DNA of 64,000 bases from Macrostomum hystrix. Taxonomy: Eukaryota > Animalia > Platyhelminthes. Every line of letters starts with the position of its first letter. Within the stretch, counting starts at the first letter, position 1. The notes beneath the pieces were generated by a model. The model did no database searches. It saw nothing but the letters and a program-made list of their open reading frames with translations, and had not been told where the DNA came from. Shown piece after piece: positions 1-64,000 of the stretch. The stretch lies in assembly GCA_950097015.1 (NCBI GenBank), contig CATNEN010000001.1, positions 5,022,001 to 5,086,000 on the forward strand. The letters are read 5' to 3'. The position numbers and the translations under genes were made by a program.

Positions 1-795
1 GTCTTTGTGCCTGTCTTTGTGCCTTTCTTGTATCTGTCTTTGTGTCTGTATGTGTCTATCTTTGTGCCTGTCTTTGAGTCTGTATGTGTCTGTCTTTGTG
101 CCTGTCTTTGAGTCTGTATGTGTCTATCTTTGTGCCTGTCTTTGAGTCTGTATGTGTCTGTCTTTGTGTCTGTCTTTGTGTCTGTCCTTGTGTCTGTCTT
201 TATGTCTGTCTTTGTGTCTGTCTTTGTGTCTGTATATGTCTGTCTTTGTGTCTGTCTTTGTGTCTATCTTTGTGTCTGTCATTGTGCCTGTCTTTGTGCC
301 TGTCTTTCTGTCTGTCTTCGTGCCTTTCTTTGTGTCTGTTTTTCTGTCTGTTTTTGTGCCTGTCTTTGTTTCTCTCTTTGTCTCTGTCTTTGTGTCTGTC
401 TTTGCGTTTATCTTTGTGTCTTTCTTTGTTGTCTGTCTTTGTGTCTTTCTTTGTTGTCTGTCTTTGTGTCTGTATATGTCTGTCTTTGTGCCTGTCTTTG
501 TATCTGTCTTTGTGTCTGTATATGTCTGTCTTTGTGCCTGTCTTTGTGCCTTTCTTGTGTCTGTCTTTGTGTCTGTATGTGTCTATCTTTGTGCCTGTCT
601 TTGAGTCTGTATGTGTCTGTCTTTGTGCCTGTCTTTGAGTCTGTATGTGTCTATCTTTGTGCCTGTCTTTGAGTCTGTATGTGTCTGTCTTTGTGCCTGT
701 CTTTGAGTCTGTATGTGTCTGTCTTTGTGCCTGTCTTTGAGTCTGTATGTGTCTGTCTTTGTGCCTGTCTTTGAGTCTATCTTCGTGCCCACCTG
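1..795. repeat. Minisatellite, ~12-bp unit TGTGTCTGTCTT
   Basis: Direct inspection; source of the spurious ORFs at 84-792. Confidence 0.9.
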
Positions 796-805
796 TCTGA
801 TTTAA

Positions 806-1146
806 TCATTTCTTGTTCTTGTAGCATTTTTCAAGCACAGCAAGTGCTGTTAAAAACTGTCTTACCGCAGCAGAGAACGTCTTTGGTCTTCGACAGTACT
901 CTTTTAGAATATCGTCATTATCAGCCGCAGAAACTTCTAAAGAGTAATAATTTGTCTTGTAAATTCTTCTCGGCATTCGCATTGAAAAGTCCCATGGATA
1001 TCTTGTGCCAGATGTATCGTTGATGAGAAATAACACACCTGTGTTGACGCCAAGACGCTTGTATTGCTCCATGCCAGTGAAAAAAAATACAATACGCCTG
1101 TTGTCCACCGCCGATTGAAAGCCGTAAATGTTAACCTCTCCGGCTC
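806..1146 (-). CDS. Possible terminal coding exon of an unidentified gene
   Basis: Non-repetitive open frame of ~113 codons between two arrays (AGEVNIYGFQSAVDNRRIVFFFTG...KNKK*), with a possible TAG acceptor at 1147-1149. No family recognised. Confidence 0.3.
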
Positions 1147-1239
1147 CTAGACAATGAAGTCCATAGTAAATAGGCTTTTAGCTTTAGTTCCTCAAAGCAA
1201 TTCTACCTACGATTCTTAGGGCCGACTATCGCTATCATG

Positions 1240-1975
1240 CTTCGTTCGATTCTAGCTTGTTTCTTCGTGCGATTCTAGCTTGGTTCTTCGTGCGATTCTA
1301 GCTTGTTTCTTCGTGCGATTCTAGCTTGTTTCTTCGTTCGATTCTAGCTTGTTTCTTCGTGCGATTCTAGCTTGTTTCTTCGTGCGATTCTAGCTTGTTT
1401 TTTCGTGCGATTCTAGCTTGTTTCTTCGTGCGATTCTAGCTTGTTTCTTCGTGCGATTCTAGCTTGTTTCTTCGTGCGATTCTAGCTTGTTTCTTCGTGC
1501 GATTCTAGCTTGGTTCTTCGTGCGATTCTAGCTTGTTTCTTCGTGCGATTCTAGCTTGTTTCTTCGTTCGATTCTAGCTTGTTTCTTCGTGCGATTCTAG
1601 CTTGGTTTTTCGTGCGATTCTAGCTTGTTTCTTCGTGCGATTCTAGCTTGTTTCTTCGTGCGATTCTAGCTTGTTTCTTCGTGCGATTCTAGCTTGGTTC
1701 TTCGTGCGATTCTAGCTTGTTTCTTCGTGCGATTCTAGCTTGTTTCTTCGTTCGATTCTAGCTTGTTTCTTCGTGCGATTCTAGCTTGTTTCTTCGTTCG
1801 ATTCTAGCTTGTTTCTTCGTGCGATTCTAGCTTGTTTCCTGTTGCGATTCTAGCTTGGTTCTTCGTGCGATTCTAGCTTGTTTCTTCGTGCGATTCTAGC
1901 TTTTTTTTCGTTCGATTCTACTATGATTCTTCGTGTGATTCTAGCTTGTTTTTTCGTGCGATTCTGCCTATGCTT
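1240..1975. repeat. Minisatellite, 23-bp unit TTCTTCGTGCGATTCTAGCTTGT
   Basis: Direct inspection. Confidence 0.95.
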
Positions 1976-3819
1976 CTTGGTTCTATGATTGCTCTTGCTT
2001 TCGAACGTGCAACCTTAAAAGCTACTATGCTATTGTTTCTAACGTCGTTTACAAATAGAAATTCTTGTATAGCAACTACACAAGGTTGATTGCTAGGCTG
2101 ATATAGACTTACCTGCTTCTGAAGCTAAATTCAGTTTTGCAATTATGGTTAATAGAAGAATTAGAAAACTCAGCAGATATTTTGCTGATTCCATGATTGG
2201 ATGATTGTACGATAGATTTCCAGTTGCTGCTTGCTTAATTGGTGTCACGCTATGTTTTGACAATCGTGCCAAATATACAATTTTCAATCCAGTTATTTTC
2301 CCTGCCCTCTCTTCACTTCCTTGTTATCACTCGTTAGATCCTTGATGTTCTGTTTATCTGAGAAGCAGTTATTTTTTACACAAAATGCCAAAGCTATAAA
2401 TAAGTTTCAAACCTTGAGAAAGAGCAAATATACTCCCACGTGAAAAATCTCGTCCATACGCTTGTATTTGCTATTTTGCATTGTCTCTGTTGCGTTCTGT
2501 CATACTCATGCTCCGTTAACATTTGAGCACTCTTGAGGCGGTCAAAATGCTATTTAAACTTGCACACGTTTATCCGAGTCTGCGCATGAGTCACAATAAC
2601 GCCCTTATATGATATATTAATATTAATTAACAACACCCTTGTTAGCATTTTATGGGGCTTTACTAACAGGGAAGTGATAGTATAAGGTAATTCCGAGATT
2701 TTTATAGAATTTTTTATTAGGGCAGGCAAGTCTCACTTATAACATTATCTAAAAAGCGTAGTAAGTTAAATTATACATCGAGCAGTTAAATTCCGAATGA
2801 AACCACGGAAGTATTTAAACAAAAATTTGTGCCTATTGTGACACAGAAAGAGTTCAAAGGGTCAAGTAATTGGGAAATTTCTGATGCAGATTGTTAAATA
2901 ATGGCTCTGTGACTAAACTGTCATAACACATTGTGCTCAATCAGGTGCTCAATCAATGACTAAGCAAGCATCTATAGAGCATATATGCTCTCTGCCTGTG
3001 CCTAGACGATGTTTTACACTCACATGAAAGTATAAACATCGACTGAATGCTTATACATATAAATTACTACATCAGCTACCTTAAGTAGCGTATATAGTTC
3101 ATTATAATCAAGAAAACATTATTATTATTATATTCATTCAGGCAATTCTGGTATCGTTTTAGTTCTAATCATTAATCCTAAGCAAAATATGTATATATTT
3201 GTTGGTTAGCATCTCAAAAAAACTAAAAAAGATTTCTTCGGACATAATTGAAAATTATAAATTGTAAAGTGTCAAGAAATCTTTACTACGGAGGTATCTG
3301 ATAGGCTGGCTCTAACAACATACGCCAAGGGGTCGAAAAAGCTAGTCTACTATACTAAAAGTACTATACTAAATTTTCAGAGAACTATGATTTTAAATAA
3401 GCATCGAAATCCTTTACAGAGGTGCGTTTTGCTAAAAGTGGCTAGAGTTATATTACAATGGCAAGGCACTGATAAAAACAAAGATAAGAAATATATAAAA
3501 ATCATCAAACTGAAACACGTGCCATAAGACCATGCCAACGAATTCACGTTGCTTCTGCTTGCTGACTCTGCACAATTGCTCATTACAGATAGACTATCGA
3601 TTTTAAATATTTTACAAGAGAAATCGTTTTTGATTACGTTAAGAAGGGTGCATTGACTCCAAACTTTTCATCATATATATACTTTTATGAGCTCTTTACT
3701 GAGGCTTAAATGCAGCAAAAATACATTGTGCGGGTGACAATATTAAAACCTCTATTAATTTATAAGTCATTAAACCTGTGTTTCTTGCATACAGTCTTTA
3801 GTTGAACGAAGCTTTTCAA

Positions 3820-3951
3820 TCATAATTGCACTGGGTAAACAATCTTGTCTTTGCTACTACTAGACACTGAAATCTGCTGCTGCTGTTGCTGCTGAGGCGG
3901 CAGAGTCATTGGAGTCGCATGCAAACTGGTGCTATAGAAGCGAAAAGGCGA

Positions 3952-3993
<42 letters not shown>

Positions 3994-6900
3994 ATGCTGC
4001 TGCTGCTGCTGCTGTTGTTGTTGCAGCTGTTGATAATAGTGGTGATAGTGCTGGTGCTGATGGTGATGCTGCTGCTGCTGCTGCTGATAACTCCGCGCAC
4101 TTTTAGCGCTCCTAGAACTGCTCGGCGTCAGGCAGGCGGCGCCGTGCGGCGAAGAAAAACCACCTGTGTGGCTCGCCGGATGGTGCTGCGAGTGCTGCAT
4201 CATCAGCAGCTGGTAATAGGTCGGCTGCTGACCTGCGACAAGCCTGCCAGAAGGGGAAAAGGGCTGCTGCTGCGGCTGCTGCTGCTGCTGCTGAGGGACA
4301 GGTGGAGGCGACGATTGTTGCTGTTGAAAGCTCAGACTAGACAATGAGGAACCATTGCCACTGAGATGCTGCTGCTGCTGCTGCTGCTGTTGCTGATAGG
4401 GCCTCCTGACTGTAGCCGGACTGTGTAACAGAAGCAGATTCGTCACCAACTCCTGCTGCTCCTGTTGATTTTGCTGCTGCTGCTGCTGATGTCGATAAAG
4501 AGAGATGGGCGTCGACGGAGCTGAAGACGATCTGCAGCGACAGGCAGCAGCGAATTGACCGGTCAGGCAGCGGTAGCAGCAGCAGGCGACGCCGAGCAGA
4601 CACGCCATGCCGGCGGTCACCGCGGCGACGCCGATGGCCACTGAGGCGGCGATGCCGAAGCTGGCCAGCAGTCGCGACACCAGGCCGCTGTTTTGGCCGT
4701 TGAAATCGCCGCCAGTGGAATCGAAGCTACCGGCGCTGCGGTCGTCTCCTCCGGCTGGTTTTTTGGGCAGATTCCAGAGAGGGAAATATTATTACTTATA
4801 AATTCGAAATTCGTTATTCTAAGCTCTTGGCAAATCCGCAGTTAGAAATCTTATAGAAAACCATGATCATAACTTATAGAAAATCCGGATATCTAACGAT
4901 TTTTAGGTTAGATTTTAGAATTAAGTAAATTCTTACTGGAACTAATCTATTTAGATATATATATATTGGTTTGGAAAAGTTTAAATGAAATCTAAAATAA
5001 ATTTCTTTGAAATCTCTGGGAAACTCCAGGAAAATTCTATGGAAACTCCAGGGAAATCCCAGGGAAACTCCAGGGAAATCCCAGGGAAACTCCTGGGGAA
5101 ATCCCACAGAAACTCCAGGGAAATTCCAGGGAAGTAAGCGCATAATGAAATTCCACGTAAAATTAAAAATAATTTTTTTGGAAATTTAAATTAAATTAAC
5201 AGTACTGGAGCTAAATCCCTATACTAAAATTCAAAACTATCTATATATATACATATTTATTCTATACTAAAAACCTACAAAAACTATAAAGATCAGAGGA
5301 AATCTCTCTTTTGAGTTTGCAAAGATGTCAGCTGGTACTAACCTTCCTGACGTCGCAGCCGGCACAGCTCGGTTTGTTCATCTGAACCGTTCGGACAATG
5401 AACAACGCCATCGCAGAGGGCGTCACGAGGTAGGCACCAGCTAGCCAGGGGGCCACTTGATGACGTCATCGTTAGAGTCTTGCCTGTAGCAACCGATTCG
5501 ACTTGTCGACTGACCCTGGCCGGCTGGCGAACGGTTGTCATTGGCGCGGCTGGTCGAAATTGGCAGAGTCGCAGCCGAGACTCGTACTGGCTAGTTTTGC
5601 TTCCAGATAGCGTTGCTGGGCTGTTGTCAACGTTGACAGGTGTCGCCTTGGAAGCTGGCAGACACGCCGGACTGCTGCCTCGTCGGGTTGGTGACGTAAC
5701 CGAGGCGGCTGTTAAACGAAATCCGGCGCTAGGATCCTGCAGCATCACCGGGGATAACTTGTCCGGCTTGGAACTGTGGGAAATGGAGGACGACAAAGTT
5801 TGGGGGAGTTTTTTTATAGAAGGGAGGATTTAAAGCTTGAATCTCTACACATTTACGAGCGTAGTTATTCTGAGGATTATCTGGATAGTCTAGGGATAGT
5901 CTAGGGATTATCTGGCTAGTATAGGGATTATCTGGCTAGTCTAGGGATTATCTGGATAGTCTAGGGATTTTTTGGCTAGTCTAGGGATTATCTGGCTATT
6001 CTAGGGATTATCTGGCTGGTCTAGGGATTATCTGGATTATGTAGGAATTATCTGGATAGTCTAGGAATTATCTGGATAGTCTAGGAATTATCTGGATAGT
6101 CTAGGGATTATATGGATTGTCTAGGGATTATCTGGATAGTCTAGGGATTATCTGGATAGTCTAGGGATTATCTGGATAGTCTAGGGATTATCTGGATAGT
6201 CTAGGGATTATCTGGATAGTCTAGGGATTATCTGGATAGTCTAGGGATTATCTGGATAGTCTAGGGATTATCTGGATAGTCTAGGGATTATCTGGATAGT
6301 CTAGGGATTATCTGGATAGTCTAGGGATTACCTGGATAAACCGGGGATTTTATATATCATGTTGAGTTGCAGAAAAATGACTTTAAAAATGTCTAAATAT
6401 TTTCACTAGCATATTTAGAAATTACTATTTTAGCTCGTTTTTTTTCTGTTAGTCAATATTTTTTCATAGATAAACCTTCCTTGCTACTTATAGCTAGTGG
6501 TGTGAGTATACTATTTTTAACTTTCGCAATTTTTGTCAGATATTTCGTTTAGTAAATTCTCTGTTGCAATGCTAAAAATGCTAAAATGGCATCCTTAATC
6601 CTTGGCGCACTAAAAAATTGTCTGTTTTCAGAATGTTTGAAAATTTGATATTTCAAATACGAAATTTGTGCACTGAAAAATAATATTATTATAATTTAGT
6701 TACTAGGCCAATATTAGTCTAATTTTTTCTAGTTTCATCGCGTTGCTCGTGTGACTGCCAGAGTTTGATTGCGGTGGGATTAGCGCTTTTATGGGAATCT
6801 ACGAAAGAGAAGAAATTCGGATTGGGGACTTAGCAGATTGATAAGTTGCTGCGCATTTAGCAACTTGAGTTTCTGTCATCTCCTGCTATCGACAATGTCA

Positions 6901-8768
6901 TGCGCGCCGCTTTCCAGAACTTGGCTTAATCTACAACACATGGCAGTTACTTCTAATCTCCACTTCTCTCTCCCCCCTCCGTCATTTCCCTCACTCTCTC
7001 CCTCACTCTCTCCCTCACACTCTCCCTCAGACTCTCCCTCACACTCTGCCTCACACTCTCCCTCACACTCGCCCTCACTCTCTCCCTCACACTCTCCCTC
7101 ACTCTCTCCCTCACACTCTCCCTCACTCTCTCCCTCACACTCTCCCTCACACTCTGCCTCACACTCTCCCTCACTCTCTCCCTCACACTCGCCCTCACTC
7201 TCTCCCTCACACTCTCCCTCACACTCTCCCTCACACTCTCCCTCACACTCTGCCTCACACTCTCCCTCACTCTCTCCCTCACACTCGCCCTCACTCTCTC
7301 CCTCACACTCTCCCTCACTCTCTCCCTCACACTCTCCCTCACTCTCTCCCTCACACTCTCCCTCACACTCTCCCTCACACTCTGCCTCACACTCTCCCTC
7401 ACTCTCTCCCTCACACTCGCCCTCACTCTCTCCCTCACACTCTCCCTCACTCTCTCCCTCACACTCTCCCTCACACTCTGCCTCACACTCTGCCTCACTC
7501 TCTCCCTCACACTCGCCCTCACTCTCTCCCTCACACTCTCCCTCACTCTCTCTCTCACACTCTCTCCCTCACACTCTCCCTCAACTCTTTAATTCACACT
7601 CTCCCTCACTCTCTCCCTCGCTCTCTCCCTCACTCTCTTTCTCACTCTCAAAACAGCTTTTTCTTCTCTTTTTTCTGACCGCCTTTTCTTCATTATTCGA
7701 AAAAAAAGTCTGACTGTTACCCACTTTTATCAGAAAACATATTTCCATTTCTTACTTCCATGGTCATACCTACAGTTACTTAATATTTCGCTCTCCTGCT
7801 GTAGATGATTTCTTAAAGCTTTCTTCTTCAAAACAGTTCAGCAACTTAGTCAGTTAAAACTTGCATGTTAGTTTATTTGCTTAGAGAACTCCTATTTATT
7901 TCTCTGCTTTCATAGAGCCCAAAGTATTCCAAAGACTTAATTCTATCGTCAAGCAACAGCTGGCTTAGAACTTGTGACAAGAGATTTTTGAAGCCGATAA
8001 GTTCGGTCTATTTGTGCGCTGACTTTGTTATTGATCAATGCATATTTTATTATCAAATACTGTCATAATGTGTACTTTTAATTTCTGTCTCGCTGTTATT
8101 TGTTATAGAATAAGTTAACGTTAATTTCTAACGGATAATTAAAACACAATTCTCGATTGCTGAAGCCAGTAATTGTTTTGTTTCTATATTTAGAAAACCG
8201 GAAAACCCATGTCTCATCACGTGACTTATCTAAGCCATTTTTCAGATGCCATAAATCGATTACGGTGACAGAGTTATTCTATATTTAGAAAATCGGGAGA
8301 CCCCCAATTTAATCACGTGACTGATCGAAGCAAGATAAGGTCTAAGTAAGTTAAGATAGGCAATAGAAAAGGTTCTATTTTTAGAAAATCTCGTGTAATA
8401 AGCGTCACTCTCAGTATGGCTCAAAATTATCACCTGACCTAACGCAGTCAATCAAATCTCTAGGACTATTTTTACTGAATCCTATTTCTTTGCCTCGAAA
8501 AAGTTTTGTTAGCGAATGCTAAATTATCTAACAAAGAACTTGATGACCAAATTTTAATCCGCTAAAATAATTCTTCTGGAATAATGGCCTAAGAGAAATG
8601 AACCAAAAAAGTGTTTGATGTCTTCTTATTAGAAGCTTTATCCTAATCCCTTGTTGCTTGTAACGAGGCAATATATTATAATTTAGTTGGAGTTTATAGG
8701 GCCTATTATCTATGAGATCTACGAGCCGTAACATTGTTGTGCTACTCATGTTGTCATCAAGCATCATG

Positions 8769-8854
<86 letters not shown>

Positions 8855-11800
8855 CAGCAAGCAAAAGCTATATTGAACCAGAATTTCAACCCTACAATGT
8901 GTGTATAGGTCTATTTTTAGAAGCATAGCCTTGAGGAGATACTGTCAGTTTGAAGGGAGTCTATTACGTAATCAGTATTGGCCAACTCATGCCCACCATT
9001 CACACTGGGTGATGAGCAGTCGATGCCTTACTCGCAACTCAAAAGTCTTGTCAGTCTAATTTTTTTTGTCATTTTTCTCCTAGTTTAGATGCAGGCAGGA
9101 AGAATTTCTGAAACAATTGTGAGAAAAAGCAGGGTAACACTTTTTTGGTTTTACATCCCAGCAGTCTACACATTTAGATATTTTTGCTATGAAGGGCATT
9201 CACTAATCTGAAAGACTTACTCGCAATGGATGAAAGTTATCGACATTAATTTCTGCTTCTAAGCAAAGAAATTTACAATTTTAGACTGTTCTGTTTTTTG
9301 AAAAAAAAAATGACCAGCTTGATAATCACAATATTTTTTCCATTTGAATTGGCACGATAGTTAAAAGCCTGCTGTTTTACTGATCTGCATGCATTTCACC
9401 AAATGTTACTAGGGTTATACTGAAATTTGATCCGAAATCTCTCGTCTCTCATCTCTCCTATGTCTCATCTACCGTGTCTCATCTCTCCCGTGTCTCATCT
9501 CTCCCCCGTCTCATCTCTTCCCTGTCTCATCTCTCCTGTGCCTCATCTCTCCACTGTCTCATATCTCTCCTTTCTCATCTCTCCCCTGTCTCATCTCCCG
9601 TATCTCATCTCTCCCCTGTCTCATCTTTCACATGTCTCATCTCTCCCGTGTCTCATCTCTCCCGTGTCTCATCTCTCCCGTGTCTCATCTCTCCCCCGTC
9701 TCATCTCTCCCCCGTCTCATCTCTTCTGTGTCTCATCTCTCCACTGTCTTATCTCTCCCCTGTCTCATCTCTCCCGTGTCTCATCTCCCGTGTCTCATCT
9801 CTCCCGTGTCTCATCTCCCGTGTCTCATCTCTCCCGTATCTCATCTCTCCCGTGTCTCATCTCTCCCGTGTCTCATCTCTCCCGTGTCTCATCTCTCCCG
9901 TGTCTCATCTCTCCCGTGTCTCAACTCTCCCGTGTCTCATCAACCGTGTCTCATCTCTCCCGTGTCTCATCTCTCCCGTGTCTCATCTCTCCCGTGTCTC
10001 ATCTCTCCCGTGTCTCATCTCTCCCGTGTCTCATCTCTCCCGTGTCTCATCTCTCCCGTGTCTCATCTCTCCCGTGTCTCATCTCTCCCGTGTCTCATCT
10101 CTCCCGTGTCTCAACTCTCCCGTGTCTCATCAACCGTGTCTCATCTCTCCCGTGTCTCATCTCTCCCGTGTCTCATCTCTCCCGTGTCTCATCTCTCCCG
10201 TGTCTCATCTCTCCCGTGTCTCATCTCTCCCGTGTCTCATCTCTCCCGTGTCTCATCTCTCCCGTGTCTCATCTCCCGTGTCTCATCTCTCCCGTGGATC
10301 ATCTCCCGTGTCTCATCTCTCCCGTGTCTCATCTCTCCCGTGTCTCATCTCTCCCGTGTCTCATCTCTCCCGTGTCTCATCTCTCCCGTGTCTCATCTCT
10401 CCCGTGTCTCAACTCTCCCGTGTCTCATCAACCGTGTCTCATCTCTCCCGTGTCTCATCTCTCCCGTGTCTCATCTCTCCCGTGTCTCATCTCTCCCGTG
10501 TCTCATCTCTCCCGTGTCTCATCTCTCCCGTGTCTCATCAACCGTGTCTCATCTCTCCCGTGTCTCATCTCTCCCGTGTCTCATCTCCCGTGTCTCATCT
10601 CTCCCGTGTCTCATCTCTCCCGTGTCTCATCTCTCCCGTGTCTCATCAACCGTGTCTCATCTCTCCCGTGTCTCATCTCTCCCGTGTCTCATCTCTCCCG
10701 TGTCTCATCTCTCCCGTGTCTCATCAACCGTGTCTCATCTCTCCCGTGTCTCATCTCTCCCGTGTCTCATCTCTCCCGTGTCTCATCTCTCCCGTGTCTC
10801 ATCCACCGTGTCTCATCTCTCCCGTGTCTCATCCACCGTGTCTCATCTCTCCCGTGTCTCATCCACCGTGTCTCATCTCTCCCGTGTCTCATCTCTCCCG
10901 TGTCTCATCTCTCCCGTGTCTCATCTCTCCTGTGTCTCATCTCTCCTGTGTCTCATCTCTCCCGTGTCTCATCTCTCCCGTGTCTCATCTCTCCCGTGTC
11001 TCATCAACCGTGTCTCATCTCTCCCGTGTCTCATCAACCGTGTCTCATCTCTCCCGTGTCTCATCTCTCCCGTGTCCCATCTCTCCCGTGTCTCATCTCT
11101 CCCGTGTCTCATCTCTCCCGTGTCTCATTTCTCCCGTGTCTCATCAACCGTGTCTCATCTCTCCCGTGTCTCATCAACCGTGTCTCATCTCTCCCGTGTC
11201 TCATCTCTCCCGTGTCTCATCTCTCCCGTGTCTCATCTCTCCCGTGTCTCATCTCTCCCGTGTCTCATCAACCGTGTCTCATCTCTCCCGTGTCTCATCT
11301 CTCCCGTGTCTCATCAACCGTTTCTCATCTCTCCCGTGTCTCATCAACCGTTTCTCATCTCTCCCGTGTCTCATCCCTCCCGTGTCTCATCTCTCCCGTG
11401 TCTCATCTCTCCCGTGTCTCATCCACCGTGTCTCATGCATAGAGCAACTTTTTTGTAAAACAATTGCCGAAAGTAAAAAAAAAATTCTTTAGCAAAACAA
11501 ATTTTCTCTTCATATGACGGGCAGCTTGTTTTAAAAAAGCTAACTTACAAAGTCAGTCGAGTTTTCGACGCAATGATTGACAGATTCATTTTCTAGGCAC
11601 TCGCTAGTAGAGGATAAGAAAGTGAAATTTAGCACATTCCGATGATGTGTTGAAGGCTAGTTTGGGATCTGGGAATGCCGAGCAGATTGGGCCAGTTTGG
11701 ATAAATGAATTTTTCTCTTGAAATCAATCTGGTACGAATTACTTTGTACGCTTGCATTAAAGAATGGAATTTACAAAAGTGTAGAATATGCTTTTAGTTT

Positions 11801-14800
11801 GGAGTTATTGCTAGATAGAAAGAAGATATCAGGGAGTGGAGAAGGAAGGGAGAGGCGAATGTAAGGGTATAAAGAAAAACATACGAGTACTAGAGAAAAA
11901 TTTAGAGTACGAAACGCAAATGTTGAAAAATCGGGGGTAGAGGAATCGGGGGGTAGAGAAATCGGGGGTAGAGGAATCGGGGGTAGAGGAATCGGGGGTA
12001 GAGGAATCGGGGGTAGAGGAATCGGGGGGTAGAGAAATCGGGGGTAGAGGAATCGGGGGGTAGAGAAATCGGGGGTAGAGGAATCGGGGGGTAGAGAAAT
12101 CGGTGGGTAGAAGAATTGGGGGTAGAGAAATCGGGGGTAGAGGAATCGACGGGGTAAAGAAATTGGGGGTAGAGAAATCGGGGGTAAGAGGATCGGGGGG
12201 TAGAGGAATCGGGGTAGATGAATCGGGGTAGAGAAGAGAGTGAAAGAGAGATAAGACTCAGTCAAAAGTAGAGAGGAAAATAGTTAAATGTCTTGCTAAC
12301 ATTGTCCCTGTGGAGTCTGGAATCGAACTCCAAACCTTCAGGTTTAACACTTCATTCAATAGTCACCTAATCCTTTGATCTGTGATTGACATGACTTGAT
12401 TGTATCTGTTAATGAATCATAATATTTTTACAATTATCTATTCCTGAATATTAGTTATCGTTTATTGTAATGATGTCACTAAATATCATAGAAAACCAAT
12501 CTTAATCGTCAGAACTTTTAAAGAACAAAAGCTTTGTTATGTGTCAATATTTCTCCCGTTGGGTAAAGAAAGTCATATTGAAAAGTGCTTTGTCAACCTC
12601 CTAGATGAAGTTAAACTATTGGATCAATTAGTCATTGTTGCGTATGAAAACTAGAAAAATATTTTTTCTTTGTGTCTTCTTTCGAATGATGAACTGACTT
12701 AATCGTGACATTAAGGCTGCAATTCGTCCTACACCACGGTTAAGCCTTGTCATTGCTGGACTTTTCTACTATATTAATATTAATTATATTGCGTTGTTCT
12801 ACGGTTGCATTGATACGTATAATACAATGAGAGTTAGGGAGAGGGAATGAGAGTTAAGGAGAGGGACTGATAGTTAAGGAGAGGGAATGAGAGTTAAGGA
12901 GATAGAATGAGAGTTAATGAGAGGGAATGAGAGTTAAGGAGAGGGAATGAGAGTTAAGGAGAGGGACTGAGAGTTAAGGAGAGGGATAGAGAGTTAAGGA
13001 GAGGAAATAAGAGTTAAGGAGAGGGAATGAAAGTTAAGGAGAGGAAATGAGAGTTAAGGAGAGGAAATAAGAGTTAAGGAGAGGGAATGAGAGTTAAGGA
13101 GAGGGATAGAGAGTTAAGGAGAGGGATAGAGAGTTAAGGAGAGGAAATAAGAGTTAAGGAGAGGAAATGAGAGTTAAGGAGAGGGACTGAGAGTTAAGGA
13201 GAGGGATAGAGAGTTAAGGAGAGGAAATAAGAGTTAAGGAGAGGGAATGAAAGTTAAGGAGAGGAAATGAGAGTTAAGGAGATAGAATGAGAGTTAATGA
13301 GAGGGAATGAGAGTTAAGGAGAGGAAATGAGAGTTAATCAGAGGGAATGAGAGTTAAGGAGAGGGACTGAGAGTTATGGAGAGGGAATGCGAGTTAAGGA
13401 GAGGGAATGAAAGTTAAGGAGAGGGATTGAGAGTTAAGGAGAGGGAATGAGAGTTAATGAGAGGGAATGAGAGACTGTGAAGGAAGATAGGAGAGATAGC
13501 GAAAGAGCAAGGGAAAAAATTAATAAAAGGCGGTTAAAATATTATCCCAAGTTCAATTGGATTATTCAATCCTAAAAAACAAATCCAGGTATTTAGAAAG
13601 ATCCGAGTGAATTTGGTTCATAAATTTTAACTGCGTTGTTTAGTTTTTTGATACAGTAAATTACCTTAAATCAACAGAAACGTAGGTATAGTGCTCTTCT
13701 TAGATCCGATCTAAATTGGTTTAGGTTTAATCTGCGCAACAGATATTTTATTTCGCGATCTAAATCTTGATTTTCTTAGTATTTAAAACAAAAGAATCAT
13801 AATTATTTATTTTCTAAACATTGATCTAAAGACGCGCCTCGTTCGTTTTATTATTATTAATCCCAAAATAAATGTTCCCCTGTCTCTCACTCTTCGCCTC
13901 ATAGTTTCTTTTCAGTTTTTCAGCTCTTATCTCACCCTTCAAGAACCATTTATCTCACCCTTTAAGTACATTTATCTCACCCTTCAAGTACCATTTATCT
14001 CACCCTTCAAGAACCATTTATGTCACCCTTCAAGTACCATCTATCTCACCCTTCAGGTACCAATTATCTCACCCTTCAAGAACCATTTATCTCACCCTTC
14101 AAGTACCAATTATCTCACCCTTCAAGAACCATTTATCTCACCCTTCAAGAACCATTTATCTCACCCTTCAAGTACCCTTTATCTCACCCTTCAAGTACCA
14201 ATTATCTCACCCTTTAAGTACCATTTATCTCACCCTTCAAGTACCCATTATCTCACCCTTCAAGTACCATTTATCTCACCCTTCAAGTACCAATTATCTC
14301 ACCCTTCAAGTACCATTTATCTCACCCTTCAAGTACCAATTATCTCACCTTTTATCGCGTCGCAAATCTGGCCTTGATCTAAATTTCGCTCTGAAGTAAA
14401 ACAAAAAAACTAAAAATAGGATCTAGCATTCTCTATCTAAAATTTTCTCTATCTCAAATAATCTGTATCACTTTAAAGTTGAGCTTTGTAACTAACGCTA
14501 CAATTTCATCATTAGGCCAAACTAGACGAAATCCTTTGGACTATCGACTTTGTTGTAAACTGAGACTGGCCAATGGTAAAAAATAGGTTTACTTCTATCT
14601 ATAATGATTCGAGAATCGATTCAATCCTTGCGCAGAATGACTTTTCCATGTGACCTGAGTACAGGAGGCTGGAGCTAACTGATGCGGCGCTTGGATGGCA
14701 CAGAGGTGAAAGTTTGAGTTCAGGTCAAGTAATGAAGAGTTTTATGACAAGTGTCATTTAATTCAGGTCATGAGTGCAGGGACTTTTGATTGAAACTTCA

Positions 14801-17800
14801 GGAAGAAGTCATCAAAACTTCAGGACGAAGTAATGGAAACTTCAGGATGAAGTTATTGAGACTTGAGGATCAAGAAGTAATTGAAAATTCAGGAAAAAGT
14901 AATTAAAACATCAGGACGAAGTTATTGAAACTTCAGGGCGAAGTTATTGAAACTACGGGAAAAAGTTTCTGAAACTTCAGGACGAAGTATTGAAAACTTC
15001 AGGACGAAGTAATTGAAACTTCATGACGAAGTTATTAAAACTTCAGGACAAAGTAATTGAAACTTCAGGATCAAGAAGTTATTGAAATTTCAGGATCAAG
15101 AAGTAATTGAAACTTCAGGAAAAAAAGTAATTAAAACATCAGGACGAAGTTATTGAAACTTCAGGGCGAAGTTATTGAAACTACGGGAAAAAGTTTCTGA
15201 AACTTCAGGACGAAGTATTGAAAACTTCAGGACGAAGTAATTGAAACTTCAGGAAAAAAAGTAATTAAAACATCAGGACGAAGTTATTAAAACATCAGGA
15301 CGAAGTTATTGAAACTTCAGGGCGAAGTTATTGAAACTACGGGAAAAAGTTTCTGAAACTTCAGGACGAAGTATTGAAAACTTCAGGACGAAGTAATTGA
15401 AACTTCAGGAAAAAAGTAATTAAAACATCAGGACGAAGTTATTGAAACTTCAGGGCGAAGTTATTGAAACTACGGGAAAAAGTTTCTGAAACTTCAGGAT
15501 GAAGTATTGGAAACTTCAGGACGAAGTTATTGAAACTTCAGGATCAAGAAGTAGTTGAAACTTCATGACGAGGCAATTGAAACTTCATGACGAAGTTATT
15601 GAAACTTCATGACGAAGTTATTGAAACTTCAGGAAAAATTTATTGAAACTTCATGACGAAGTTATTGAAACTTCATGACGAAGTTATTGAAACTTCAGGA
15701 AAAATTTATTGAAACTTCATGACGAAGTTATTGAAACTTCAGGACAAAGTAATTGAAAAGTAATGGCGACTTGAGGACAAGCTTTAAAAAGAAAATTGAG
15801 ACATCATTGTCTCATCAGTGAGATATAATTTGGGCAAACTCGAATGTTCGAATATTGGTCGCGAATGAAAAGCTGACTAGAAATGTCCAACAACACAGAA
15901 AAAACTTCCGATCCCTGGTCAGACGGGGTCAAGGGAGATTCGGCGATCATTTTGTTGTAGCAGTCCGCGATGCTCTCTCTATTGCTCCCATTTTTTGTTT
16001 CACTGTTCCCGCATGACTGACAGCACAGGCGGTCTTGTCACATCATTGCGCAGTTTTGGAATCCGAAAACGGGCATCGGAACTCGCCCAAGCAAACGGAA
16101 AGTGGGAAGTGGGAATGACTGCGGGATAAAAGGAAGAGGGCTGTTGCTTGGGGGAAAGAGCAATGTTTTTTAAAAGTCATTCGATGCATTTGGAAATCGT
16201 GACCGATGTCGAAATATCTCCCATTTTTGTCTAATAGCAAAATGCTTGGGAAAGCATTTGTTGGGCAAAAAATAGATTTTTTCGAGAATGAAAGTCATTT
16301 TCAGCTGTTTTGTTATATTATCTGCAAGTTTAATGTCTCTTCTATCTGCTGTCTCTTCTATCTACTGTCTCTTCTATCTGATGTCTCTTCTGTCTACTGT
16401 CTCTTCTGTCTACTGTCTCTTCTGTCTACTGTCTCTTCTAACTGCTGTCTCTTCTATCTACTGTCTCTTCTATCTGCTGTCTCTTCTATCTACTGTCTCT
16501 TCTATCTGCTGTCTCTTCTGTCTACTGTCTCTTCTATCTGCTGTCTCTTCTGTCTACTGTCTCTTCTATCTGCTGTCTCTTCTATCTACTGTCTCTTCTA
16601 TCTGATGTCTCTTCTATCTGCTGTCTCTTCTAACTGCTGTCTCTTCTATCTGCTGTCTCTTCTATCTGCTGTCTCTTCTATCTACTGTCTCTTCTATCTG
16701 ATGTCTCTTCTATCTGCTGTCTCTTCTAACTGCTGTCTCTTCTATCTGCTGTCTCTTCTATCTGCTGTCTCTTCTATCTGCTGTCTCTTCTATCTGCTGT
16801 CTCTTCTATCTACTGTCTCTTCTATCTGATGTCTCTTCTATCTGCTGTCTCTTCTAACTGCTGTCTCTTCTATCTGCTGTCTCTTCTATCTACTGTCTCT
16901 TCTATCTACTGTCTCTTCTATCTGATGTCTCTTCTATCTGCTGTCTCTTCTAACTGCTGTCTCTTCTATCTGCTGTCTCTTCTAACTGCTGTCTCTTCTA
17001 TCTGCTGTCTCTTCTATCTGCTGTCTCTTCTATCTGCTGTCTCTTCTATCTGCTGTCTCTTCTATCTGCTGTCTCTTCTAACTGCTGTCTCTTCTATCTG
17101 CTGTCTCTTCTATCTACTGTCTCTTCTATCTACTGTCTCTTCTATCTGATGTCTCTTCTATCTGCTGTCTCTTCTAACTGCTGTCTCTTCTATCTGCTGT
17201 CTCTTCTATCTACTGTCTCTTCTATCTGCTGTCTCTTCTAACTGCTGTCTCTTCTATCTGCTGTCTCTTCTATCTGCTGTCTCTTCTATCTGCTGTCTCT
17301 TCTATCTGCTGTCTCTTCTATCTGCTGTCTCTTCTATCTACTGTCTCTTCTATCTGCTGTCTCTTCTATCTACTGTCTCTTCTGTCTACTGTCTCTTCTA
17401 TCTGATGTCTCTTCTATCTACTGTCTCTTCTATCTGCTGTCTCTTCTATCTGCTGTCTCTTCTATCTACTGTCTCTTCTGTCTACTGTCTCTTCTATCTG
17501 CTGTCTCTTCTAACTGCTGTCTCTTCTATCTGCTGTCTCTTCTATCTACTGTCTCTTCTATCTACTGTCTCTTCTATCTGATGTCTCTTCTATCTGCTGT
17601 CTCTTCTAACTGCTGTCTCTTCTATCTGCTGTCTCTTCTATCTACTGTCTCTTCTATCTGCTGTCTCTTCTAACTGCTGTCTCTTCTATCTGCTGTCTCT
17701 TCTATCTGCTGTCTCTTCTATCTGCTGTCTCTTCTATCTGCTGTCTCTTCTATCTGCTGTCTCTTCTATCTGCTGTCTCTTCTATCTGCTGTCTCTTCTA

Positions 17801-19473
17801 TCTGCTGTCTCTTCTATCTACTGTCTCTTCTATCTGCTGTCTCTTCTATCTGCTGTCTCTTCTATCTGCTGTCTAAATTTTGATCTTTTCTCTCTTCTTT
17901 AAAATTAAATGAAAAAAGTAAATATTAATTAAAAAGTAATGATAAAAGCAGCTTTACGTAAGCGTCCTCACATAAGAGTATTATCGACTCATTTACATGA
18001 ACAGAACAGGAGGAGCCGCTTCTTTGTTGTCTTAGTTTTGCGCAAATTTTTCCCCTAAAGGGTTAAAGCGACTGTATCAAGCTTATCAGCTTTCTGTACA
18101 GTTTTCCCACATCAGCCTTTTTCAGGTTTTAATTGCGTAGGCAAACGGGTCAAGCAGAGGATTCGGTGAAAACATGCCACAGAATTGGAAGATATTTTCT
18201 TGAACAGCAGAAGTTGTTTCATGGGCAGTACGCCAAGGTTATCGAAGGTCTATAGAGCTGTTTGTCCCAAGCTTGCTTGGGTGTTGATTCTGCTTCTGAA
18301 GAAGACTTTGTCTTTTTAGGAAAAAATCTTATCAGCTTCAGTTGGGTATTCGCTTCAAACAGTTGATTCCTCTTTTTTTGCACGACTGACCCGAATCTTA
18401 TAATTGGCAAACTAAAGTGTTTCCTTGCTGCTTTCACGGGACAAGCATCATGTAGACCCATTTGGAACTAAAGTAACTATTTACTTTAACTAGTAACTAG
18501 AATTATATAATAAAATAATAATAATTGCTGGAGGGCTGCGGGCTATGGCACATGGTGGCACTGGATCCGTAGTCAGCGAGTAGGCGATTCTGCCCATTTC
18601 GCTGACTCCTGAGCACGACTTTCTCATCGTCAGGCAGTATACACTCTCATTGTGCCTTGGAGGTTGGCCCTCAAGGGCGTAAATTGCACGACAAGCCCAC
18701 AAGCCTTCTCTCCGCGGCTGCGCCCCAAATAAATATGGACTCGCCGAGGAATCGAACACAGGGTGCTTCGTGCGAGAGTCTAACGCGTAAAAGCACTTTA
18801 TTTACGTACCGAAAAGTGAATGTGAAGTAGTGCTGCGATGACACAAGCGGCTGTTTTGGATAAGAATTTTTGCATAGGCCAGTTTGACCACCAGCCTCGG
18901 CCATGCCCTCGCTGTAAGGCGTGTTAGTATTGAAACAATGCAATACATTCTCGCACAACGGATCAACATCGGGTATGTAGAGGTGATTGAACCAGATCAA
19001 GATTCGATGCTGACTGTCGGCGAGCAGGTGCACTTGGCATGTGAAATTCGACGGATATGGTTCGTGTCCGAATCGATGCGAATGAATCTCGACCGCGTTG
19101 ACTGGCACCTGCATGACACCTCGCCGGGTCACAAGCAAGTCGTCTCGATAAATGCAGTCGCGTGTCAGATAGACTGCAAAAAAAGGTTATGAATTAATGT
19201 CTTTGCTGGCAGAAATAGTAGTGCACACGATTTTACTATGCATACAAATTTTTTTAAAAGCAAGACGTATATTACGAGTATATTGTATATTATTCGTTCT
19301 TTATAGTTCTCCGGACCCGGATGCAAGAGGGAGCAGAAGTGAAATTCAAACAAGCTACAAGACTCACAGCGTCTAATCCCATTCTCTGCTACCGGGTCTG
19401 TCGTTGATGCTGACGAGAAAATAGAATACCATCCTAATGCATATAAATAAATCCAACAGCTAAAGCTCTTCAT
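3820..19473 (-). CDS. Type I membrane protein: signal peptide, CUB domain, LDLa module, TM helix, Gln-rich tail (~611 aa). Exons: complement(join(3820..4754, 5343..5773, 18810..19173, 19368..19473))
   Basis: Exon 1 MKSFSCWIYLYALGWYSIFSSAS is signal-peptide-like and ends at a GTGAGT donor. Exon 2 carries CUB motifs (HSHRFGHEPYPSNFTCQVHL..RILIWFNHL..GLC..SSQHYFTFTFR). Exon 3 completes the CUB (GFRLTA) and has the LDLa signature CLPRDALCDGVVHCPNGSDE. Exon 4 has a hydrophobic TM (LLASFGIAASVAIGVAAVTAGMACLLGVA), CCC and poly-Q. All three GT-AG junctions are phase-compatible (1,2,1) and total 1836 nt = 612 codons. Confidence 0.8.
5870..6350. repeat. Minisatellite, 20-bp unit CTAGGGATTATCTGGATAGT
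   Basis: Direct inspection. Confidence 0.95.
6985..7640. repeat. Minisatellite, 12-bp unit CTCCCTCACACT
   Basis: Direct inspection. Confidence 0.95.
8771..8851. repeat. (CAG)27 microsatellite, intronic
   Basis: Perfect trinucleotide run. Confidence 0.95.
9440..11435. repeat. Minisatellite, 16-bp unit GTGTCTCATCTCTCCC
   Basis: Direct inspection; stop-free in three frames, giving artefact ORFs. Confidence 0.97.
11928..12232. repeat. G-rich minisatellite, 15-16-bp unit AATCGGGGG(G)TAGAGG
   Basis: Direct inspection. Confidence 0.9.
12826..13473. repeat. Minisatellite, 20-bp unit GAGTTAAGGAGAGGGAATGA
   Basis: Direct inspection. Confidence 0.95.
13926..14350. repeat. Minisatellite, 23-bp unit TTATCTCACCCTTCAAGTACCAT
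   Basis: Direct inspection. Confidence 0.95.
14790..15760. repeat. Minisatellite, ~22-bp unit GAAACTTCAGGACGAAGTTATT
   Basis: Direct inspection; shows higher-order periodicity. Confidence 0.93.
16333..17873. repeat. Minisatellite, 16-bp unit CTGTCTCTTCTATCTG
   Basis: Direct inspection. Confidence 0.97.
18521..18800 (-). mobile_element. tRNA-derived SINE-like repeat, copy 1
   Basis: Minus strand has B-box GTTCGATTCC and the family core gtgtatactgcctgacgatgagaaagtc..gctcaggagtcagcgaaatgggcagaat, ending in an (ATT)n tail. Confidence 0.7.
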
Positions 19474-22400
19474 TGAATCGCAGGAAACGCTGATATTTAG
19501 AAGTTATTAATTACTACATTACGTTCCGTTTAGCTTATTTTAGTGGTTGACGCAAGTGCAAGTTAATTGACGGTTGAAGACAATGCAGACATGATGTTAA
19601 ACATGCGCCAAATTAAAAACCGTGTCAGAATGCTTTTTACAGCTTAAAAACTAGTTACACAAGAAAGAAAAGAAAACAAAAAAGATGCGTTGCGTTGATT
19701 AAATACTGTAAAATAATGCGCATAATTTCAGGTAAACTATAAACTTTTTGTTATATTTTACAAAACTTTCAAAGTTACGCTGTACCAGCATGGAACATTT
19801 CTCGTTGTACATGTAAGTACAGCTTCGAAGATTATTTCAAAAGACAGAATTTCATTAAAATTTCTGTTAAATTTCAAGCATATATTTTTGCTTCTGCTGC
19901 GAAAAATGTTCTGTTTTAAACGAGGAGAATAAATTCTACTCAATAATAGAATTAAGTAGGCTAAGTATCAATGTACATGTACAATACATTTTATGATACC
20001 TTGGAAATCGAAAGTTCCATGAACAAAAATTGCTATATTTTTCAAATATAGTATACTGCTTCAAAATATAAAATGAACTTTTATGGCACTTGTTCTCTTT
20101 TTATCAGCAGCAAATAGTTATAAGTATGATAAGGATAAAAAAGAAAATAGTCCAAGGGTGTAAGGCGTAAGCATGATCTAGACCTAGACTGTCCAAAGAA
20201 TGGGTAGGGCCTACTAGTCACTGTGTCAACTGCCATTTTTGGAGTTGTGACAACTTCAAAGGGCCATATAAGAACCACAACAACCTGCACAAAGCAAGCA
20301 GCTCAAGTAGATAGTGCTTACGTGTGCCTTCAACACAGATGTCATTGTGTAGAAAATCCGGAGGCAGATGATGTCTTTCATCTCTCAGAAACTGCATGTC
20401 AGCGTGAGGCTCATTCCAAGAAGCTTCACAAGCCCAGTTTACAATGCACAACATAAGTAATAACCAAGCACATTTCAGTTGTATATGTAAACTAATGCAC
20501 ATCAGGTGGCAATTCTGTTGGCCATTGGCCATTTTTAGGGGTGTACATGTAGGGTAATGTATCATCAACTGAACAAGAATGTGTATTTTTTTAACTTTGA
20601 CCCTAAGCTACAGATTTTCTATTTAAGATATGATGATAAATCAAAAGCCAAGTTATAGAAAACAGTTATATCTTTCTAAAAAGCTTAAAGTCAACTGCAT
20701 ATACTTAACCTCAGCAATTCTGGTCACTTTTTAACTAAAAATTTGGGTACCCCTTAGTTTTGGTCACTTCATCAACCATATGATAAAATAGTTGATGAAG
20801 TGACTAGGATCTTAAAGAATCTGATACAACGAACTCTTGAGTCTGATAATAGTTTTTTTTATTCTAAATTTTAATTTTTTTTAGTTTTTATTTCATCATA
20901 ATTTGAAACCTTTTCTTGTAACCTGTTAAATTTAAACAATAGGGCCTAGTGGTTTGGTAGCTTGAACACTGTTTGATATTCATGCATCTTGCCTTGGTAA
21001 AAAAGCTGATACTAGATTTGGATCTGATATACCAAAAATGGTATAGGCCTAATCTAGTTGTTTTTTTAGATTGTACCCTTCTAGTACAAAAATCTTGTTT
21101 AGTTTAGCTTTAGATATTTTTATAGAAATAAAATTATTTACTCATAGAAAACAGATTAGATAGAAAAAGGGTAGTAAATGAAAGACAATAGATAGCAAAG
21201 ACAGTTGATAAGATAGATTAGAACAAGTAATTTAATTGAAACTAAGTGGAACTAATTGAATTTTTTGTAATATACCTTTTTGCTATGTTTAATTAAACTT
21301 GAACATTAATGCAACAGATATATTTCTAGCAAATAATTCATTTTCAGTTTTAAAGTATAATTACTATAATGTACAGAATGTGACAATGTCATTTATTTTA
21401 TTGTCATTTTGTTGTTATTTATCTATGAATTTTTAATTTTCTATGGGAGTTGCATTTTTGTATTCCTAGTGAAGTATATTAATGTGTAATATCTCCTATT
21501 TATCTATATTAAATCTATAACAATACATATATTATTCAATTTTTATGCAGCATTAAAAGTCCATTTATATTATTTTTTATATAATAATAATCCATAATTT
21601 ATATATGTATAATAATAATAATAATAATAATAATAATCCATACTATATTTTATATTTAATGTATCTGCGCGCCGTATTTAAAAGCTGATGTGTTTTCATG
21701 CGCCACATGCTTTCCCATTACTAGTGGTTTTGGATGCAGACTAGTAATAGTGCTAAAGTGGAGCTGCTGAATCGCCAGCATCATCAGAGACTGTTAATAC
21801 TATTTTGCTAGGTAGTCAAATAAATACAATAGTCCATATTCGAGTTGGGGCTGTTATCTTAATAATATCACGAGAGTCCATCGCCGCTACACTATTAAGT
21901 CCAACCTTGGTCTTCCTTACTTCTGCAATCGAGTCCTGTTAGATATTACATTACCAGCTTCATGCATGCACAACCTCCCAAATCTTAGCCGGCTGTGCAA
22001 CTTAGTTTTTGCTCTATTTATGACTTAGCTTGCTCTCATTTGCAACTTAGTTCGTTTCATTGCTCTATTTACAACTTAGTTTGCTCTCATTTGCTCTCTT
22101 TTTCTCTCCCCTTTTTCCTTTTCTTCACGCCTTCCTTTTTTGTCCCTTGGTCCCCCCTTGATTTTTTTGCACTTGGTTGATTGGTTTTTGCGACTTACCT
22201 TGCTTGGCCCTCATTTCACCCGGCCGGGTCAGCTAGGTGTTGCGCATGTATGACCAGCTTAAATATATAGGTAGCTAGATATTACATACAGCAATCTAGG
22301 AAATTTGATGAACACAAGAAACTTGTCGTTTTTACTTATATTAATCTAATTAGGCCTAGCCAGTTTTAATTGTTTTCATAAACTTGTATCAGAATATACT

Positions 22401-23122
22401 TGTTTTCCATATTTCATAATTTTCATTTTTTAAAATACCAATCTACTAAGTTTATGTTTTTAACTGCTTTCATTTTTAGGGTCAATTTGATAAGATCCTG
22501 ATCATCACTTAATATGAGCAAAAAACTTAATTAACTTTATTTAAGATAGTCTAATTGTTTTAAAATTAATGAAATGATATGCAAAAAATAAATAAAATCA
22601 TATTTTGATCTTAAATTATGATCTGGAATTCCAATGCAGTGTTCAAACCTTTTTTTGCATTAAATTAATCTAATTGTGTCTATTTTGTGCTTGTTATAAT
22701 CGGTTAAGTTTTTTTTGCTGCAAAAGTTTTCTTGTCCAAACAAAAATTATTTTTACTTTTTTTATGAGTTAACAATTGTCATTATATTTCATATTTGAAG
22801 TAAAAACATTGACAATAGTTTCATATTTACGTTTTTATCCTGACATGCCTACTTTTAAAGCCGTTTAAGTAGTATTATTAGGTATTGCTTCCTGGGCTAT
22901 ACTTTTTTCAGCACACTTTAGAGTTCTCATTGGCATAGCGAATGGGGTGGGTGATTTACTCGCTAAACTCCTGCCTTTTTGCGTCTATAAAATCCGAGAC
23001 AAACTAGTTGCATATGTTTCAACTCCAGCTTGCCCAATTTTTCGTTTTTCGCTTTGCTCTGCTTTTAATTTGGCAAACATTTTTTCCAGTCTGCCCAACC
23101 GTTTTCGTTCTTAATTGACGAA

Positions 23123-26100
23123 ATGCCAAAGCGCAAGCACGCCTCGCCTACAGTTGATCAGCAGTCAATAAACAGCAACGCTAATAATACTGAAAGTGTC
23201 ACTGAAGGTTCTATAGAAAATCAGCCGTCAGTTCCCACTGTTGTCATGGCAACCACTTCGCCTTGCAATCACGTCAAGCCTGCGCCATTTAGCGACGACG
23301 AAGACGCTATTAATATTTTGAAATCCTGCGACTATTCAGTTAAGATTTCAATCGAGGATGCCAAGGCTGGCTTAGCGACTAGGCCTGTCAGAGTCTACGC
23401 TGACGGAATCTACGATATGTTTCATTCGGGTCACGCTAGGCAGTTGATGCAAGCTAAGATGGCATTTCCCAATGTCCATTTGATTGTTGGCGTCTGCAAT
23501 GACGCTGATACGCATAGGTGAGTCTTAACAATTAGATTTTTTTTCTTTATATTAGTTATTTGGAGCTTGCAGTCTAGTGGTTGTAGCTTTGGACTTTTAA
23601 CGTGTTTGCCTCTCGCGCCAAGGTACCTGAGCTCGATTCCGAGGCGAGGCCGCATTCATTTGGGGGTGCAGCAGCGGAGAGAAGACTTGGGGGCTGGTTG
23701 TTGTGAAAGTTAATATGTACACTGCCTGACGATAAGAAAGTCAAGGCAGATGTACACACCTGTGTGAGCGTGTGCCTGCGAACGGTATCTGTGTACGCGT
23801 GTGCTCAGGAGTCAGCGAAATAGGCAGAATTGCCTCCATTGCCTGCAGCCCTCCTGCAATTATAATAACAAAATATGTGGGCAATGGCACATCATTTGGT
23901 AATAATGGACCCGCAGCCAGCGAGGAGACAATTCTGCCCATTCCTCTGACTCCTGAGCACACACGCACACAGGGGTGTGTACATCTTCCCTGATCGTCAG
24001 GCAGTGAACACTTTCACTTTCACAACACAAAGCCCAAAATCAACGTAGCCTCGATGCGGAATCGATCTCAGGACCCTCGTTGCGAGAGGCAAACGCGTTA
24101 GACCGTTCTGCCACTTCCCTCCAACTATTAATTAATTCACTAACAATATCGCGAGAGCGTGAAAAAAATAAAACGTAGCCCAACTTGAAAAAACCCCCAC
24201 AGAATGAAAGGCAACACTGTCATGCGCGAATCTGAACGCTACGAAGCTGTCCGTCATTGTCGATACGTTGACGAAGTTCTACGCGACGCGCCTTGGTCCT
24301 ACGACTATAGCTTTTTATCTGCTCACAAAATCGACTTTGTGGCTCACGACGACATCCCATACGGAGCCGGCAATACGGAGGATGTCTATAAATGGATTAA
24401 AGATCGCGGCATGTTTCTACCCACTGAGCGCACTGAAGGCATCTCAACAACGGATGTGATTGCTAGAATTATTCTCGACTACGACGTCTATCTGCGTAGG
24501 AATTTAAAGAGAGGATTGTCGCGCAAGGAACTAGGCATCTCCTATATGAAGGAGAAGGAGTTGCAAGTTAAGGTGAGGCTAGTTTGCTTTTGATTTGTAG
24601 ATTTAAGTCATTTTTGGCATATTATTTTAGTCGGAGTTTTAGGTCAGTTTTAGTCAGATTTCCAGTTCAGTTTCTGTCGGAGCTTTAGATCAGTTTTAGT
24701 CAGATTTCTAGTTCAGTTTCTGTCAAAGTTTTAGGTCAGTTTTAGTCGGAGTTTTAGGTCAGTTTTAGTCAGATTTCCAGTTCAGTTTCTGTCGGAGCTT
24801 TAGATCAGTTTTAGTCAGATTTCTAGTTCAGTTTTAGTCAGATTTCTAGTTCAGTTTCTGTCAAAGTTTTAGGTCAGTTTTAGTCAGATTTCTAGTTCAG
24901 TTTTAGTCGGAGTTTTAGGTCAGTTTTAGTCAGATTTCTAGTTCAGTTTTAATCGGAGTTTTAGGTCAGTTTTAGTCAGGTTCTAGTTCAGTTTCTGTCA
25001 GATTTCTAGTTCAGTTTCTGTCAAAGTTTTAGGTCAGTTTTTGACAGAGTTTTAGGTCAGTTTTAGTCAGATTTCTATTTCAGTTTCTGTCGGAGTTTTA
25101 GGTCAGTTTTAGTCGGAGTTTTAGGTTAGTTTTAGTCAGATTTCCAGTTCGGTTTCTGTCGGAGCTTTAGGTCAGTTTTAGTCAGATTTCTAGTTCAGTT
25201 TCTGTCGGAGTTTTAGGTCAGTTTTAGTCGGAGTTTTAGGTTAGTTTTAGTCAGATTTCCAGTTCGGTTTCTGTCGGAGCTTTAGATCAGTTTTAGTCAG
25301 ATTTCTAGTTCAGTTTCTGTCGGAGCTTTAGATCAGTTTTAGTCAGATTTCTAGTTCAGTTTCTGTCGGAGTTTTAGGTCAGTTTTAGTCAGATTTCCAG
25401 TTCGGTTTCTGTCGGAGCTTTAGATCAGTTTTAGTCAGATTTCTAGTTCAGTTTCTGTCGGAGCTTTAGGTCAGTTTTAGTCAGATTTCTAGTTCAGTTT
25501 TAGTCGGAGTTTTAGGTCAGTTTTAGTCAGAGTTCTAGTTCAGTTTCTGTCAGAGTTTTAGGTCAGTTTTAGTCAGATTTCTAGTTCAGTTTTAGTCGGA
25601 GTTTTAGGTCAGTTTTAGTCAGATTTCTAGTTCAGTTTCTGTCGGAGTTTTAGGTCAGTTTTAGTCGGAGTTTTAGGTTAGTTTTAGTCAGATTTCCAGT
25701 TCGGTTTCTGTCGGAGCTTTAGATCAGTTTTAGTCAGATTTCTAGTTCAGTTTCTGTCGGAGTTTTAGGTCAGTTTTAGTCAGATTTCTAGTTCAGTTTT
25801 TGTCAGAGTTTTAGGTCAGTTTTAGTCAGATTTCTAGTTCAGTTTCAATTTATGGCCGTTCGGGTGACTTATTTCTGTCGAGTTTTAGGACCAGTCATGG
25901 ACAAAGTGTTGGTTTTAATTCCGGAGTCAAAGAAATAATTTGTTAAAGAATAGATTAATGACGCCCTAATCACTTATTAGTTAATATTTTATTCACAAAT
26001 AAATAGGAGACTATCATTTCCATGCGCGATCGCATTGGTCGAACTAGACGGGATCTAATTGGCAAATGGGAGCAGCATTCCAATAGATTCGTATCCGGTT

Positions 26101-26606
26101 TCGTGTCTATCTTCGGTCACGACGGCCGAATCAGTCATTGGATGCGCGACAAACGATTGGCCTTCGCTAGGGCTATTAGTCCGGAGTTTGTACAATTGCA
26201 ACAGTCGCCCCTGACAGCTCAGGAGCAGCAGCAGCAGCAGGATTATCAAGAACAGCGTCAGCGTCGACAATCTCAGGATGCATTGTCGTCTTCCTCGGCA
26301 TCTTCGCCGGTTGCTAAGCGCCCGAGATCGTTGCTAAGCGGCTCGATTACGGGAGCATTCTCTGATGAAGACGACGACGAAGAGGCGGAAGATTGGGACA
26401 CACTATTTCCTAAGCTGCGAGACGCTGCGATTCAACAGCATCAGCATCAGCAGCAGGTGCAGCAGCAGCAGCAGCAGTTGCAGCTGTCGACTTCATCATC
26501 TCCACCGACTCGTCTGGCTCACACTAGTGCTTGCTCCTCGTCGACGTCAGCTAAAAATAACGGGGGCGGTAATGCCAAAACTAGCAGCACCTCATTGTCT
26601 GGCTGA
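23123..26606 (+). CDS. PCYT1: Choline-phosphate cytidylyltransferase (CCT). Exons 23123..23517, 24203..24572, 26007..26606
   Basis: Motifs [26 protein letters not shown] (HxGH), [25 protein letters not shown] and RTEGISTTD. Junctions are phase-consistent GT-AG. Confidence 0.95.
23571..23860 (+). mobile_element. tRNA-derived SINE-like repeat, copy 2 (PCYT1 intron 1)
   Basis: cctctcgcgccaaggtacctgagctcgattcc head followed by the same family core. Confidence 0.7.
23878..24120 (-). mobile_element. tRNA-derived SINE-like repeat, copy 3, inverted relative to copy 2
   Basis: Reverse complement reads gtggcagaacggtctaacgcgtttgcctctcgcaacgagggtcctgagatcgattcc, then the core. Confidence 0.7.
24620..25845. 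repeat. Minisatellite, 23-bp units (CAGTTTTAGTCAGATTTCTAGTT and variant), PCYT1 intron 2
   Basis: Direct inspection. Confidence 0.93.
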
Positions 26607-27699
26607 TGCGATCGGAACTTAATTTAGATTTTCGAATGACTTATCTTAATTAGAATTCCAATCAAAACTTCTTAAATATAAGATTATTTATATTCTGCCT
26701 AATTTTGATTACCATTTTCTGTTATATTTTTGCTTGTTAAATCTGTGTCAGTCTGGTCAGAAGGAAAGTGCACACAGGTTTTTATTTGTCCCCAGTTACT
26801 TAAATTCTTTTCAAATTTTTGGTTGTATGAGTTTATAGCTCTGTGCTTAAAACAGTGATGTGCACCTAGATTTTTTAATTCTGTATCAAATATTGTTGTC
26901 ATGCAATAGAAAACTAGTTTGCTTTTTGTGTCATTGAAAATGATAAGAATGTTTTAATTGAAATATGATTGACAATTATTTTCACAGAACACATTCACAT
27001 CAAACTTCCAATTTGATTTAACGACACTTGTCAATCAACCAGATAACTGAATTCGCTAGTCTTTGTAATTGTCTTTGTTCTAAAAGAAACACGATTGATT
27101 TTTTTGCTGAATATGGGATAGGATTTTACCATAGAAATTTCCCTTTTTTACTCTTTCTTAAACTGCGTCTTTTAATGATATAATTTGCTTCCTAAATCGA
27201 TTATTGTATTATTGTTTATCTTTAGATTCCTGTATTGCGTTATATTCGGCTTGGCAATTAGTGTCTTTGTTTATTTATGTTTGACTTTTTTAAAGTAGAA
27301 AGGTATAAATTTCTAATTTTATTTTGCACGTACATTTATATTTATGCCGAAAACTTACCTACCTATGCTCTGTATTGTTGAGCTGTGACAAAAACACTGT
27401 TCTATTTTCAATTTTTTGTGCATTAAAAAGTCAAACTTAAAAGTCAAGGATACTGTACTTAAACCATTGTTTTAAGAAAACTGTTTTTTTCTGTTAAAAA
27501 ATCTTGCTTTAAGCTATTTTGCGTTCTAAAAGTCAATATTCATTTAACAACTCCTGCTAATGAGGCGAGACAAAAGACAGAATCAAGTCGTCATCCTGAC
27601 CAAGTATTTTTTATTTCAGTTCGAATGTAAAGTATTCTCTTTTCATTTTGTTTTTTTAGTAAAATATTCTATCGAGATTTTTATAGATAATAGATTTCA

Positions 27700-29245
27700 C
27701 GGGTGAGATTTTATTAGATTTTAGTTTAGAGGGGTGAGATTTTAATAGATTTTAGTTTAGAAGGGTGAGATTTTAAAAGATGGTAGTTTAGAATGGTGAG
27801 ATTTTAATAGATGACAGTTTAGAAGGGTGAGATTTTAAAAGATGGTAGTTTAGAATGGTGAGATTTTATTAGATGACAGTTTAAAGGGGTGAGATTTTAA
27901 TAGATGACAGTTTAGAAGGGTGAGATTTTGATAGATGACAGTTTAGAAGGGTGAGATTTAAATAGATGGTAGTTTAGAAGGGTGAGATATTAATAGATTT
28001 TAGTTTAGAAGGGTGAGATTTAAATAGATGGTAGTTTAAAAGGGTGAGATTTAAATAGATGGTAGTTTAGAAGGGTGAGATTTTAATAGATTTTAGTTTA
28101 GAAGGGTGAGATTTTAATATATGGTAGTTTAAAAGGGTGAGATTTTAATAGATAACAGTTTAAAAGGGTGAGATTTTAATAGATGGTAGTTTAGAAGAAT
28201 GAGATTTTAAAAGATGGTAGTTTAGAAGGGTGAGATTTTAAAATATGGTAGTTTAAAAGGGTGAGATTTTAATAGATGGTAGTTTAGAAGGGTGAGATTT
28301 TAATTGATGGTAGTTTAGAAGGGTGAGATTTTAACATATTTTAGTTTAGAATGGTGAGATTTTAATAGATGGTAGTTTAGAAGGGTGATATTTTAATGGA
28401 TGACAGTTTAGAAGGGTGATATTTTAATGGATGACAGTTTAGAAGGATGAGATTTTAATAGATGACAGTTTAGAAGGGTGAGATTTTAAAAGATGGTAGT
28501 TTAGAATGGTGAGATTTTAATAGATGACAGTTTAGAAGGGTGAGATTTTAATAGATGACAGTTTAGAAGGGTGAGATTTTGATAGATGACAGTTTAGAAG
28601 GGTGAGATTTAAATAGATGGTAGTTTAGAAGGGTGAGATATTAATAGATTTTAGTTTAGAAGGGTGAGATTTAAATAGATGGTAGTTTAAAAGGGTGAGA
28701 TTTAAATAGATGGTAGTTTAGAAGGGTGAGATTTTAATAGATTTTAGTTTAGAAGGGTGAGATTTTAATATATGGTAGTTTAAAAGGGTGAGATTTTAAT
28801 AGATAACAGTTTAAAAGGGTGAGATTTTAATAGATGGCAGTTTAGAAGAATGAGATTTTAAAAGATGGTAGTTTAGAAGGGTGAGATTTTAAAATATGGT
28901 AGTTTAAAAGGGTGAGATTTTAATAGATGGTAGTTTAGAAGGGTGAGATTTTAATTGATGGTAGTTTAGAAGGGTGAGATTTTAACATATTTTAGTTTAG
29001 AATGGTGAGATTTTAATAGATGGTAGTTTAGAAGGGTGATATTTTAATGGATGACAGTTTAGAAGGGTGATATTTTAATGGATGACAGTTTAGAAGGATG
29101 AGATTTTAATAGATGACAGTTTAGAAGGGTGAGATTTTAAAAGATGGTAGTTTAGAATGGTGAGATTTTAATAGATGACAGTTTAGAAGGGTGAGATTTT
29201 AATAGATGACAGTTTAGAAGGTTGGGATTTTAATAGATTGGGTTT
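27700..29245. repeat. Minisatellite, 31-bp unit TAGTTTAGAAGGGTGAGATTTTAATAGATGG
   Basis: Direct inspection; 651-bp internal duplication. Confidence 0.95.
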
Positions 29246-29460
29246 AGATTCTGTGATAGAGTGCCATTAACATAGGTGAGATTTTGTTATGTTGTGCCAT
29301 TAGATTCTATGCATTTCTTTACAATGAGCAAAAGAAAGTTGGTGTTTGTAAACTGCAGAAACTATGACTGATATAGTGAATAACCACACTTCGGATTTTG
29401 TTTTTGCAGTGTTATAGCAGCCTGGTTCAACCAATCAAAATCGTTCTAGAAGAAAACACA

Positions 29461-30780
29461 ATGTCCTGCGGCGGCGATAATGGCGGCGGTTGCTGCGATG
29501 GTCACGATCACATTGACGCCAGCGCTGATCAATCGACGCGCTACTGTCTGCACCAGATGATTGACACGGAGAATTTGCAGTGCCTAAATGAAGCTACGCC
29601 AGGCTCTGGCAAATCAGTGTTTAGACCATGGTCGCAGCGATTAGAAATCGATGCTTTTGTTGAATCCGATTGCGACGAAGAGCTACTGTTTAATGTGCCA
29701 TTCACTGGCGTTGTCCGAGTTAAAGGCATCGTTCTGATTGGCGGCGAAGGGGACACGAGACCAACTAAAATTAGATTATTTCGCAATAGGGAATATATGA
29801 CCTTCGATCAGGCTGGTGCTGATGCCGACCAAGAAATTGATATGTGCCCGGATCCTCATGGACTCATTGAGTATAGTCTCAAGCCGACTAAGTTTGGCTC
29901 GGTAAGTTGCTTATTAAAATGCTTTATTTAACTTTTATTTTGTTTTTAAAAAATATATTTCAACGTTGTATTTTTGATTTGGTTCATTTCCTGATCGATT
30001 TGGGTCATGTCATTATCGATTTGGGTCATGTCATTATCGATTTGGGTCATGTCATTATCGATTTGGGTCATGTCATTATCGATTTGGGTCATGTCATTAT
30101 CGATTTGGGTCATGTCATTATCGATTTGGGTCATGTCATTATCGATTTGGGTCATGTCATTATCGATTTGGGTCATGTCATTATCGATTTGGGTCATGTC
30201 ATTATCGATTTGGGTCATGTCATTATCAATTTAGGTCATGTCATTATCAATTTGAGTCATGTCATTATTGCTGTGGGTCATGTCATTATCAATTTGAGTC
30301 ATGTCATTATCGATTTGGGTCATGTCATTATTGCTGTGGGTCATGTCATTATCGAGTTTTTTTTCCTAGTCGATTTAGGTCACTTCCTGATTGATTTGGG
30401 TCATTTATTTTCCATTTGGGTCATTTCCTGATTGATGTGGGTCATTTCCTGATTGATGTGGGTCATTTGTATTCCATTATAGTCATTTCCAATCTGTTTA
30501 AAATATTTCATTATCGTTAGATCTTATTGTTGACCACTGTAATCTACGTTAATTAACCTTTAATTGTTCGCAGGTCAGCCACCTGTCTATTCACGTATCA
30601 GCCAACGCTGGCGGTGACACCAGCCGGGTTCATTACATTGGCCTTCGCGGCGATTTCTTAGAAGCGTTTCGTTCCAGAGTTGTTGTAGCCAATTATGAGA
30701 TTCGACCGCAGGCTGCCGATCATTCGGTTGGTTCGGACACTTTGGAATCCGGATTAAATCAGGCTGCGGCTTCTAAGTAG
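29461..30780 (+). CDS. PITHD1: PITH domain-containing protein 1. Exons 29461..29901, 30574..30780
   Basis: LQCLNE..VESDCDEELLFNVPFTG in exon 1. Exon 2 (absent from the ORF track) reads VSHLSIHVSANAGGDTSRVHYIGLRGDF..VVANYE..ADH. Confidence 0.9.
29990..30480. repeat. Minisatellite, 21-bp unit ATCGATTTGGGTCATGTCATT, PITHD1 intron
   Basis: Direct inspection. Confidence 0.95.
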
Positions 30781-30929
30781 ACTCAACAGAATGCCGTTAT
30801 TGGTCCGCGATTTTTTTATTTAGTTACATTTTTGTACATTGACAAAGACAATGAAATACTAATACAAAGAGTTGCACGTTTGAGAGTGAGTTGAAAGAAG
30901 TGAGTTAGTAATAATAGTAATAATCGCAG

Positions 30930-31120
30930 TAGTGGTAGGAGGCAATTCTGCCCATTTCGCTGACTCCTGAGCACACACGAACACAGATACTTTAACTGTG
31001 TGCAGGTGTGTACATCTGCCCTGACTTTCTCATCGTCAGGCAGTGTACACTCTCACTGTGCCTTGGAGGTTGGCCCTCAAGGGCGTAAATTGCACGACAA
31101 GCCACCAAGCCTTCTCTCCA
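30930..31120 (-). mobile_element. SINE-like repeat, copy 4 (tRNA head missing)
   Basis: Core aattctgcccatttcgctgactcctgagcac..ctttctcatcgtcaggcagtgtacac is shared with the other copies. Confidence 0.65.
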
Positions 31121-32124
31121 AATGAATGGGTCTGGGTCTCTCAAAGATCTCAGCCCGCTGGGTTCCCCGCCTCCTCACACCTCACATCATTTCCATAGAT
31201 TTTTGAGCTTGTGTAACACTACCCCTGACCTTCGCGCACGTTTCTTGCTGCAGCTCCTGAATAGAAAAAATATATGAACATGATTTTAACTTTGTTTTCT
31301 TTGTGACAAAATTTCCTTTCATTTGACACCATGGGCATGAAATTTCATGGCTCCGTTGAAGAGCTACCTTGGACATTCCGGGAACTTTTGGGACACCCCT
31401 CGTAACTAAGGCGCATTATGATCGTGTATAGTTGACCTAGAATGCATGAAGTAATCTTTCGGTCATTGCTAGCCTCAGTCATGTAATCTTAACCAGTTGG
31501 ATCTTCGCTGACATTGTGACTTACATTAATAGCTGTTATTAAAACTAAACTTTGGACAGTTTCAAATCCACTTTCGCTATTCTGAACCTTGTGCACTGAC
31601 CAATGTAGGGGCATTACCAAAAATTCTACGTTAAATGCACATTGAAAGAATGCAGTCAAATTAGTTTTTTTTTCTACCGGTTCATTGCTAGTTAATACTA
31701 GTATTTCATTTTCTGCATACTCCAGGTCCAAGGCTAAAATTTTATCTAGGTTTCATTAAACTTTGCTCTCTAGCTTCTGTTATTTAGAAATAGTTGTTCG
31801 GTAATTTAAGGGCGCCGCTTATCTGCCGTTTGAGAAGTCACGAGAAGAAACTGTTTTAAAGACTACATATTTTTAATAACTAACTTTTTTCAGTTACTAA
31901 ACTAACTAAGTTTTGATTGTTAGAAAAATTATTCACATAAACTTTATGATTAAATATTTGTTCGCATTTATCTTTAATCTAAAATGTAGGCTTTTGATGT
32001 CATAATTTGATGTATTTGCATATTGTAAAACTTGTTGTTGTTTATAGTGTAATTATTTAAAGTAAATAGTAAAACTATATTAAAAGTTAAGAATGAAACA
32101 GGTTATGGATTAGGACATATTGGT

Positions 32125-33780
32125 GAGATGAGACACGGGAGAGGTGAGACAGGGGAGAGATGAGACATGGGAGAGATGAGACAGGGGAGAGATGAGACAC
32201 GGGAGAGATGAGACACGGGAGAGATGAGACACGGGAGAGATGAGACACGGGAGAGATGAGACACGGGGGAGATGAGACACGGGAGAGATGAGACACGGGA
32301 GAGTTGAGACACGGGAGAGATGAGACACGGGAGAGATGAGACACGGGGGAGATGAGACACGGGAGAGATAAGACACGGGAGAGATTAGACAAGGGAGAGA
32401 TGAGACACGGGAGAGATGAGACACGGAAGAGATGAGACACGGGAGAGATGAGACACGGGAGAGATGAGACACGGGAGAGATGAGACATGGGAGAGATGAG
32501 ACACGGAAGAGATAAGACAGGGGAGAGGTGAGACGGGAGAGATTAGACAGGGGATAGATGAGACACGGGAGAGATGAGACACGGGAGAGATGAGACACGG
32601 GAGAGATTAGACAGGGTGAGAGATGAGACAGGGGAGAGGTGAGACAGGGGAGAGATGAGACACAGGAGAGATGAGGCATGGGAGAGATGAGACACGGGAG
32701 AGATGAGACACGGGAGAGATGAGACACGGGAGAGGTGAGACACGGGAGAGATGAGACACGGGAGAGATGAGACATGGGAGAGATGAGACACGGGAGAGAT
32801 GAGACACGGGAGAGATAAGACACGGAAGAGATGAGACAGGGGAGAGGTGAGACATGGGAGAGATGAGACAGGGGAGAGATGAGACACGGGAGAGATGAGA
32901 CACGGGAGAGATGAGACACGGGAGAGATAAGACACGGAAGAGATGAGACAGGGGAGAGATGAGACATGGGAGAGATGAGACAGGGGAGAGATGAGACACG
33001 GGAGAGATGAGACACGGGAGAGATGAGACACGGGAGAGATGAGACACGGGAGAGATGAGACACGGGGGAGATGAGACACGGGAGAGATGAGACACGGGAG
33101 AGTTGAGACACGGGAGAGATGAGACACGGGAGAGATGAGACACGGGGGAGATGGGACACGGGAGAGATAAGACACGGGAGAGATTAGACAAGGGAGAGAT
33201 GAGACACGGGAGAGATGAGACACGGAAGAGATGAGACACGGGAGAGATGAGACACGGGAGAGATGAGACACGGGAGAGATGAGACATGGGAGAGATGAGA
33301 CACGGAAGAGATAAGACAGGGGAGAGGTGAGACGGGAGAGATTAGACAGGGGATAGATGAGACACGGGAGAGATGAGACACGGGAGAGATGAGACACGGG
33401 AGAGATTAGACAGGGTGAGAGATGAGACAGGGGAGAGGTGAGACAGGGGAGAGATGAGACACAGGAGAGATGAGGCATGGGAGAGATGAGACACGGGAGA
33501 GATGAGACACGGGAGAGATGAGACACGGGAGAGGTGAGACACGGGAGAGATGAGACACGGGAGAGATGAGACATGGGAGAGATGAGACACGGGAGAGATG
33601 AGACACGGGAGAGATAAGACACGGAAGAGATGAGACAGGGGAGAGGTGAGACACGGGAGAGATGAGACACGGGAGAGATGAGACATGGGAGAGATGAGAC
33701 ACGGAAGAGATGAGACAGGGGAGAGATTAGACAGGGGATAGATGAGACACGGGAGAGATGAGACACGGGAGAGTTTAGAC
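32125..33780. repeat. Minisatellite, 16-bp unit GGGAGAGATGAGACAC (reverse complement of the 9.4-11.4 kb array)
   Basis: Direct inspection; 799-bp internal duplication. Confidence 0.97.
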
Positions 33781-33870
33781 AGCGAGAGACAAGACGGAGA
33801 AGAGTTAAGGCATAATAAACAATTAGTGGTTCAAGTTTTATATAACCAACAATTTACTTTACAGCAAACA

Positions 33871-34995
33871 ATGACGCAACCTCCAGAAGCAACAGAGCTG
33901 AGTCAGATTCGCTTTGCCAGATTCTGGTCGAATTATTGCACAGTTTGGCAGGCGTGTCGTCCGTCTATTCTAATTCGCAGTCAATTGTCAACAACTGCAG
34001 ATTTTAAACAGGCGACTAAAAGTGCAACTGAAACCAGTGATGGGGCCAGACAGAAACTATTAAAACAATTAGAAGCAGCGGAGCAACGATATAATCAGCA
34101 TCGACACTCTATTGATATATTGACAGAGAAATCTGCTGCTTTATCAGCTGTACGTCTAAATTTGATTAGTCATTGCGTCACCAATGCCAGACCTAGTGGC
34201 GGAGAATCGTTGTTGAATGGCGACCAATCAGTATTGATTGCCGAATATACCAGATTAGTTTCCGAGCGTAGTTGTAGTGATCCAGATTTTGACGACTACG
34301 GCGAAGATTTTCAAGGCTACGGCGAGGTTGGTCAAGGCTACGGCGAGGTTGGTCAAGGCTACGGCGAGGTTGGTCAAGGCTACGGCGAGGTTGGTCAAGG
34401 CTACGGCGAGGTTGGTCAAGGCTACGGCGAGGTTAGTCAAGGCTACGGCGAGGTTGGTCAAGGCTACGGCGAGGTTGGTCAAGGCTACGGCGAGGTTGGT
34501 CAAGGCTACGGCGAGGTTAGTCAAGGCTACGGCGAGTATGTTTACGATAAAGAAAATTACGCGAATGGCTACAATGAGGAAAATGACAATCAGAACTTTG
34601 AAGTCGACGAAGATTTGCAACTTGACGAGGGCTACGCAAATTTTGTTAGACAAACTGAAGCGCACAGACAGCGTCGCGACGGTTCTCATAGTGATTATAG
34701 AGACGGCGATTATGATAATAAAACTAGTTCGTCTACTGTGAGACATAACCCGGCTGATTTATCCGAGGTAGCCGGTAATCCGGCCCTACTATTAGATTTG
34801 CCTAATAGAAATCTGGCTCCAGTTGTGCAAGTTGGTCTTGAACGCACAATGGATATGCGTCGATTGTATGGCAGTCAGGCCGCTATTATCCAAGGTATGG
34901 AGACGGCTATGCAGCTAAGATTCGATCGCGCTTGCGATGAGGGCGCCCAGAGACCAGCTTATTGGCCTAGCATGCCGTTAAAACCCGAGTTTTAG
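33871..34995 (+). CDS. GEMIN8: Gem-associated protein 8 (SMN complex), single exon
   Basis: C-terminus MRRLYGSQAAIIQGMETAMQLRFDRACD..PAYWPSMPLK matches the Gemin8 signature; also FVRQTEAHRQRR and N-terminal RFARFWSNY. The ATG at 33871 follows a TTTACAG acceptor; the longer track ORF starts inside a repeat. Confidence 0.85.
   Translation: MTQPPEATELSQIRFARFWSNYCTVWQACRPSILIRSQLSTTADFKQATKSATETSDGARQKLLKQLEAAEQRYNQHRHSIDILTEKSAALSAVRLNLISHCVTNARPSGGESLLNGDQSVLIAEYTRLVSERSCSDPDFDDYGEDFQGYGEVGQGYGEVGQGYGEVGQGYGEVGQGYGEVGQGYGEVSQGYGEVGQGYGEVGQGYGEVGQGYGEVSQGYGEYVYDKENYANGYNEENDNQNFEVDEDLQLDEGYANFVRQTEAHRQRRDGSHSDYRDGDYDNKTSSSTVRHNPADLSEVAGNPALLLDLPNRNLAPVVQVGLERTMDMRRLYGSQAAIIQGMETAMQLRFDRACDEGAQRPAYWPSMPLKPEF
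34312..34536 (+). repeat. Coding 21-bp tandem repeat (GYGEVGQ x10) within GEMIN8
   Basis: CAAGGCTACGGCGAGGTTGGT units, in frame. Confidence 0.95.
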
Positions 34996-35639
34996 AAGTA
35001 TTTTGTCATCTGTAAATTAACATTTTAAATAGGTAAAGAGCGAGAGTAACTATGCATTCTAATTAGCGAACGTATGCTTCGTCATCTTATTTGCACATGC
35101 AGAGTTCTGAAACACTATTGACTAGGTAAGCAAACAATTGAACAGCTGTTCTAAATTCTCCTAACCTGTTCTATTGTTTCAGTATTCTTTTGTTATATGC
35201 CTGTTTCATGGAATTGTACCATGTGCATTGTTTTGTGATCGGAAGTAGCTAAAACTACTGGAATAAGTTTATTTTTATGGTCAATTGTATTGTGTTACGC
35301 CTACGCATAGTTTCAAACAAGGACAACTCCTATTTTTAGTCAATGTCTCAAAGTTCTATAACGCATTTGAATTGCTTAAAGTGAATTTTGCTACTGTGAG
35401 ATACACTAGATTATCAAATTATCATGCAATGGTTTTGTTAATTTTTTAACGGAAAATTAATAGGATTTGTTTACTATCTGTCAAAGTCAAGTTATAATTA
35501 TAATTTTTTGAACTCCAAACCTAGAGGTCCCAAGTTCGAATCTTGGCCCAAAAAGACAAGCCCATTTTGTCCTTAGGCGAATAATTCACCTCCAGTCCAT
35601 AGACTAAACAGCTGTACACAGACTTATTCTATTCTGAGA

Positions 35640-35870
35640 TTTAGAAACGCGTCTGCCTCTCGCACCATGGTCCCTGAGCTCGATTCCGCGGCGAGGCCAC
35701 ATTAATTTGGGGCGCAGCCGCGTAGAGAAGGCTTGGGGGCTTGTCGTGCAATTTACGCCCTTGAGGGTCAACCTTCAAGCCATAGTGAGAGTGTACACTG
35801 CCTGACGATGAGAAAGTCAGGGTAGATGTACACACCTGTGCGAGTGTGTGCTCAGGAATCAACAAAATGA
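35640..35870 (+). mobile_element. SINE-like repeat, copy 5
   Basis: cctctcgcaccatggtccctgagctcgattccgcggcgagg head plus core. Confidence 0.7.
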
Positions 35871-35982
35871 GTCCGCTATTATCATATTATTATGAGCCAG
35901 ATGTGTTTGATTAACTGTAAATTTTCCTATTTAATTTTTTCAGCTTCATCAACAAAAATCACAGTAAAGAAAATATATAGGC

Positions 35983-37802
35983 ATGTCAAACGATGCTGGC
36001 ACTAACAACAGTTCAGCAGTTGAACATCAGCCAACTGGTACTAAACTGCCTCGTCTAGAAAATGTCGTAGAAGCTTCTAAGGACGTTAACGAACAACCGT
36101 TGCACGATTTTTCTAGATTTCGCTTAGTTGAAGTATTGGATGGTTCGCAACGCTCCAAATATCTTGCCTTATTAGGAAGATTCGATTCATCTACTGACTC
36201 TGATACTGACACTACTAAAAGTACTAGCAACGATTCTCAATCATCGGCTATTCTACTATTAGAAAAAGAGGCATTTCCTGTGGAACAATTAAAGCCGGGG
36301 CGACCAATGAAATTATTCGATTTTCAATCTAACTCGGAGACAATTATGCACAATGATATTTGGCACAAGTATCGATTGGCATTAGATCCTAGTCTTTGTC
36401 TAGCCAAGGCCACTCTAGTTCATCCTGCTACTGATCGTCTGGCTAACAAATATCGTAGGCGACCAATGTACTTAGTAACCGAATCGCCTAGAGATTATGC
36501 CGAAATAACCCTGTTGGCATTGGAATCAGTCGGAGCTAAGCATAGCCTAGCCTGGGTTTCTAATCTGCTTGATGGTAGCGCCGAACGAGACCGACTAGTA
36601 TTCGACGATCCCGATCCCAATGTGGGATTTGTATTGCACGCCGATTTAAAATGGGACGGGCGTAGAACGGACGATTTGTATTGTTTGGCAGTTTGTAGGC
36701 TAACCGGGTTGCACTGTCTTCGTCAGCTTCAATCTGAGCATTTGCCTCTGTTGGAGAATCTTTTGAGCAAAGGAAGGACTGCTCTGAAGGAAAGGTTCGT
36801 GACAAGATTGCTAATAAATCACTCAATAATTAATCATTTAGCAACTTCCTAAATAATTCAGACATCTTGAATCATTCAGCTAATTTCTAAATGATTCAGA
36901 TACTTCCTGAATCATTCAGATACTTCCTGAATCATTCAGCTACTTCCTGATTCACGCAGCTACTTCCTGAATCACTCAGCTACTTCCTGAATCATTCAGC
37001 TACTTCCTGAATCACGCAGCTACTTCCTGAATCACTCAGCTACTTCCTGAATCATTCAGCTACTTCCTGAATCACTCAGCTACTTCCTGAATCACTCAGC
37101 TACTTCCTGAATCATTCAGCTACTTGCTGAATCACTCAGCTACTTCCTGAATAGTTCAGCTACTTCCTGAAACACTCAGCAACTTCTTGAATAGTTCAGC
37201 TACTTCCTGAAACACTCAGCTACTTCCTGAATCATTCAGCTACTTCCTGAATCACTCAGCTACTTCCTGAATCACGCAGCTACTTCCTGAATCATTCAGC
37301 TACTTCCTGAATCATTCAGCTACTTCCTGAATCACTCAGCTACTTCCTGAATCACGCAGCTACTTCCTGAATCATTCAGCTACTTCCTGAATCACTCAGC
37401 TACTTCCTAAATGACTCAGCTACTTCCTGAATCAATCAACTACTTCCTGAATCACTTTTAAAATCCAAAATGATTCTAAAAAATCACGAAATAACTATTT
37501 TAAAGTTAGTTAGTTAAACTTTACTATAAATAACTGACGTCCTCTTCAGATACGGTGTGCCAATCAGCCAGCAGCGAGTGTTCCTACACTACCAGCCTAG
37601 CTTCTATCATCTGCATGCTCATTTTACTCACGTCTCAGCTGACTGGCCGGGCCAACAAGCTGAACGAGCTCATCTACTCAACGATGTCATTAGTAATATT
37701 CGATTAATGCCTGATTATTATCAGCGCGCTACTTTGACCTTCCCAGTGAAACAAGGCGAGCCTTTGTACGATGCCTACAAACACCAGCTGGATTTGTCTT
37801 AA
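35983..37802 (+). CDS. DCPS: m7GpppX diphosphatase (scavenger decapping enzyme). Exons 35983..36794, 37550..37802
   Basis: LLLEKEAF, NDIW, ATLVHPAT, WVSNLLDG.AE.DR, DLKWDG, and the HIT motif HYQPSFYHLHAHF. Confidence 0.95.
36865..37455. repeat. Minisatellite, 20-bp unit TACTTCCTGAATCACTCAGC, DCPS intron
   Basis: Direct inspection. Confidence 0.95.
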
Positions 37803-38084
37803 TGGCAGCTGAACTCAACTTGTGTTTTTAGACAATAAAATCTGACATTTTATCATTAGTAACAATTAAGTTACTAAAGTTTGTTTAAACTTTCTGCTTG
37901 ATTTAGTTGTCTTGTAAACTTTATTCAATTGTTGCTTAAAATTTCTAATTGCTAAATACAAGTGTAAAATACACGTTTCTAATTTCATGACTTTCTACAT
38001 TCTCATTGAATGAAAAACATTGATTTTTTCAGTTGCTTATAAGAACTATTAGATTAGAAATATTTTTCAGGTTTATAATCAATT

Positions 38085-39555
38085 GTTAATCTACCCAGTT
38101 CTCAAATCTACCCAGTTCTCAATCTACCCAGTTCTCAAATCTACCCAGTTCTCAAATCTACCCAGTTCTCAATCTACCCAGTTCTCAAATCTACCCAGTT
38201 CTCAAATCTACCCAGTTCTCAAATCTACCCAGTTCTCAAATCTACCCAGTTCTTGATTTATCCAGCTCATAATCTACCCAGTTCATAATCTACCCAGTTC
38301 TCAATCTACCCAGTTCTCAAATCTACCCAGTTCTCAATCTACCCAGTTCTCAAATCTACCAAGTTCTCAAATCTACCCAGTTTTCAATCTACCCAGTTCT
38401 CAATCTACCCAGTTCTCAATCTACCCAGTTCTCAATCTATCCAGCTCATAATCTACCCAGTTCTCAATCTATCCAGTTCTCAAATCTACCCAGTTCTCAA
38501 TCTACCCAGTTCTCAAATCTACCCAGTTCTCAAATCTACCCAGTTCTCAATCTACCCAGTTCTCAAATCTACCCAGTTCTTGATTTATCCAGCTCATAAT
38601 CTACCCAGTTCATAATCTACCCAGTTCTCAATCTACCCAGTTCTCAAATCTACCCAGTTCTCAATCTACCCAGTTCTCAAATCTACCAAGTTCTCAAATC
38701 TACCCAGTTCTCAATCTACCCAGTTCTCAATCTACCTAGCTCATAATCTACCCAGCTCATAATCTACCCAGCTCATAATCTACCCAGTTCTCAATCTACC
38801 TAGCTCATAATCTACCCAGCTCATAATCTACCCAGCTAATAATCTACCCAGCTCATAATCTACCCAGTTCTCAATCTACCCAGCCCATAATCTACCCAGT
38901 TCTCAATCTACCAAGCTCATAATCTACCCAGTTCTCAATCTACCCAGTTCTCAATCTACCCAGTTCTCAATCTACCCAGTTCTCAATCTACCCAGTTCTC
39001 AATCTACCCAGCTCATAATCTACCCAGCTCATAATCTAGCCAGCTCATAATCTACCCAGTTCTCAATCTACCCAGTTCTCAATCTACCCAGTTCTCAATC
39101 TACCCAGCTCATAATCTACCCAGCTCATAATCTACCCAGCTCATAATCTACCCAGCTCATAATCTACCCAGCTCATAATCTACCCAGTTCTCAATCTACC
39201 TAGCTCATAATCTACCCAGCTCATAATCTACCCAGTTCTCAATCTATCCAGCTCATAATCTACCCAGCTCATAATCTACCCAGCTCATAATCTACCTAGC
39301 TCATAATCTACCCAGCTCATAATCTACCCAGCTCATAATCTACCCAGCTCATAATCTACCCAGGTCATAATCTACCTAGCTCATAATCTACCCAGCTCAT
39401 AATCTACCCAGCTCATAATCTACCCAGTTCTCAATCTACCTAGCTCATAATCTACCCAGCTCATAATCTACCCAGCTCATAATCTACCCAGTTCTCAAAT
39501 CTACCAGTTCCTCATGTAGTAAGCTAAAAATCTACCCAAAATCTACCCAGTTTTT
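38085..39555. repeat. Minisatellite, 16-17-bp unit AATCTACCCAGTTCTC / AATCTACCCAGCTCAT
   Basis: Direct inspection. Confidence 0.95.
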
Positions 39556-39660
39556 ATGAAAGAAATTGTAGATGCAAGTGTTTTTAATTTAAATTTCAGT
39601 TTGCGTAGAGAAGAGGCCATTAAGCCGTTGATAAAGCAATTCGACATTAACTAATAAAAA

Positions 39661-39939
39661 ATGGCCAAACGTACCAAGAAGGTCGGCATTGTCGGCAAAT
39701 ACGCCACTCGCTACGGTGCCTCATTGCGTAAGACTGTGAAAAAGATTGAAATTCAGCAGCACTCTAAGTACACCTGCTCATTCTGCGGCAAGGATGCTCT
39801 TAGGAGACAAGCCGTTGGCATCTGGCACTGTCGCGGATGTCGCAAGACCCTAGCAGGCGGAGCTTACACCTGTTCAACAACCGCCGCTGTCACTACTAGG
39901 GCTGCAATCAGGCGTCTGAGAGAACTCACCGAGGGTTGA
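39661..39939 (+). CDS. RPL37A: 60S ribosomal protein L37a (eL43), intronless CDS
   Basis: [25 protein letters not shown]2-C2 zinc finger, 92 aa. Confidence 0.98.
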
Positions 39940-40134
39940 ATGAATGACCATTGAACAATTGCTGTGTTGCCTGTGTGTAACGCTGTTGTTTCGGTTCTGT
40001 CTGAAAAATGTCGATGGCTCAGTGAAGTTTAGGAATTAAGAAAATTGATTTGCTGAAGTGTGGAGAACTGTTTTTTTCTGGCTTTGCTTTGTTTTCTTTT
40101 GCTCAGATTATGCATTGATTCAGTTAGTTTTTAT

Positions 40135-41275
40135 TTATTAGTCATTCAGATCCCAATCACTTTAACAATTTTAGTCTTTTAAATCCCAATCGATTTCTGC
40201 TAGTCTTAGTCATTCAAATGCCAATCCCTTTCTACTAGTTTTAGTCATTCAGATCCCAATCCCTTTCAGTCAGTTTTGGTCATTCAGATCCCAATCCCTT
40301 TCAGTCAGTTTTGGTCATTCAGATCCCAATCCCTTTCAGTCAGTTTTGGTCATTCAGATCCCAATCCCTTTCAGTCAGTTTTGGTCATTCAGATCCCAAT
40401 CCCTTTCAGTCAGTTTTGGTCATTCAGATCCCAATCCCTTTCAGTCAGTTTTGGTCATTCAGATCCCAATCCCTTTCAGTCAGTTTTGGTCATTCAGATC
40501 CCAATCCCTTTCAGTCAGTTTTGGTCATTCAGATCCCAATCCCTTTCAGTCAGTTTTGGTCATTCATATCCCAATCCCTTTCAGTCAGTTTTGGTCATTC
40601 AGATCCCAATCCCTTTCAGTCAGTTTTGGTCATTCAGATCCCAATCTCTTTCAGTCAGTTTTGGTCATTCAGATCCCAATCTCTTTCAGTCAGTTTTGGT
40701 CATTCAGATCCCAATCCCTTTCAGTCAGTTTTGATCATTCAGATCCCAATCCCTTTCAGTTAGTTTTGGTCATTCAGATCCCAATCCCTTTCAGTTAGTT
40801 TTGGTCATTCAGATCCCAATCCCTTTCAGTTAGTTTTGGTCATTCAGATCCCAATCCCTTTCAGTCAGTTTTGGTCATTCAGATCCCAATCCCTTTCAGT
40901 CAGTTTTGGTCATTCAGAGCCCAATCCCTTTCAGTCAGTTTTTGGTCATTCAGATCCCAATCCCTTTCAGTCAGTTTTGGTCATTCAGAGCCCAATCCTT
41001 TTCAGTCAGTTTTGGTCATTCAGATCCGAATCCCTTTCAGTCAGTTTTGGTCATTCAGATCCCAATCCCTTTCAGTCAGTTTTGGTCATTCAGATCCGAA
41101 TCCCTTTCAGTCAGTTTTTGGTCATTCAGATCCCAATCCCTTTCAGTCAGTTTTGGTCATTCAGATCCGAATCCCTTTCAGTCAGTTTTGGTCATTCAGA
41201 TCCCAATCCCTTTCAGTCAGTTTTGGTCATTCAGATCCCAATCCTTGTTTAATCAGTTTTTAATCATTCAGAGTC
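40135..41275. repeat. Minisatellite, 35-bp unit TCAGTCAGTTTTGGTCATTCAGATCCCAATCCCTT
   Basis: Direct inspection. Confidence 0.95.
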
Positions 41276-41369
41276 GATCCTAATTAAAAGTTAGTCTTTA
41301 TTTACTTAATTATTAATCTTATATGTTGTACAATCGTTCTACTATTCAGTCCAATAGCCCGCATCAGTC

Positions 41370-41687
41370 ATGGTTAACGTACCCAAGACTAGGCGAACAT
41401 TCTGCAAGTTCACCTGCAAGAAGCACACCTTGCACAAGGTGACACAGTACAAAGCTGGTAAGGCCTCGCTCTACGCTCAGGGCAAGCGTCGCTACGACGC
41501 CAAGCAGAGAGGCTACGGCGGCCAGACTAAGCCAATCTTTCGCAAGAAGGCCAAGACCACTAAAAAGATAGTACTGCGCATGGAGTGCTCCGAGTGTAAG
41601 CACAGAAAGCAGCTGGCTATTAAACGGTGCAAACATTTCGAACTGGGCGGCGACAAGAAGAAGAAGGGACAGATGATTCAGTTTTAA
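41370..41687 (+). CDS. RPL36A: 60S ribosomal protein L36a/L44 (eL42), intronless CDS
   Basis: [56 protein letters not shown], 105 aa. Confidence 0.98.
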
Positions 41688-42224
41688 TTAACTGTGTGCT
41701 CAGCTATGCGCGTTTGAACCTGTGCGGCTGCGTTCTGAGTTAAAGTTGAGAAATACATTAATTGAAACTTCTCTTATAAAATGTATAATCATTTGAGAGA
41801 AGTTTAGTTGTTTGTTTGGAGTACTTGGTGTTTTAAAGTTATTTTTTTGCAGTTGCAATCGGGCATATACTAGCAAAATAATTATTTTAAGGTGTTTTTT
41901 CTATTCTAGTAAATGTATTAGATAAGAACATGTAGGATAAAACTAAAGACCTTCATCATTAATAAGTTTCTAAAAAATAACAACAGTAAATCTTCAACTG
42001 GCGAATCAGATTCTAAAAATAGAAACAGGGAAATGCTAATTAGCGACTCATATTCTAAAAATAGCCCCAGGGAATCTCAAATGGGCGAATCAGAGATTCT
42101 AAAAATAGAAACCGGGAATCTCTAATTTTTCAATCAGAATTATCAAAAACTATCTGACCAATCAGATTTTAGAGGCGTGAAAAGAACTTTACTTTAATGA
42201 AAATAATTCATTTTTTACAGCTGA

Positions 42225-45200
42225 ATGACCAATTCAAGCAATCACGGCCAAACCAGTAGTCGCGACACGCCGGAGAGTTTGGCGACCAACAATGAACACT
42301 TGGCCAAGCGGTGCAATGTAGTCCAGGTGACTAATATATCACCTCAGGCTACTAAGGATCAAATCAAATCCCTAATGGGCTATCTTGGCCACATTAGCGA
42401 CCTAGTGATTTATCCCAGCGTTATCCCAACCGACCCGCCGCCGCCTAGTCTTGTTGCTTACATTCGCTACGACGAAAAAGAGAACGCCCTGCTTAGTCTG
42501 CATCTGAACAATACAGTGCTGTTAGACAGGGCCCTGATTGTACTACCGGTGCTGTCTAATAAGATACCGGACGAATTATACGCTACCAGAATTATGTGTC
42601 CTGAGCACACTTCCGCGGGAGTTTTTCCTAAAACTGCCGACTGGCCATTGGATGTCATCAGTATGGTTGTTGGCAAAATGGGAGAACAACAGATTGTTAC
42701 GGTGGATCCCAATCTGCCGCCTGAGCACGCTTATCCTCCGCTGCCGCCCACTACTGATCCTAATCGGATTGAAGAGATTAGGCGAACTGTTCTAGTTACT
42801 GGCTTGGAGGCTAATACTACGCCTCAGCAGGTGAGCTGTCAATCTCTGTCTTATCTTATCGCTCATATTTTCTGCTGTCATATAACTGTATGACCCAGCA
42901 CGTTAGTTTCAAATGAGCAATATTATTAAAGGACCAATTCCTTCGAATGACCCATTTTGTAATATGACACATTCTTTCATGACCTTTTCTGTCATACTAT
43001 GACTTGTGCCGTCATATGAACCTAACCTAATGGCCTACATTAGCCCATTCTGTCATATGTGCAATGATTTAAATATACTAATTCTTTCATATTTTGAACC
43101 ATTCTGTCACAATAAACATTATTCTATTACGTATCCTGTCGTAAGACCCATTAGTTGATATGACCAATCATGTTGTACTAATCTACTGTTCTACTAATAT
43201 AACCCATTTTAATGACAAATTCAGTCATTAACCCTATTCTATTTCTTCTGAATGACATATTTTTCATTTTAAATATTCTTTCATGACCCATCCTGTTGTC
43301 CCAATTCTGTCATAGTGTGACCATTTCTATTGAATGACTCGATTCTGTCATAGTGTGACCATTTCTATTGAATGACTCAATTCTGTCATAGTGTGACCAT
43401 TTCTATTGAATGACCCAATTCTGTCATAGTATGACCATTTCTATTGAATGACTCAATTCTGTCACAGTGTGACCATTTCTATTGAATGACTCGATTCTGT
43501 CATAGTGTGACCATTTCTATTGAATGACTCAATTCTGTCATAGTGTGACCATTTCTATTGAATGACCCAATTCTGTCATAGTATGACCATTTCTATTGAA
43601 TGACTCAATTCTGTCATAGTGTGACCATTTCTATTGAATGACCCAATTCTGTCATAGTATGACCAATTCTATTGAATGACCCAATTCTGTCATAGTATGA
43701 CCATTTCTATTGAATGACTCAATTCTGTCATAGTGTGACCATTTCTATTGAATGACTCAATTCTGTCATAGTGTGACCATTTCTATTGAATGACCCAATT
43801 CTGTCATAGTATGACCAATTCTATTGAATGACTCAATTCTGTCATAGTATGACCAGTTCTATTGAATGACTCAATTCTGTCATAGTATGACCAGTTCTAT
43901 TGAATGACTCAATTCTGTCATATTGAACTTGTCATGAATTTCTTTGTTGACCTGTCCTGATCTAAATGACAGATAATCCTAAAATTACATCCTAATTTAT
44001 CTCTCCATATCTCCCTCCAATGCTTACACAGGTAATAGCCTACTTTGAGCCCGATCTAGAAGTGAAATTTGCTCGCATGGCAACAGGCGAAGGCGGACGA
44101 ACAGGCTGTTTCGTAGAGTTCTCCTGCCAGACTAGCATCGCCAAAGCCCTGGCAATGTCTGGCGGCATTATTAACAACGGACCGGCTATTGTCCAGCACG
44201 CCACCTGCGCTATAATTAAACCGGCTACAATGTACGGCTTAGATCCGAAGACAAGCTTCTTTACTGAGTCTGCGCCGACTAACAGGCCGACTGGAAGGTC
44301 GTCTTCTCGACGTAGTCGGTCTAGGTTAGTCTTTTATAATTAAACAAAATCTGAGCTTTATCTTATTTATTGTGTCTAACCAGTTCTTAATCTACCCTGT
44401 TCTCAATCTACCCTGTTCTCAATCTCAATTTACCCAGTTCATAATCTACCCTGTTCTCAATCTACCCAGTTCTCAATCTACCCTGTTCTCAATCTCAATC
44501 TACCCAGTTCATAATCTACCCTGTTCTCAATCTACCCAGTTCTCAATCTACCCAGTTCTCAATCTACCCAGTTCTCAATCTACCCAGTTCTCAATCTACC
44601 CAGTTCTCAATCTACCCTGTTCTCAATCTCAATCTACCCAGTTCATAATCTACTCAGTTCTCAATCTACCCAGTTCTCAATCTACCCAGTTCTCAATCTA
44701 CCAAGTTCTCAATCTACCCAGTTCTCAATCTACCCAGTTCTCAATCTACCCAGTTCATAATCTACCCAGTTCTCAATCTACACAGTTCATAATCTACCCA
44801 GTTCTCAATCTACCCAGTTCTCAAATCTACCCAGTTCTTGATCTACCCAGTTCTCAATCTACCCAGTTCTCAATCTACCCAGTTCTCAATCTCAATCTAC
44901 ACAGTTGATCATAATCTACCCAGTTCTCAATCTACCCAGTTCATAATCTACCCAGTTCTCAATCTACCCAGTTCTCAATCTACCCAGTTCTCAAATCTAC
45001 CCAGTTCTTGATCTACCCAGTTCTCAATCTACCCAGTTCTCAATCTACCCAGTTCTCAATCTACCCTTTGTTTGAATCTACTCGCACATTTTTTGTGACA
45101 CTAGACCCGCTGCCAGCTAGGACGCAATTCTGCCAATTTCGCTGATTCCTGAGCACACACGCACACATACCACACACAGGTACACGCTCACGCAGGTGTG

Positions 45201-46429
45201 TTCATTTGCCCTGACTTTCTCATTATCAGGCAGTGTACACTCTCTCTGTGACTTAGAGGTTGGCGCTCAAGGGCGCAAATTGCACGACAAGCCCCCAAGC
45301 CTTCTCTCCGTGGCTGCGCCCAATTTAATGTGGACTCGCCTCGGAATCCAGCTCAGGGACCTTGGTGCGAGAGGCAAACGCGATAACCGCTCTGCCACTG
45401 ACCCCCCAAAGTGATCTCATAAGATCAGTTTCTCAATAAGTCAGTACAAATATTATTCAGATATTTCCCGCAAAATCTCGCAGATCCTCTCGTCGATCGC
45501 GTCACTCCGAGCGTCGTCGTACCAGATCCCGTTCGCGTCACAGTCACAGGCGTCGATCCTCGCGTTCTCGGTCTCGTTCGCGCGATCGTGATCGCAAGCG
45601 GAGTCGACGAAGAAGTAAGGATCGCGACAGGGATCGTGAAAGGGATCGTGATAGGGACCGCGACCGGGATCGGGATCGGGATCGGGACCGGGATCGGGAG
45701 TCCCGCAAGCGCAAACGAAGTCGCAGTCGAGATCGGCATCGCGATCGTGACCGAGAAAAGGATCGCGACAAGGAAAAGGACAAGGACAAGGACAAGGATC
45801 GGGATAAAGACCAGGATAAAGATAAGGAAAAGGATCGAGCCAGCGCTAGCCGCGAGGGTAGGCGTCGTTCGCGCAGCCGAAGTCACAGCCGCAGCGGCAA
45901 GCGTCGGCATCGTCACCGGAGTCGCGACAGAGACAAGGATCGGGATCGGGATCGCGACAGGGACCGCAAGCGAGGGCGAGGCGGAGACGACGCACTTAAA
46001 GCGGACGATGATAACAATGCCTCCGAGTCTAACGCCGGCGTTGACGTTGACACTGACGCCACCGGCGAGAAGTCGAAGAACGATGATCGCAGCGATAGCG
46101 GCAACAACAAAGACAAGGCCGATAGTGGCAGCCGGAACAGCAGCCGCAGTCGCAGCCGCAGTCGCAGCGGAAGTCGCAGCCGCAGCGAGAGCTGCAGTCG
46201 AGGAGCAACGATGCCCGAAGCTCCAGCCGAGGAGCAGACTGAATCGTCTGCCGCCGATGCCGCAGCTTCGTCAGCCGGTCAGGCTGATGTTGATCGTCAA
46301 GAAGAAGACAAAAATGAAGGTTCTACAGCCGCTATTGTTAGTGGCGAAGATAAGATGGAATCGCAGCCAGATCCGGAAGCATCTATGGATGCGTCTAACG
46401 ATGCTACTGACGAAAATTCTCAGCAGTAG
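42225..46429 (+). CDS. SR-related splicing regulator, SREK1/SRSF11 family (2 RRMs + RS/RD-rich tail). Exons 42225..42830, 44032..44324, 45484..46429
   Basis: RRM1 VVQVTNISPQATKDQI..HLNNTVLLDRALIVLP; linker YPPLP..DPNRIEEIRRTV; RRM2 ending HATCAIIKP. Exon 3 is an open RS/RD dipeptide frame contiguous with the 46211..46429 ORF. Confidence 0.88.
43300..43925. repeat. Minisatellite, 38-bp unit AATTCTGTCATAGTGTGACCATTTCTATTGAATGACTC
   Basis: Direct inspection. Confidence 0.95.
44375..45070. repeat. Minisatellite, 16-bp unit AATCTACCCAGTTCTC (same family as 38.1-39.5 kb)
   Basis: Direct inspection. Confidence 0.95.
45105..45405 (-). mobile_element. SINE-like repeat, copy 6 (intron 2 of the SR gene)
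   Basis: Reverse complement of head (gtggcagagcggttatcgcgtttgcctctcgcacc) and core. Confidence 0.7.
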
Positions 46430-46504
46430 TATGACCATGGGACTTCATATTTGACTTATGTTTTTTGTTTATAGAAAATTTATTTATGGGGTTTTGTTAG
46501 TTTA

Positions 46505-47520
46505 CGAGCTAGAATCGCTGCAGGAGTCGTAGCTAGAATCGCAGCAGGAATCTTAGCAAGAATCGCAGCAGGAATCTCAGCTAGAATTGCAACAGAAGTC
46601 GTAGCTAGAATTGCAGCAGGAATCGTAGCAAGAATCGCAGCAGGAATCGTAGCAAGAATCGCAGCAGGAGTCGTAGCTAGAATCGCAGCAGAAGTCGTAG
46701 CTAGAATCGCAGCAGGAATCTTAGCAAGAATCGCAGCAGGAATCTCAGCTAGAATTGCAACAGAAGTCGTAGCTAGAATTGCAGCAGGAATCGTAGCAAG
46801 AATCGCAGCAGGAATCGTAGCAAGAATCGCAGCAGGAGTCGTAGCTAGAATTGCAGCAGGAATCGTAGCAAGAATCGCAGCAGGAGTCGTAGCAAGAATC
46901 GCAGCAGGAGTCGTAGCAAGAATCGCAGCAGGAATCGTAGCAAGAATCGCAGCAGGAGTCGTAGCTAGAATCGCAGCAGGAGGCGTAGCTAGAATCGCAG
47001 CAGGAGTCGTAGCTAGAATCGCAGCAGGAGTCATAGCTAGAATCGCAGCAGGAGGCGTAGCTAGAATCGCAGCAGGAGTCGTAGCTAGAATCGCAGCAGG
47101 AGTCGAAGCTAGAATCGCAGCAGGAGTCGTAGCTAGAATCGCAGCAGGAGTCGCAGCTAGAATCGCAGCAGGAGTCGTAGCTAGAATCGCAGCAGAAGTC
47201 ATAGCTAGAATCGCAGCAGGAGGCGTAGCTAGAATCGCAGCAGGAGTCGTAGCTAGAATCGCAGCAGGAGTCGAAGCTAGAATCGCAGCAGGAGTCGTAG
47301 CTAGAATCGCAGCAGGAGTCGCAGCTAGAATCGCAGCAGAAGTCGCAGCTAGAATCGCAGCAGAAGTCGTAGCTAGAATCGCAGCAGGAATCTTATCAAG
47401 AATCGCAGCAGGAATCTTATCAAGAATCGCAGCAGGAATCTCAGCTAGAATTGCAGCAGAAGTCGTAGCTAGAATTGCAGCAGGAATCGTAGCAAGAATC
47501 GCAGCAGGAGTCTTAGCTAC
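46505..47520. repeat. Minisatellite, 24-bp unit GCTAGAATCGCAGCAGGAGTCGTA
   Basis: Direct inspection. Confidence 0.95.
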
Positions 47521-48146
47521 TTAATTTAATAAGTTTGTTATCTACTAGGTCATAGAAAGATTAGCGAAATCCGTTAACCTCATTTTTCCAAAAGCCGATT
47601 ATTAATGTTGAAGATGGAGCATTTTAGGCTGCAATGCTTATTATCGTTATTAATATATTGTTAATATAGTTTCAATTTAAAAGAAGGCAATCTTCAGCTG
47701 TTAGTTTTTGTGTTGTAAATTACCAACTTTAAATGTAATAATTGAACTTATTTACGTCGTTGTTGTAGCTAAATTATTACGTAACACAATATTTATTACT
47801 CGTTGTGTTTTCCAATTTTAAACTACTAGTTTTATTGTGTACAAGTAGTGTGGTTAGCTTGTAACCATCAGAAAACAATCTGCAGCTAAAAAGAAAACTA
47901 AAAATAAATTGTTTATGTAATAAGAAAATTTTGTTGTGCTTCTATTTGGTACTTTTTAAGTTCGTATGTAAAATGTAATTCATTTTTGCTTTTTCTTAAA
48001 TTGTGACACCGTTTAGATAGCTTAATAATTTAAAATGATTTAAAATAAATTTGGTTACCTTAATAATTCACGTTTAATAATCTTAATCGATTAAGTAAGG
48101 AGGTGGACTTCTTGTTTAATTATTAATTATTCAATTTCAATCTTTA

Positions 48147-49075
48147 GTTAATCTGTTCTCTACACCCTCCAATCCTCAGTTAATCTGTTCTCTACACCCT
48201 CCAATCCTCAGTTAATCTGTTCTCTACACCCTCCAATCCTCAGTTAATCTGTTCTCTACACCCTCCAATCCTCAGTTAATCTGTTCTCTACACCCTCCTA
48301 TCCTCAGTTAATCTGTTCTCTACACCCTCCAATCCTCAGTTAATCTGTTCTCTACACCCTCCAATCCTCAGTTAATCTGTACCCTACACCCTCCAATCCT
48401 CAGTTAATCTGTACCCTACACCCTCCAATCCTCAGTTAATCTGTACCCTACACCCTCCAATCCTCAGTTAATCTGTACCCTACACCCTCCAATCCTCAGT
48501 TAATCTGTACCCTACACCCTCCAATCCTCAGTTAATCTGTACCCTACACCCTCCAATCCTCAGTTAATCTGTACCCTACACTATCCAATCCTCAGTTAAT
48601 CTCTACTCTACACTATCCAATCCTCAGTTAATCTCTACTCTACACTATCCAATCCTCAGTTAATCTCTACTCTACACTATCCAATCCTCAGTTAATCTCT
48701 ACTCTACACTATCCAATCCTCAGTTAATCTCTACTCTACACTATCCAATCCTCAGTTAATCTCTACTCTACACTATCCAATCCTCAGTTAATCTCTACTC
48801 TACACTATCCAATCCTCAGTTAATCTCTACTCTACACTATCCAATCCTCAGTTAATCTGTACCCTACACCCTCCAATCCTCAGTTAATCTCTACTCTACA
48901 CTATCCAATCCTCAGTTAATCTCTACTCCACACCATCCAATCCTCAGTTAATCTCTACTCCACACTATCCAATCCTCAGTTAATCTCTACTCTACACTAT
49001 CCAATCCTCAGTTAATCTCTACTCTACACTATCCAATCCTCAGTTAATCTCTACTCTACAGCCTCCAATCTTTAG
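48147..49075. repeat. Minisatellite, 32-bp unit AGTTAATCTGTTCTCTACACCCTCCAATCCTC
   Basis: Direct inspection; three variant blocks. Confidence 0.95.
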
Positions 49076-49147
49076 ATTATCTCCACTCTTTAAGTAATCT
49101 TCCGATGATTTTATTTGAATCGAGTAGATAAATGTTAACGTAAAAAT

Positions 49148-49159
49148 TATTTTTTCCAG
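49148..49159 (+). promoter_or_regulatory. Putative trans-splice acceptor of PEX12 (tattttttccag)
   Basis: Strong acceptor immediately followed by the PEX12 frame in phase 0; in-frame TAA at 49136-49138. Confidence 0.75.
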
Positions 49160-50206
49160 GCTGATGACGTCACACCCTCGTCATCATCGGAGCAAATAAT
49201 TCGTCCAAGCATATTTGATCTATTAGCGGCTGACCAATTATCCAGTTTATTTCAGCCAGCTTTCGAGCACCTACTAACTGCTATTGCTAGTTGGATTGGA
49301 ATTGATGGAACCGAATTAAATTACGACAATGATAATGTCCAAGATCGAATACTTCAATTTCATCAACGACTCGCATTGTGGGTTCTTCAGCACAAACGCT
49401 TGATTTACACATTGCTGTCAGTTTGCATAGAGTTTTATTGTTTAAACCGGCGAGGTGGCACGGTGGCAGAAAATTTCTACTCTCTTCGAAGATTTTCCGT
49501 AGCAAACGGCGGCAATGGTTCGTCCTCATTGTTAGCGACTAGCCTTGTATTCAAATCTTTATTGACATCTGTCATAGGCCCTTTAGTAATTAGACAACTA
49601 TCAGATCTATACGACTCCTGGGTTGATAGAACTGTAACGCATTCGTCAGTTAGTTATCGAATAATATCTGCGTTAATTGCTGTTTATCCTCGAGCCAGAG
49701 CACTACTGTTGCTAGGCAACGCTGCTCTGCTATTCGGCTATTTGACTGAACGAACTGATCGGCACAAATTAGAGCACATCATCGCTGGTGTTAGATTGTC
49801 CTGTCGAGTTGACAACGACAATGACGACAATCGGGATCAAGACCAGGCGTTTGAACTTCGCGCATGGACTAGTAGAGCTGTCGGACATGGCGTCACCTTG
49901 GCAATGTTCTTCCTGCAATTTTATCAGTCTCGCATTAGCGCCGGAGATAATTCAGTAGAGAATGCCGCGCCGTCTCCCTATTTGGGATCGGCATCTGTAC
50001 CGCCGCCACCGAAGCATCCGGTCCAAAATTTAGATCCCAGACTGTGTCCGCTCTGTAGTCGGCCCAGACAGAATCCGTGCGCATTGGCTACGTCCGGTTG
50101 CGTGTTTTGTTTCGCCTGCATTCACAGTCATTTGGCTTCAGGATCTGCTAGATGTCCGGTCACTGGTTTACCGTCAAGTGTTAGACATATTGTTCGTCTA
50201 TTGTAA
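49160..50206 (+). CDS. PEX12: Peroxisome assembly protein 12; frame opens at the splice acceptor and has no local start ATG
   Basis: N-terminal ADDVTPSSSSEQIIRPSIFDLLAADQLSSLFQPAF (Pex12 RPSIF motif), GTVAENFYSLRR, MFFLQF, and degenerate RING CPLC..ATSGCVFCFACI..CPVTG. Confidence 0.92.
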   Translation, partial: ADDVTPSSSSEQIIRPSIFDLLAADQLSSLFQPAFEHLLTAIASWIGIDGTELNYDNDNVQDRILQFHQRLALWVLQHKRLIYTLLSVCIEFYCLNRRGGTVAENFYSLRRFSVANGGNGSSSLLATSLVFKSLLTSVIGPLVIRQLSDLYDSWVDRTVTHSSVSYRIISALIAVYPRARALLLLGNAALLFGYLTERTDRHKLEHIIAGVRLSCRVDNDNDDNRDQDQAFELRAWTSRAVGHGVTLAMFFLQFYQSRISAGDNSVENAAPSPYLGSASVPPPPKHPVQNLDPRLCPLCSRPRQNPCALATSGCVFCFACIHSHLASGSARCPVTGLPSSVRHIVRLL

Positions 50207-50305
50207 TCAGACTGTCTATTAATTTTCTATTCGTTTTGCTGGCTGGTTGTACTGTCCTAATAATACCAATAATGATTATTAATAGTACTTTGCAAACAGT
50301 AGACA

Positions 50306-50520
50306 AGCGCTAGAAGCAGACCCTTGTCGCTAGAAGCAAACCCTTAGCGCTAGAAGCAGACCCTTAGCGCTAGAAGCAGACCCTTAGCGCTAGAAGCAGA
50401 CCCTTAGCGCTAGAAGCAGACCCTTAGCGCTAGAAGCAAACCCTTAGCGCTAGAAGCAGACCCTTAGCGCTAGAAGCAAACCCTTAGCGCTAGAAGCAAA
50501 CCCTTAGCGCTAGAAGCAGT
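50306..50520. repeat. Minisatellite, 20-bp unit CCCTTAGCGCTAGAAGCAGA
   Basis: Direct inspection. Confidence 0.95.
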
Positions 50521-51099
50521 CGTGACACCACTTTGTACTACTTCAAAATACTGTTCACAGTATTTCAGTCGGTAGAAGTGGGTAAAGTAATTAAATAATT
50601 ATTATTTGCTTAACATATAAAAACCGCTCAGCTACTTCCTTGTCCATTATTTTCGATCGCGATTATGTCAGTGCCAAGATTGTAAGTTAAGTAATTTTTC
50701 GAACTTTTCTGCTCCTGTAGCTTTTTTAGGTTAAAAAATCGAGTTTACAAGTCGCTACTGTGTTTTCTCATAGTTGAGAAAAGTTTTGTATGCTTATTGA
50801 TTTACATTTTTTGTTAACTGATTAATCTTAGAAATGTGATTTGCTAAGTTATTTTTTTCTAATGTCTGCATTATACATATTTTGTATGTTGAACAACAAA
50901 AAATCGCCTAATTGTGCATTACATACATGTAATTCTGTTAGATATATAAATTGTGTTTTTTGTTCAAATTAGGATAGAATATTGATTTGTCACTTTAAAT
51001 TAAAGTGATTTTACTTTTTTAATTTTTTTTCTAAATGCAACGATAGAAACAGAAAAAAAGTATAAACACGGCGACATATTTCTCTTCCTTACACCGCAA

Positions 51100-51420
51100 C
51101 ATCACACTACTCAATTATCACACTACTCAAACATCACACTACTCAATTATCACACTACTCAATTATCACACTACTCAATTATCACACTACTCAAACATCA
51201 CACTACTCAATTATCACACTACTCAATTATCACACTACTCAATTATCACACTACTCAATTATCACACTACTCAATTATCACACTACCCAAACATCACACT
51301 ACTCAATTATCACACTACCCAAACATCACACTACCCAAACATCACACTACCCAAACATCACACTACCCAAACATCACACTACCCAAACATCACACTACCC
51401 AAACATCACACTACCCAAAC
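51100..51420. repeat. Minisatellite, 16-bp unit ATCACACTACTCAATT / ATCACACTACCCAAAC
   Basis: Direct inspection. Confidence 0.95.
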
Positions 51421-51523
51421 AATAGAACCCTGAAACATAACAATGCCGAAACATCACTACACCGAAAATTCGCAATACCAAAGCGTCAAATTACATCGAT
51501 AATCTCTCCTTCCAGCTAACGCC

Positions 51524-51979
51524 ATGGCCACTCCATCGTCTAACGATCCGCAGCAGCAGCAGCAGCAGCACGATCGCTTTCAACAATTGCAAGACGAGCT
51601 AGGCGCACTCATTGAAAACTGTTGGGAGGCCGGTATAATGGTCTGCAATTATCAGCCTCATGTTAATCTTCAACACAAAATGAACTTTCTAGTTAGCCGT
51701 TTAGCCGCTCTAGATCGAGCCAAAGCTCAAGTTGCCGATGTTCAAGTGCCTCTAGCCGTACTAAAGTACATTGACGAAGGCCGCAATCCTCAATTGTACA
51801 CTAGGCACTGCTTAGAGACCGCTTTGCAACGAAACGAAGAAGTTAAAGGCAAATTAGAGAACGTTAATCGATTTCGAACCCTACTATTGGCTGAATTGTC
51901 TCAGGCATTCGAGCAGGATATGAGTCGATATCGAAGTCTTCGGGCTGATCCAACACCGCCGTCTATTGGCGACGAATGA
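51524..51979 (+). CDS. MED10: Mediator subunit 10 (Nut2), single exon
   Basis: VQVPLAVLKYIDEGRNPQLYTRHCLETALQRNEEVKGK is the Med10 signature. Confidence 0.95.
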   Translation: MATPSSNDPQQQQQQHDRFQQLQDELGALIENCWEAGIMVCNYQPHVNLQHKMNFLVSRLAALDRAKAQVADVQVPLAVLKYIDEGRNPQLYTRHCLETALQRNEEVKGKLENVNRFRTLLLAELSQAFEQDMSRYRSLRADPTPPSIGDE

Positions 51980-52399
51980 TGGACTGATGGATTATCGTTG
52001 TTGTTGTTGTGTTGTAACTTACCTCTTTGTGTAACTTGCTAGACATGATGTCTAACCGTAATATTTTTCGTTCAAACTATGAATTACAAGCCAGAGCAAT
52101 AAAGAACCTAATGTATATACCGGTTTCTAGGAAATTCCAAATGGGATTTCCCTGAAAAACTCACCTGCTAGGGCAATCCTACATCCTTTATTGTTCTTTA
52201 ACATGAAATTGCTCCTCATCAGTATCTAAAAGGTGGGATTTTTCCCATATAAAAATCGACACCTAATCAGTGTCTATCAACAGAGATTTCCCCATTGTTA
52301 ATCGACTCATAATCAGTACCTAACAGGTGAGATTTCCCTATTAAAAATCGACTCTCTACCTGTGCCTACCTGTGCCTAACATCTGGGATTTCCCTAAAA

Positions 52400-54932
52400 A
52401 ATCGACTCCTAATACGTAACTAGCGTCTGTGATTTCCCTAACAAGAATAGACTCCTAATCAGTGTCTATTGTCTGGGATTTCCCTAACAAGAATAGACTC
52501 CTAATCAGTGTCTATCGTCTGGGATTTCCCTAACAAGAATAGACTCCTAATCAGTGTCTATCGTCTGGGATTTCCCTAACAAGAATAGACTCCTAATCAG
52601 TGTCTATTGTCTGGGATTTCCTTAACAAGAATAGACTCCTAATCAGTGTCCATTGTCTGGGATTTCCCTAACAAGAATAGACTCCTAATAAGTGTCTATT
52701 GTCTGGGATTTCCATAACAAGAATAGACTCCTAATCAGTGTCTATTGTCTGGGATTTCCCTAACAAGAATAGACTCCTAATATATATATATATATAGACG
52801 CAAAAAGTTAGATAGCTTTTGCGCGCACGCGCTCGCAGAACAGACTCCTAATCAGTGTCTATTGTCTGGGATTTCCCTAACAAGAATAGACTCCTAATCA
52901 GTGTCTATTGTCTGGGATTTCCTTAACAAGAATAGACTCCTAATCAGTGTCTATTGTCTAGGATTTCCCTAACAAGAATAGACTCCTAATCAGTGTCTAT
53001 CTTTTAGGATTTTCCTAACACGAATAGACTCCTAATCAGCGTCTAACGTCTGGGATTTCCCTAAGAAAAATAGACTCCGAATCAGTGTCTATTGTTTGGG
53101 ATTTCCCTAACAAGAATAGACTCCTAATCAGTGTCTATTGTCTGGGATTTCCCTAACAAAAATAGACTCCGAATCAGTGTCTATAGTCTGGGATTTCCCT
53201 AACAAGAATAGACTCCTAATCAGTGTCCATTGTCTGGGATTTCCCTAACAAGAATAGACTCCTAATCAGTGTCTATTGTCTGGGATTTCCCTAACAAGAA
53301 TAGACTCCTTATCAGTGTCTATTGTCTGGGATTTCCCTAACAAGAATAGACTCCTTATCAGTGTCTATTGTCTGGGATTTTCCTAACACGAATAGACTCC
53401 TAATCAGCGTCTAACGTCTGGGATTTCCCTAACAAAAATAGACTCCGAATCAGTGTCTATTGTCTGGGATTTCCCTAACAAGAATAGACTCCTAATCAGT
53501 GTCTATTGTCTGGGATTTCCCTAACAAAAATAGACTCCGAATCAGTGTCTATAGTCTGGGATTTCCCTAACAAGAATAGACTCCTAATCAGTGTCCATTG
53601 TCTGGGATTTCCCTAACAAGAATAGACTCCTAATCAGTGTCTATAGTCTGGGATTTCCCTAACAAGAATAGACTCCTAATCAGTGTCTATTGTCTGGGAT
53701 TTCCTTAACAAGAATAGACTCCTAATCAGTGTCCATTGTCTGGGATTTCCCTAACAAGAATAGAATCCTAATCAGTGTCTATTGTCTGGGATTTCCCTAA
53801 CAAGAATAGACTCCTTATCAGTGTCTATTGTCTGGGATTTTCCTAACACGAATAGACTCCTAATCAGCGTCTAACGTCTGGGATTTCCCTAACAAAAATA
53901 GACTCCGAATCAGTGTCTATTGTCTGGGATTTCCCTAACAAGAATAGACTCCTAATCAGTGTCTATTGTCTGGGATTTCCCTAACAAGAATAGACTCCTA
54001 ATCAGTGTCTATTGTCTGGGATTTCCCTAACAAGAATAGAATCCTAATCAGTGTCCATTGTCTGGGATTTCCCTAACAAGAATAGACTCCAAATCAGTGT
54101 CTAACGTCTGGGATTTCCCTAACAAGAATATACTCCTAATCAGTGTCTATTGTCTGGGATTTCTCTAACAATAATAGAATCCTAATCAGTGTCTAACGTC
54201 TGGGATTTCCCTAACAAGAATATACTCCTAATCAGTGTCCATTGTCTGGGATTTCCCTAACAAGAATATACTCCTAATCAGTGTCCATTGTCTGGGATTT
54301 CACTAACAAGTATAGACTCCTAATCAGTGTCTATTGTCTGGGATTTCCCTAACTAGAATAGACTCCTAATCAGCGTCTAACGTCTGGGATTTCCCTAACA
54401 AGAATAGACTCCTAATCAGTGTCTAACGTCTGGGATTTCCCTAACAAGAATATACTCCTAATCAGTGTCTATCGTCTGGGATTTCTCTAACAATAATAGA
54501 ATCCTAATCAGCGTCTAACGTCTGGGATTTTCCTAACAAGAATAGACTCCTAATCAGTGTCTAACGTCTGGGATTTCCCTAACAAGAATATACTCCTAAT
54601 CAGTGTCCATTGTCTGGGATTTCCCTAACAAGGATAGACTCATAATCAGTGTCTATTGTCTGGGATTTCCATAACAAGGATAGACTCATAATCAGTGTCT
54701 ATTGTCTGGGATTTCCCTAACAAGGATAGACTCATAATCAGTGTCTATTGTCTGGGATTTCCCTAACAAGGATAGACTCCTAATCAGTGTCCATTGTCTG
54801 GGATTTCCCTAACAAGGATAGACTCATAATCAGTGTCTATTGTCTGGGATTTCCCTAACAAGGATAGACTCATAATCAGTGTCTATTGTCTGGGATTTCC
54901 CTAACAAGAATAGAATCCTAATCAGTGTCTAT
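52400..54932. repeat. Minisatellite, 46-bp unit AACAAGAATAGACTCCTAATCAGTGTCTATTGTCTGGGATTTCCCT
   Basis: Direct inspection. Confidence 0.97.
52782..52841 (-). mobile_element. ~60-bp insertion with (TA)n tail and 11-bp target-site duplication
   Basis: Interrupts a 46-bp array; AGACTCCTAAT occurs at both 52771-52781 and 52842-52852. Confidence 0.65.
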
Positions 54933-55206
54933 AAGTGTTGAATTTACCTAATAAAAATTTATACTAATCAATGTTTGATTTCCTTGTACTTTAGTTTTAA
55001 TTCTCGCTACTAAAGTACGTAAATAAACTTGTTGTACTGTAATAACGGACGTCGTTAATATAATTTTTAAATAAAATATATTGTCACGACTGTAAAAATA
55101 GAAATTGATGACCAATTCTTACAACTCGTGCTTAAAAATAATTTTTATATTAGATTTTTATTTTAAAAGTGTTATAGTTTATCAATATAAATCTAATTTA
55201 TTGAAT

Positions 55207-55220
55207 CGTAACTGTTTCAG
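55207..55220 (+). promoter_or_regulatory. Putative trans-splice acceptor of NUB1 (cgtaactgtttcag)
   Basis: TTTCAG preceded by a branch-like TAAC; the NUB1 frame starts in phase 0; in-frame TAA at 55209-55211. Confidence 0.75.
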
Positions 55221-58200
55221 GATGAACACGAGTTGCTTGTCAAACTGCGTCAAGCATTACGCAGTAGATCTATTAAACTGTGGGAGCCGCCATATACTTT
55301 TAAAACCAATGACGGTCTGGGCGAAGCGGACTCTACTGGGATGAGTTCATTAACGACTAGTTTGTCCAATGAATTGCGCCTATGTCCAGCGGCCTGCGCT
55401 AAGGCTTTGGAAAATTTGCGTAGGCAAGCTTTGGATAATGCCGAATCACTGGCTCATTATCGAGCTACACAGGAGGCTACTATGAAAGTGCGTCTACCTC
55501 GGGGTCACGAGCCTCAGGTGCTTAGAATCCGGTGCAGCCTACAGTCAACAGGTTATCAATTCAAATCGTTGATTGTAGCTCAGGCTGGTCAACAACTGTC
55601 TATGGCCGGCGTTACCCTAATCTGCAATGGTCGAGTGTTGGACGACGCATTGTCGCTTGGTTAGTCTTGTCTAAAATTCGAACTCTCGACCTTTTTGTTG
55701 TGTAGTTCAAAGCAAACTACAATTTTCATTAAGGTTTGAAGTTAGAATCCAAAGTACTACTAATGAGCAGTAAAATTATGCCTAAATTTGTTAAGGGGTT
55801 AGCGTGTTGGCCTCTCGAACCATTGTAACTGAGCTCGATTCCGCGGCGAGGCCACATTCATATAGGGGCGCTGCCACGGCGAGAAGGCTTAGGGTTGTCG
55901 TAAAATTTGAGGTCCAACCTCCAAGGCACAGTGAGAGTGTACACTGCCTGACAATGAGAAAGTCTGTGTACGGTATCTGTGTGCGTGTGTGCTCAGGAGT
56001 CAGTGAAATGGGCAGAATTGCCTCCTCGCTGTCTGCAAGTCTATTGTCACCAAATGATGTGCCATTGCCCGCAGCCCTCCTGCAATGATTATATATTATT
56101 ACTATGCCTCTAATGGTGGTGTTATAGTAAAATATTTACTATATATCCCAATCCCTATGTTAGGCAACCAAGGCTTTCAGAATGCTAGCAGCGTTATGGT
56201 TTTAATACGCGCCGCTCCGGACGATGTTGAAAATCTGCGCACCTCCGCCGACGACGCCGACGCTCTACGCGAAGCCGAATCCGAAGCCGTACTATTGGCC
56301 GGCGAAGATGACCCAGAATCCGGACCGGGCGGCGGCATTGGCGTCGGGACCGGCATGCTAGATGTGACTAATCAGAGAGGAGAACGATTGCAGCTGCCCA
56401 AGGAGCATAGGAAGGCTCTGTACTATGCGATGATTCTCGGAGAGAAGGTTTGTTATGTGCAATGGTGTCAAAAGTTAATTTCTAGATTGAGAGTTTCTAG
56501 ATTGAGAGTTTCTAGATTGATAGTGGAAAGGTAGAGTTGATTGGGAGATGTGAAGTAAATAGTGAGAGGTATAGTAGATTCGGATAGGAAGAGTAGATAG
56601 GGAGAGGTAGAGTAGATAGGGAGAGGTAGAGTAGATAGAGAGGTAGAGTAGATAGGGAGAGGTAGAGTAGATCGGGAGAGGTAGAGTAGATAGGGAGAGG
56701 TAGAGTAGATAGGGAGAGGTAGAGTAGATCGGGAGAGGTAGAGTAGATAGGGAGAGGTAGAGTAGATAGGGAGAGGTAGAGTAGATAGTCAGAGGTAGAG
56801 TAGATCGGGAAGGTGCAGGGGTAGAGTGGAAGGTGCAGGGGTAGAGTAGAAGGTGCAGGGGTAGAGTAGAAGGTGTAGTGGTAGAGTAGAAGGTGCAGGG
56901 GTAGAGTGGAAGGTGCAGGGGTAGAGTGGAAGGTGCAGGGGTAGAGTGGAAGGTGCAGGGGTAGAGTAGAAGGTGCAGGGGTAGAGTAGAAGGTGTAGTG
57001 GTAGAGTAGAAGGTGCAGGGGTAGAGTGGAAGGTGCAGGGGTAGAGTGGAAGGTGCAGGGGTAGAGTGGAAGGTGCAGGGGTAGAGTGGAAGGTGCAGGG
57101 GTAGAGTGGAAGGTGCAGGGGTAGAGTGGAAGGTGCAGGGGTAGAGTGGAAGGTGCAGGGGTAGAGTGGAAGGTGTCTTACTTGACTTGGCTTGCAGACT
57201 GGCCCAACTCGTGTCCCAATTAACTTCAGGGCAAGGCCGCCCTTCGCTCCGGTGAGCACGGTCGCGCACTACTCCTGCTGCTATCAGCCGACGAAGCATT
57301 TCAACGCGTTGATCGCAGTCTATTAGACAAGGTCGATAATCACGCTCTACTGCAGCTAGACACCGTCTGGTGCTATCTGTGCCTGAGTCGGCTTGACGAA
57401 CTAGCCGACGCTTGGGATCGACTCGGCAAGGCCGAGCGGGCCCTGGCTAAGGCCTACGGAGAGCGACTGGAACGAGTTGAAGCTGTTAAAGGTGAGATTG
57501 CGTTGATCATTATTTAAAATACTCTTCTCTACATAAGATCTACTTCTCTCCGCTAAAAAAACCGCTCCCTCCCTTTAAAATCCGCTCCGTCCATTTAAAA
57601 TCCGCTTCCTCCATTTAGAATCCGCTCCATTCATTCAGATTCCACTCCCTCCATTCAGGATCCGCTCCCTACATTCAGTATCCGCTCCTTCCATTTAGAA
57701 TCCGCTCCATTCATTCAGATTCCACTCCCTCCATTCAGGATCCGCTCCCTACATTCAGTATCCGCTCCTTCCATTTAAAATCCGCTCCCTACATCTAGAC
57801 TCTATTATCTACATCTAGACTCTATTATCTTCATCTAGAATCCGCTCCCTTTATCAAGAATCCGCTCCCTTCATCTAGAATCCGCTCCCTTCATCTAGAA
57901 CCAGCTCCCTTCATCTAGAATCCGCTCCCTTCATCTAGAATCCGCTCCCTTCATCTAGAACCAGCTCCCTTCATCTAGAACTGGCTCCCTTCATCTAGAA
58001 CCAGCTCCCTTCATCTAGAATCCGCTCCCTTCATCTAGAACCCGCTCCCTTCATCTAGAACCAGCTCCCTTCATCTAGAACCAGCTCCCTTCATCTAGAA
58101 TCCGCTCCCTTCATCTAGAATCCGCTCCCTTCATCTAGAACCAGCTCCCTTCATCTAGAATACGCTCCCTTCATCTAGAATCCGCTCCCTTCATCTAGAA

Positions 58201-61200
58201 CCAGCTCCCTTCATCTAGAATTCGCTCCCTTCATCTAGAACCAGCTCCCTTCATCTAGAACCAGCTCCCTTCATCTAGAACCCGCTCCCTTCATCTAGAA
58301 CCAGCTCCCTTCATCTAGAACCAGCTCCCTTCATCTAGAATCCGCTCCCTTCATCTAGAATACGCTCCCTTCATCTAGAATCCGCTCCCTTCATCTAGAA
58401 TCCGCTCCCTTCATCTAGAACCAGCTCCCTTCATCTAAAATCCGCTCCCTTCATCTAGAATCCGCTCCCTTCATCTAGAACCAGCTCCCTTCATCTAGAA
58501 CCAGCTCCCTTCATCTAGAATCCGCTCCCTTCATCTAGAACCAGCTCCCTTCATCTAAAATCCGCTCCCTTCATCTAGAATACGCTCCCTCCATCTAGAA
58601 TCCGCTCCCTTCATCCCTTACAGGCACCTCAGCCGGCGGCGAAAGAATCCATCTACTGAGGCTGCACCTACTAAAAGCAATGTGCTGCTTCTATAGCAAT
58701 CGATTGGACGAGGCCACGAATGAGGCCAACTTAGCCTCTGGCGAACTGGATAGATTAGCCATAGACGATGCCGGACTGAGCAGACTAATGGAGATGGGAT
58801 TCACCGTGTTGGAATCTCGCCTAGCGTTGCGTCATTGCGCCAACAATGCCGAAATGGCCACGGAATGGATTGTAGCCCGCAGGGAGCGACAACGAAATCA
58901 AGCCATTGAGAGGCGTCTGGCGCGACGTTTGGGCTATCTGGACGATGGCAAAACGGCCGTATCGGCTAGCGATTGTCGTCGGTTAATTGAAATGGGCTAC
59001 TTAGAGAGCCACTCGCATGAGGCTCTGGTGCTGACTAGAAATAATCTAGAAGCTGCACTGACCCTGCTGCAGGAAGATCAGGATAGATTGCAGGTGATTT
59101 TAGTCGGAAATATGTCTTTCTTTGTAGGTCAAGTTAGCGACGGGTTTAATCATAAAAAATGAAAATAGACCGGGTGTTTAAATAGGTTTACAGCCATTAG
59201 ATTCTCCGTTCAATAACCACTACTCAATAACAGTATTTGACCAGCCTAAACTCGAGCTGATAGAGGATTAGTAACTTAGATTGGATTAGGATCTAAGAGA
59301 GGATTAGTAACTGAGATGGTATTAATAACAGAGAAGATTAGTACCTTATAGATTAGAGTATTAGTAAGGACTGAAGGCATGAGGAACTGAAATGAACTGA
59401 TTAGGTACTAGAGTAAGGTGTTACTGATACGAGATTAGTAGCTGAGGGAGGATTAGTAACTAATATGGCATTGGATAGGAGAGGATTAGGAGCTGGGAGG
59501 GGATTAGTAACTAATATGGCATTGGATAGGAGAGGATTAGGAGCTGGGAGGGGATTAGTAGCTAATATGGCATTGGATAGCAGAGGATTAGGAGCTGGGA
59601 GGGATTAGTAACTAATATGGCATTGGATAGCAGAGGATTAGGAGCTGGGAGGGATTAGTAACTAATATGGCATTGGATAGGAGAGGATTAGGAGCTGGGA
59701 GGATTAGTAACTAATATGGCATTGGATAGCAGAGGATTATGAGCTGGGAGGGGATTAGTAGCTAATATGGCATTGGATAGCAGAGGATTAGGAGCTGGGA
59801 GGGGATTAGTAGCTAATATGGCATTGGATAGCAGAGGATTAGGAGCTGGGAGGGGATTAGTAACTAATATGGCATTGGATAGGAGAGGATTAGGAGCTGG
59901 GAGGGGATTAGTAGCTAATATGGCATTGGATAGCAGAGGATTAGGAGCTGGGAGGGATTAGTAACTAATATGGCATTGGATAGCAGAGGATTAGGAGCTG
60001 GGAGGGGATTAGTAGCTAATATGGCATTGGATAGCAGAGGATTAGGAGCTGGGAGGGGATTAGTAACTAATATGGCATTGGATAGCAGAGGATTAGGAGC
60101 TGGGAGGGGATTAGTAGCTAATATGGCATTGGATAGCAGAGGATTAGGAGCTGGGAGGGGATTAGTAGCTAATATAATATGGCATTGGATAGGAGAGGAT
60201 TAGGAGCTGGGAGGGGATTAGTAACTAATATGGCATTGGATAGCAGAGGATTAGGAGCTGGGAGGGGATTAGTAACTAATATGGCATTGGATAGGAGAGG
60301 ATTAGGAGCTGGGAGGGGATTAGTAACTAATATGGCATTGGATTGCAGAGGATTAGGAGCTGGGAGGGGATTAGTAACTAATATGGCATTGGATAGCAGA
60401 GGATTAGGAGCTGGGAGGGGATTAGTAACTAATATGGCATTGGATAGCAGAGGATTAGGAGCTGGGAGGGGATTAGTAACTAATATGGCATTGGATTGCA
60501 GAGGATTAGGAGCTGGGAGGGGATTAGTAACTAATATGGCATTGGATAGCAGAGGATTAGGAGCTGGGAGGGGATTAGTAACTAATATGGCATTGGATAG
60601 CAGAGGATTAGGAGCTGGGAGGGGATTAGTAACTAATATGGCATTGGATAGCAGAGGATTAGTAGCTGGGAAGGGATTAGTAACTAATATGGCATTGGAT
60701 AGCAGAGGATTAGGAGCTGGGAGGGGATTAGTAACTAATATGGCATTGGATAGGAGAGGATTAGGAGCTGGGAGGGGATTAGTAGCTAATATGGCATTGG
60801 ATAGCAGAGGATTAGGAGCTGGGAGGGGATTAGTAGCTAATATGGCATTGGATAGCAGAGGATTAGGAGCTGGGAGGGGATTAGTAACTAATATGGCATT
60901 GGATAGCAGAGGATTAGGAGCTGGGAGGGGATTAGTAACTAATATGACATTGGATAGCAGAGGATTAGGAGCTGGGAGGGGATTAGTAACTAATATGGCA
61001 TTGGATAGCAGAGGATTAGGAGCTGGGAGGGGATTAGTAACTAATATGACATTGGATAGGAGAGGATTAGGAGCTGGGAGGGGATTAGTAACTAATATGG
61101 CATTGGATAGCAGAGGATTAGGAGCTGGGAGGGGATTAGTAACTAATATGGCATTGGATAGCAGAGGATTAGGAGCTGGGAGGGATTAGTAACTAATATG

Positions 61201-63824
61201 GCATTGGATAGCAGAGGATTAGGAGCTGGGAGGGGATTAGTAACTAATATGGCATTGGATAGGAGAGGATTAGGAGCTGGGAGGGGATTAGTAACTAATA
61301 TGGCATTGGATAGCAGAGGATTAGGAGCTGGGAGGGGATTAGTAACTAATATGGCATTGGATAGGAGAGGATTAGGAGCTGGGAGGGGATTAGTAACTAA
61401 TATGGCATTGGATAGCAGAGGATTAGGAGCTGGGAGGGGATTAGTAGCTAATATAATATGGCATTGGATAGGAGAGGATTAGGAGCTGGGAGGGGATTAC
61501 TAACTAATTTGGCATTGGATAGCAGAGGATTAGGAGCTGGGAGGGATTAGTAACTAATATGGCATTGGATAGCAGAGGATTAGGAGCTGGGAGGGGATTA
61601 GTAGCTAATATAATATGGCATTGGATAGGAGAGGATTAGGAGCTGGGAGGGGATTAGTAACTAATATGGCATTGGATAGCAGAGGATTAGGAGCTGGGAG
61701 GGATTAGTAACTAATATGGCATTGGATAGGAGAGGATTAGGAGCTGGGAGGGATTAGTAACTAATATGGCATTGGATAGGAGAGGATTAGGAGCTGGGAG
61801 GGGATTAGTAGCTAATATGGCATTGGATAGGAGAGGATTAGGAGCTGGGAGGGGATTAGTAGCTAATATAATATGGCATTGGATAGGAGAGGATTAAGAG
61901 CTGGGAGGGGATTAGTAACTAATATGGCATTGGATAGCAGAGGATTAGGAGCTGGGAGGGATTAGTAACTAATATGGCATTGGATAGCAGAGGATTAGGA
62001 GCTGGGAGGGATTAGTAACTAATATGGCATTGGATAGGAGAGGATTAGGAGCTGGGAGGGGATTAGTAGCTAATATGGCATTGGATAGCAGAGGATTAGG
62101 AGCTGGGAGGGGATTAGTAGCTAATATAATATGGCATTGGATAGGAGAGGATTAGGAGCTGGGAGGGGATTAGTAACTAATATGGCATTGGATAGCAGAG
62201 GATTAGGAGCTGGGAGGGATTAGTAACTAATATGGCATTGGATAGCAGAGGATTAGGAGCTGGGAGGGATTAGTAACTAATATGGCATTGGATAGGAGAG
62301 GATTAGGAGCTGGGAGGGGATTAGTAGCTAATATGGCATTGGATAGGAGAGGATTAGGAGCTGGGAGGGGATTAGTAGCTAATATAATATGGCATTGGAT
62401 AGGAGAGGATTAGGAGCTGGGAGGGGATTAGTAACTAATATGGCATTGGATAGCAGAGGATTAGGAGCTGGGAGGGATTAGTACCTAATATGGCATTGGA
62501 TAGCAGAGGATTAGGAGCTGGGAGGGATTAGTAACTAATATGGCATTGGATAGGAGAGGATTAGGAGCTGGGAGGGGATTAGTAGCTAATATGGCATTGG
62601 ATAGCAGAGGATTAGGAGCTGGGAGGGGATTAGTAGCTAATATGGCATTGGATAGCAGAGGATTAGGAGCTGGGAGGGGATTAGTAGCTAATATGGCATT
62701 GGATAGCAGAGGATTAGGAGCTGGGAGGGGATTAGTAGCTAATATGGCATTGGATAGCAGAGGATTAGGAGCTGGGAGGGGATTAGTAACTAATATGGCA
62801 TTGGATAGCAGAGGATTAGGAGCTGGGAGGGGATTAGTAACTAATATGGCATTGGATAGGAGAGGATTAGGAGCTGGGAGGGGATTAGTAGCTAATATGG
62901 CATTGGATAGCAGAGGATTAGGAGCTGGGAGGGGATTAGTAACTAATATGGCATTGGATAGCAGAGGATTAGGAGCTGGGAGGGGATTAGTAGCTAATAT
63001 GGCATTGGATAGCAGAGGATTAGGAGCTGGGAGGGGATTAGTAGCTAATATGGCATTGGATAGCAGAGGATTAGGAGCTGGGAGGGGATTAGTAGCTAAT
63101 ATGGCATTGGATAGGAGAGGATTAGGAGCTGGGAGGGGATTAGTAACTAATATGGCATTGGATAGGAGAGGATTAGGAGCTGGGAGGGGATTAGTAGCTA
63201 ATATGGCATTGGATAGCAGAGGATTAGGAGCTGCTAGGGCCTAAGGGGTTTCTTAACAGTAAAAATAGACTCTTCTTACTCTTCTATCCCATTTCTCCCC
63301 AATCCATTTTACTCGTCTAGACTTTAGCCGATCGTCGGTACAATGCCAGACTGCAACTGGTTCTGGACACAGCCTCAGCTGCGGGCATCGCTGCAGCTGA
63401 TATAGAACGATTCTCTAGCAAACTGGTCCGCTTAGTCGGTGCTAGATTAGAAGCAATCAGTCGTCAAGAAACCGCCTCCTCTAGGAGAAAGGCACAGCAG
63501 ATTCTAATCGGTTGCGTTGACGATTTGCTAGACGATCAGTCGAATGTTGACGTCGCCGGCAGTTCCGGCGCTGCATCGTCCGATGCCGCGTCGCCTGCCG
63601 CCTCTTGGACTACGGAATCCGAAGGCGAAGCCGATCCTTCGTCCGCCGCCCGCAATATCGGGGTTGTTGCCGATCTGCGCGCCAATTCTCAGCGTCAACG
63701 TAGGGCGTTGGAAAAACTACGCGACGAAGTTGGCGATCAGGATGAAGAGTCGTATTTGGATTCGGATCTGCAGGAGGAGCGACGGCAGTTGGACAGGCTG
63801 TGGGCCATGCTGGGTGCTAAATAG
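55221..63824 (+). CDS. NUB1: NEDD8 ultimate buster 1 (UBL + UBA domains); no ATG before the conserved N-terminus. Exons 55221..55659, 56164..56447, 57230..57491, 58624..59093, 63321..63824
   Basis: KLRQALRSRSIKLWEPPYT, UBL (LICNGRVL), TNQRGERLQLP..KALYYAMILGEKG, DNHALLQLDTVWCY, and two UBA motifs (LMEMGF, LIEMGY). All four introns are GT-AG and phase-consistent. Confidence 0.9.
55795..56100 (+). mobile_element. SINE-like repeat, copy 7 (NUB1 intron 1)
   Basis: Head cctctcgaacc..gagctcgattccgcggcgagg, core, 3' end gcagccctcctgcaat and an AT-rich tail. Confidence 0.7.
56560..57176. repeat. Compound purine-rich minisatellite (19-bp GTAGAGTAGATAGGGAGAG, then 20-bp GTAGAGTGGAAGGTGCAGGG), NUB1 intron 2
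   Basis: Direct inspection. Confidence 0.93.
57560..58616. repeat. Minisatellite, 20-bp unit TCCGCTCCCTTCATCTAGAA, NUB1 intron 3
   Basis: Direct inspection. Confidence 0.95.
59440..63235. repeat. Minisatellite, ~51-bp unit AATATGGCATTGGATAGCAGAGGATTAGGAGCTGGGAGGGGATTAGTAACT, NUB1 intron 4
   Basis: Direct inspection; source of the MALDSRGLGAGRGLVTN artefact ORFs. Confidence 0.97.
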
Positions 63825-64000
63825 GGCAGCAGGCTAGTTGAGGCGCTAAGGTGGGAACGGAGGTGGATTAGGAACTGAGAGGATTGGGAGCTAGTAGGAG
63901 ATTCGGAGCTTAGAGAGGATTCGTTTAGATATGAGATAGGATTAGTAACTGAGATGGGATTAGCAGCTTAAAGAGGATTATTAACTGAGATGGGATTAGC

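Follow-up and report, generated by a model that had tools for sequence, protein, structure and literature searches.

Kinetoplastid genes are arranged in long same-strand runs that are bounded by strand switches and resolved by spliced leader (SL) trans-splicing, and nearly all of them belong to units that comprise tens to hundreds of genes and have no promoter for each gene. The operons of C. elegans hold co-directional housekeeping genes, with ribosomal-protein and RNA-processing genes as common members, and 3' end formation is coupled to SL trans-splicing. Their downstream genes receive a dedicated leader, SL2, the intercistronic distance is about 100 nt, and the largest operon has eight genes (PMC8629364). 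In the flatworm M. lignano, the sister species of M. hystrix, SL operons with repeat-inflated spacers were described in 2021 by Ustyantsev and Berezikov, who subtracted the repeats and applied a threshold of <1 kb; conserved housekeeping genes were enriched, the largest operon contained nine genes, and about 60% of the SL-spliced genes lay outside operons (PMC8629364). The “transcriptional units” of this species were defined by Wudarski et al. in 2017, and the prefix of a gene name denotes one RNA-seq transcriptional unit, whereas the g numbers denote the genes cut from it at SL and poly(A) signals (PMC5730564). The operon candidates of parasitic flatworms consist of same-strand genes, the downstream one having an SL acceptor, reach distances of up to several kb and include at most nine genes (in S. 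japonicum); chimeric gene models were read as signs of polycistronic precursors (PMC12582326).

Pfam searches of plus-strand open reading frames (ORFs) in the M. hystrix window (the whole stretch of 64,000 nt analysed here) confirmed ten head-to-tail genes of housekeeping type, in the 5' to 3' order PCYT1, PITHD1, GEMIN8, DCPS, RPL37A, RPL36A, an SR-type RRM gene, PEX12, MED10 and NUB1 (Table 1). The preliminary description had seen no minus-strand gene between them, and all further checks agreed. No tRNA and no Rfam family was found between the ten genes, the minus-strand ORFs within the run either were minisatellite translations or lay antisense to coding exons, and none of the five non-repeat minus-strand ORFs tested inside the run had a significant Pfam match. 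The ten named genes therefore stood, but the total of ten did not, because a UPF2-like plus-strand gene with a weak MIF4G match follows NUB1 and brings the run to eleven genes. Minus-strand genes flank the run at either end, and the first minus-strand ORFs past it were located at about 91 kb in window coordinates. The exons of multi-exon genes such as PCYT1 and NUB1 were searched singly against Pfam, and the NUB1 identity also draws on a presumed similarity of the first exon (IKLWEPPYTF) to human NUB1. The exact M. hystrix RPL37A, RPL36A, MED10 and GEMIN8 proteins were not found in the protein-cluster listing. Repeats also occurred inside the genes: a 21-mer minisatellite was located in the PITHD1 intron, the GEMIN8 coding sequence contained an in-frame 21-nt repeat, and the introns of the NUB1-like gene were packed with minisatellites.

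Table 1. Genes and spacers of the M. hystrix run in window coordinates. Spacers are measured from stop to acceptor, raw / repeat-adjusted; acceptors are putative.
Feature	Position	Strand	Pfam match	Acceptor and start	Exons or remarks	Spacer (nt)
Gene 1, PCYT1 (choline-phosphate cytidylyltransferase)	23090..26606	+	CTP_transf_like on two exons, 23123-23521 and 24204-24593	AG 23088-23089, TTCCAG (fits YTNCAG); ATG 23123	~23090-23517, 24203-24572, 26007-26606 (splice sites read from sequence)	
PCYT1-PITHD1 spacer						2803 / 1238
Gene 2, PITHD1	29410..30780	+	PITH 29398-29931, E 2.4e-38	end 29409; ATG 29461	exon 2 30574-30780	
PITHD1-GEMIN8 spacer						3084 / 1088
Gene 3, GEMIN8	33865..34995	+	GEMIN8 33742-34995, E 2.6e-16	AG 33863-33864; ATG 33871	single exon	
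GEMIN8-DCPS spacer					SINE-like copy only	948 / 746
Gene 4, DCPS (scavenger decapping enzyme)	35944..37802	+	DcpS 35983-36852; DcpS_C 37557-37802	end 35943; ATG 35983	exon 2 from 37550	
DCPS-RPL37A spacer						1797 / 374
Gene 5, RPL37A	39600..39939	+	Ribosomal_L37ae 39661-39939, E 1.6e-39	end 39599; ATG 39661	single exon; minisatellites on either side	
RPL37A-RPL36A spacer						1410 / 278
Gene 6, RPL36A (L44e)	41350..41821	+	Ribosomal_L44 41370-41687		CDS 41370-41687	
RPL36A-RRM spacer					weak 42-44-nt repeat	533 / 355
Gene 7, SR-related RRM protein (SREK1/SRSF11-like)	42221..46429	+	RRM_1 42225-42893	ATG 42225	exon 1 to 42830; exon 2 from 44032; RS-domain exon to stop 46429	
RRM-PEX12 spacer						2730 / 784
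Gene 8, PEX12	49160..50206	+	Pex2_Pex12 49376-50206	AG 49158-49159		
PEX12-MED10 spacer						1309 / 771
Gene 9, MED10	51516..51979	+	Med10 51524-51979, E 4.9e-32	end 51515; ATG 51524	single exon	
MED10-NUB1 spacer						3241 / 608
Gene 10, NUB1-like	55221..63824	+	UBA x2, 58680-59162	end 55220	~55221-55659, 56181-56447, 58624-59127, 63321-63824	

The 35-nt SL of M. lignano, which ends in AUG, was found in identical form in the M. hystrix assembly, in tandem gene arrays whose copies carried a GTAAG donor and then an Sm-like site. These arrays and the SL-bearing RNA contigs showed that this flatworm uses SL trans-splicing. According to the M. hystrix genome paper, 20% of the genes are SL-spliced, so both this share and a run of eleven genes differ from the kinetoplastid arrangement. 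Macrostomum has a single SL type, in contrast to C. elegans with its SL2, and SL identity therefore cannot mark operon membership; the SL sequences of the parasitic flatworms are different ones (PMC12582326). The acceptor-to-CDS gaps of genes 1 to 10, when recomputed, were identical to those first reported (33, 51, 6, 39, 61, 20, 4, 0, 8 and 0 nt). YTNCAG, the published SL-acceptor motif of M. lignano, was found with no ATG ahead of the start codon at nine of the ten acceptors, against a background of 11% of 309 ATGs in the same region (binomial P about 3e-8). The two predicted acceptors compared with RNA-derived contigs both carried the SL exactly at the expected position. In RPL36A, the SL was joined at 41349/41350, with the loose end ...TGCGAAGACTCAATTTATTGCAT before 41349 (four runs from two studies), and in the RRM gene, it was joined at 42220/42221, with an SL loose end before 42220 (two runs). 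Exon 1 of the RRM gene was joined in RNA contigs to ...AATAGCCTAC (44034 onward). PEX12 lacked an in-frame genomic ATG over about 265 codons from its CDS start at 49160, which means that the terminal AUG of the SL would have to provide the start codon. The M. lignano PEX12 protein (“partial”) begins at the homologous ADD residues without Met. The CDS of the NUB1-like gene was in phase with the SL AUG, and the sole nearby genomic ATG was out of frame. These reading frames imply that SL trans-splicing would be needed for the start codons of both genes, and SL use is predicted at the remaining six acceptors. When the 300-nt stretches preceding the ten acceptors were compared by k-mers, no shared motif that might act as a promoter or intercistronic element emerged.

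The nine spacers (span 26607..55220) were 533-3241 nt long before and 278-1238 nt after repeat adjustment, in which TRF tandem repeats and one SINE-like family identified by self-BLAST were the only sequences subtracted and the 3' UTR was counted in. The adjustment was limited to these repeats because one 16-mer satellite, widespread across the genome, dominated the whole-genome DNA search for interspersed repeats. The claim that the spacers are short once repeats are removed was upheld, although the range differed from the ~0.3-1.7 kb given at first. A minisatellite array was present in eight of the nine spacers, with GEMIN8-DCPS as the exception, and was strong in all of these but RPL36A-RRM; the GC content of the unique parts was 26-36%. 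Seven adjusted spacers were below 1 kb, the operon rule of M. lignano (PMC8629364), and the others measured 1088 and 1238 nt, whereas no raw spacer was within the 300-bp cut-off used for parasitic flatworms (PMC12582326). Compared with the mode of about 100 bp in M. lignano, most adjusted spacers were long (0.3-1.2 kb) and nearer to the 1-kb cut-off, so they could hold promoters. Canonical AATAAA/ATTAAA signals were absent downstream of most stops in the run, and 3' ends were therefore not predictable from the sequence. The RPL36A RNA contigs ended at 41820/41821, taken as the 3' end, which left 399 nt to the RRM acceptor. No contig from four runs extended across the RPL36A-RRM spacer (41829-42152), which weighs little against co-transcription because contigs drop rare RNAs. 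The contig depth of RPL36A was ~7-9x that of the RRM gene, depth being a poor measure of expression. On the RPL37A-RPL36A minisatellite, an array of about 28 copies unique to this locus, 65-nt RNA contigs had a depth of 61-69, or 2-3 per copy; these are ambiguous and may stem either from outron RNA or from traces of DNA.

Comparison of gene order with a related flatworm, as proposed in the preliminary description, covered genes 4-9 in M. lignano and showed that the order from DCPS to MED10 was kept. On a 189,079-bp scaffold, DCPS was PAA70550.1 (Mlig029688g1), PEX12 was PAA70554.1 (Mlig029688g5) and MED10 was PAA70555.1. DCPS, three proteins, PEX12 and MED10 had consecutive accessions on two scaffolds, and the order recurred, one protein short, on a third scaffold. 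The order of the six genes was kept despite 57-62% protein identity for PEX12 and DCPS (62% for DCPS against BOX15_Mlig029688g1); MED10 was about 90% identical to BOX15_Mlig020247g1/g2/g4. DCPS (g1) and PEX12 (g5) shared the transcriptional unit Mlig029688, although RNA-seq assemblers can merge neighbours via read-through. The intervening g2-g4 would be RPL37A, RPL36A and the SR-RRM gene. We found no paper naming Mlig029688. The suffix was also considered as a copy number, an interpretation that was dropped because g1 and g5 share prefix and scaffold and the naming method is a different one. MED10 was outside the DCPS/PEX12 unit on all three scaffolds, and the units differed among the three copies, with DCPS named Mlig009200g1 on one scaffold. 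In addition, the M. lignano gene model A0A1I8JR10 was a chimera of SR-RRM, PEX12 and MED10, the kind of model that was taken as a sign of polycistronic precursors in the parasitic flatworms.

On balance, the run most likely holds one or a few SL operons and not a single ten-gene one, a reading in which we place moderate confidence. It is favoured by the SL at two acceptors, the nine motif fits, the ATG-less starts, the seven adjusted spacers below 1 kb, and the order, naming and chimeric model in M. lignano. Counting against it are adjusted spacers well above the 100-bp mode, the CCAAT box before the RRM acceptor, the RPL36A-RRM spacer without a spanning contig, the uneven contig depth of RPL36A and the RRM gene, the differing units of the M. 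lignano copies, and the share of about 60% of SL-spliced M. lignano genes outside operons (PMC8629364). DCPS > RPL37A > RPL36A > SR-RRM > PEX12 is the best-supported unit and likely the core operon, while separate units or individual promoters are probable for MED10, possibly together with NUB1, and for PCYT1/PITHD1/GEMIN8. The original proposal of one or a few polycistronic units was supported in part; a single ten-gene transcript is less likely. In such a unit, RNA polymerase II would transcribe several adjoining genes into one precursor, so that these genes would be co-transcribed in M. hystrix. Each downstream mRNA would be released when the transcript of the preceding gene is cleaved and polyadenylated at its 3' end, and the 35-nt SL would be trans-spliced onto the YTNCAG acceptor just ahead of the CDS to give the mature mRNA, supplying the start codon as well in PEX12 and NUB1.

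It is possible, though rather unlikely, that no operon exists and that every gene is driven by a separate promoter within its AT-rich spacer, the SL trimming a short outron and adding an AUG where needed. The run would then reflect chance and conserved microsynteny. By estimate, chance alone often produces runs as long as this, with ~8-17 runs of eleven same-strand genes expected among 34,543 genes in random orientation. Most SL-spliced genes of M. lignano are monocistronic (PMC8629364), 0.28-1.24 kb of unique spacer DNA is enough for a compact promoter, a perfect CCAAT box was located 63 nt upstream of the RRM acceptor with further ones before PCYT1 and NUB1, and the single spacer examined, RPL36A-RRM, had no spanning contig. 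However, independent promoters fit poorly with DCPS and PEX12 in one RNA-seq transcriptional unit, with six genes kept in order at such protein identity, and with a gene model fusing three genes of the run; several adjusted spacers, 3' UTR included, were also shorter than 400 nt. That all ten or eleven genes form one 41-67 kb unit, driven by one promoter within the 2.5-kb divergent region before PCYT1, is improbable. SL-type acceptors at all ten genes, spacers all near or below 1 kb by the M. lignano heuristic with the 3' UTR allowed for, and minus-strand genes on both sides agree with it, and split units are compatible with one precursor because published units break at repeat-rich spacers (PMC8629364), but DCPS is gene 1 of its M. 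lignano unit and MED10 belongs to another on three scaffolds, which argues for several units. The two spacers that stay longest after adjustment (1.24 and 1.09 kb) both lie towards the 5' end of the run, and the gene number exceeds the published maxima of nine (PMC8629364, PMC12582326) and, in C. elegans, eight (PMC8629364).

The favoured reading leaves the general picture unchanged, since the literature on the genus already covers SL operons, their housekeeping bias and repeat-inflated spacers. The concern that such spacers mislead distance-based operon callers had likewise been dealt with in 2021 through repeat subtraction (PMC8629364). M. hystrix is, however, another species, and its genome paper, in which operons were not analysed, never uses the word operon. 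The species gains a concrete and partly RNA-verified operon candidate, the core of which is conserved with M. lignano despite considerable protein divergence. If the run were a single 41-67 kb precursor, it would be the longest flatworm operon on record, its minisatellite-laden spacers would be removed by SL trans-splicing, and kilobase tandem repeats would be tolerated between cistrons. The locus may lend itself to studying the tolerance of kilobase minisatellites in the spacers of flatworm operons, the use of one SL type for first and downstream genes alike, and the frequency with which start codons come from the SL, as two genes of the run appear to need its AUG.

All ten genes of the run gave Pfam matches (table below), which bore out the claim of the preliminary description that ten + strand genes follow one another without a minus-strand gene between them. 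The minus-strand ORFs within the run were minisatellite translations or antisense to coding exons; no significant Pfam match was obtained for the five non-repeat minus-strand ORFs tested inside the run, and no tRNA and no Rfam family was found inside it. On the 5' side of PCYT1, ORFs with domain-like sequence lay on the minus strand, one of them with a weak LDL-receptor class A match. On the 3' side of NUB1, an eleventh + strand gene with a weak MIF4G match and a UPF2-like look had exons at ~66.6-89 kb, and minus-strand ORFs started only past it, at ~91 kb (both in window coordinates). The run therefore comprises eleven genes. About 8-17 same-strand runs of this length would be expected for 34,543 genes in random orientation (our own estimate), and the length of the run alone is thus not significant. 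The UPF2-like gene had a TTTTCAG acceptor 60 nt 5' of its ATG (window-equivalent 66604-66666; 2604-2666 of L009, a stretch from the same assembly) and, differing from the ten genes of the run, a 5-codon upstream ORF (ATGTTTGATGGCATTTGA) between acceptor and ATG. The GEMIN8 CDS contained an in-frame 21-nt repeat of 11.5 copies encoding (GYGEVGQ)n (34296-34536).

Genes of the run, spacers to the next gene (stop-to-acceptor distance, 3' UTR included; adjusted by subtracting tandem arrays and one SINE-like family at 30936-31119 and 35648-35849) and orthologues placed on three M. lignano scaffolds
Gene	Strand	Pfam evidence	Raw spacer (nt)	Repeat-adjusted spacer (nt)	189,079-bp scaffold	641,168-bp scaffold	1,385,214-bp scaffold
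PCYT1	+	CTP_transf_like on two exons	2803	1238			
PITHD1	+	PITH, E 2.4e-38	3084	1088			
GEMIN8	+	E 2.6e-16	948	746			
DCPS	+	DcpS + DcpS_C, two exons	1797	374	PAA70550.1 (BOX15_Mlig029688g1)	PAA84283.1 (Mlig009200g1)	PAA94162.1 (Mlig029688g6)
RPL37A	+	E 1.6e-39	1410	278			
RPL36A/L44e	+	E 7.6e-34	533	355			
SR-RRM (RRM protein with long RS domain)	+	Pfam match	2730	784			
PEX12	+	E 2e-17	1309	771	PAA70554.1 (Mlig029688g5)	PAA84287.1 (Mlig029688g8)	not identified
MED10	+	E 4.9e-32	3241	608	PAA70555.1 (Mlig020247g1)	PAA84288.1 (Mlig020247g4)	PAA94158.1 (Mlig020247g2)
NUB1-like	+	two UBA domains					

The ten acceptor-to-CDS distances described earlier were all reproduced exactly. YTNCAG is over-represented at SL acceptors of M. 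lignano (PMC8629364). Nine of the ten acceptors carried this motif with no ATG before the start codon, an arrangement found at only 11% of 309 further ATGs taken from 22-64 kb outside the repeats (P ~3e-8 for 9/10). The 35-nt M. lignano SL sequence (PMC8629364) had at least 23 exact copies in the M. hystrix genome, mostly in tandem arrays with a spacing of ~11.6 kb, and in the one copy that was read, GTAAGA followed directly 3', then an AU-rich Sm-like site and a hairpin. Logan contigs of four runs from two studies, placed on 41100-43500, covered two acceptors, and both predicted sites were confirmed. The leader (...TGCGAAGACTCAATTTATTGCAT) was joined at 41349/41350, the predicted RPL36A acceptor, in contigs of all four runs (two studies). 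Two runs also showed it at 42220/42221, where the acceptor of the RRM gene had been predicted. RPL36A (ATTCAG) was the single acceptor outside YTNCAG, yet it is a verified SL site. The RRM gene contig also contained a cis-splice joining exon 1 to the sequence that starts at 44032, which identified the runs as RNA.

From its acceptor (49159/49160) onward, the PEX12 frame was open (ADDVTPSS...), with no in-frame ATG for ~265 codons, a stretch that includes the conserved N-terminal part, and the NUB1 frame began at 55221 (DEHELLVKLRQ...), where the sole nearby ATG was out of frame. The terminal AUG of the SL was in phase with both frames. Start codons donated by the SL have precedent in flatworms. 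The PEX12 proteins of M. lignano were annotated 'partial', and one began at the homologous ADDAIANQ... without Met. Judged from these frames, the PEX12 and NUB1 acceptors are probably SL sites, on indirect but good evidence. In PCYT1, PITHD1, and GEMIN8 (23090, 29410, and 33865), the SL AUG was in frame with the genomic start with no stop between and, if used, would add 11, 17, and 2 residues, respectively, so that five of the ten genes were open to the SL AUG. In RPL36A, SR-RRM, and MED10, it opened an out-of-frame ORF overlapping the true start.

Orthologues in M. lignano were found by exon-by-exon protein search (exons singly, proteins unspliced), which placed DCPS, PEX12, and MED10. On the 189,079- and 641,168-bp scaffolds, exactly three proteins lay between DCPS and PEX12, the same number as in M. 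hystrix, which we infer to be RPL37A, RPL36A, and SR-RRM, and MED10 followed directly after PEX12. UniRef A0A1I8JR10 was a chimera, whose RS domain matched 45647-46273, including SRKRKRSRSRDRHRD and GKRRHRHRSRD, followed by matches to PEX12 (61%, 49679-50161) and MED10 (91%, 51722-51859); the order RRM > PEX12 > MED10 is thereby confirmed. Identity between the two species was only 57% for PEX12 and 62% for DCPS; the gene order has thus been kept over considerable divergence. A transcriptional unit in M. lignano is an assembled RNA-seq transcript, and units at least 95% identical receive a common name prefix, the g numbers labelling the genes into which a unit is divided at SL and poly(A) signals (Wudarski et al. 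2017, PMC5730564). DCPS as g1 and PEX12 as g5 under one prefix on one scaffold thus indicate one assembled five-gene precursor. The MED10 prefix differed from that of DCPS and PEX12 on all three scaffolds. The unit was broken differently on the other two scaffolds, which fits the 2021 remark that M. lignano units are split at repeat-rich spacers (PMC8629364).

The defining feature of an operon is a polycistronic precursor from one promoter. We consider it somewhat probable that these housekeeping genes are SL-trans-spliced, that co-transcription takes in the block from DCPS to PEX12 at a minimum, and that the entire run is made up of a few units. For Ustyantsev and Berezikov, two genes on the same strand form an operon pair when the second receives the SL and lies <1 kb from the first after repeat adjustment (PMC8629364), and this rule would chain most or all of the run into one operon. 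Inflation of spacers by repeats, proposed earlier as a cause of missed calls, had already been recognised and corrected for in 2021 (PMC8629364). M. lignano operons have a distance mode of ~100 bp and at most nine genes (PMC8629364); nine genes is likewise the size of the largest operon candidate in parasitic flatworms, where chimeric models over several kb were accepted as operon signs (PMC12582326). The spacers of the run fell in the upper part of the range allowed by the M. lignano rule, with room for a compact promoter. Each gene might have its own promoter, with the SL serving for outron trimming only, an explanation that we regard as rather unlikely. A perfect CCAAT box lay 63 nt 5' of the RRM acceptor, and no motif common to the ten upstream regions was found. 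A single precursor with ten or eleven genes is quite improbable: in M. lignano, MED10 belonged to another unit and DCPS was gene 1. The 'one or a few polycistronic units' proposed earlier are partly supported.

The RPL36A contigs ended at 41820/41821, which we read as the 3' end, 399 nt ahead of the next trans-splice site. No contig of the four runs covered 41829-42152 in the RPL36A > SR-RRM spacer, and because contigs lose rare molecules, the gap speaks neither for nor against a precursor. Contig depth was ~425-700 for RPL36A and 63-80 for the RRM gene, which does not decide between the operon readings. On the minisatellite between RPL37A and RPL36A, an array unique to the locus, 65-nt contigs had a depth of 61-69 over ~28 copies, too low to distinguish outron RNA from trace DNA, and they likewise do not decide between these readings.

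Minisatellites with periods of 16-51 nt and lengths up to 3.8 kb, distinct in each, occupied eight of the nine spacers and many introns (24625-63233). The 35-mer array at 40141-41272 was unique to the locus, and the 16-mer GAGATGAGACACGGGA array at ~31978-33789, recurring at 9.4-11.5 kb in the window, was part of a family of satellites for which the whole genome gave thousands of candidate matches. SINE-like copies of ~200-340 nt, 72-88% identical and in both orientations, lay in introns and spacers of the cluster (18617-18787, 23597-23837, 30936-31119, 35648-35849, 45081-45420, and 55794-56062). A second RPL37A > RPL36A linkage was present on the minus strand of another contig (G000:C7:4575001-4583005, L014), with an RPL37A copy of identical protein (L014 7664-8005), an RPL36A copy 90% identical (L014 1-267), a WW-domain gene between them on the same strand, and P450-like and xanthine-dehydrogenase-like ORFs farther 3' (in the downstream stretch L013). 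The mRNA of this paralogous RPL36A also bore the SL (leader + CCGCCAGCAAA + ATG).

In the M. hystrix genome paper, 20% of 34,543 genes were SL trans-spliced at a 10x threshold, and the word 'operon' does not occur (Wiberg et al. 2023, PMC10468722). The run resembles M. lignano SL operons, with a looser likeness to those of C. elegans, tunicates, and parasitic flatworms, and the M. hystrix locus is a candidate SL operon.

Follow-up and report, generated by a model that had tools for sequence, protein, structure and literature searches.

The peroxin-12 gene (PEX12) of the flatworm Macrostomum hystrix lacks a start codon of its own, and the AUG at the end of the spliced leader (SL) very probably supplies it, in frame, to give a 349-aa product beginning MADDVT.... 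The gene lies on the forward strand of a 64,000-nucleotide stretch of the genome, called here the window, to which all unlabelled positions refer. SL trans-splicing at the acceptor at 49159/49160 is seen directly in assembled transcripts, whereas the use of the leader's AUG for initiation is argued from the reading frame, from the conservation of the protein and from what is known of other flatworms.

Upstream of the exon, the genomic PEX12 frame is closed by a TAA at 49136-49138 (+ strand), eight codons away, and the seven codons from this stop to the acceptor include neither an ATG nor a near-cognate codon. The acceptor consists of a polypyrimidine tract and AG (tattttttccAG, 49148-49159, + strand), at which contigs of runs X4, X5 and X6 change from SL to window sequence; its last bases, TTCCAG, end at 49159 and fit [T/C]TNCAG, the motif of trans-splice acceptors in Macrostomum lignano (PMC8629364). 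From 49160 onward the sequence reads GCT GAT GAC GTC ACA (ADDVT...), and no stop interrupts it for 348 codons, until the TAA at 50204-50206. The frame, Pfam, the alignment of relatives and contigs covering its whole length together define a single coding exon at 49160-50206 (+ strand), and transcript coverage defines a 3' UTR at 50207-50300 (+ strand), with one contig extending 21 letters past 50300. An ATG at 49164 lies in the +1 frame and encodes MTSHPRHHRSK, 11 codons followed by a stop (49164-49199, + strand). The sole in-frame ATG of the exon is codon 249, at 49904-49906 (+ strand, in TLAMFFLQF), and ATA or ATT, which are near-cognate codons, stand at codons 13, 14 and 18 (49196, 49199 and 49211). 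An earlier sequence-only reading of this DNA had described the AG at 49158-49159 followed by an ADDVT frame open to 50206, the in-frame TAA at 49136, the out-of-frame ATG at 49164 with its stop after 11 codons, and a first in-frame ATG some 250 codons into the exon; all four held when the window was read again.

The identity of the product as peroxin-12 is well supported. In Pfam, the window protein, searched as encoded by the genomic exon, matches Pex2_Pex12 (PF04757) over residues 25-257 with an E-value of 2.7e-19 and a score of 70.2 bits (cut-off 25.1), and every named homologue among its matches is a peroxin-12 or peroxisome biogenesis protein 12, not Pex2 or Pex10. PEX12 is the RING subunit of the peroxisomal Pex2/Pex10/Pex12 ubiquitin ligase. 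Its conserved N-terminal motif, RPSIFDLLAADQL, corresponds to RPSxFELLAxxQL in Pex12 from fungi, nematodes and plants. The C-terminal part, aligned with Pex12 proteins that carry that name, shows a RING-type cysteine pattern with invariant C296, C299, C317, C320 and C332. Pfam found no RING family on the window protein itself at E 0.01; the M. lignano orthologue P0001, which is the closest protein (57% identity), carries PF00097. The protein thus shares with known Pex12 proteins the Pex2_Pex12 N-terminal domain, the RPSxFELLA motif and the C-terminal cysteine pattern. Its identity to Pex12 from outside the flatworms is only about 25-30%, and it differs from orthologues outside Macrostomum, which have a methionine of their own.

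Transcript evidence comes from public runs, of which four, from one 2020 study, share about 90% of the window's words. Contigs from X4, X5 and X6 (one study) and from X1 were compared with window positions 49075-50300. The first three runs each gave one contig of 1.1-1.2 kb, matching the window from 49159 to 50268, 50291 or past 50300 with 0-1 mismatches, and each of these contigs opens with 22 extra letters, GCGAAGACTCAATTTATTGCAT, that belong to the SL. The acceptor AG and the ATG of the leader have the G at 49159 in common. None of the listed runs is recorded as RNA, and the RNA nature of X4, X5 and X6 is deduced from the SL junction and from the missing upstream sequence, contig depth in all three being nil at 49075-49156. 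A retrocopy was considered as the source of the contigs and rejected: a genome search found a single PEX12 locus and no SL-PEX12 junction in genomic DNA, which indicates that the contigs derive from spliced RNA. The junction between a leader-derived ATG and the exon, predicted by the sequence-only reading, is present in X4, X5 and X6 as ...TTGCATG/GCTGATGAC. At the RNA level it is ...UUGCAUG/GCUGAUGACG, and the mature PEX12 mRNA reads ...GCAUG/GCUGAUGAC, which translates as MADDVT... over 349 aa.

The same reading had named an upstream cis-spliced exon in cDNAs as the observation that would speak against it; in the contigs the SL sits directly on 49160, at least for the dominant form. It is very improbable that the ATG comes, in the main isoform or in an alternative one, from a short cis exon beyond the tandem repeats, the SL form being only one of several. 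The AG at 49158-49159 could serve cis-splicing as well, and cis- and trans-splicing do use common acceptors in parasitic flatworms (PMC12582326); moreover, the runs exist as contigs, from which rare isoforms are dropped and which allow no quantification, so that rare variants would be lost. Against this, the SL is present on every one of the three contigs extending to the 5' end, neither a joint nor any further loose end is reported at 49159, the sequence closest upstream consists of 0.9 kb of a 32-bp repeat, and the M. lignano gene model has been left "partial" and not lengthened to an upstream ATG. A minor cis-spliced or unspliced PEX12 form may nevertheless accompany the trans-spliced one.

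An error of assembly as the reason for the missing ATG, or a PEX12 that is a decaying pseudogene, is scarcely credible. Nothing specific speaks for either apart from a one-base deletion at 49422 in the X1 contig, and independent transcript contigs agree with the window to within 0-1 differences over 1.1 kb, the boundary between acceptor and exon included; in addition, the 348-codon frame is intact, the Pex12 and RING residues are conserved, and the genome has no other PEX12. As for the X1 contig, which bears a different organism label, it also has a T>G change at 49350, and its deletion is likely a difference between strains or an assembly tip rather than a frameshift because it falls within a run of T, with the contig ending 29 bases away.

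The proposal that the leader donates the methionine depends on an SL that ends in AUG, and the absence of such an end had been listed beforehand as evidence against it. The M. lignano SL is 35 nt long and ends in ...TTATTGCATG, with a GTAAG donor next to it (PMC8629364). The last 20 bases of this leader plus GT were searched for by exact match in the M. hystrix genome (220,453,370 bases in 42 contigs), and at least 20 copies of the complete string, ...AAGACTCAATTTATTGCATG/GT, were found. The genome has at least 20 SL RNA genes with the exact exon end ...TTATTGCATG/GTAAG, and since these copies end in ATG before the GT donor, the SL of this species does end in AUG. The M. hystrix leader is identical to the 35-nt SL of M. 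lignano (PMC8629364), and the M. hystrix genome paper considers the final ATG of the SL to be a likely start codon (PMC10468722). Most copies belong to tandem arrays on contigs C15, C17 and C42 that repeat about every 11.6 kb. In two of them, ...ACGGTCTCTTACTGCGAAGACTCAATTTATTGCATG/GTAAGACACCG... leads into an Sm-like AUAUUUUUAG and then a terminal hairpin, and folding of the 105-nt SL RNA gives three hairpins (-33.8 kcal/mol, z = -4.2). No SL family of flatworms exists in Rfam, and a scan of two SL loci matched only a neighboring U1 gene, a full-length U1 snRNA gene (RF00003, 151.7 bits) about 300 bp upstream of an SL RNA gene of the same orientation, both in the region L002:1434-2002 (G000 C15). 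Elsewhere in this genome (G000), GC or other bases take the place of GT after SL-like 3' ends, among others at C7:8556419, C7:8561407, C8:629356, C24:365104 and C38:27887531. These are probably not SL RNA genes but DNA copies of trans-spliced RNAs, either retrocopies or LTR relics.

Taken together, these observations lead to the following scheme. The single-exon PEX12 pre-mRNA is trans-spliced to the SL after the TTCCAG acceptor (last base 49159), which places the leader's terminal AUG directly before GCU (49160), in frame, as the only usable start codon. The 40S subunits would then load on the capped SL and initiate at its terminal AUG, and the product would be peroxin-12 of 349 aa, starting MADDVT.... 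From this AUG (ATG/GCT GAT GAC...) no stop occurs for 348 codons. The sequence-only reading had combined the SL AUG and GCT into the same 349-aa MADDVT... protein with G at +4; the junction is seen in the contigs, and from it we infer initiation at the SL AUG itself, for which the expected N-terminal peptide is (Ac-)ADDVTPSSSSEQIIR.

It is very improbable that the transcript is trans-spliced with the SL AUG in frame merely by chance (1 in 3), while translation starts at one of the near-cognate codons (13, 14 or 18) or at Met249. Such a start might be favored by the weak context of the SL AUG, with T (U) at -3 although +4 is G, and by the length of the leader ahead of it, only about 32 nt, and the near-cognate codons are indeed present at 49196, 49199 and 49211. 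However, initiation at Met249 loses nearly all of the Pex2_Pex12 domain (residues 25-257), and for a ribosome passing over the SL AUG the first AUG, five bases later, is the out-of-frame one at 49164. The frame opened by the SL AUG yields an N-terminus of normal length, and initiation at the SL AUG has been demonstrated experimentally in flatworms (Cheng et al., 2006, as reported in PMC12582326 and PMC9851317). No workable alternative start exists. With initiation at the SL AUG as the only usable start, production of the PEX12 protein depends on trans-splicing.

The length of the N-terminus can be judged against relatives. Aligned with Pex12 of M. lignano, fungi, nematodes and plants, the genomic ORF enters the conserved block RPSxFELLAAxQL at residue 15. 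With the SL methionine counted, 16 residues precede PSIFDL, and the corresponding length in the 127 relatives that start with a methionine and carry the motif has a median of 14 (range 4-52). The comparison with orthologues, which had been put forward as a check, thus agrees with the earlier expectation: judged by alignment, only the methionine is missing and no conserved N-terminal part is lost. The M. lignano orthologue P0001 has been deposited as "partial", starts with AASTAVRPSVF without a methionine and has the same ...RHIVRLL end; the label and the missing methionine suggest the same ATG-less arrangement in that species. A search of protein representatives returned no further Macrostomum relatives of PEX12 besides P0001 and P0002.

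P0002 (M. lignano, UniRef A0A1I8JR10) is a fusion of an RS-rich RRM protein, PEX12 and MED10, and was compared with window positions 42225-51979. In M. hystrix, an RRM/RS-domain gene precedes PEX12 on the same strand, with its stop, read from the frame, at 46427-46429, and MED10 (Pfam Med10, 4.9e-32) follows at 51524-51979. Since P0002 fuses the three neighbors, gene order is conserved between M. hystrix and M. lignano. A tblastn search of the window with the RS-rich N-terminal part of P0002 gave no match at 1e-3 because this part is of low complexity. The chimera fits read-through or operon transcription combined with an annotation that failed for want of a PEX12 start.

Tandem repeats account for about 1,946 bp of the 2,730-bp spacer from the upstream gene to the PEX12 acceptor, and the remainder is about 780 bp. 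Most of the sequence upstream of PEX12, whether outron or intergenic, is a 32-bp tandem repeat of about 29 copies (48138-49070, Tandem Repeats Finder). On the other side, MED10 lies about 1.2 kb past the PEX12 3' UTR, and about 540 bp of this spacer are repeats. Long regular tandem repeats (84-97% matches) fill nearly every spacer of the gene cluster, at 44375-45066, 46507-47519, 48138-49070, 50306-50519, 51098-51421 and 52382-54000, with periods of 16, 24, 32, 20, 32 and 46 bp.

In M. lignano, operons were defined by repeat-adjusted spacers of less than 1 kb (PMC8629364; Ustyantsev and Berezikov, 2021), and by comparison both PEX12-flanking spacers in M. hystrix are below 1 kb after the same adjustment, with an acceptor that fits [T/C]TNCAG. 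The order RS-domain RRM gene, PEX12, MED10 could therefore represent an SL-resolved operon, a candidate recognized by gene order, spacers and PEX12 trans-splicing. MED10 has an ATG of its own at 51524, eight bases after a ccttccAG acceptor (AG at 51514-51515). An SL added there would place its AUG out of the MED10 frame at the head of a short overlapping ORF, and would thus compete with the MED10 ATG. Further along the window, a NUB1-like ORF (55200-55345) starts directly after tgtttcAG (55219-55220) with GAT GAA CAC....

How old the ATG-less state might be can be considered only tentatively. With somewhat less than an even chance, it is ancestral to Macrostomum; M. hystrix and M. lignano, whose proteins are only 57% identical, would then share it, and the gene would belong to a conserved, repeat-bloated operon in which an RS-domain splicing factor is followed by PEX12 and MED10. 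If this were true, peroxisome biogenesis in Macrostomum would long have been dependent on SL trans-splicing. The main value of the case is practical and lies in annotation, the known mechanism remaining unchanged. Gene finders that require an ATG truncate such genes, wrongly label them "partial" or fuse them with their neighbors, and both the "partial" label and the fusion occur in the M. lignano PEX12 models; annotation of Macrostomum genomes consequently needs start-codon calling that is aware of the SL. In addition, one essential organelle-biogenesis gene joins the set of genes whose translation is tied to trans-splicing.

Within flatworms, PEX12 of M. hystrix is a clear but ordinary case and not a surprising one, the mechanism having been known since 2006. 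It was then that the 3'-terminal AUG of a flatworm SL was described as an initiator methionine (Cheng, Cohen, Ndegwa and Davis, 2006, J Biol Chem 281:733, as cited in PMC12582326 and PMC9851317), and more than 40 Schistosoma mansoni cDNAs are stated to require the SL AUG (Cheng et al., 2006, according to PMC9851317, where the term "slORFs" is used). The M. lignano study of trans-splicing does not discuss SL-donated start codons (PMC8629364). All the sequence-level features that define an mRNA with an SL-donated AUG are found in PEX12. As in the S. mansoni mRNAs, an SL exon ending in AUG stands in frame with an ORF that has no start, and the added methionine restores a conserved N-terminus; unlike them, the present example comes from a free-living species and concerns PEX12, and here initiation at the leader's AUG is read from the junction.

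Follow-up and report, generated by a model that had tools for sequence, protein, structure and literature searches.

The NUB1 gene of Macrostomum hystrix raises the question of where its protein begins: the first coding exon opens in phase 0 directly behind a splice acceptor, and the conserved N-terminus of the protein follows at once. The window analysed here is a 64-kb stretch of the M. hystrix genome, which was examined together with transcript contigs, the spliced-leader (SL) RNA genes of the assembly, and the NUB1 orthologues of Macrostomum lignano and human. In sequences below, ^ marks a splice site.

Identity and Structure of NUB1

NUB1 is a single-copy gene in the M. hystrix assembly, and its coding part in the window is distributed over five exons (Table 1). 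The queries of all searches were single exons or proteins from databases. Exon 1 codes for the LWEPPYT region at the N-terminus and for the greater part of the ubiquitin-like domain (UBL), for which Pfam matches at residues 79-146 are weak. Exon 1 matches human NUB1 (PDB 8usd, 8usc, and 8usb) with an E value of 9e-9, where residue 5 of the query corresponds to residue 7 of the chain (8usd_g), and a family profile including exon 1 matches human NUB1 with an E value of 2.7e-137. In tblastn, NUB1 of M. lignano (P0036) is colinear with the five exons of the window. The human match of exon 1, the UBA domains of exon 4, and this five-exon match confirm the gene as NUB1, the name it had been given in the initial annotation.

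Human NUB1 (8usb, 8usc, and 8usd) has the same LWxPPYT N-terminus, UBL, helical core, UBA domains, and C-terminal DYLD..L.EE motif. The two proteins are about 30% identical, and the M. hystrix N-terminus is one residue shorter, with a Met1 that the gene apparently does not encode. No M. hystrix transcript protein was found in a homologous-protein search with M. lignano NUB1 as the query, the same kind of search with exon 1 alone gave no match, and metagenome scans with the first 26 nt of exon 1 and with the exon 1 protein were both blank.

The introns are rich in repeats. Long tandem repeats occupy positions 56480-57300 and 59767-63244 in introns 2 and 4, respectively, and the latter produces a repeated pseudo-ORF, MALDSRGLGAGRGLV. 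The dispersed repeat of intron 1 (55790-56100, about 310 bp) is possibly SINE-like; 1,968 candidates were seen in the genome at first look, and the scored copies are 78-85% identical. In RNA-derived contigs the repeat reaches a very high summed depth, as much as about 22,000. No tRNA was predicted on this repeat by ARAGORN.

Table 1. Features around the 5' end of NUB1 and along the gene. Positions are those of the window, except for the SL RNA gene families, which are placed in the genome.
Feature	Position	Strand	Basis and remarks
MED10, same-strand upstream neighbour, own ATG	51524..51979	+	PF09748, E 4.9e-32; AATAAA near 52099
46-bp satellite, about 57 units, 92-94% identity	52218..54932	.	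occupies most of the MED10-NUB1 spacer
Outron, 288 nt, 77% A+T, between satellite and acceptor	54933..55220	+	stops in all three frames
In-frame TAA, four codons 5' of exon start	55209..55211	+	sequence
Putative trans-splice acceptor TTTCAG	55215..55220	+	sequence; matches M. lignano trans-acceptor motif [T/C]TNCAG (PMC8629364)
NUB1 coding exon 1, phase 0 at 5' end	55221..55659	+	contigs, homology; ends in phase 1 before GT at 55660
First in-frame genomic ATG (residue 48)	55341..55343	+	sequence; 3' of conserved LWEPPYT
Intron 1 (GT..AG)	55660..56163	+	spliced out in contigs (three runs); holds a dispersed repeat, about 310 bp
NUB1 exon 2 (3' end +/-1 nt)	56164..56447	+	UBL end, acidic linker, start of helical core
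NUB1 exon 3, approximate bounds	57227..57502	+	tblastn with M. lignano orthologue
NUB1 exon 4, approximate bounds	58614..59099	+	two UBA domains (PF00627, E 1.3e-18)
NUB1 last exon, approximate 5' bound	63321..63824	+	stop codon ends at 63824, after ...RRQLDRLWAMLGAK
SL RNA gene families	G000:C39:12667800-12668900; G000:C1:16046423-16049449		

Acceptor, Reading Frame, and Position of the Start

Read base for base, the acceptor ctgTTTCAG has its AG at 55219-55220, and the frame of the exon opens at 55221. The plus strand around the junction is ...aatcgTAActgTTTCAG^GATGAACACGAG..., and the start letters of exon 1, directly 3' of the acceptor, are GATGAACAC. The codons from 55221, GAT GAA CAC GAG TTG CTT GTC AAA, are translated as DEHELLVKLRQALRSRSIKLWEPPYT, and the longer translation is DEHELLVKLRQALRSRSIKLWEPPYTFKTNDGLGEADSTGM.... 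A colinear genomic start is ruled out by the in-frame TAA at 55209, and at 55194 and 55188, further upstream, the frame is stopped again. An ATG is present at 55222-55224 but out of the NUB1 frame, and the one at 55341 is the sole in-frame genomic ATG within exon 1. The A+T content is 51% in exon 1 versus 77% in the 288-nt outron. The initial annotation had given the acceptor, the frame, the TAA, the out-of-frame ATG, and the first in-frame ATG with coordinates that proved exact in every case.

In alignments, the codon that opens exon 1 is matched by residue 3 of human NUB1 and by the first residue of P0036, the longest M. lignano orthologue. P0036 begins with EEQELLHKLRQ and aligns residue for residue from 55221, with 22 of the first 26 residues identical in both species. 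The invariant LW is preceded by 21-24 residues in 11 NUB1 homologues for which a Met is annotated; M. hystrix has 19 genomic residues there, or 20 when a leader Met is counted. When 15 NUB1 homologues were aligned, the columns L13, K19, L20, W21, and P24, all of them before Met48, were invariant. Given the N-terminal homology and these invariant columns, the first 47 codons are coding, and as the match of exon 1 with the human N-terminus begins at residue 7, NUB1 of M. hystrix starts at or just before the acceptor. Phase 0 by itself is a one-in-three event; what goes beyond chance is that the first codon of the exon aligns with a conserved N-terminus. Judged from the sequence, the start of NUB1 must coincide with 55221 or come directly before it, and the genome provides none there. 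That no usable genomic ATG exists, as had been claimed from the letters of the window, is borne out by the stop upstream and by a first in-frame ATG that comes only at residue 48, after the conserved motif.

Transcript Contigs at the Acceptor

Contigs of four runs (X1, X2, X5, and X6) were aligned on positions 54940-56470 of the window; such contigs show neither true 5' ends nor minor isoforms. Record 23 of X6 (2134 nt) places its letters 24-462 on 55220-55658 and its letters 463-748 on 56163-56448, with intron 1 gone. Record 16 of X5 (2135 nt) is the same molecule in the opposite strand and has 24 letters beyond 55220, and intron 1 is likewise removed in the X1 contigs. As the GT..AG joint is spliced (55658>56163, cut +1), the contigs are RNA-derived. 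Both full-length contigs, from X5 and X6, quit the genome match at 55220, and 23-24 non-genomic letters remain at their 5' ends. This confirms the boundary of exon 1, and the mature mRNA therefore parts from the genomic sequence exactly at the acceptor, with a short 5' stretch of foreign letters before it. As the AG still contributes one base to the match, the final foreign letter is G, which is what a leader ending in ...ATG predicts. Depth is zero over 54940-55199 in X5, X6, and X1, and in the bin 55200-55251 it fits coverage beginning at 55220.

Where the overhang lies, how long it is, and the G at its end suggest that it is the spliced leader. An overhang of 24-25 letters would be expected from a 31-mer assembly graph if the leader is common to thousands of mRNAs, since a word then becomes unique only with about 6-7 gene letters, and 24-25 leader letters are left.

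In X2 only, one low-depth contig (depth 2.2) covers 54940-55129 and continues into the satellite. It may represent DNA or unspliced precursor RNA.

Spliced-Leader RNA Genes

Two families of SL RNA genes were found in the M. hystrix genome, and the leader ends with ...GCATG^GTAAG in both. SLa has at least 20 exact copies of ...CAATTTATTGCATG^GTAAG and is identical to the published SL of M. lignano, a leader of 35 nt (PMC8629364). Its gene context is ...CGGTCTCTTACTGCGAAGACTCAATTTATTGCATG^GTAAGACACCGT..., and its copies on contigs 15, 17, and 42 recur at intervals of about 11.7 kb. SLb, with at least 60 copies of ...CTCTTTTTTGCATG^GTAAG, has the leader ...GACTCTCTTTTTTGCATG^GTAAG, which differs from SLa in three leader positions, and shares a 927-bp tandem unit on contig 39 with a 5S rRNA gene. 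Copies of both families are each followed by an Sm-like ATTTTTG/A. No matching family was recognized by Rfam on the SL RNA loci, where the only match was 5S rRNA beside SLb, and the 3' 12-mer of the SL has no copy within the 64-kb window. Because both families end in ATG^GT, either of them would donate an AUG in frame, with ...GCAUG-GAU-GAA-CAC read as M-D-E-H.

Dozens of leader-like copies in the genome continue with letters other than GT (...GCATGGC, ...GCATGAA, and ...GCATGCA), and these look like retroposed trans-spliced RNAs.

Origin of the Start Codon

Very probably, NUB1 lacks a genomic start codon and receives its AUG, in frame, from a trans-spliced leader. The pre-mRNA would be trans-spliced at TTTCAG^G (55220^55221), and the leader, with AUG as its last three letters, would be joined straight to GAU GAA CAC.... 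The mature mRNA is thus predicted to be ...UUGCAUG-GAUGAACAC, with the leader end ATTTATTGCATG or TTTTTTGCATG expected directly 5' of GATGAACACGAGTTGC at the junction. Translation from the leader AUG would produce M-DEHELLVKLRQALRSRSIKLWEPPYT..., in which the genomic exon gives codon 2 onward. The initial annotation had proposed such an SL-derived AUG (MDEHELL...), and support for it comes from the SL RNA genes ending in ATG^GT and from the short non-genomic overhang ending in G; as the last step, ribosomes presumably start at the leader AUG.

Other origins of the start have to be weighed against this. The ATG joined to 55221 might be supplied by an upstream exon spliced in cis and not by the leader, given that the overhang is known by its position, its length, and its last letter G. 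A scan of 51980-55220 for such micro-exons found three in-phase ATG...GT/GC candidates with the ATG at most 24 nt from the donor, all with poor donors. One of them, ATGTATATACCG^GTTTCT at 52111-52122, is the only candidate to end in G, as the contigs require, and is located at the MED10 poly(A) site. However, a unique exon in the MED10 3' UTR would assemble further than the 23-24 nt that the contigs reach past the junction, the donors of the candidates bear little resemblance to GT[G/A]AG, the stretch 54940-55199 is uncovered in X5, X6, and X1, and the M. lignano models are 5'-partial at the same codon. Also, the satellite is free of ATG, and only three GGT sites are present in 51980-55220. 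An upstream micro-exon ending in ATG^GT, for which the initial annotation had advised a check, is absent, as the plus strand has no ATGGT between 51642 (inside MED10) and 55627. Altogether, a cis-spliced exon is highly improbable as the source of the codon.

Somewhat less improbable, and still very unlikely, is a trans-spliced mRNA whose translation starts at the internal AUG at 55341 (Met48), with the 47 preceding codons as 5' UTR. This codon has in its favour that it is the only genomic in-frame ATG of exon 1, but the 47 residues ahead of it are conserved as protein, to the extent already described for M. lignano, the LWxPPY motif, like other columns, stays unchanged between flatworm and human, and a scanning ribosome would reach the in-frame leader AUG earlier. 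The most improbable origin is a non-AUG initiation (CTG at 55212, TTG at 55233, or CTG at 55245) on a transcript without trans-splicing. Near-cognate codons are present in frame and the low-depth X2 contig covers part of the upstream region; nevertheless, X2 may contain DNA, its contig stops short of the exon, the full-length X5 and X6 contigs do not continue into upstream DNA, and a beginning at 55233 or later would lose conserved residues.

An AUG-donating leader on NUB1, the preferred origin, is one more case of a known flatworm mechanism. As cited in later papers (PMC12582326, PMC9851317, and PMC5832876), Cheng et al. 2006 reported that flatworm SLs all end in AUG, which is the initiator for some mRNAs, and the terminal ATG of the Macrostomum SL was pointed out by Wiberg et al. 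2023 (PMC10468722). In the mRNAs of Cheng, Cohen, Ndegwa, and Davis 2006 (J Biol Chem 281:733; "slORFs" in PMC9851317), as those papers present them, the leader likewise ends with AUG^GU. These mRNAs and NUB1 are also alike, within the same accounts, in a phase-0 acceptor that adjoins codon 2 of a conserved protein and in having no genomic in-frame AUG ahead of the conserved N-terminus. The present case differs from them in the organism, a free-living Macrostomum, and in the gene, NUB1; translation from the leader AUG was, according to these sources, tested in Schistosoma, whereas here we infer it.

Neighbouring Genes and the MED10-NUB1 Spacer

PEX12 (Pex2_Pex12 match, E value of 2e-17), MED10, and NUB1 are encoded on one strand of the window. 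The raw spacer between MED10 and NUB1 is about 3.1 kb long, from the AATAAA near 52099 to the acceptor at 55220, and about 0.4 kb when the 2.7-kb satellite, which has no ATG on the plus strand, is subtracted. For M. lignano operons, a threshold of 1 kb for the repeat-adjusted spacer was used (Ustyantsev and Berezikov 2021, PMC8629364). MED10 and NUB1 are thus same-strand genes with a repeat-adjusted spacer below 1 kb and a putatively trans-spliced downstream gene, three features expected of an SL-resolved operon. The likeness to the SL genes and operons of M. lignano (PMC8629364) includes the acceptor motif [T/C]TNCAG, the same-strand neighbours, and the adjusted spacer under 1 kb, whereas the raw spacer of 3.1 kb, composed mostly of the 46-bp satellite, sets the M. 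hystrix genes apart. From the arrangement of the genes, a PEX12-MED10-NUB1 operon is plausible.

A TTCCAG acceptor that ends at 51515 is found 8 nt ahead of the MED10 ATG (51524). Trans-splicing of MED10 at this acceptor, if it occurs, would place the leader AUG out of frame, where it would open an overlapping upstream ORF.

Gene Models and Significance for Macrostomum

All three NUB1 copies of M. lignano (PAA70556.1, PAA94157.1, and PAA84289.1) are annotated as "partial" and have no Met. Pieces of PEX12, MED10, and NUB1 are joined in yet another M. lignano model, the chimera UniRef A0A1I8JPN7, and follow each other there as they do in the M. hystrix window, which means that the gene order PEX12-MED10-NUB1 is conserved. 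A forecast made from the M. hystrix letters, that gene predictors would truncate or fuse such genes, has come true in M. lignano with these three partial models and one chimera. It is a tentative and rather doubtful proposal that the start codon of NUB1 was lost before the split of M. lignano and M. hystrix, with the leader AUG needed ever since, and that PEX12, MED10, and NUB1 form a conserved operon, with a 2.7-kb satellite free of ATG tolerated in the spacer of the polycistronic pre-mRNA.

The main value of the finding is for annotation. Standard gene finders will cut NUB1 at Met48, call it partial, or fuse it with its neighbours, and all three outcomes, truncation, "partial", and fusion, are displayed by the M. 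lignano records. A rule that prepends the leader ATG at phase-0 trans-splice acceptors would mend such gene models of Macrostomum. NUB1 would also add a conserved housekeeping gene whose expression strictly needs trans-splicing, which is of modest interest for the fixation of leader dependence.
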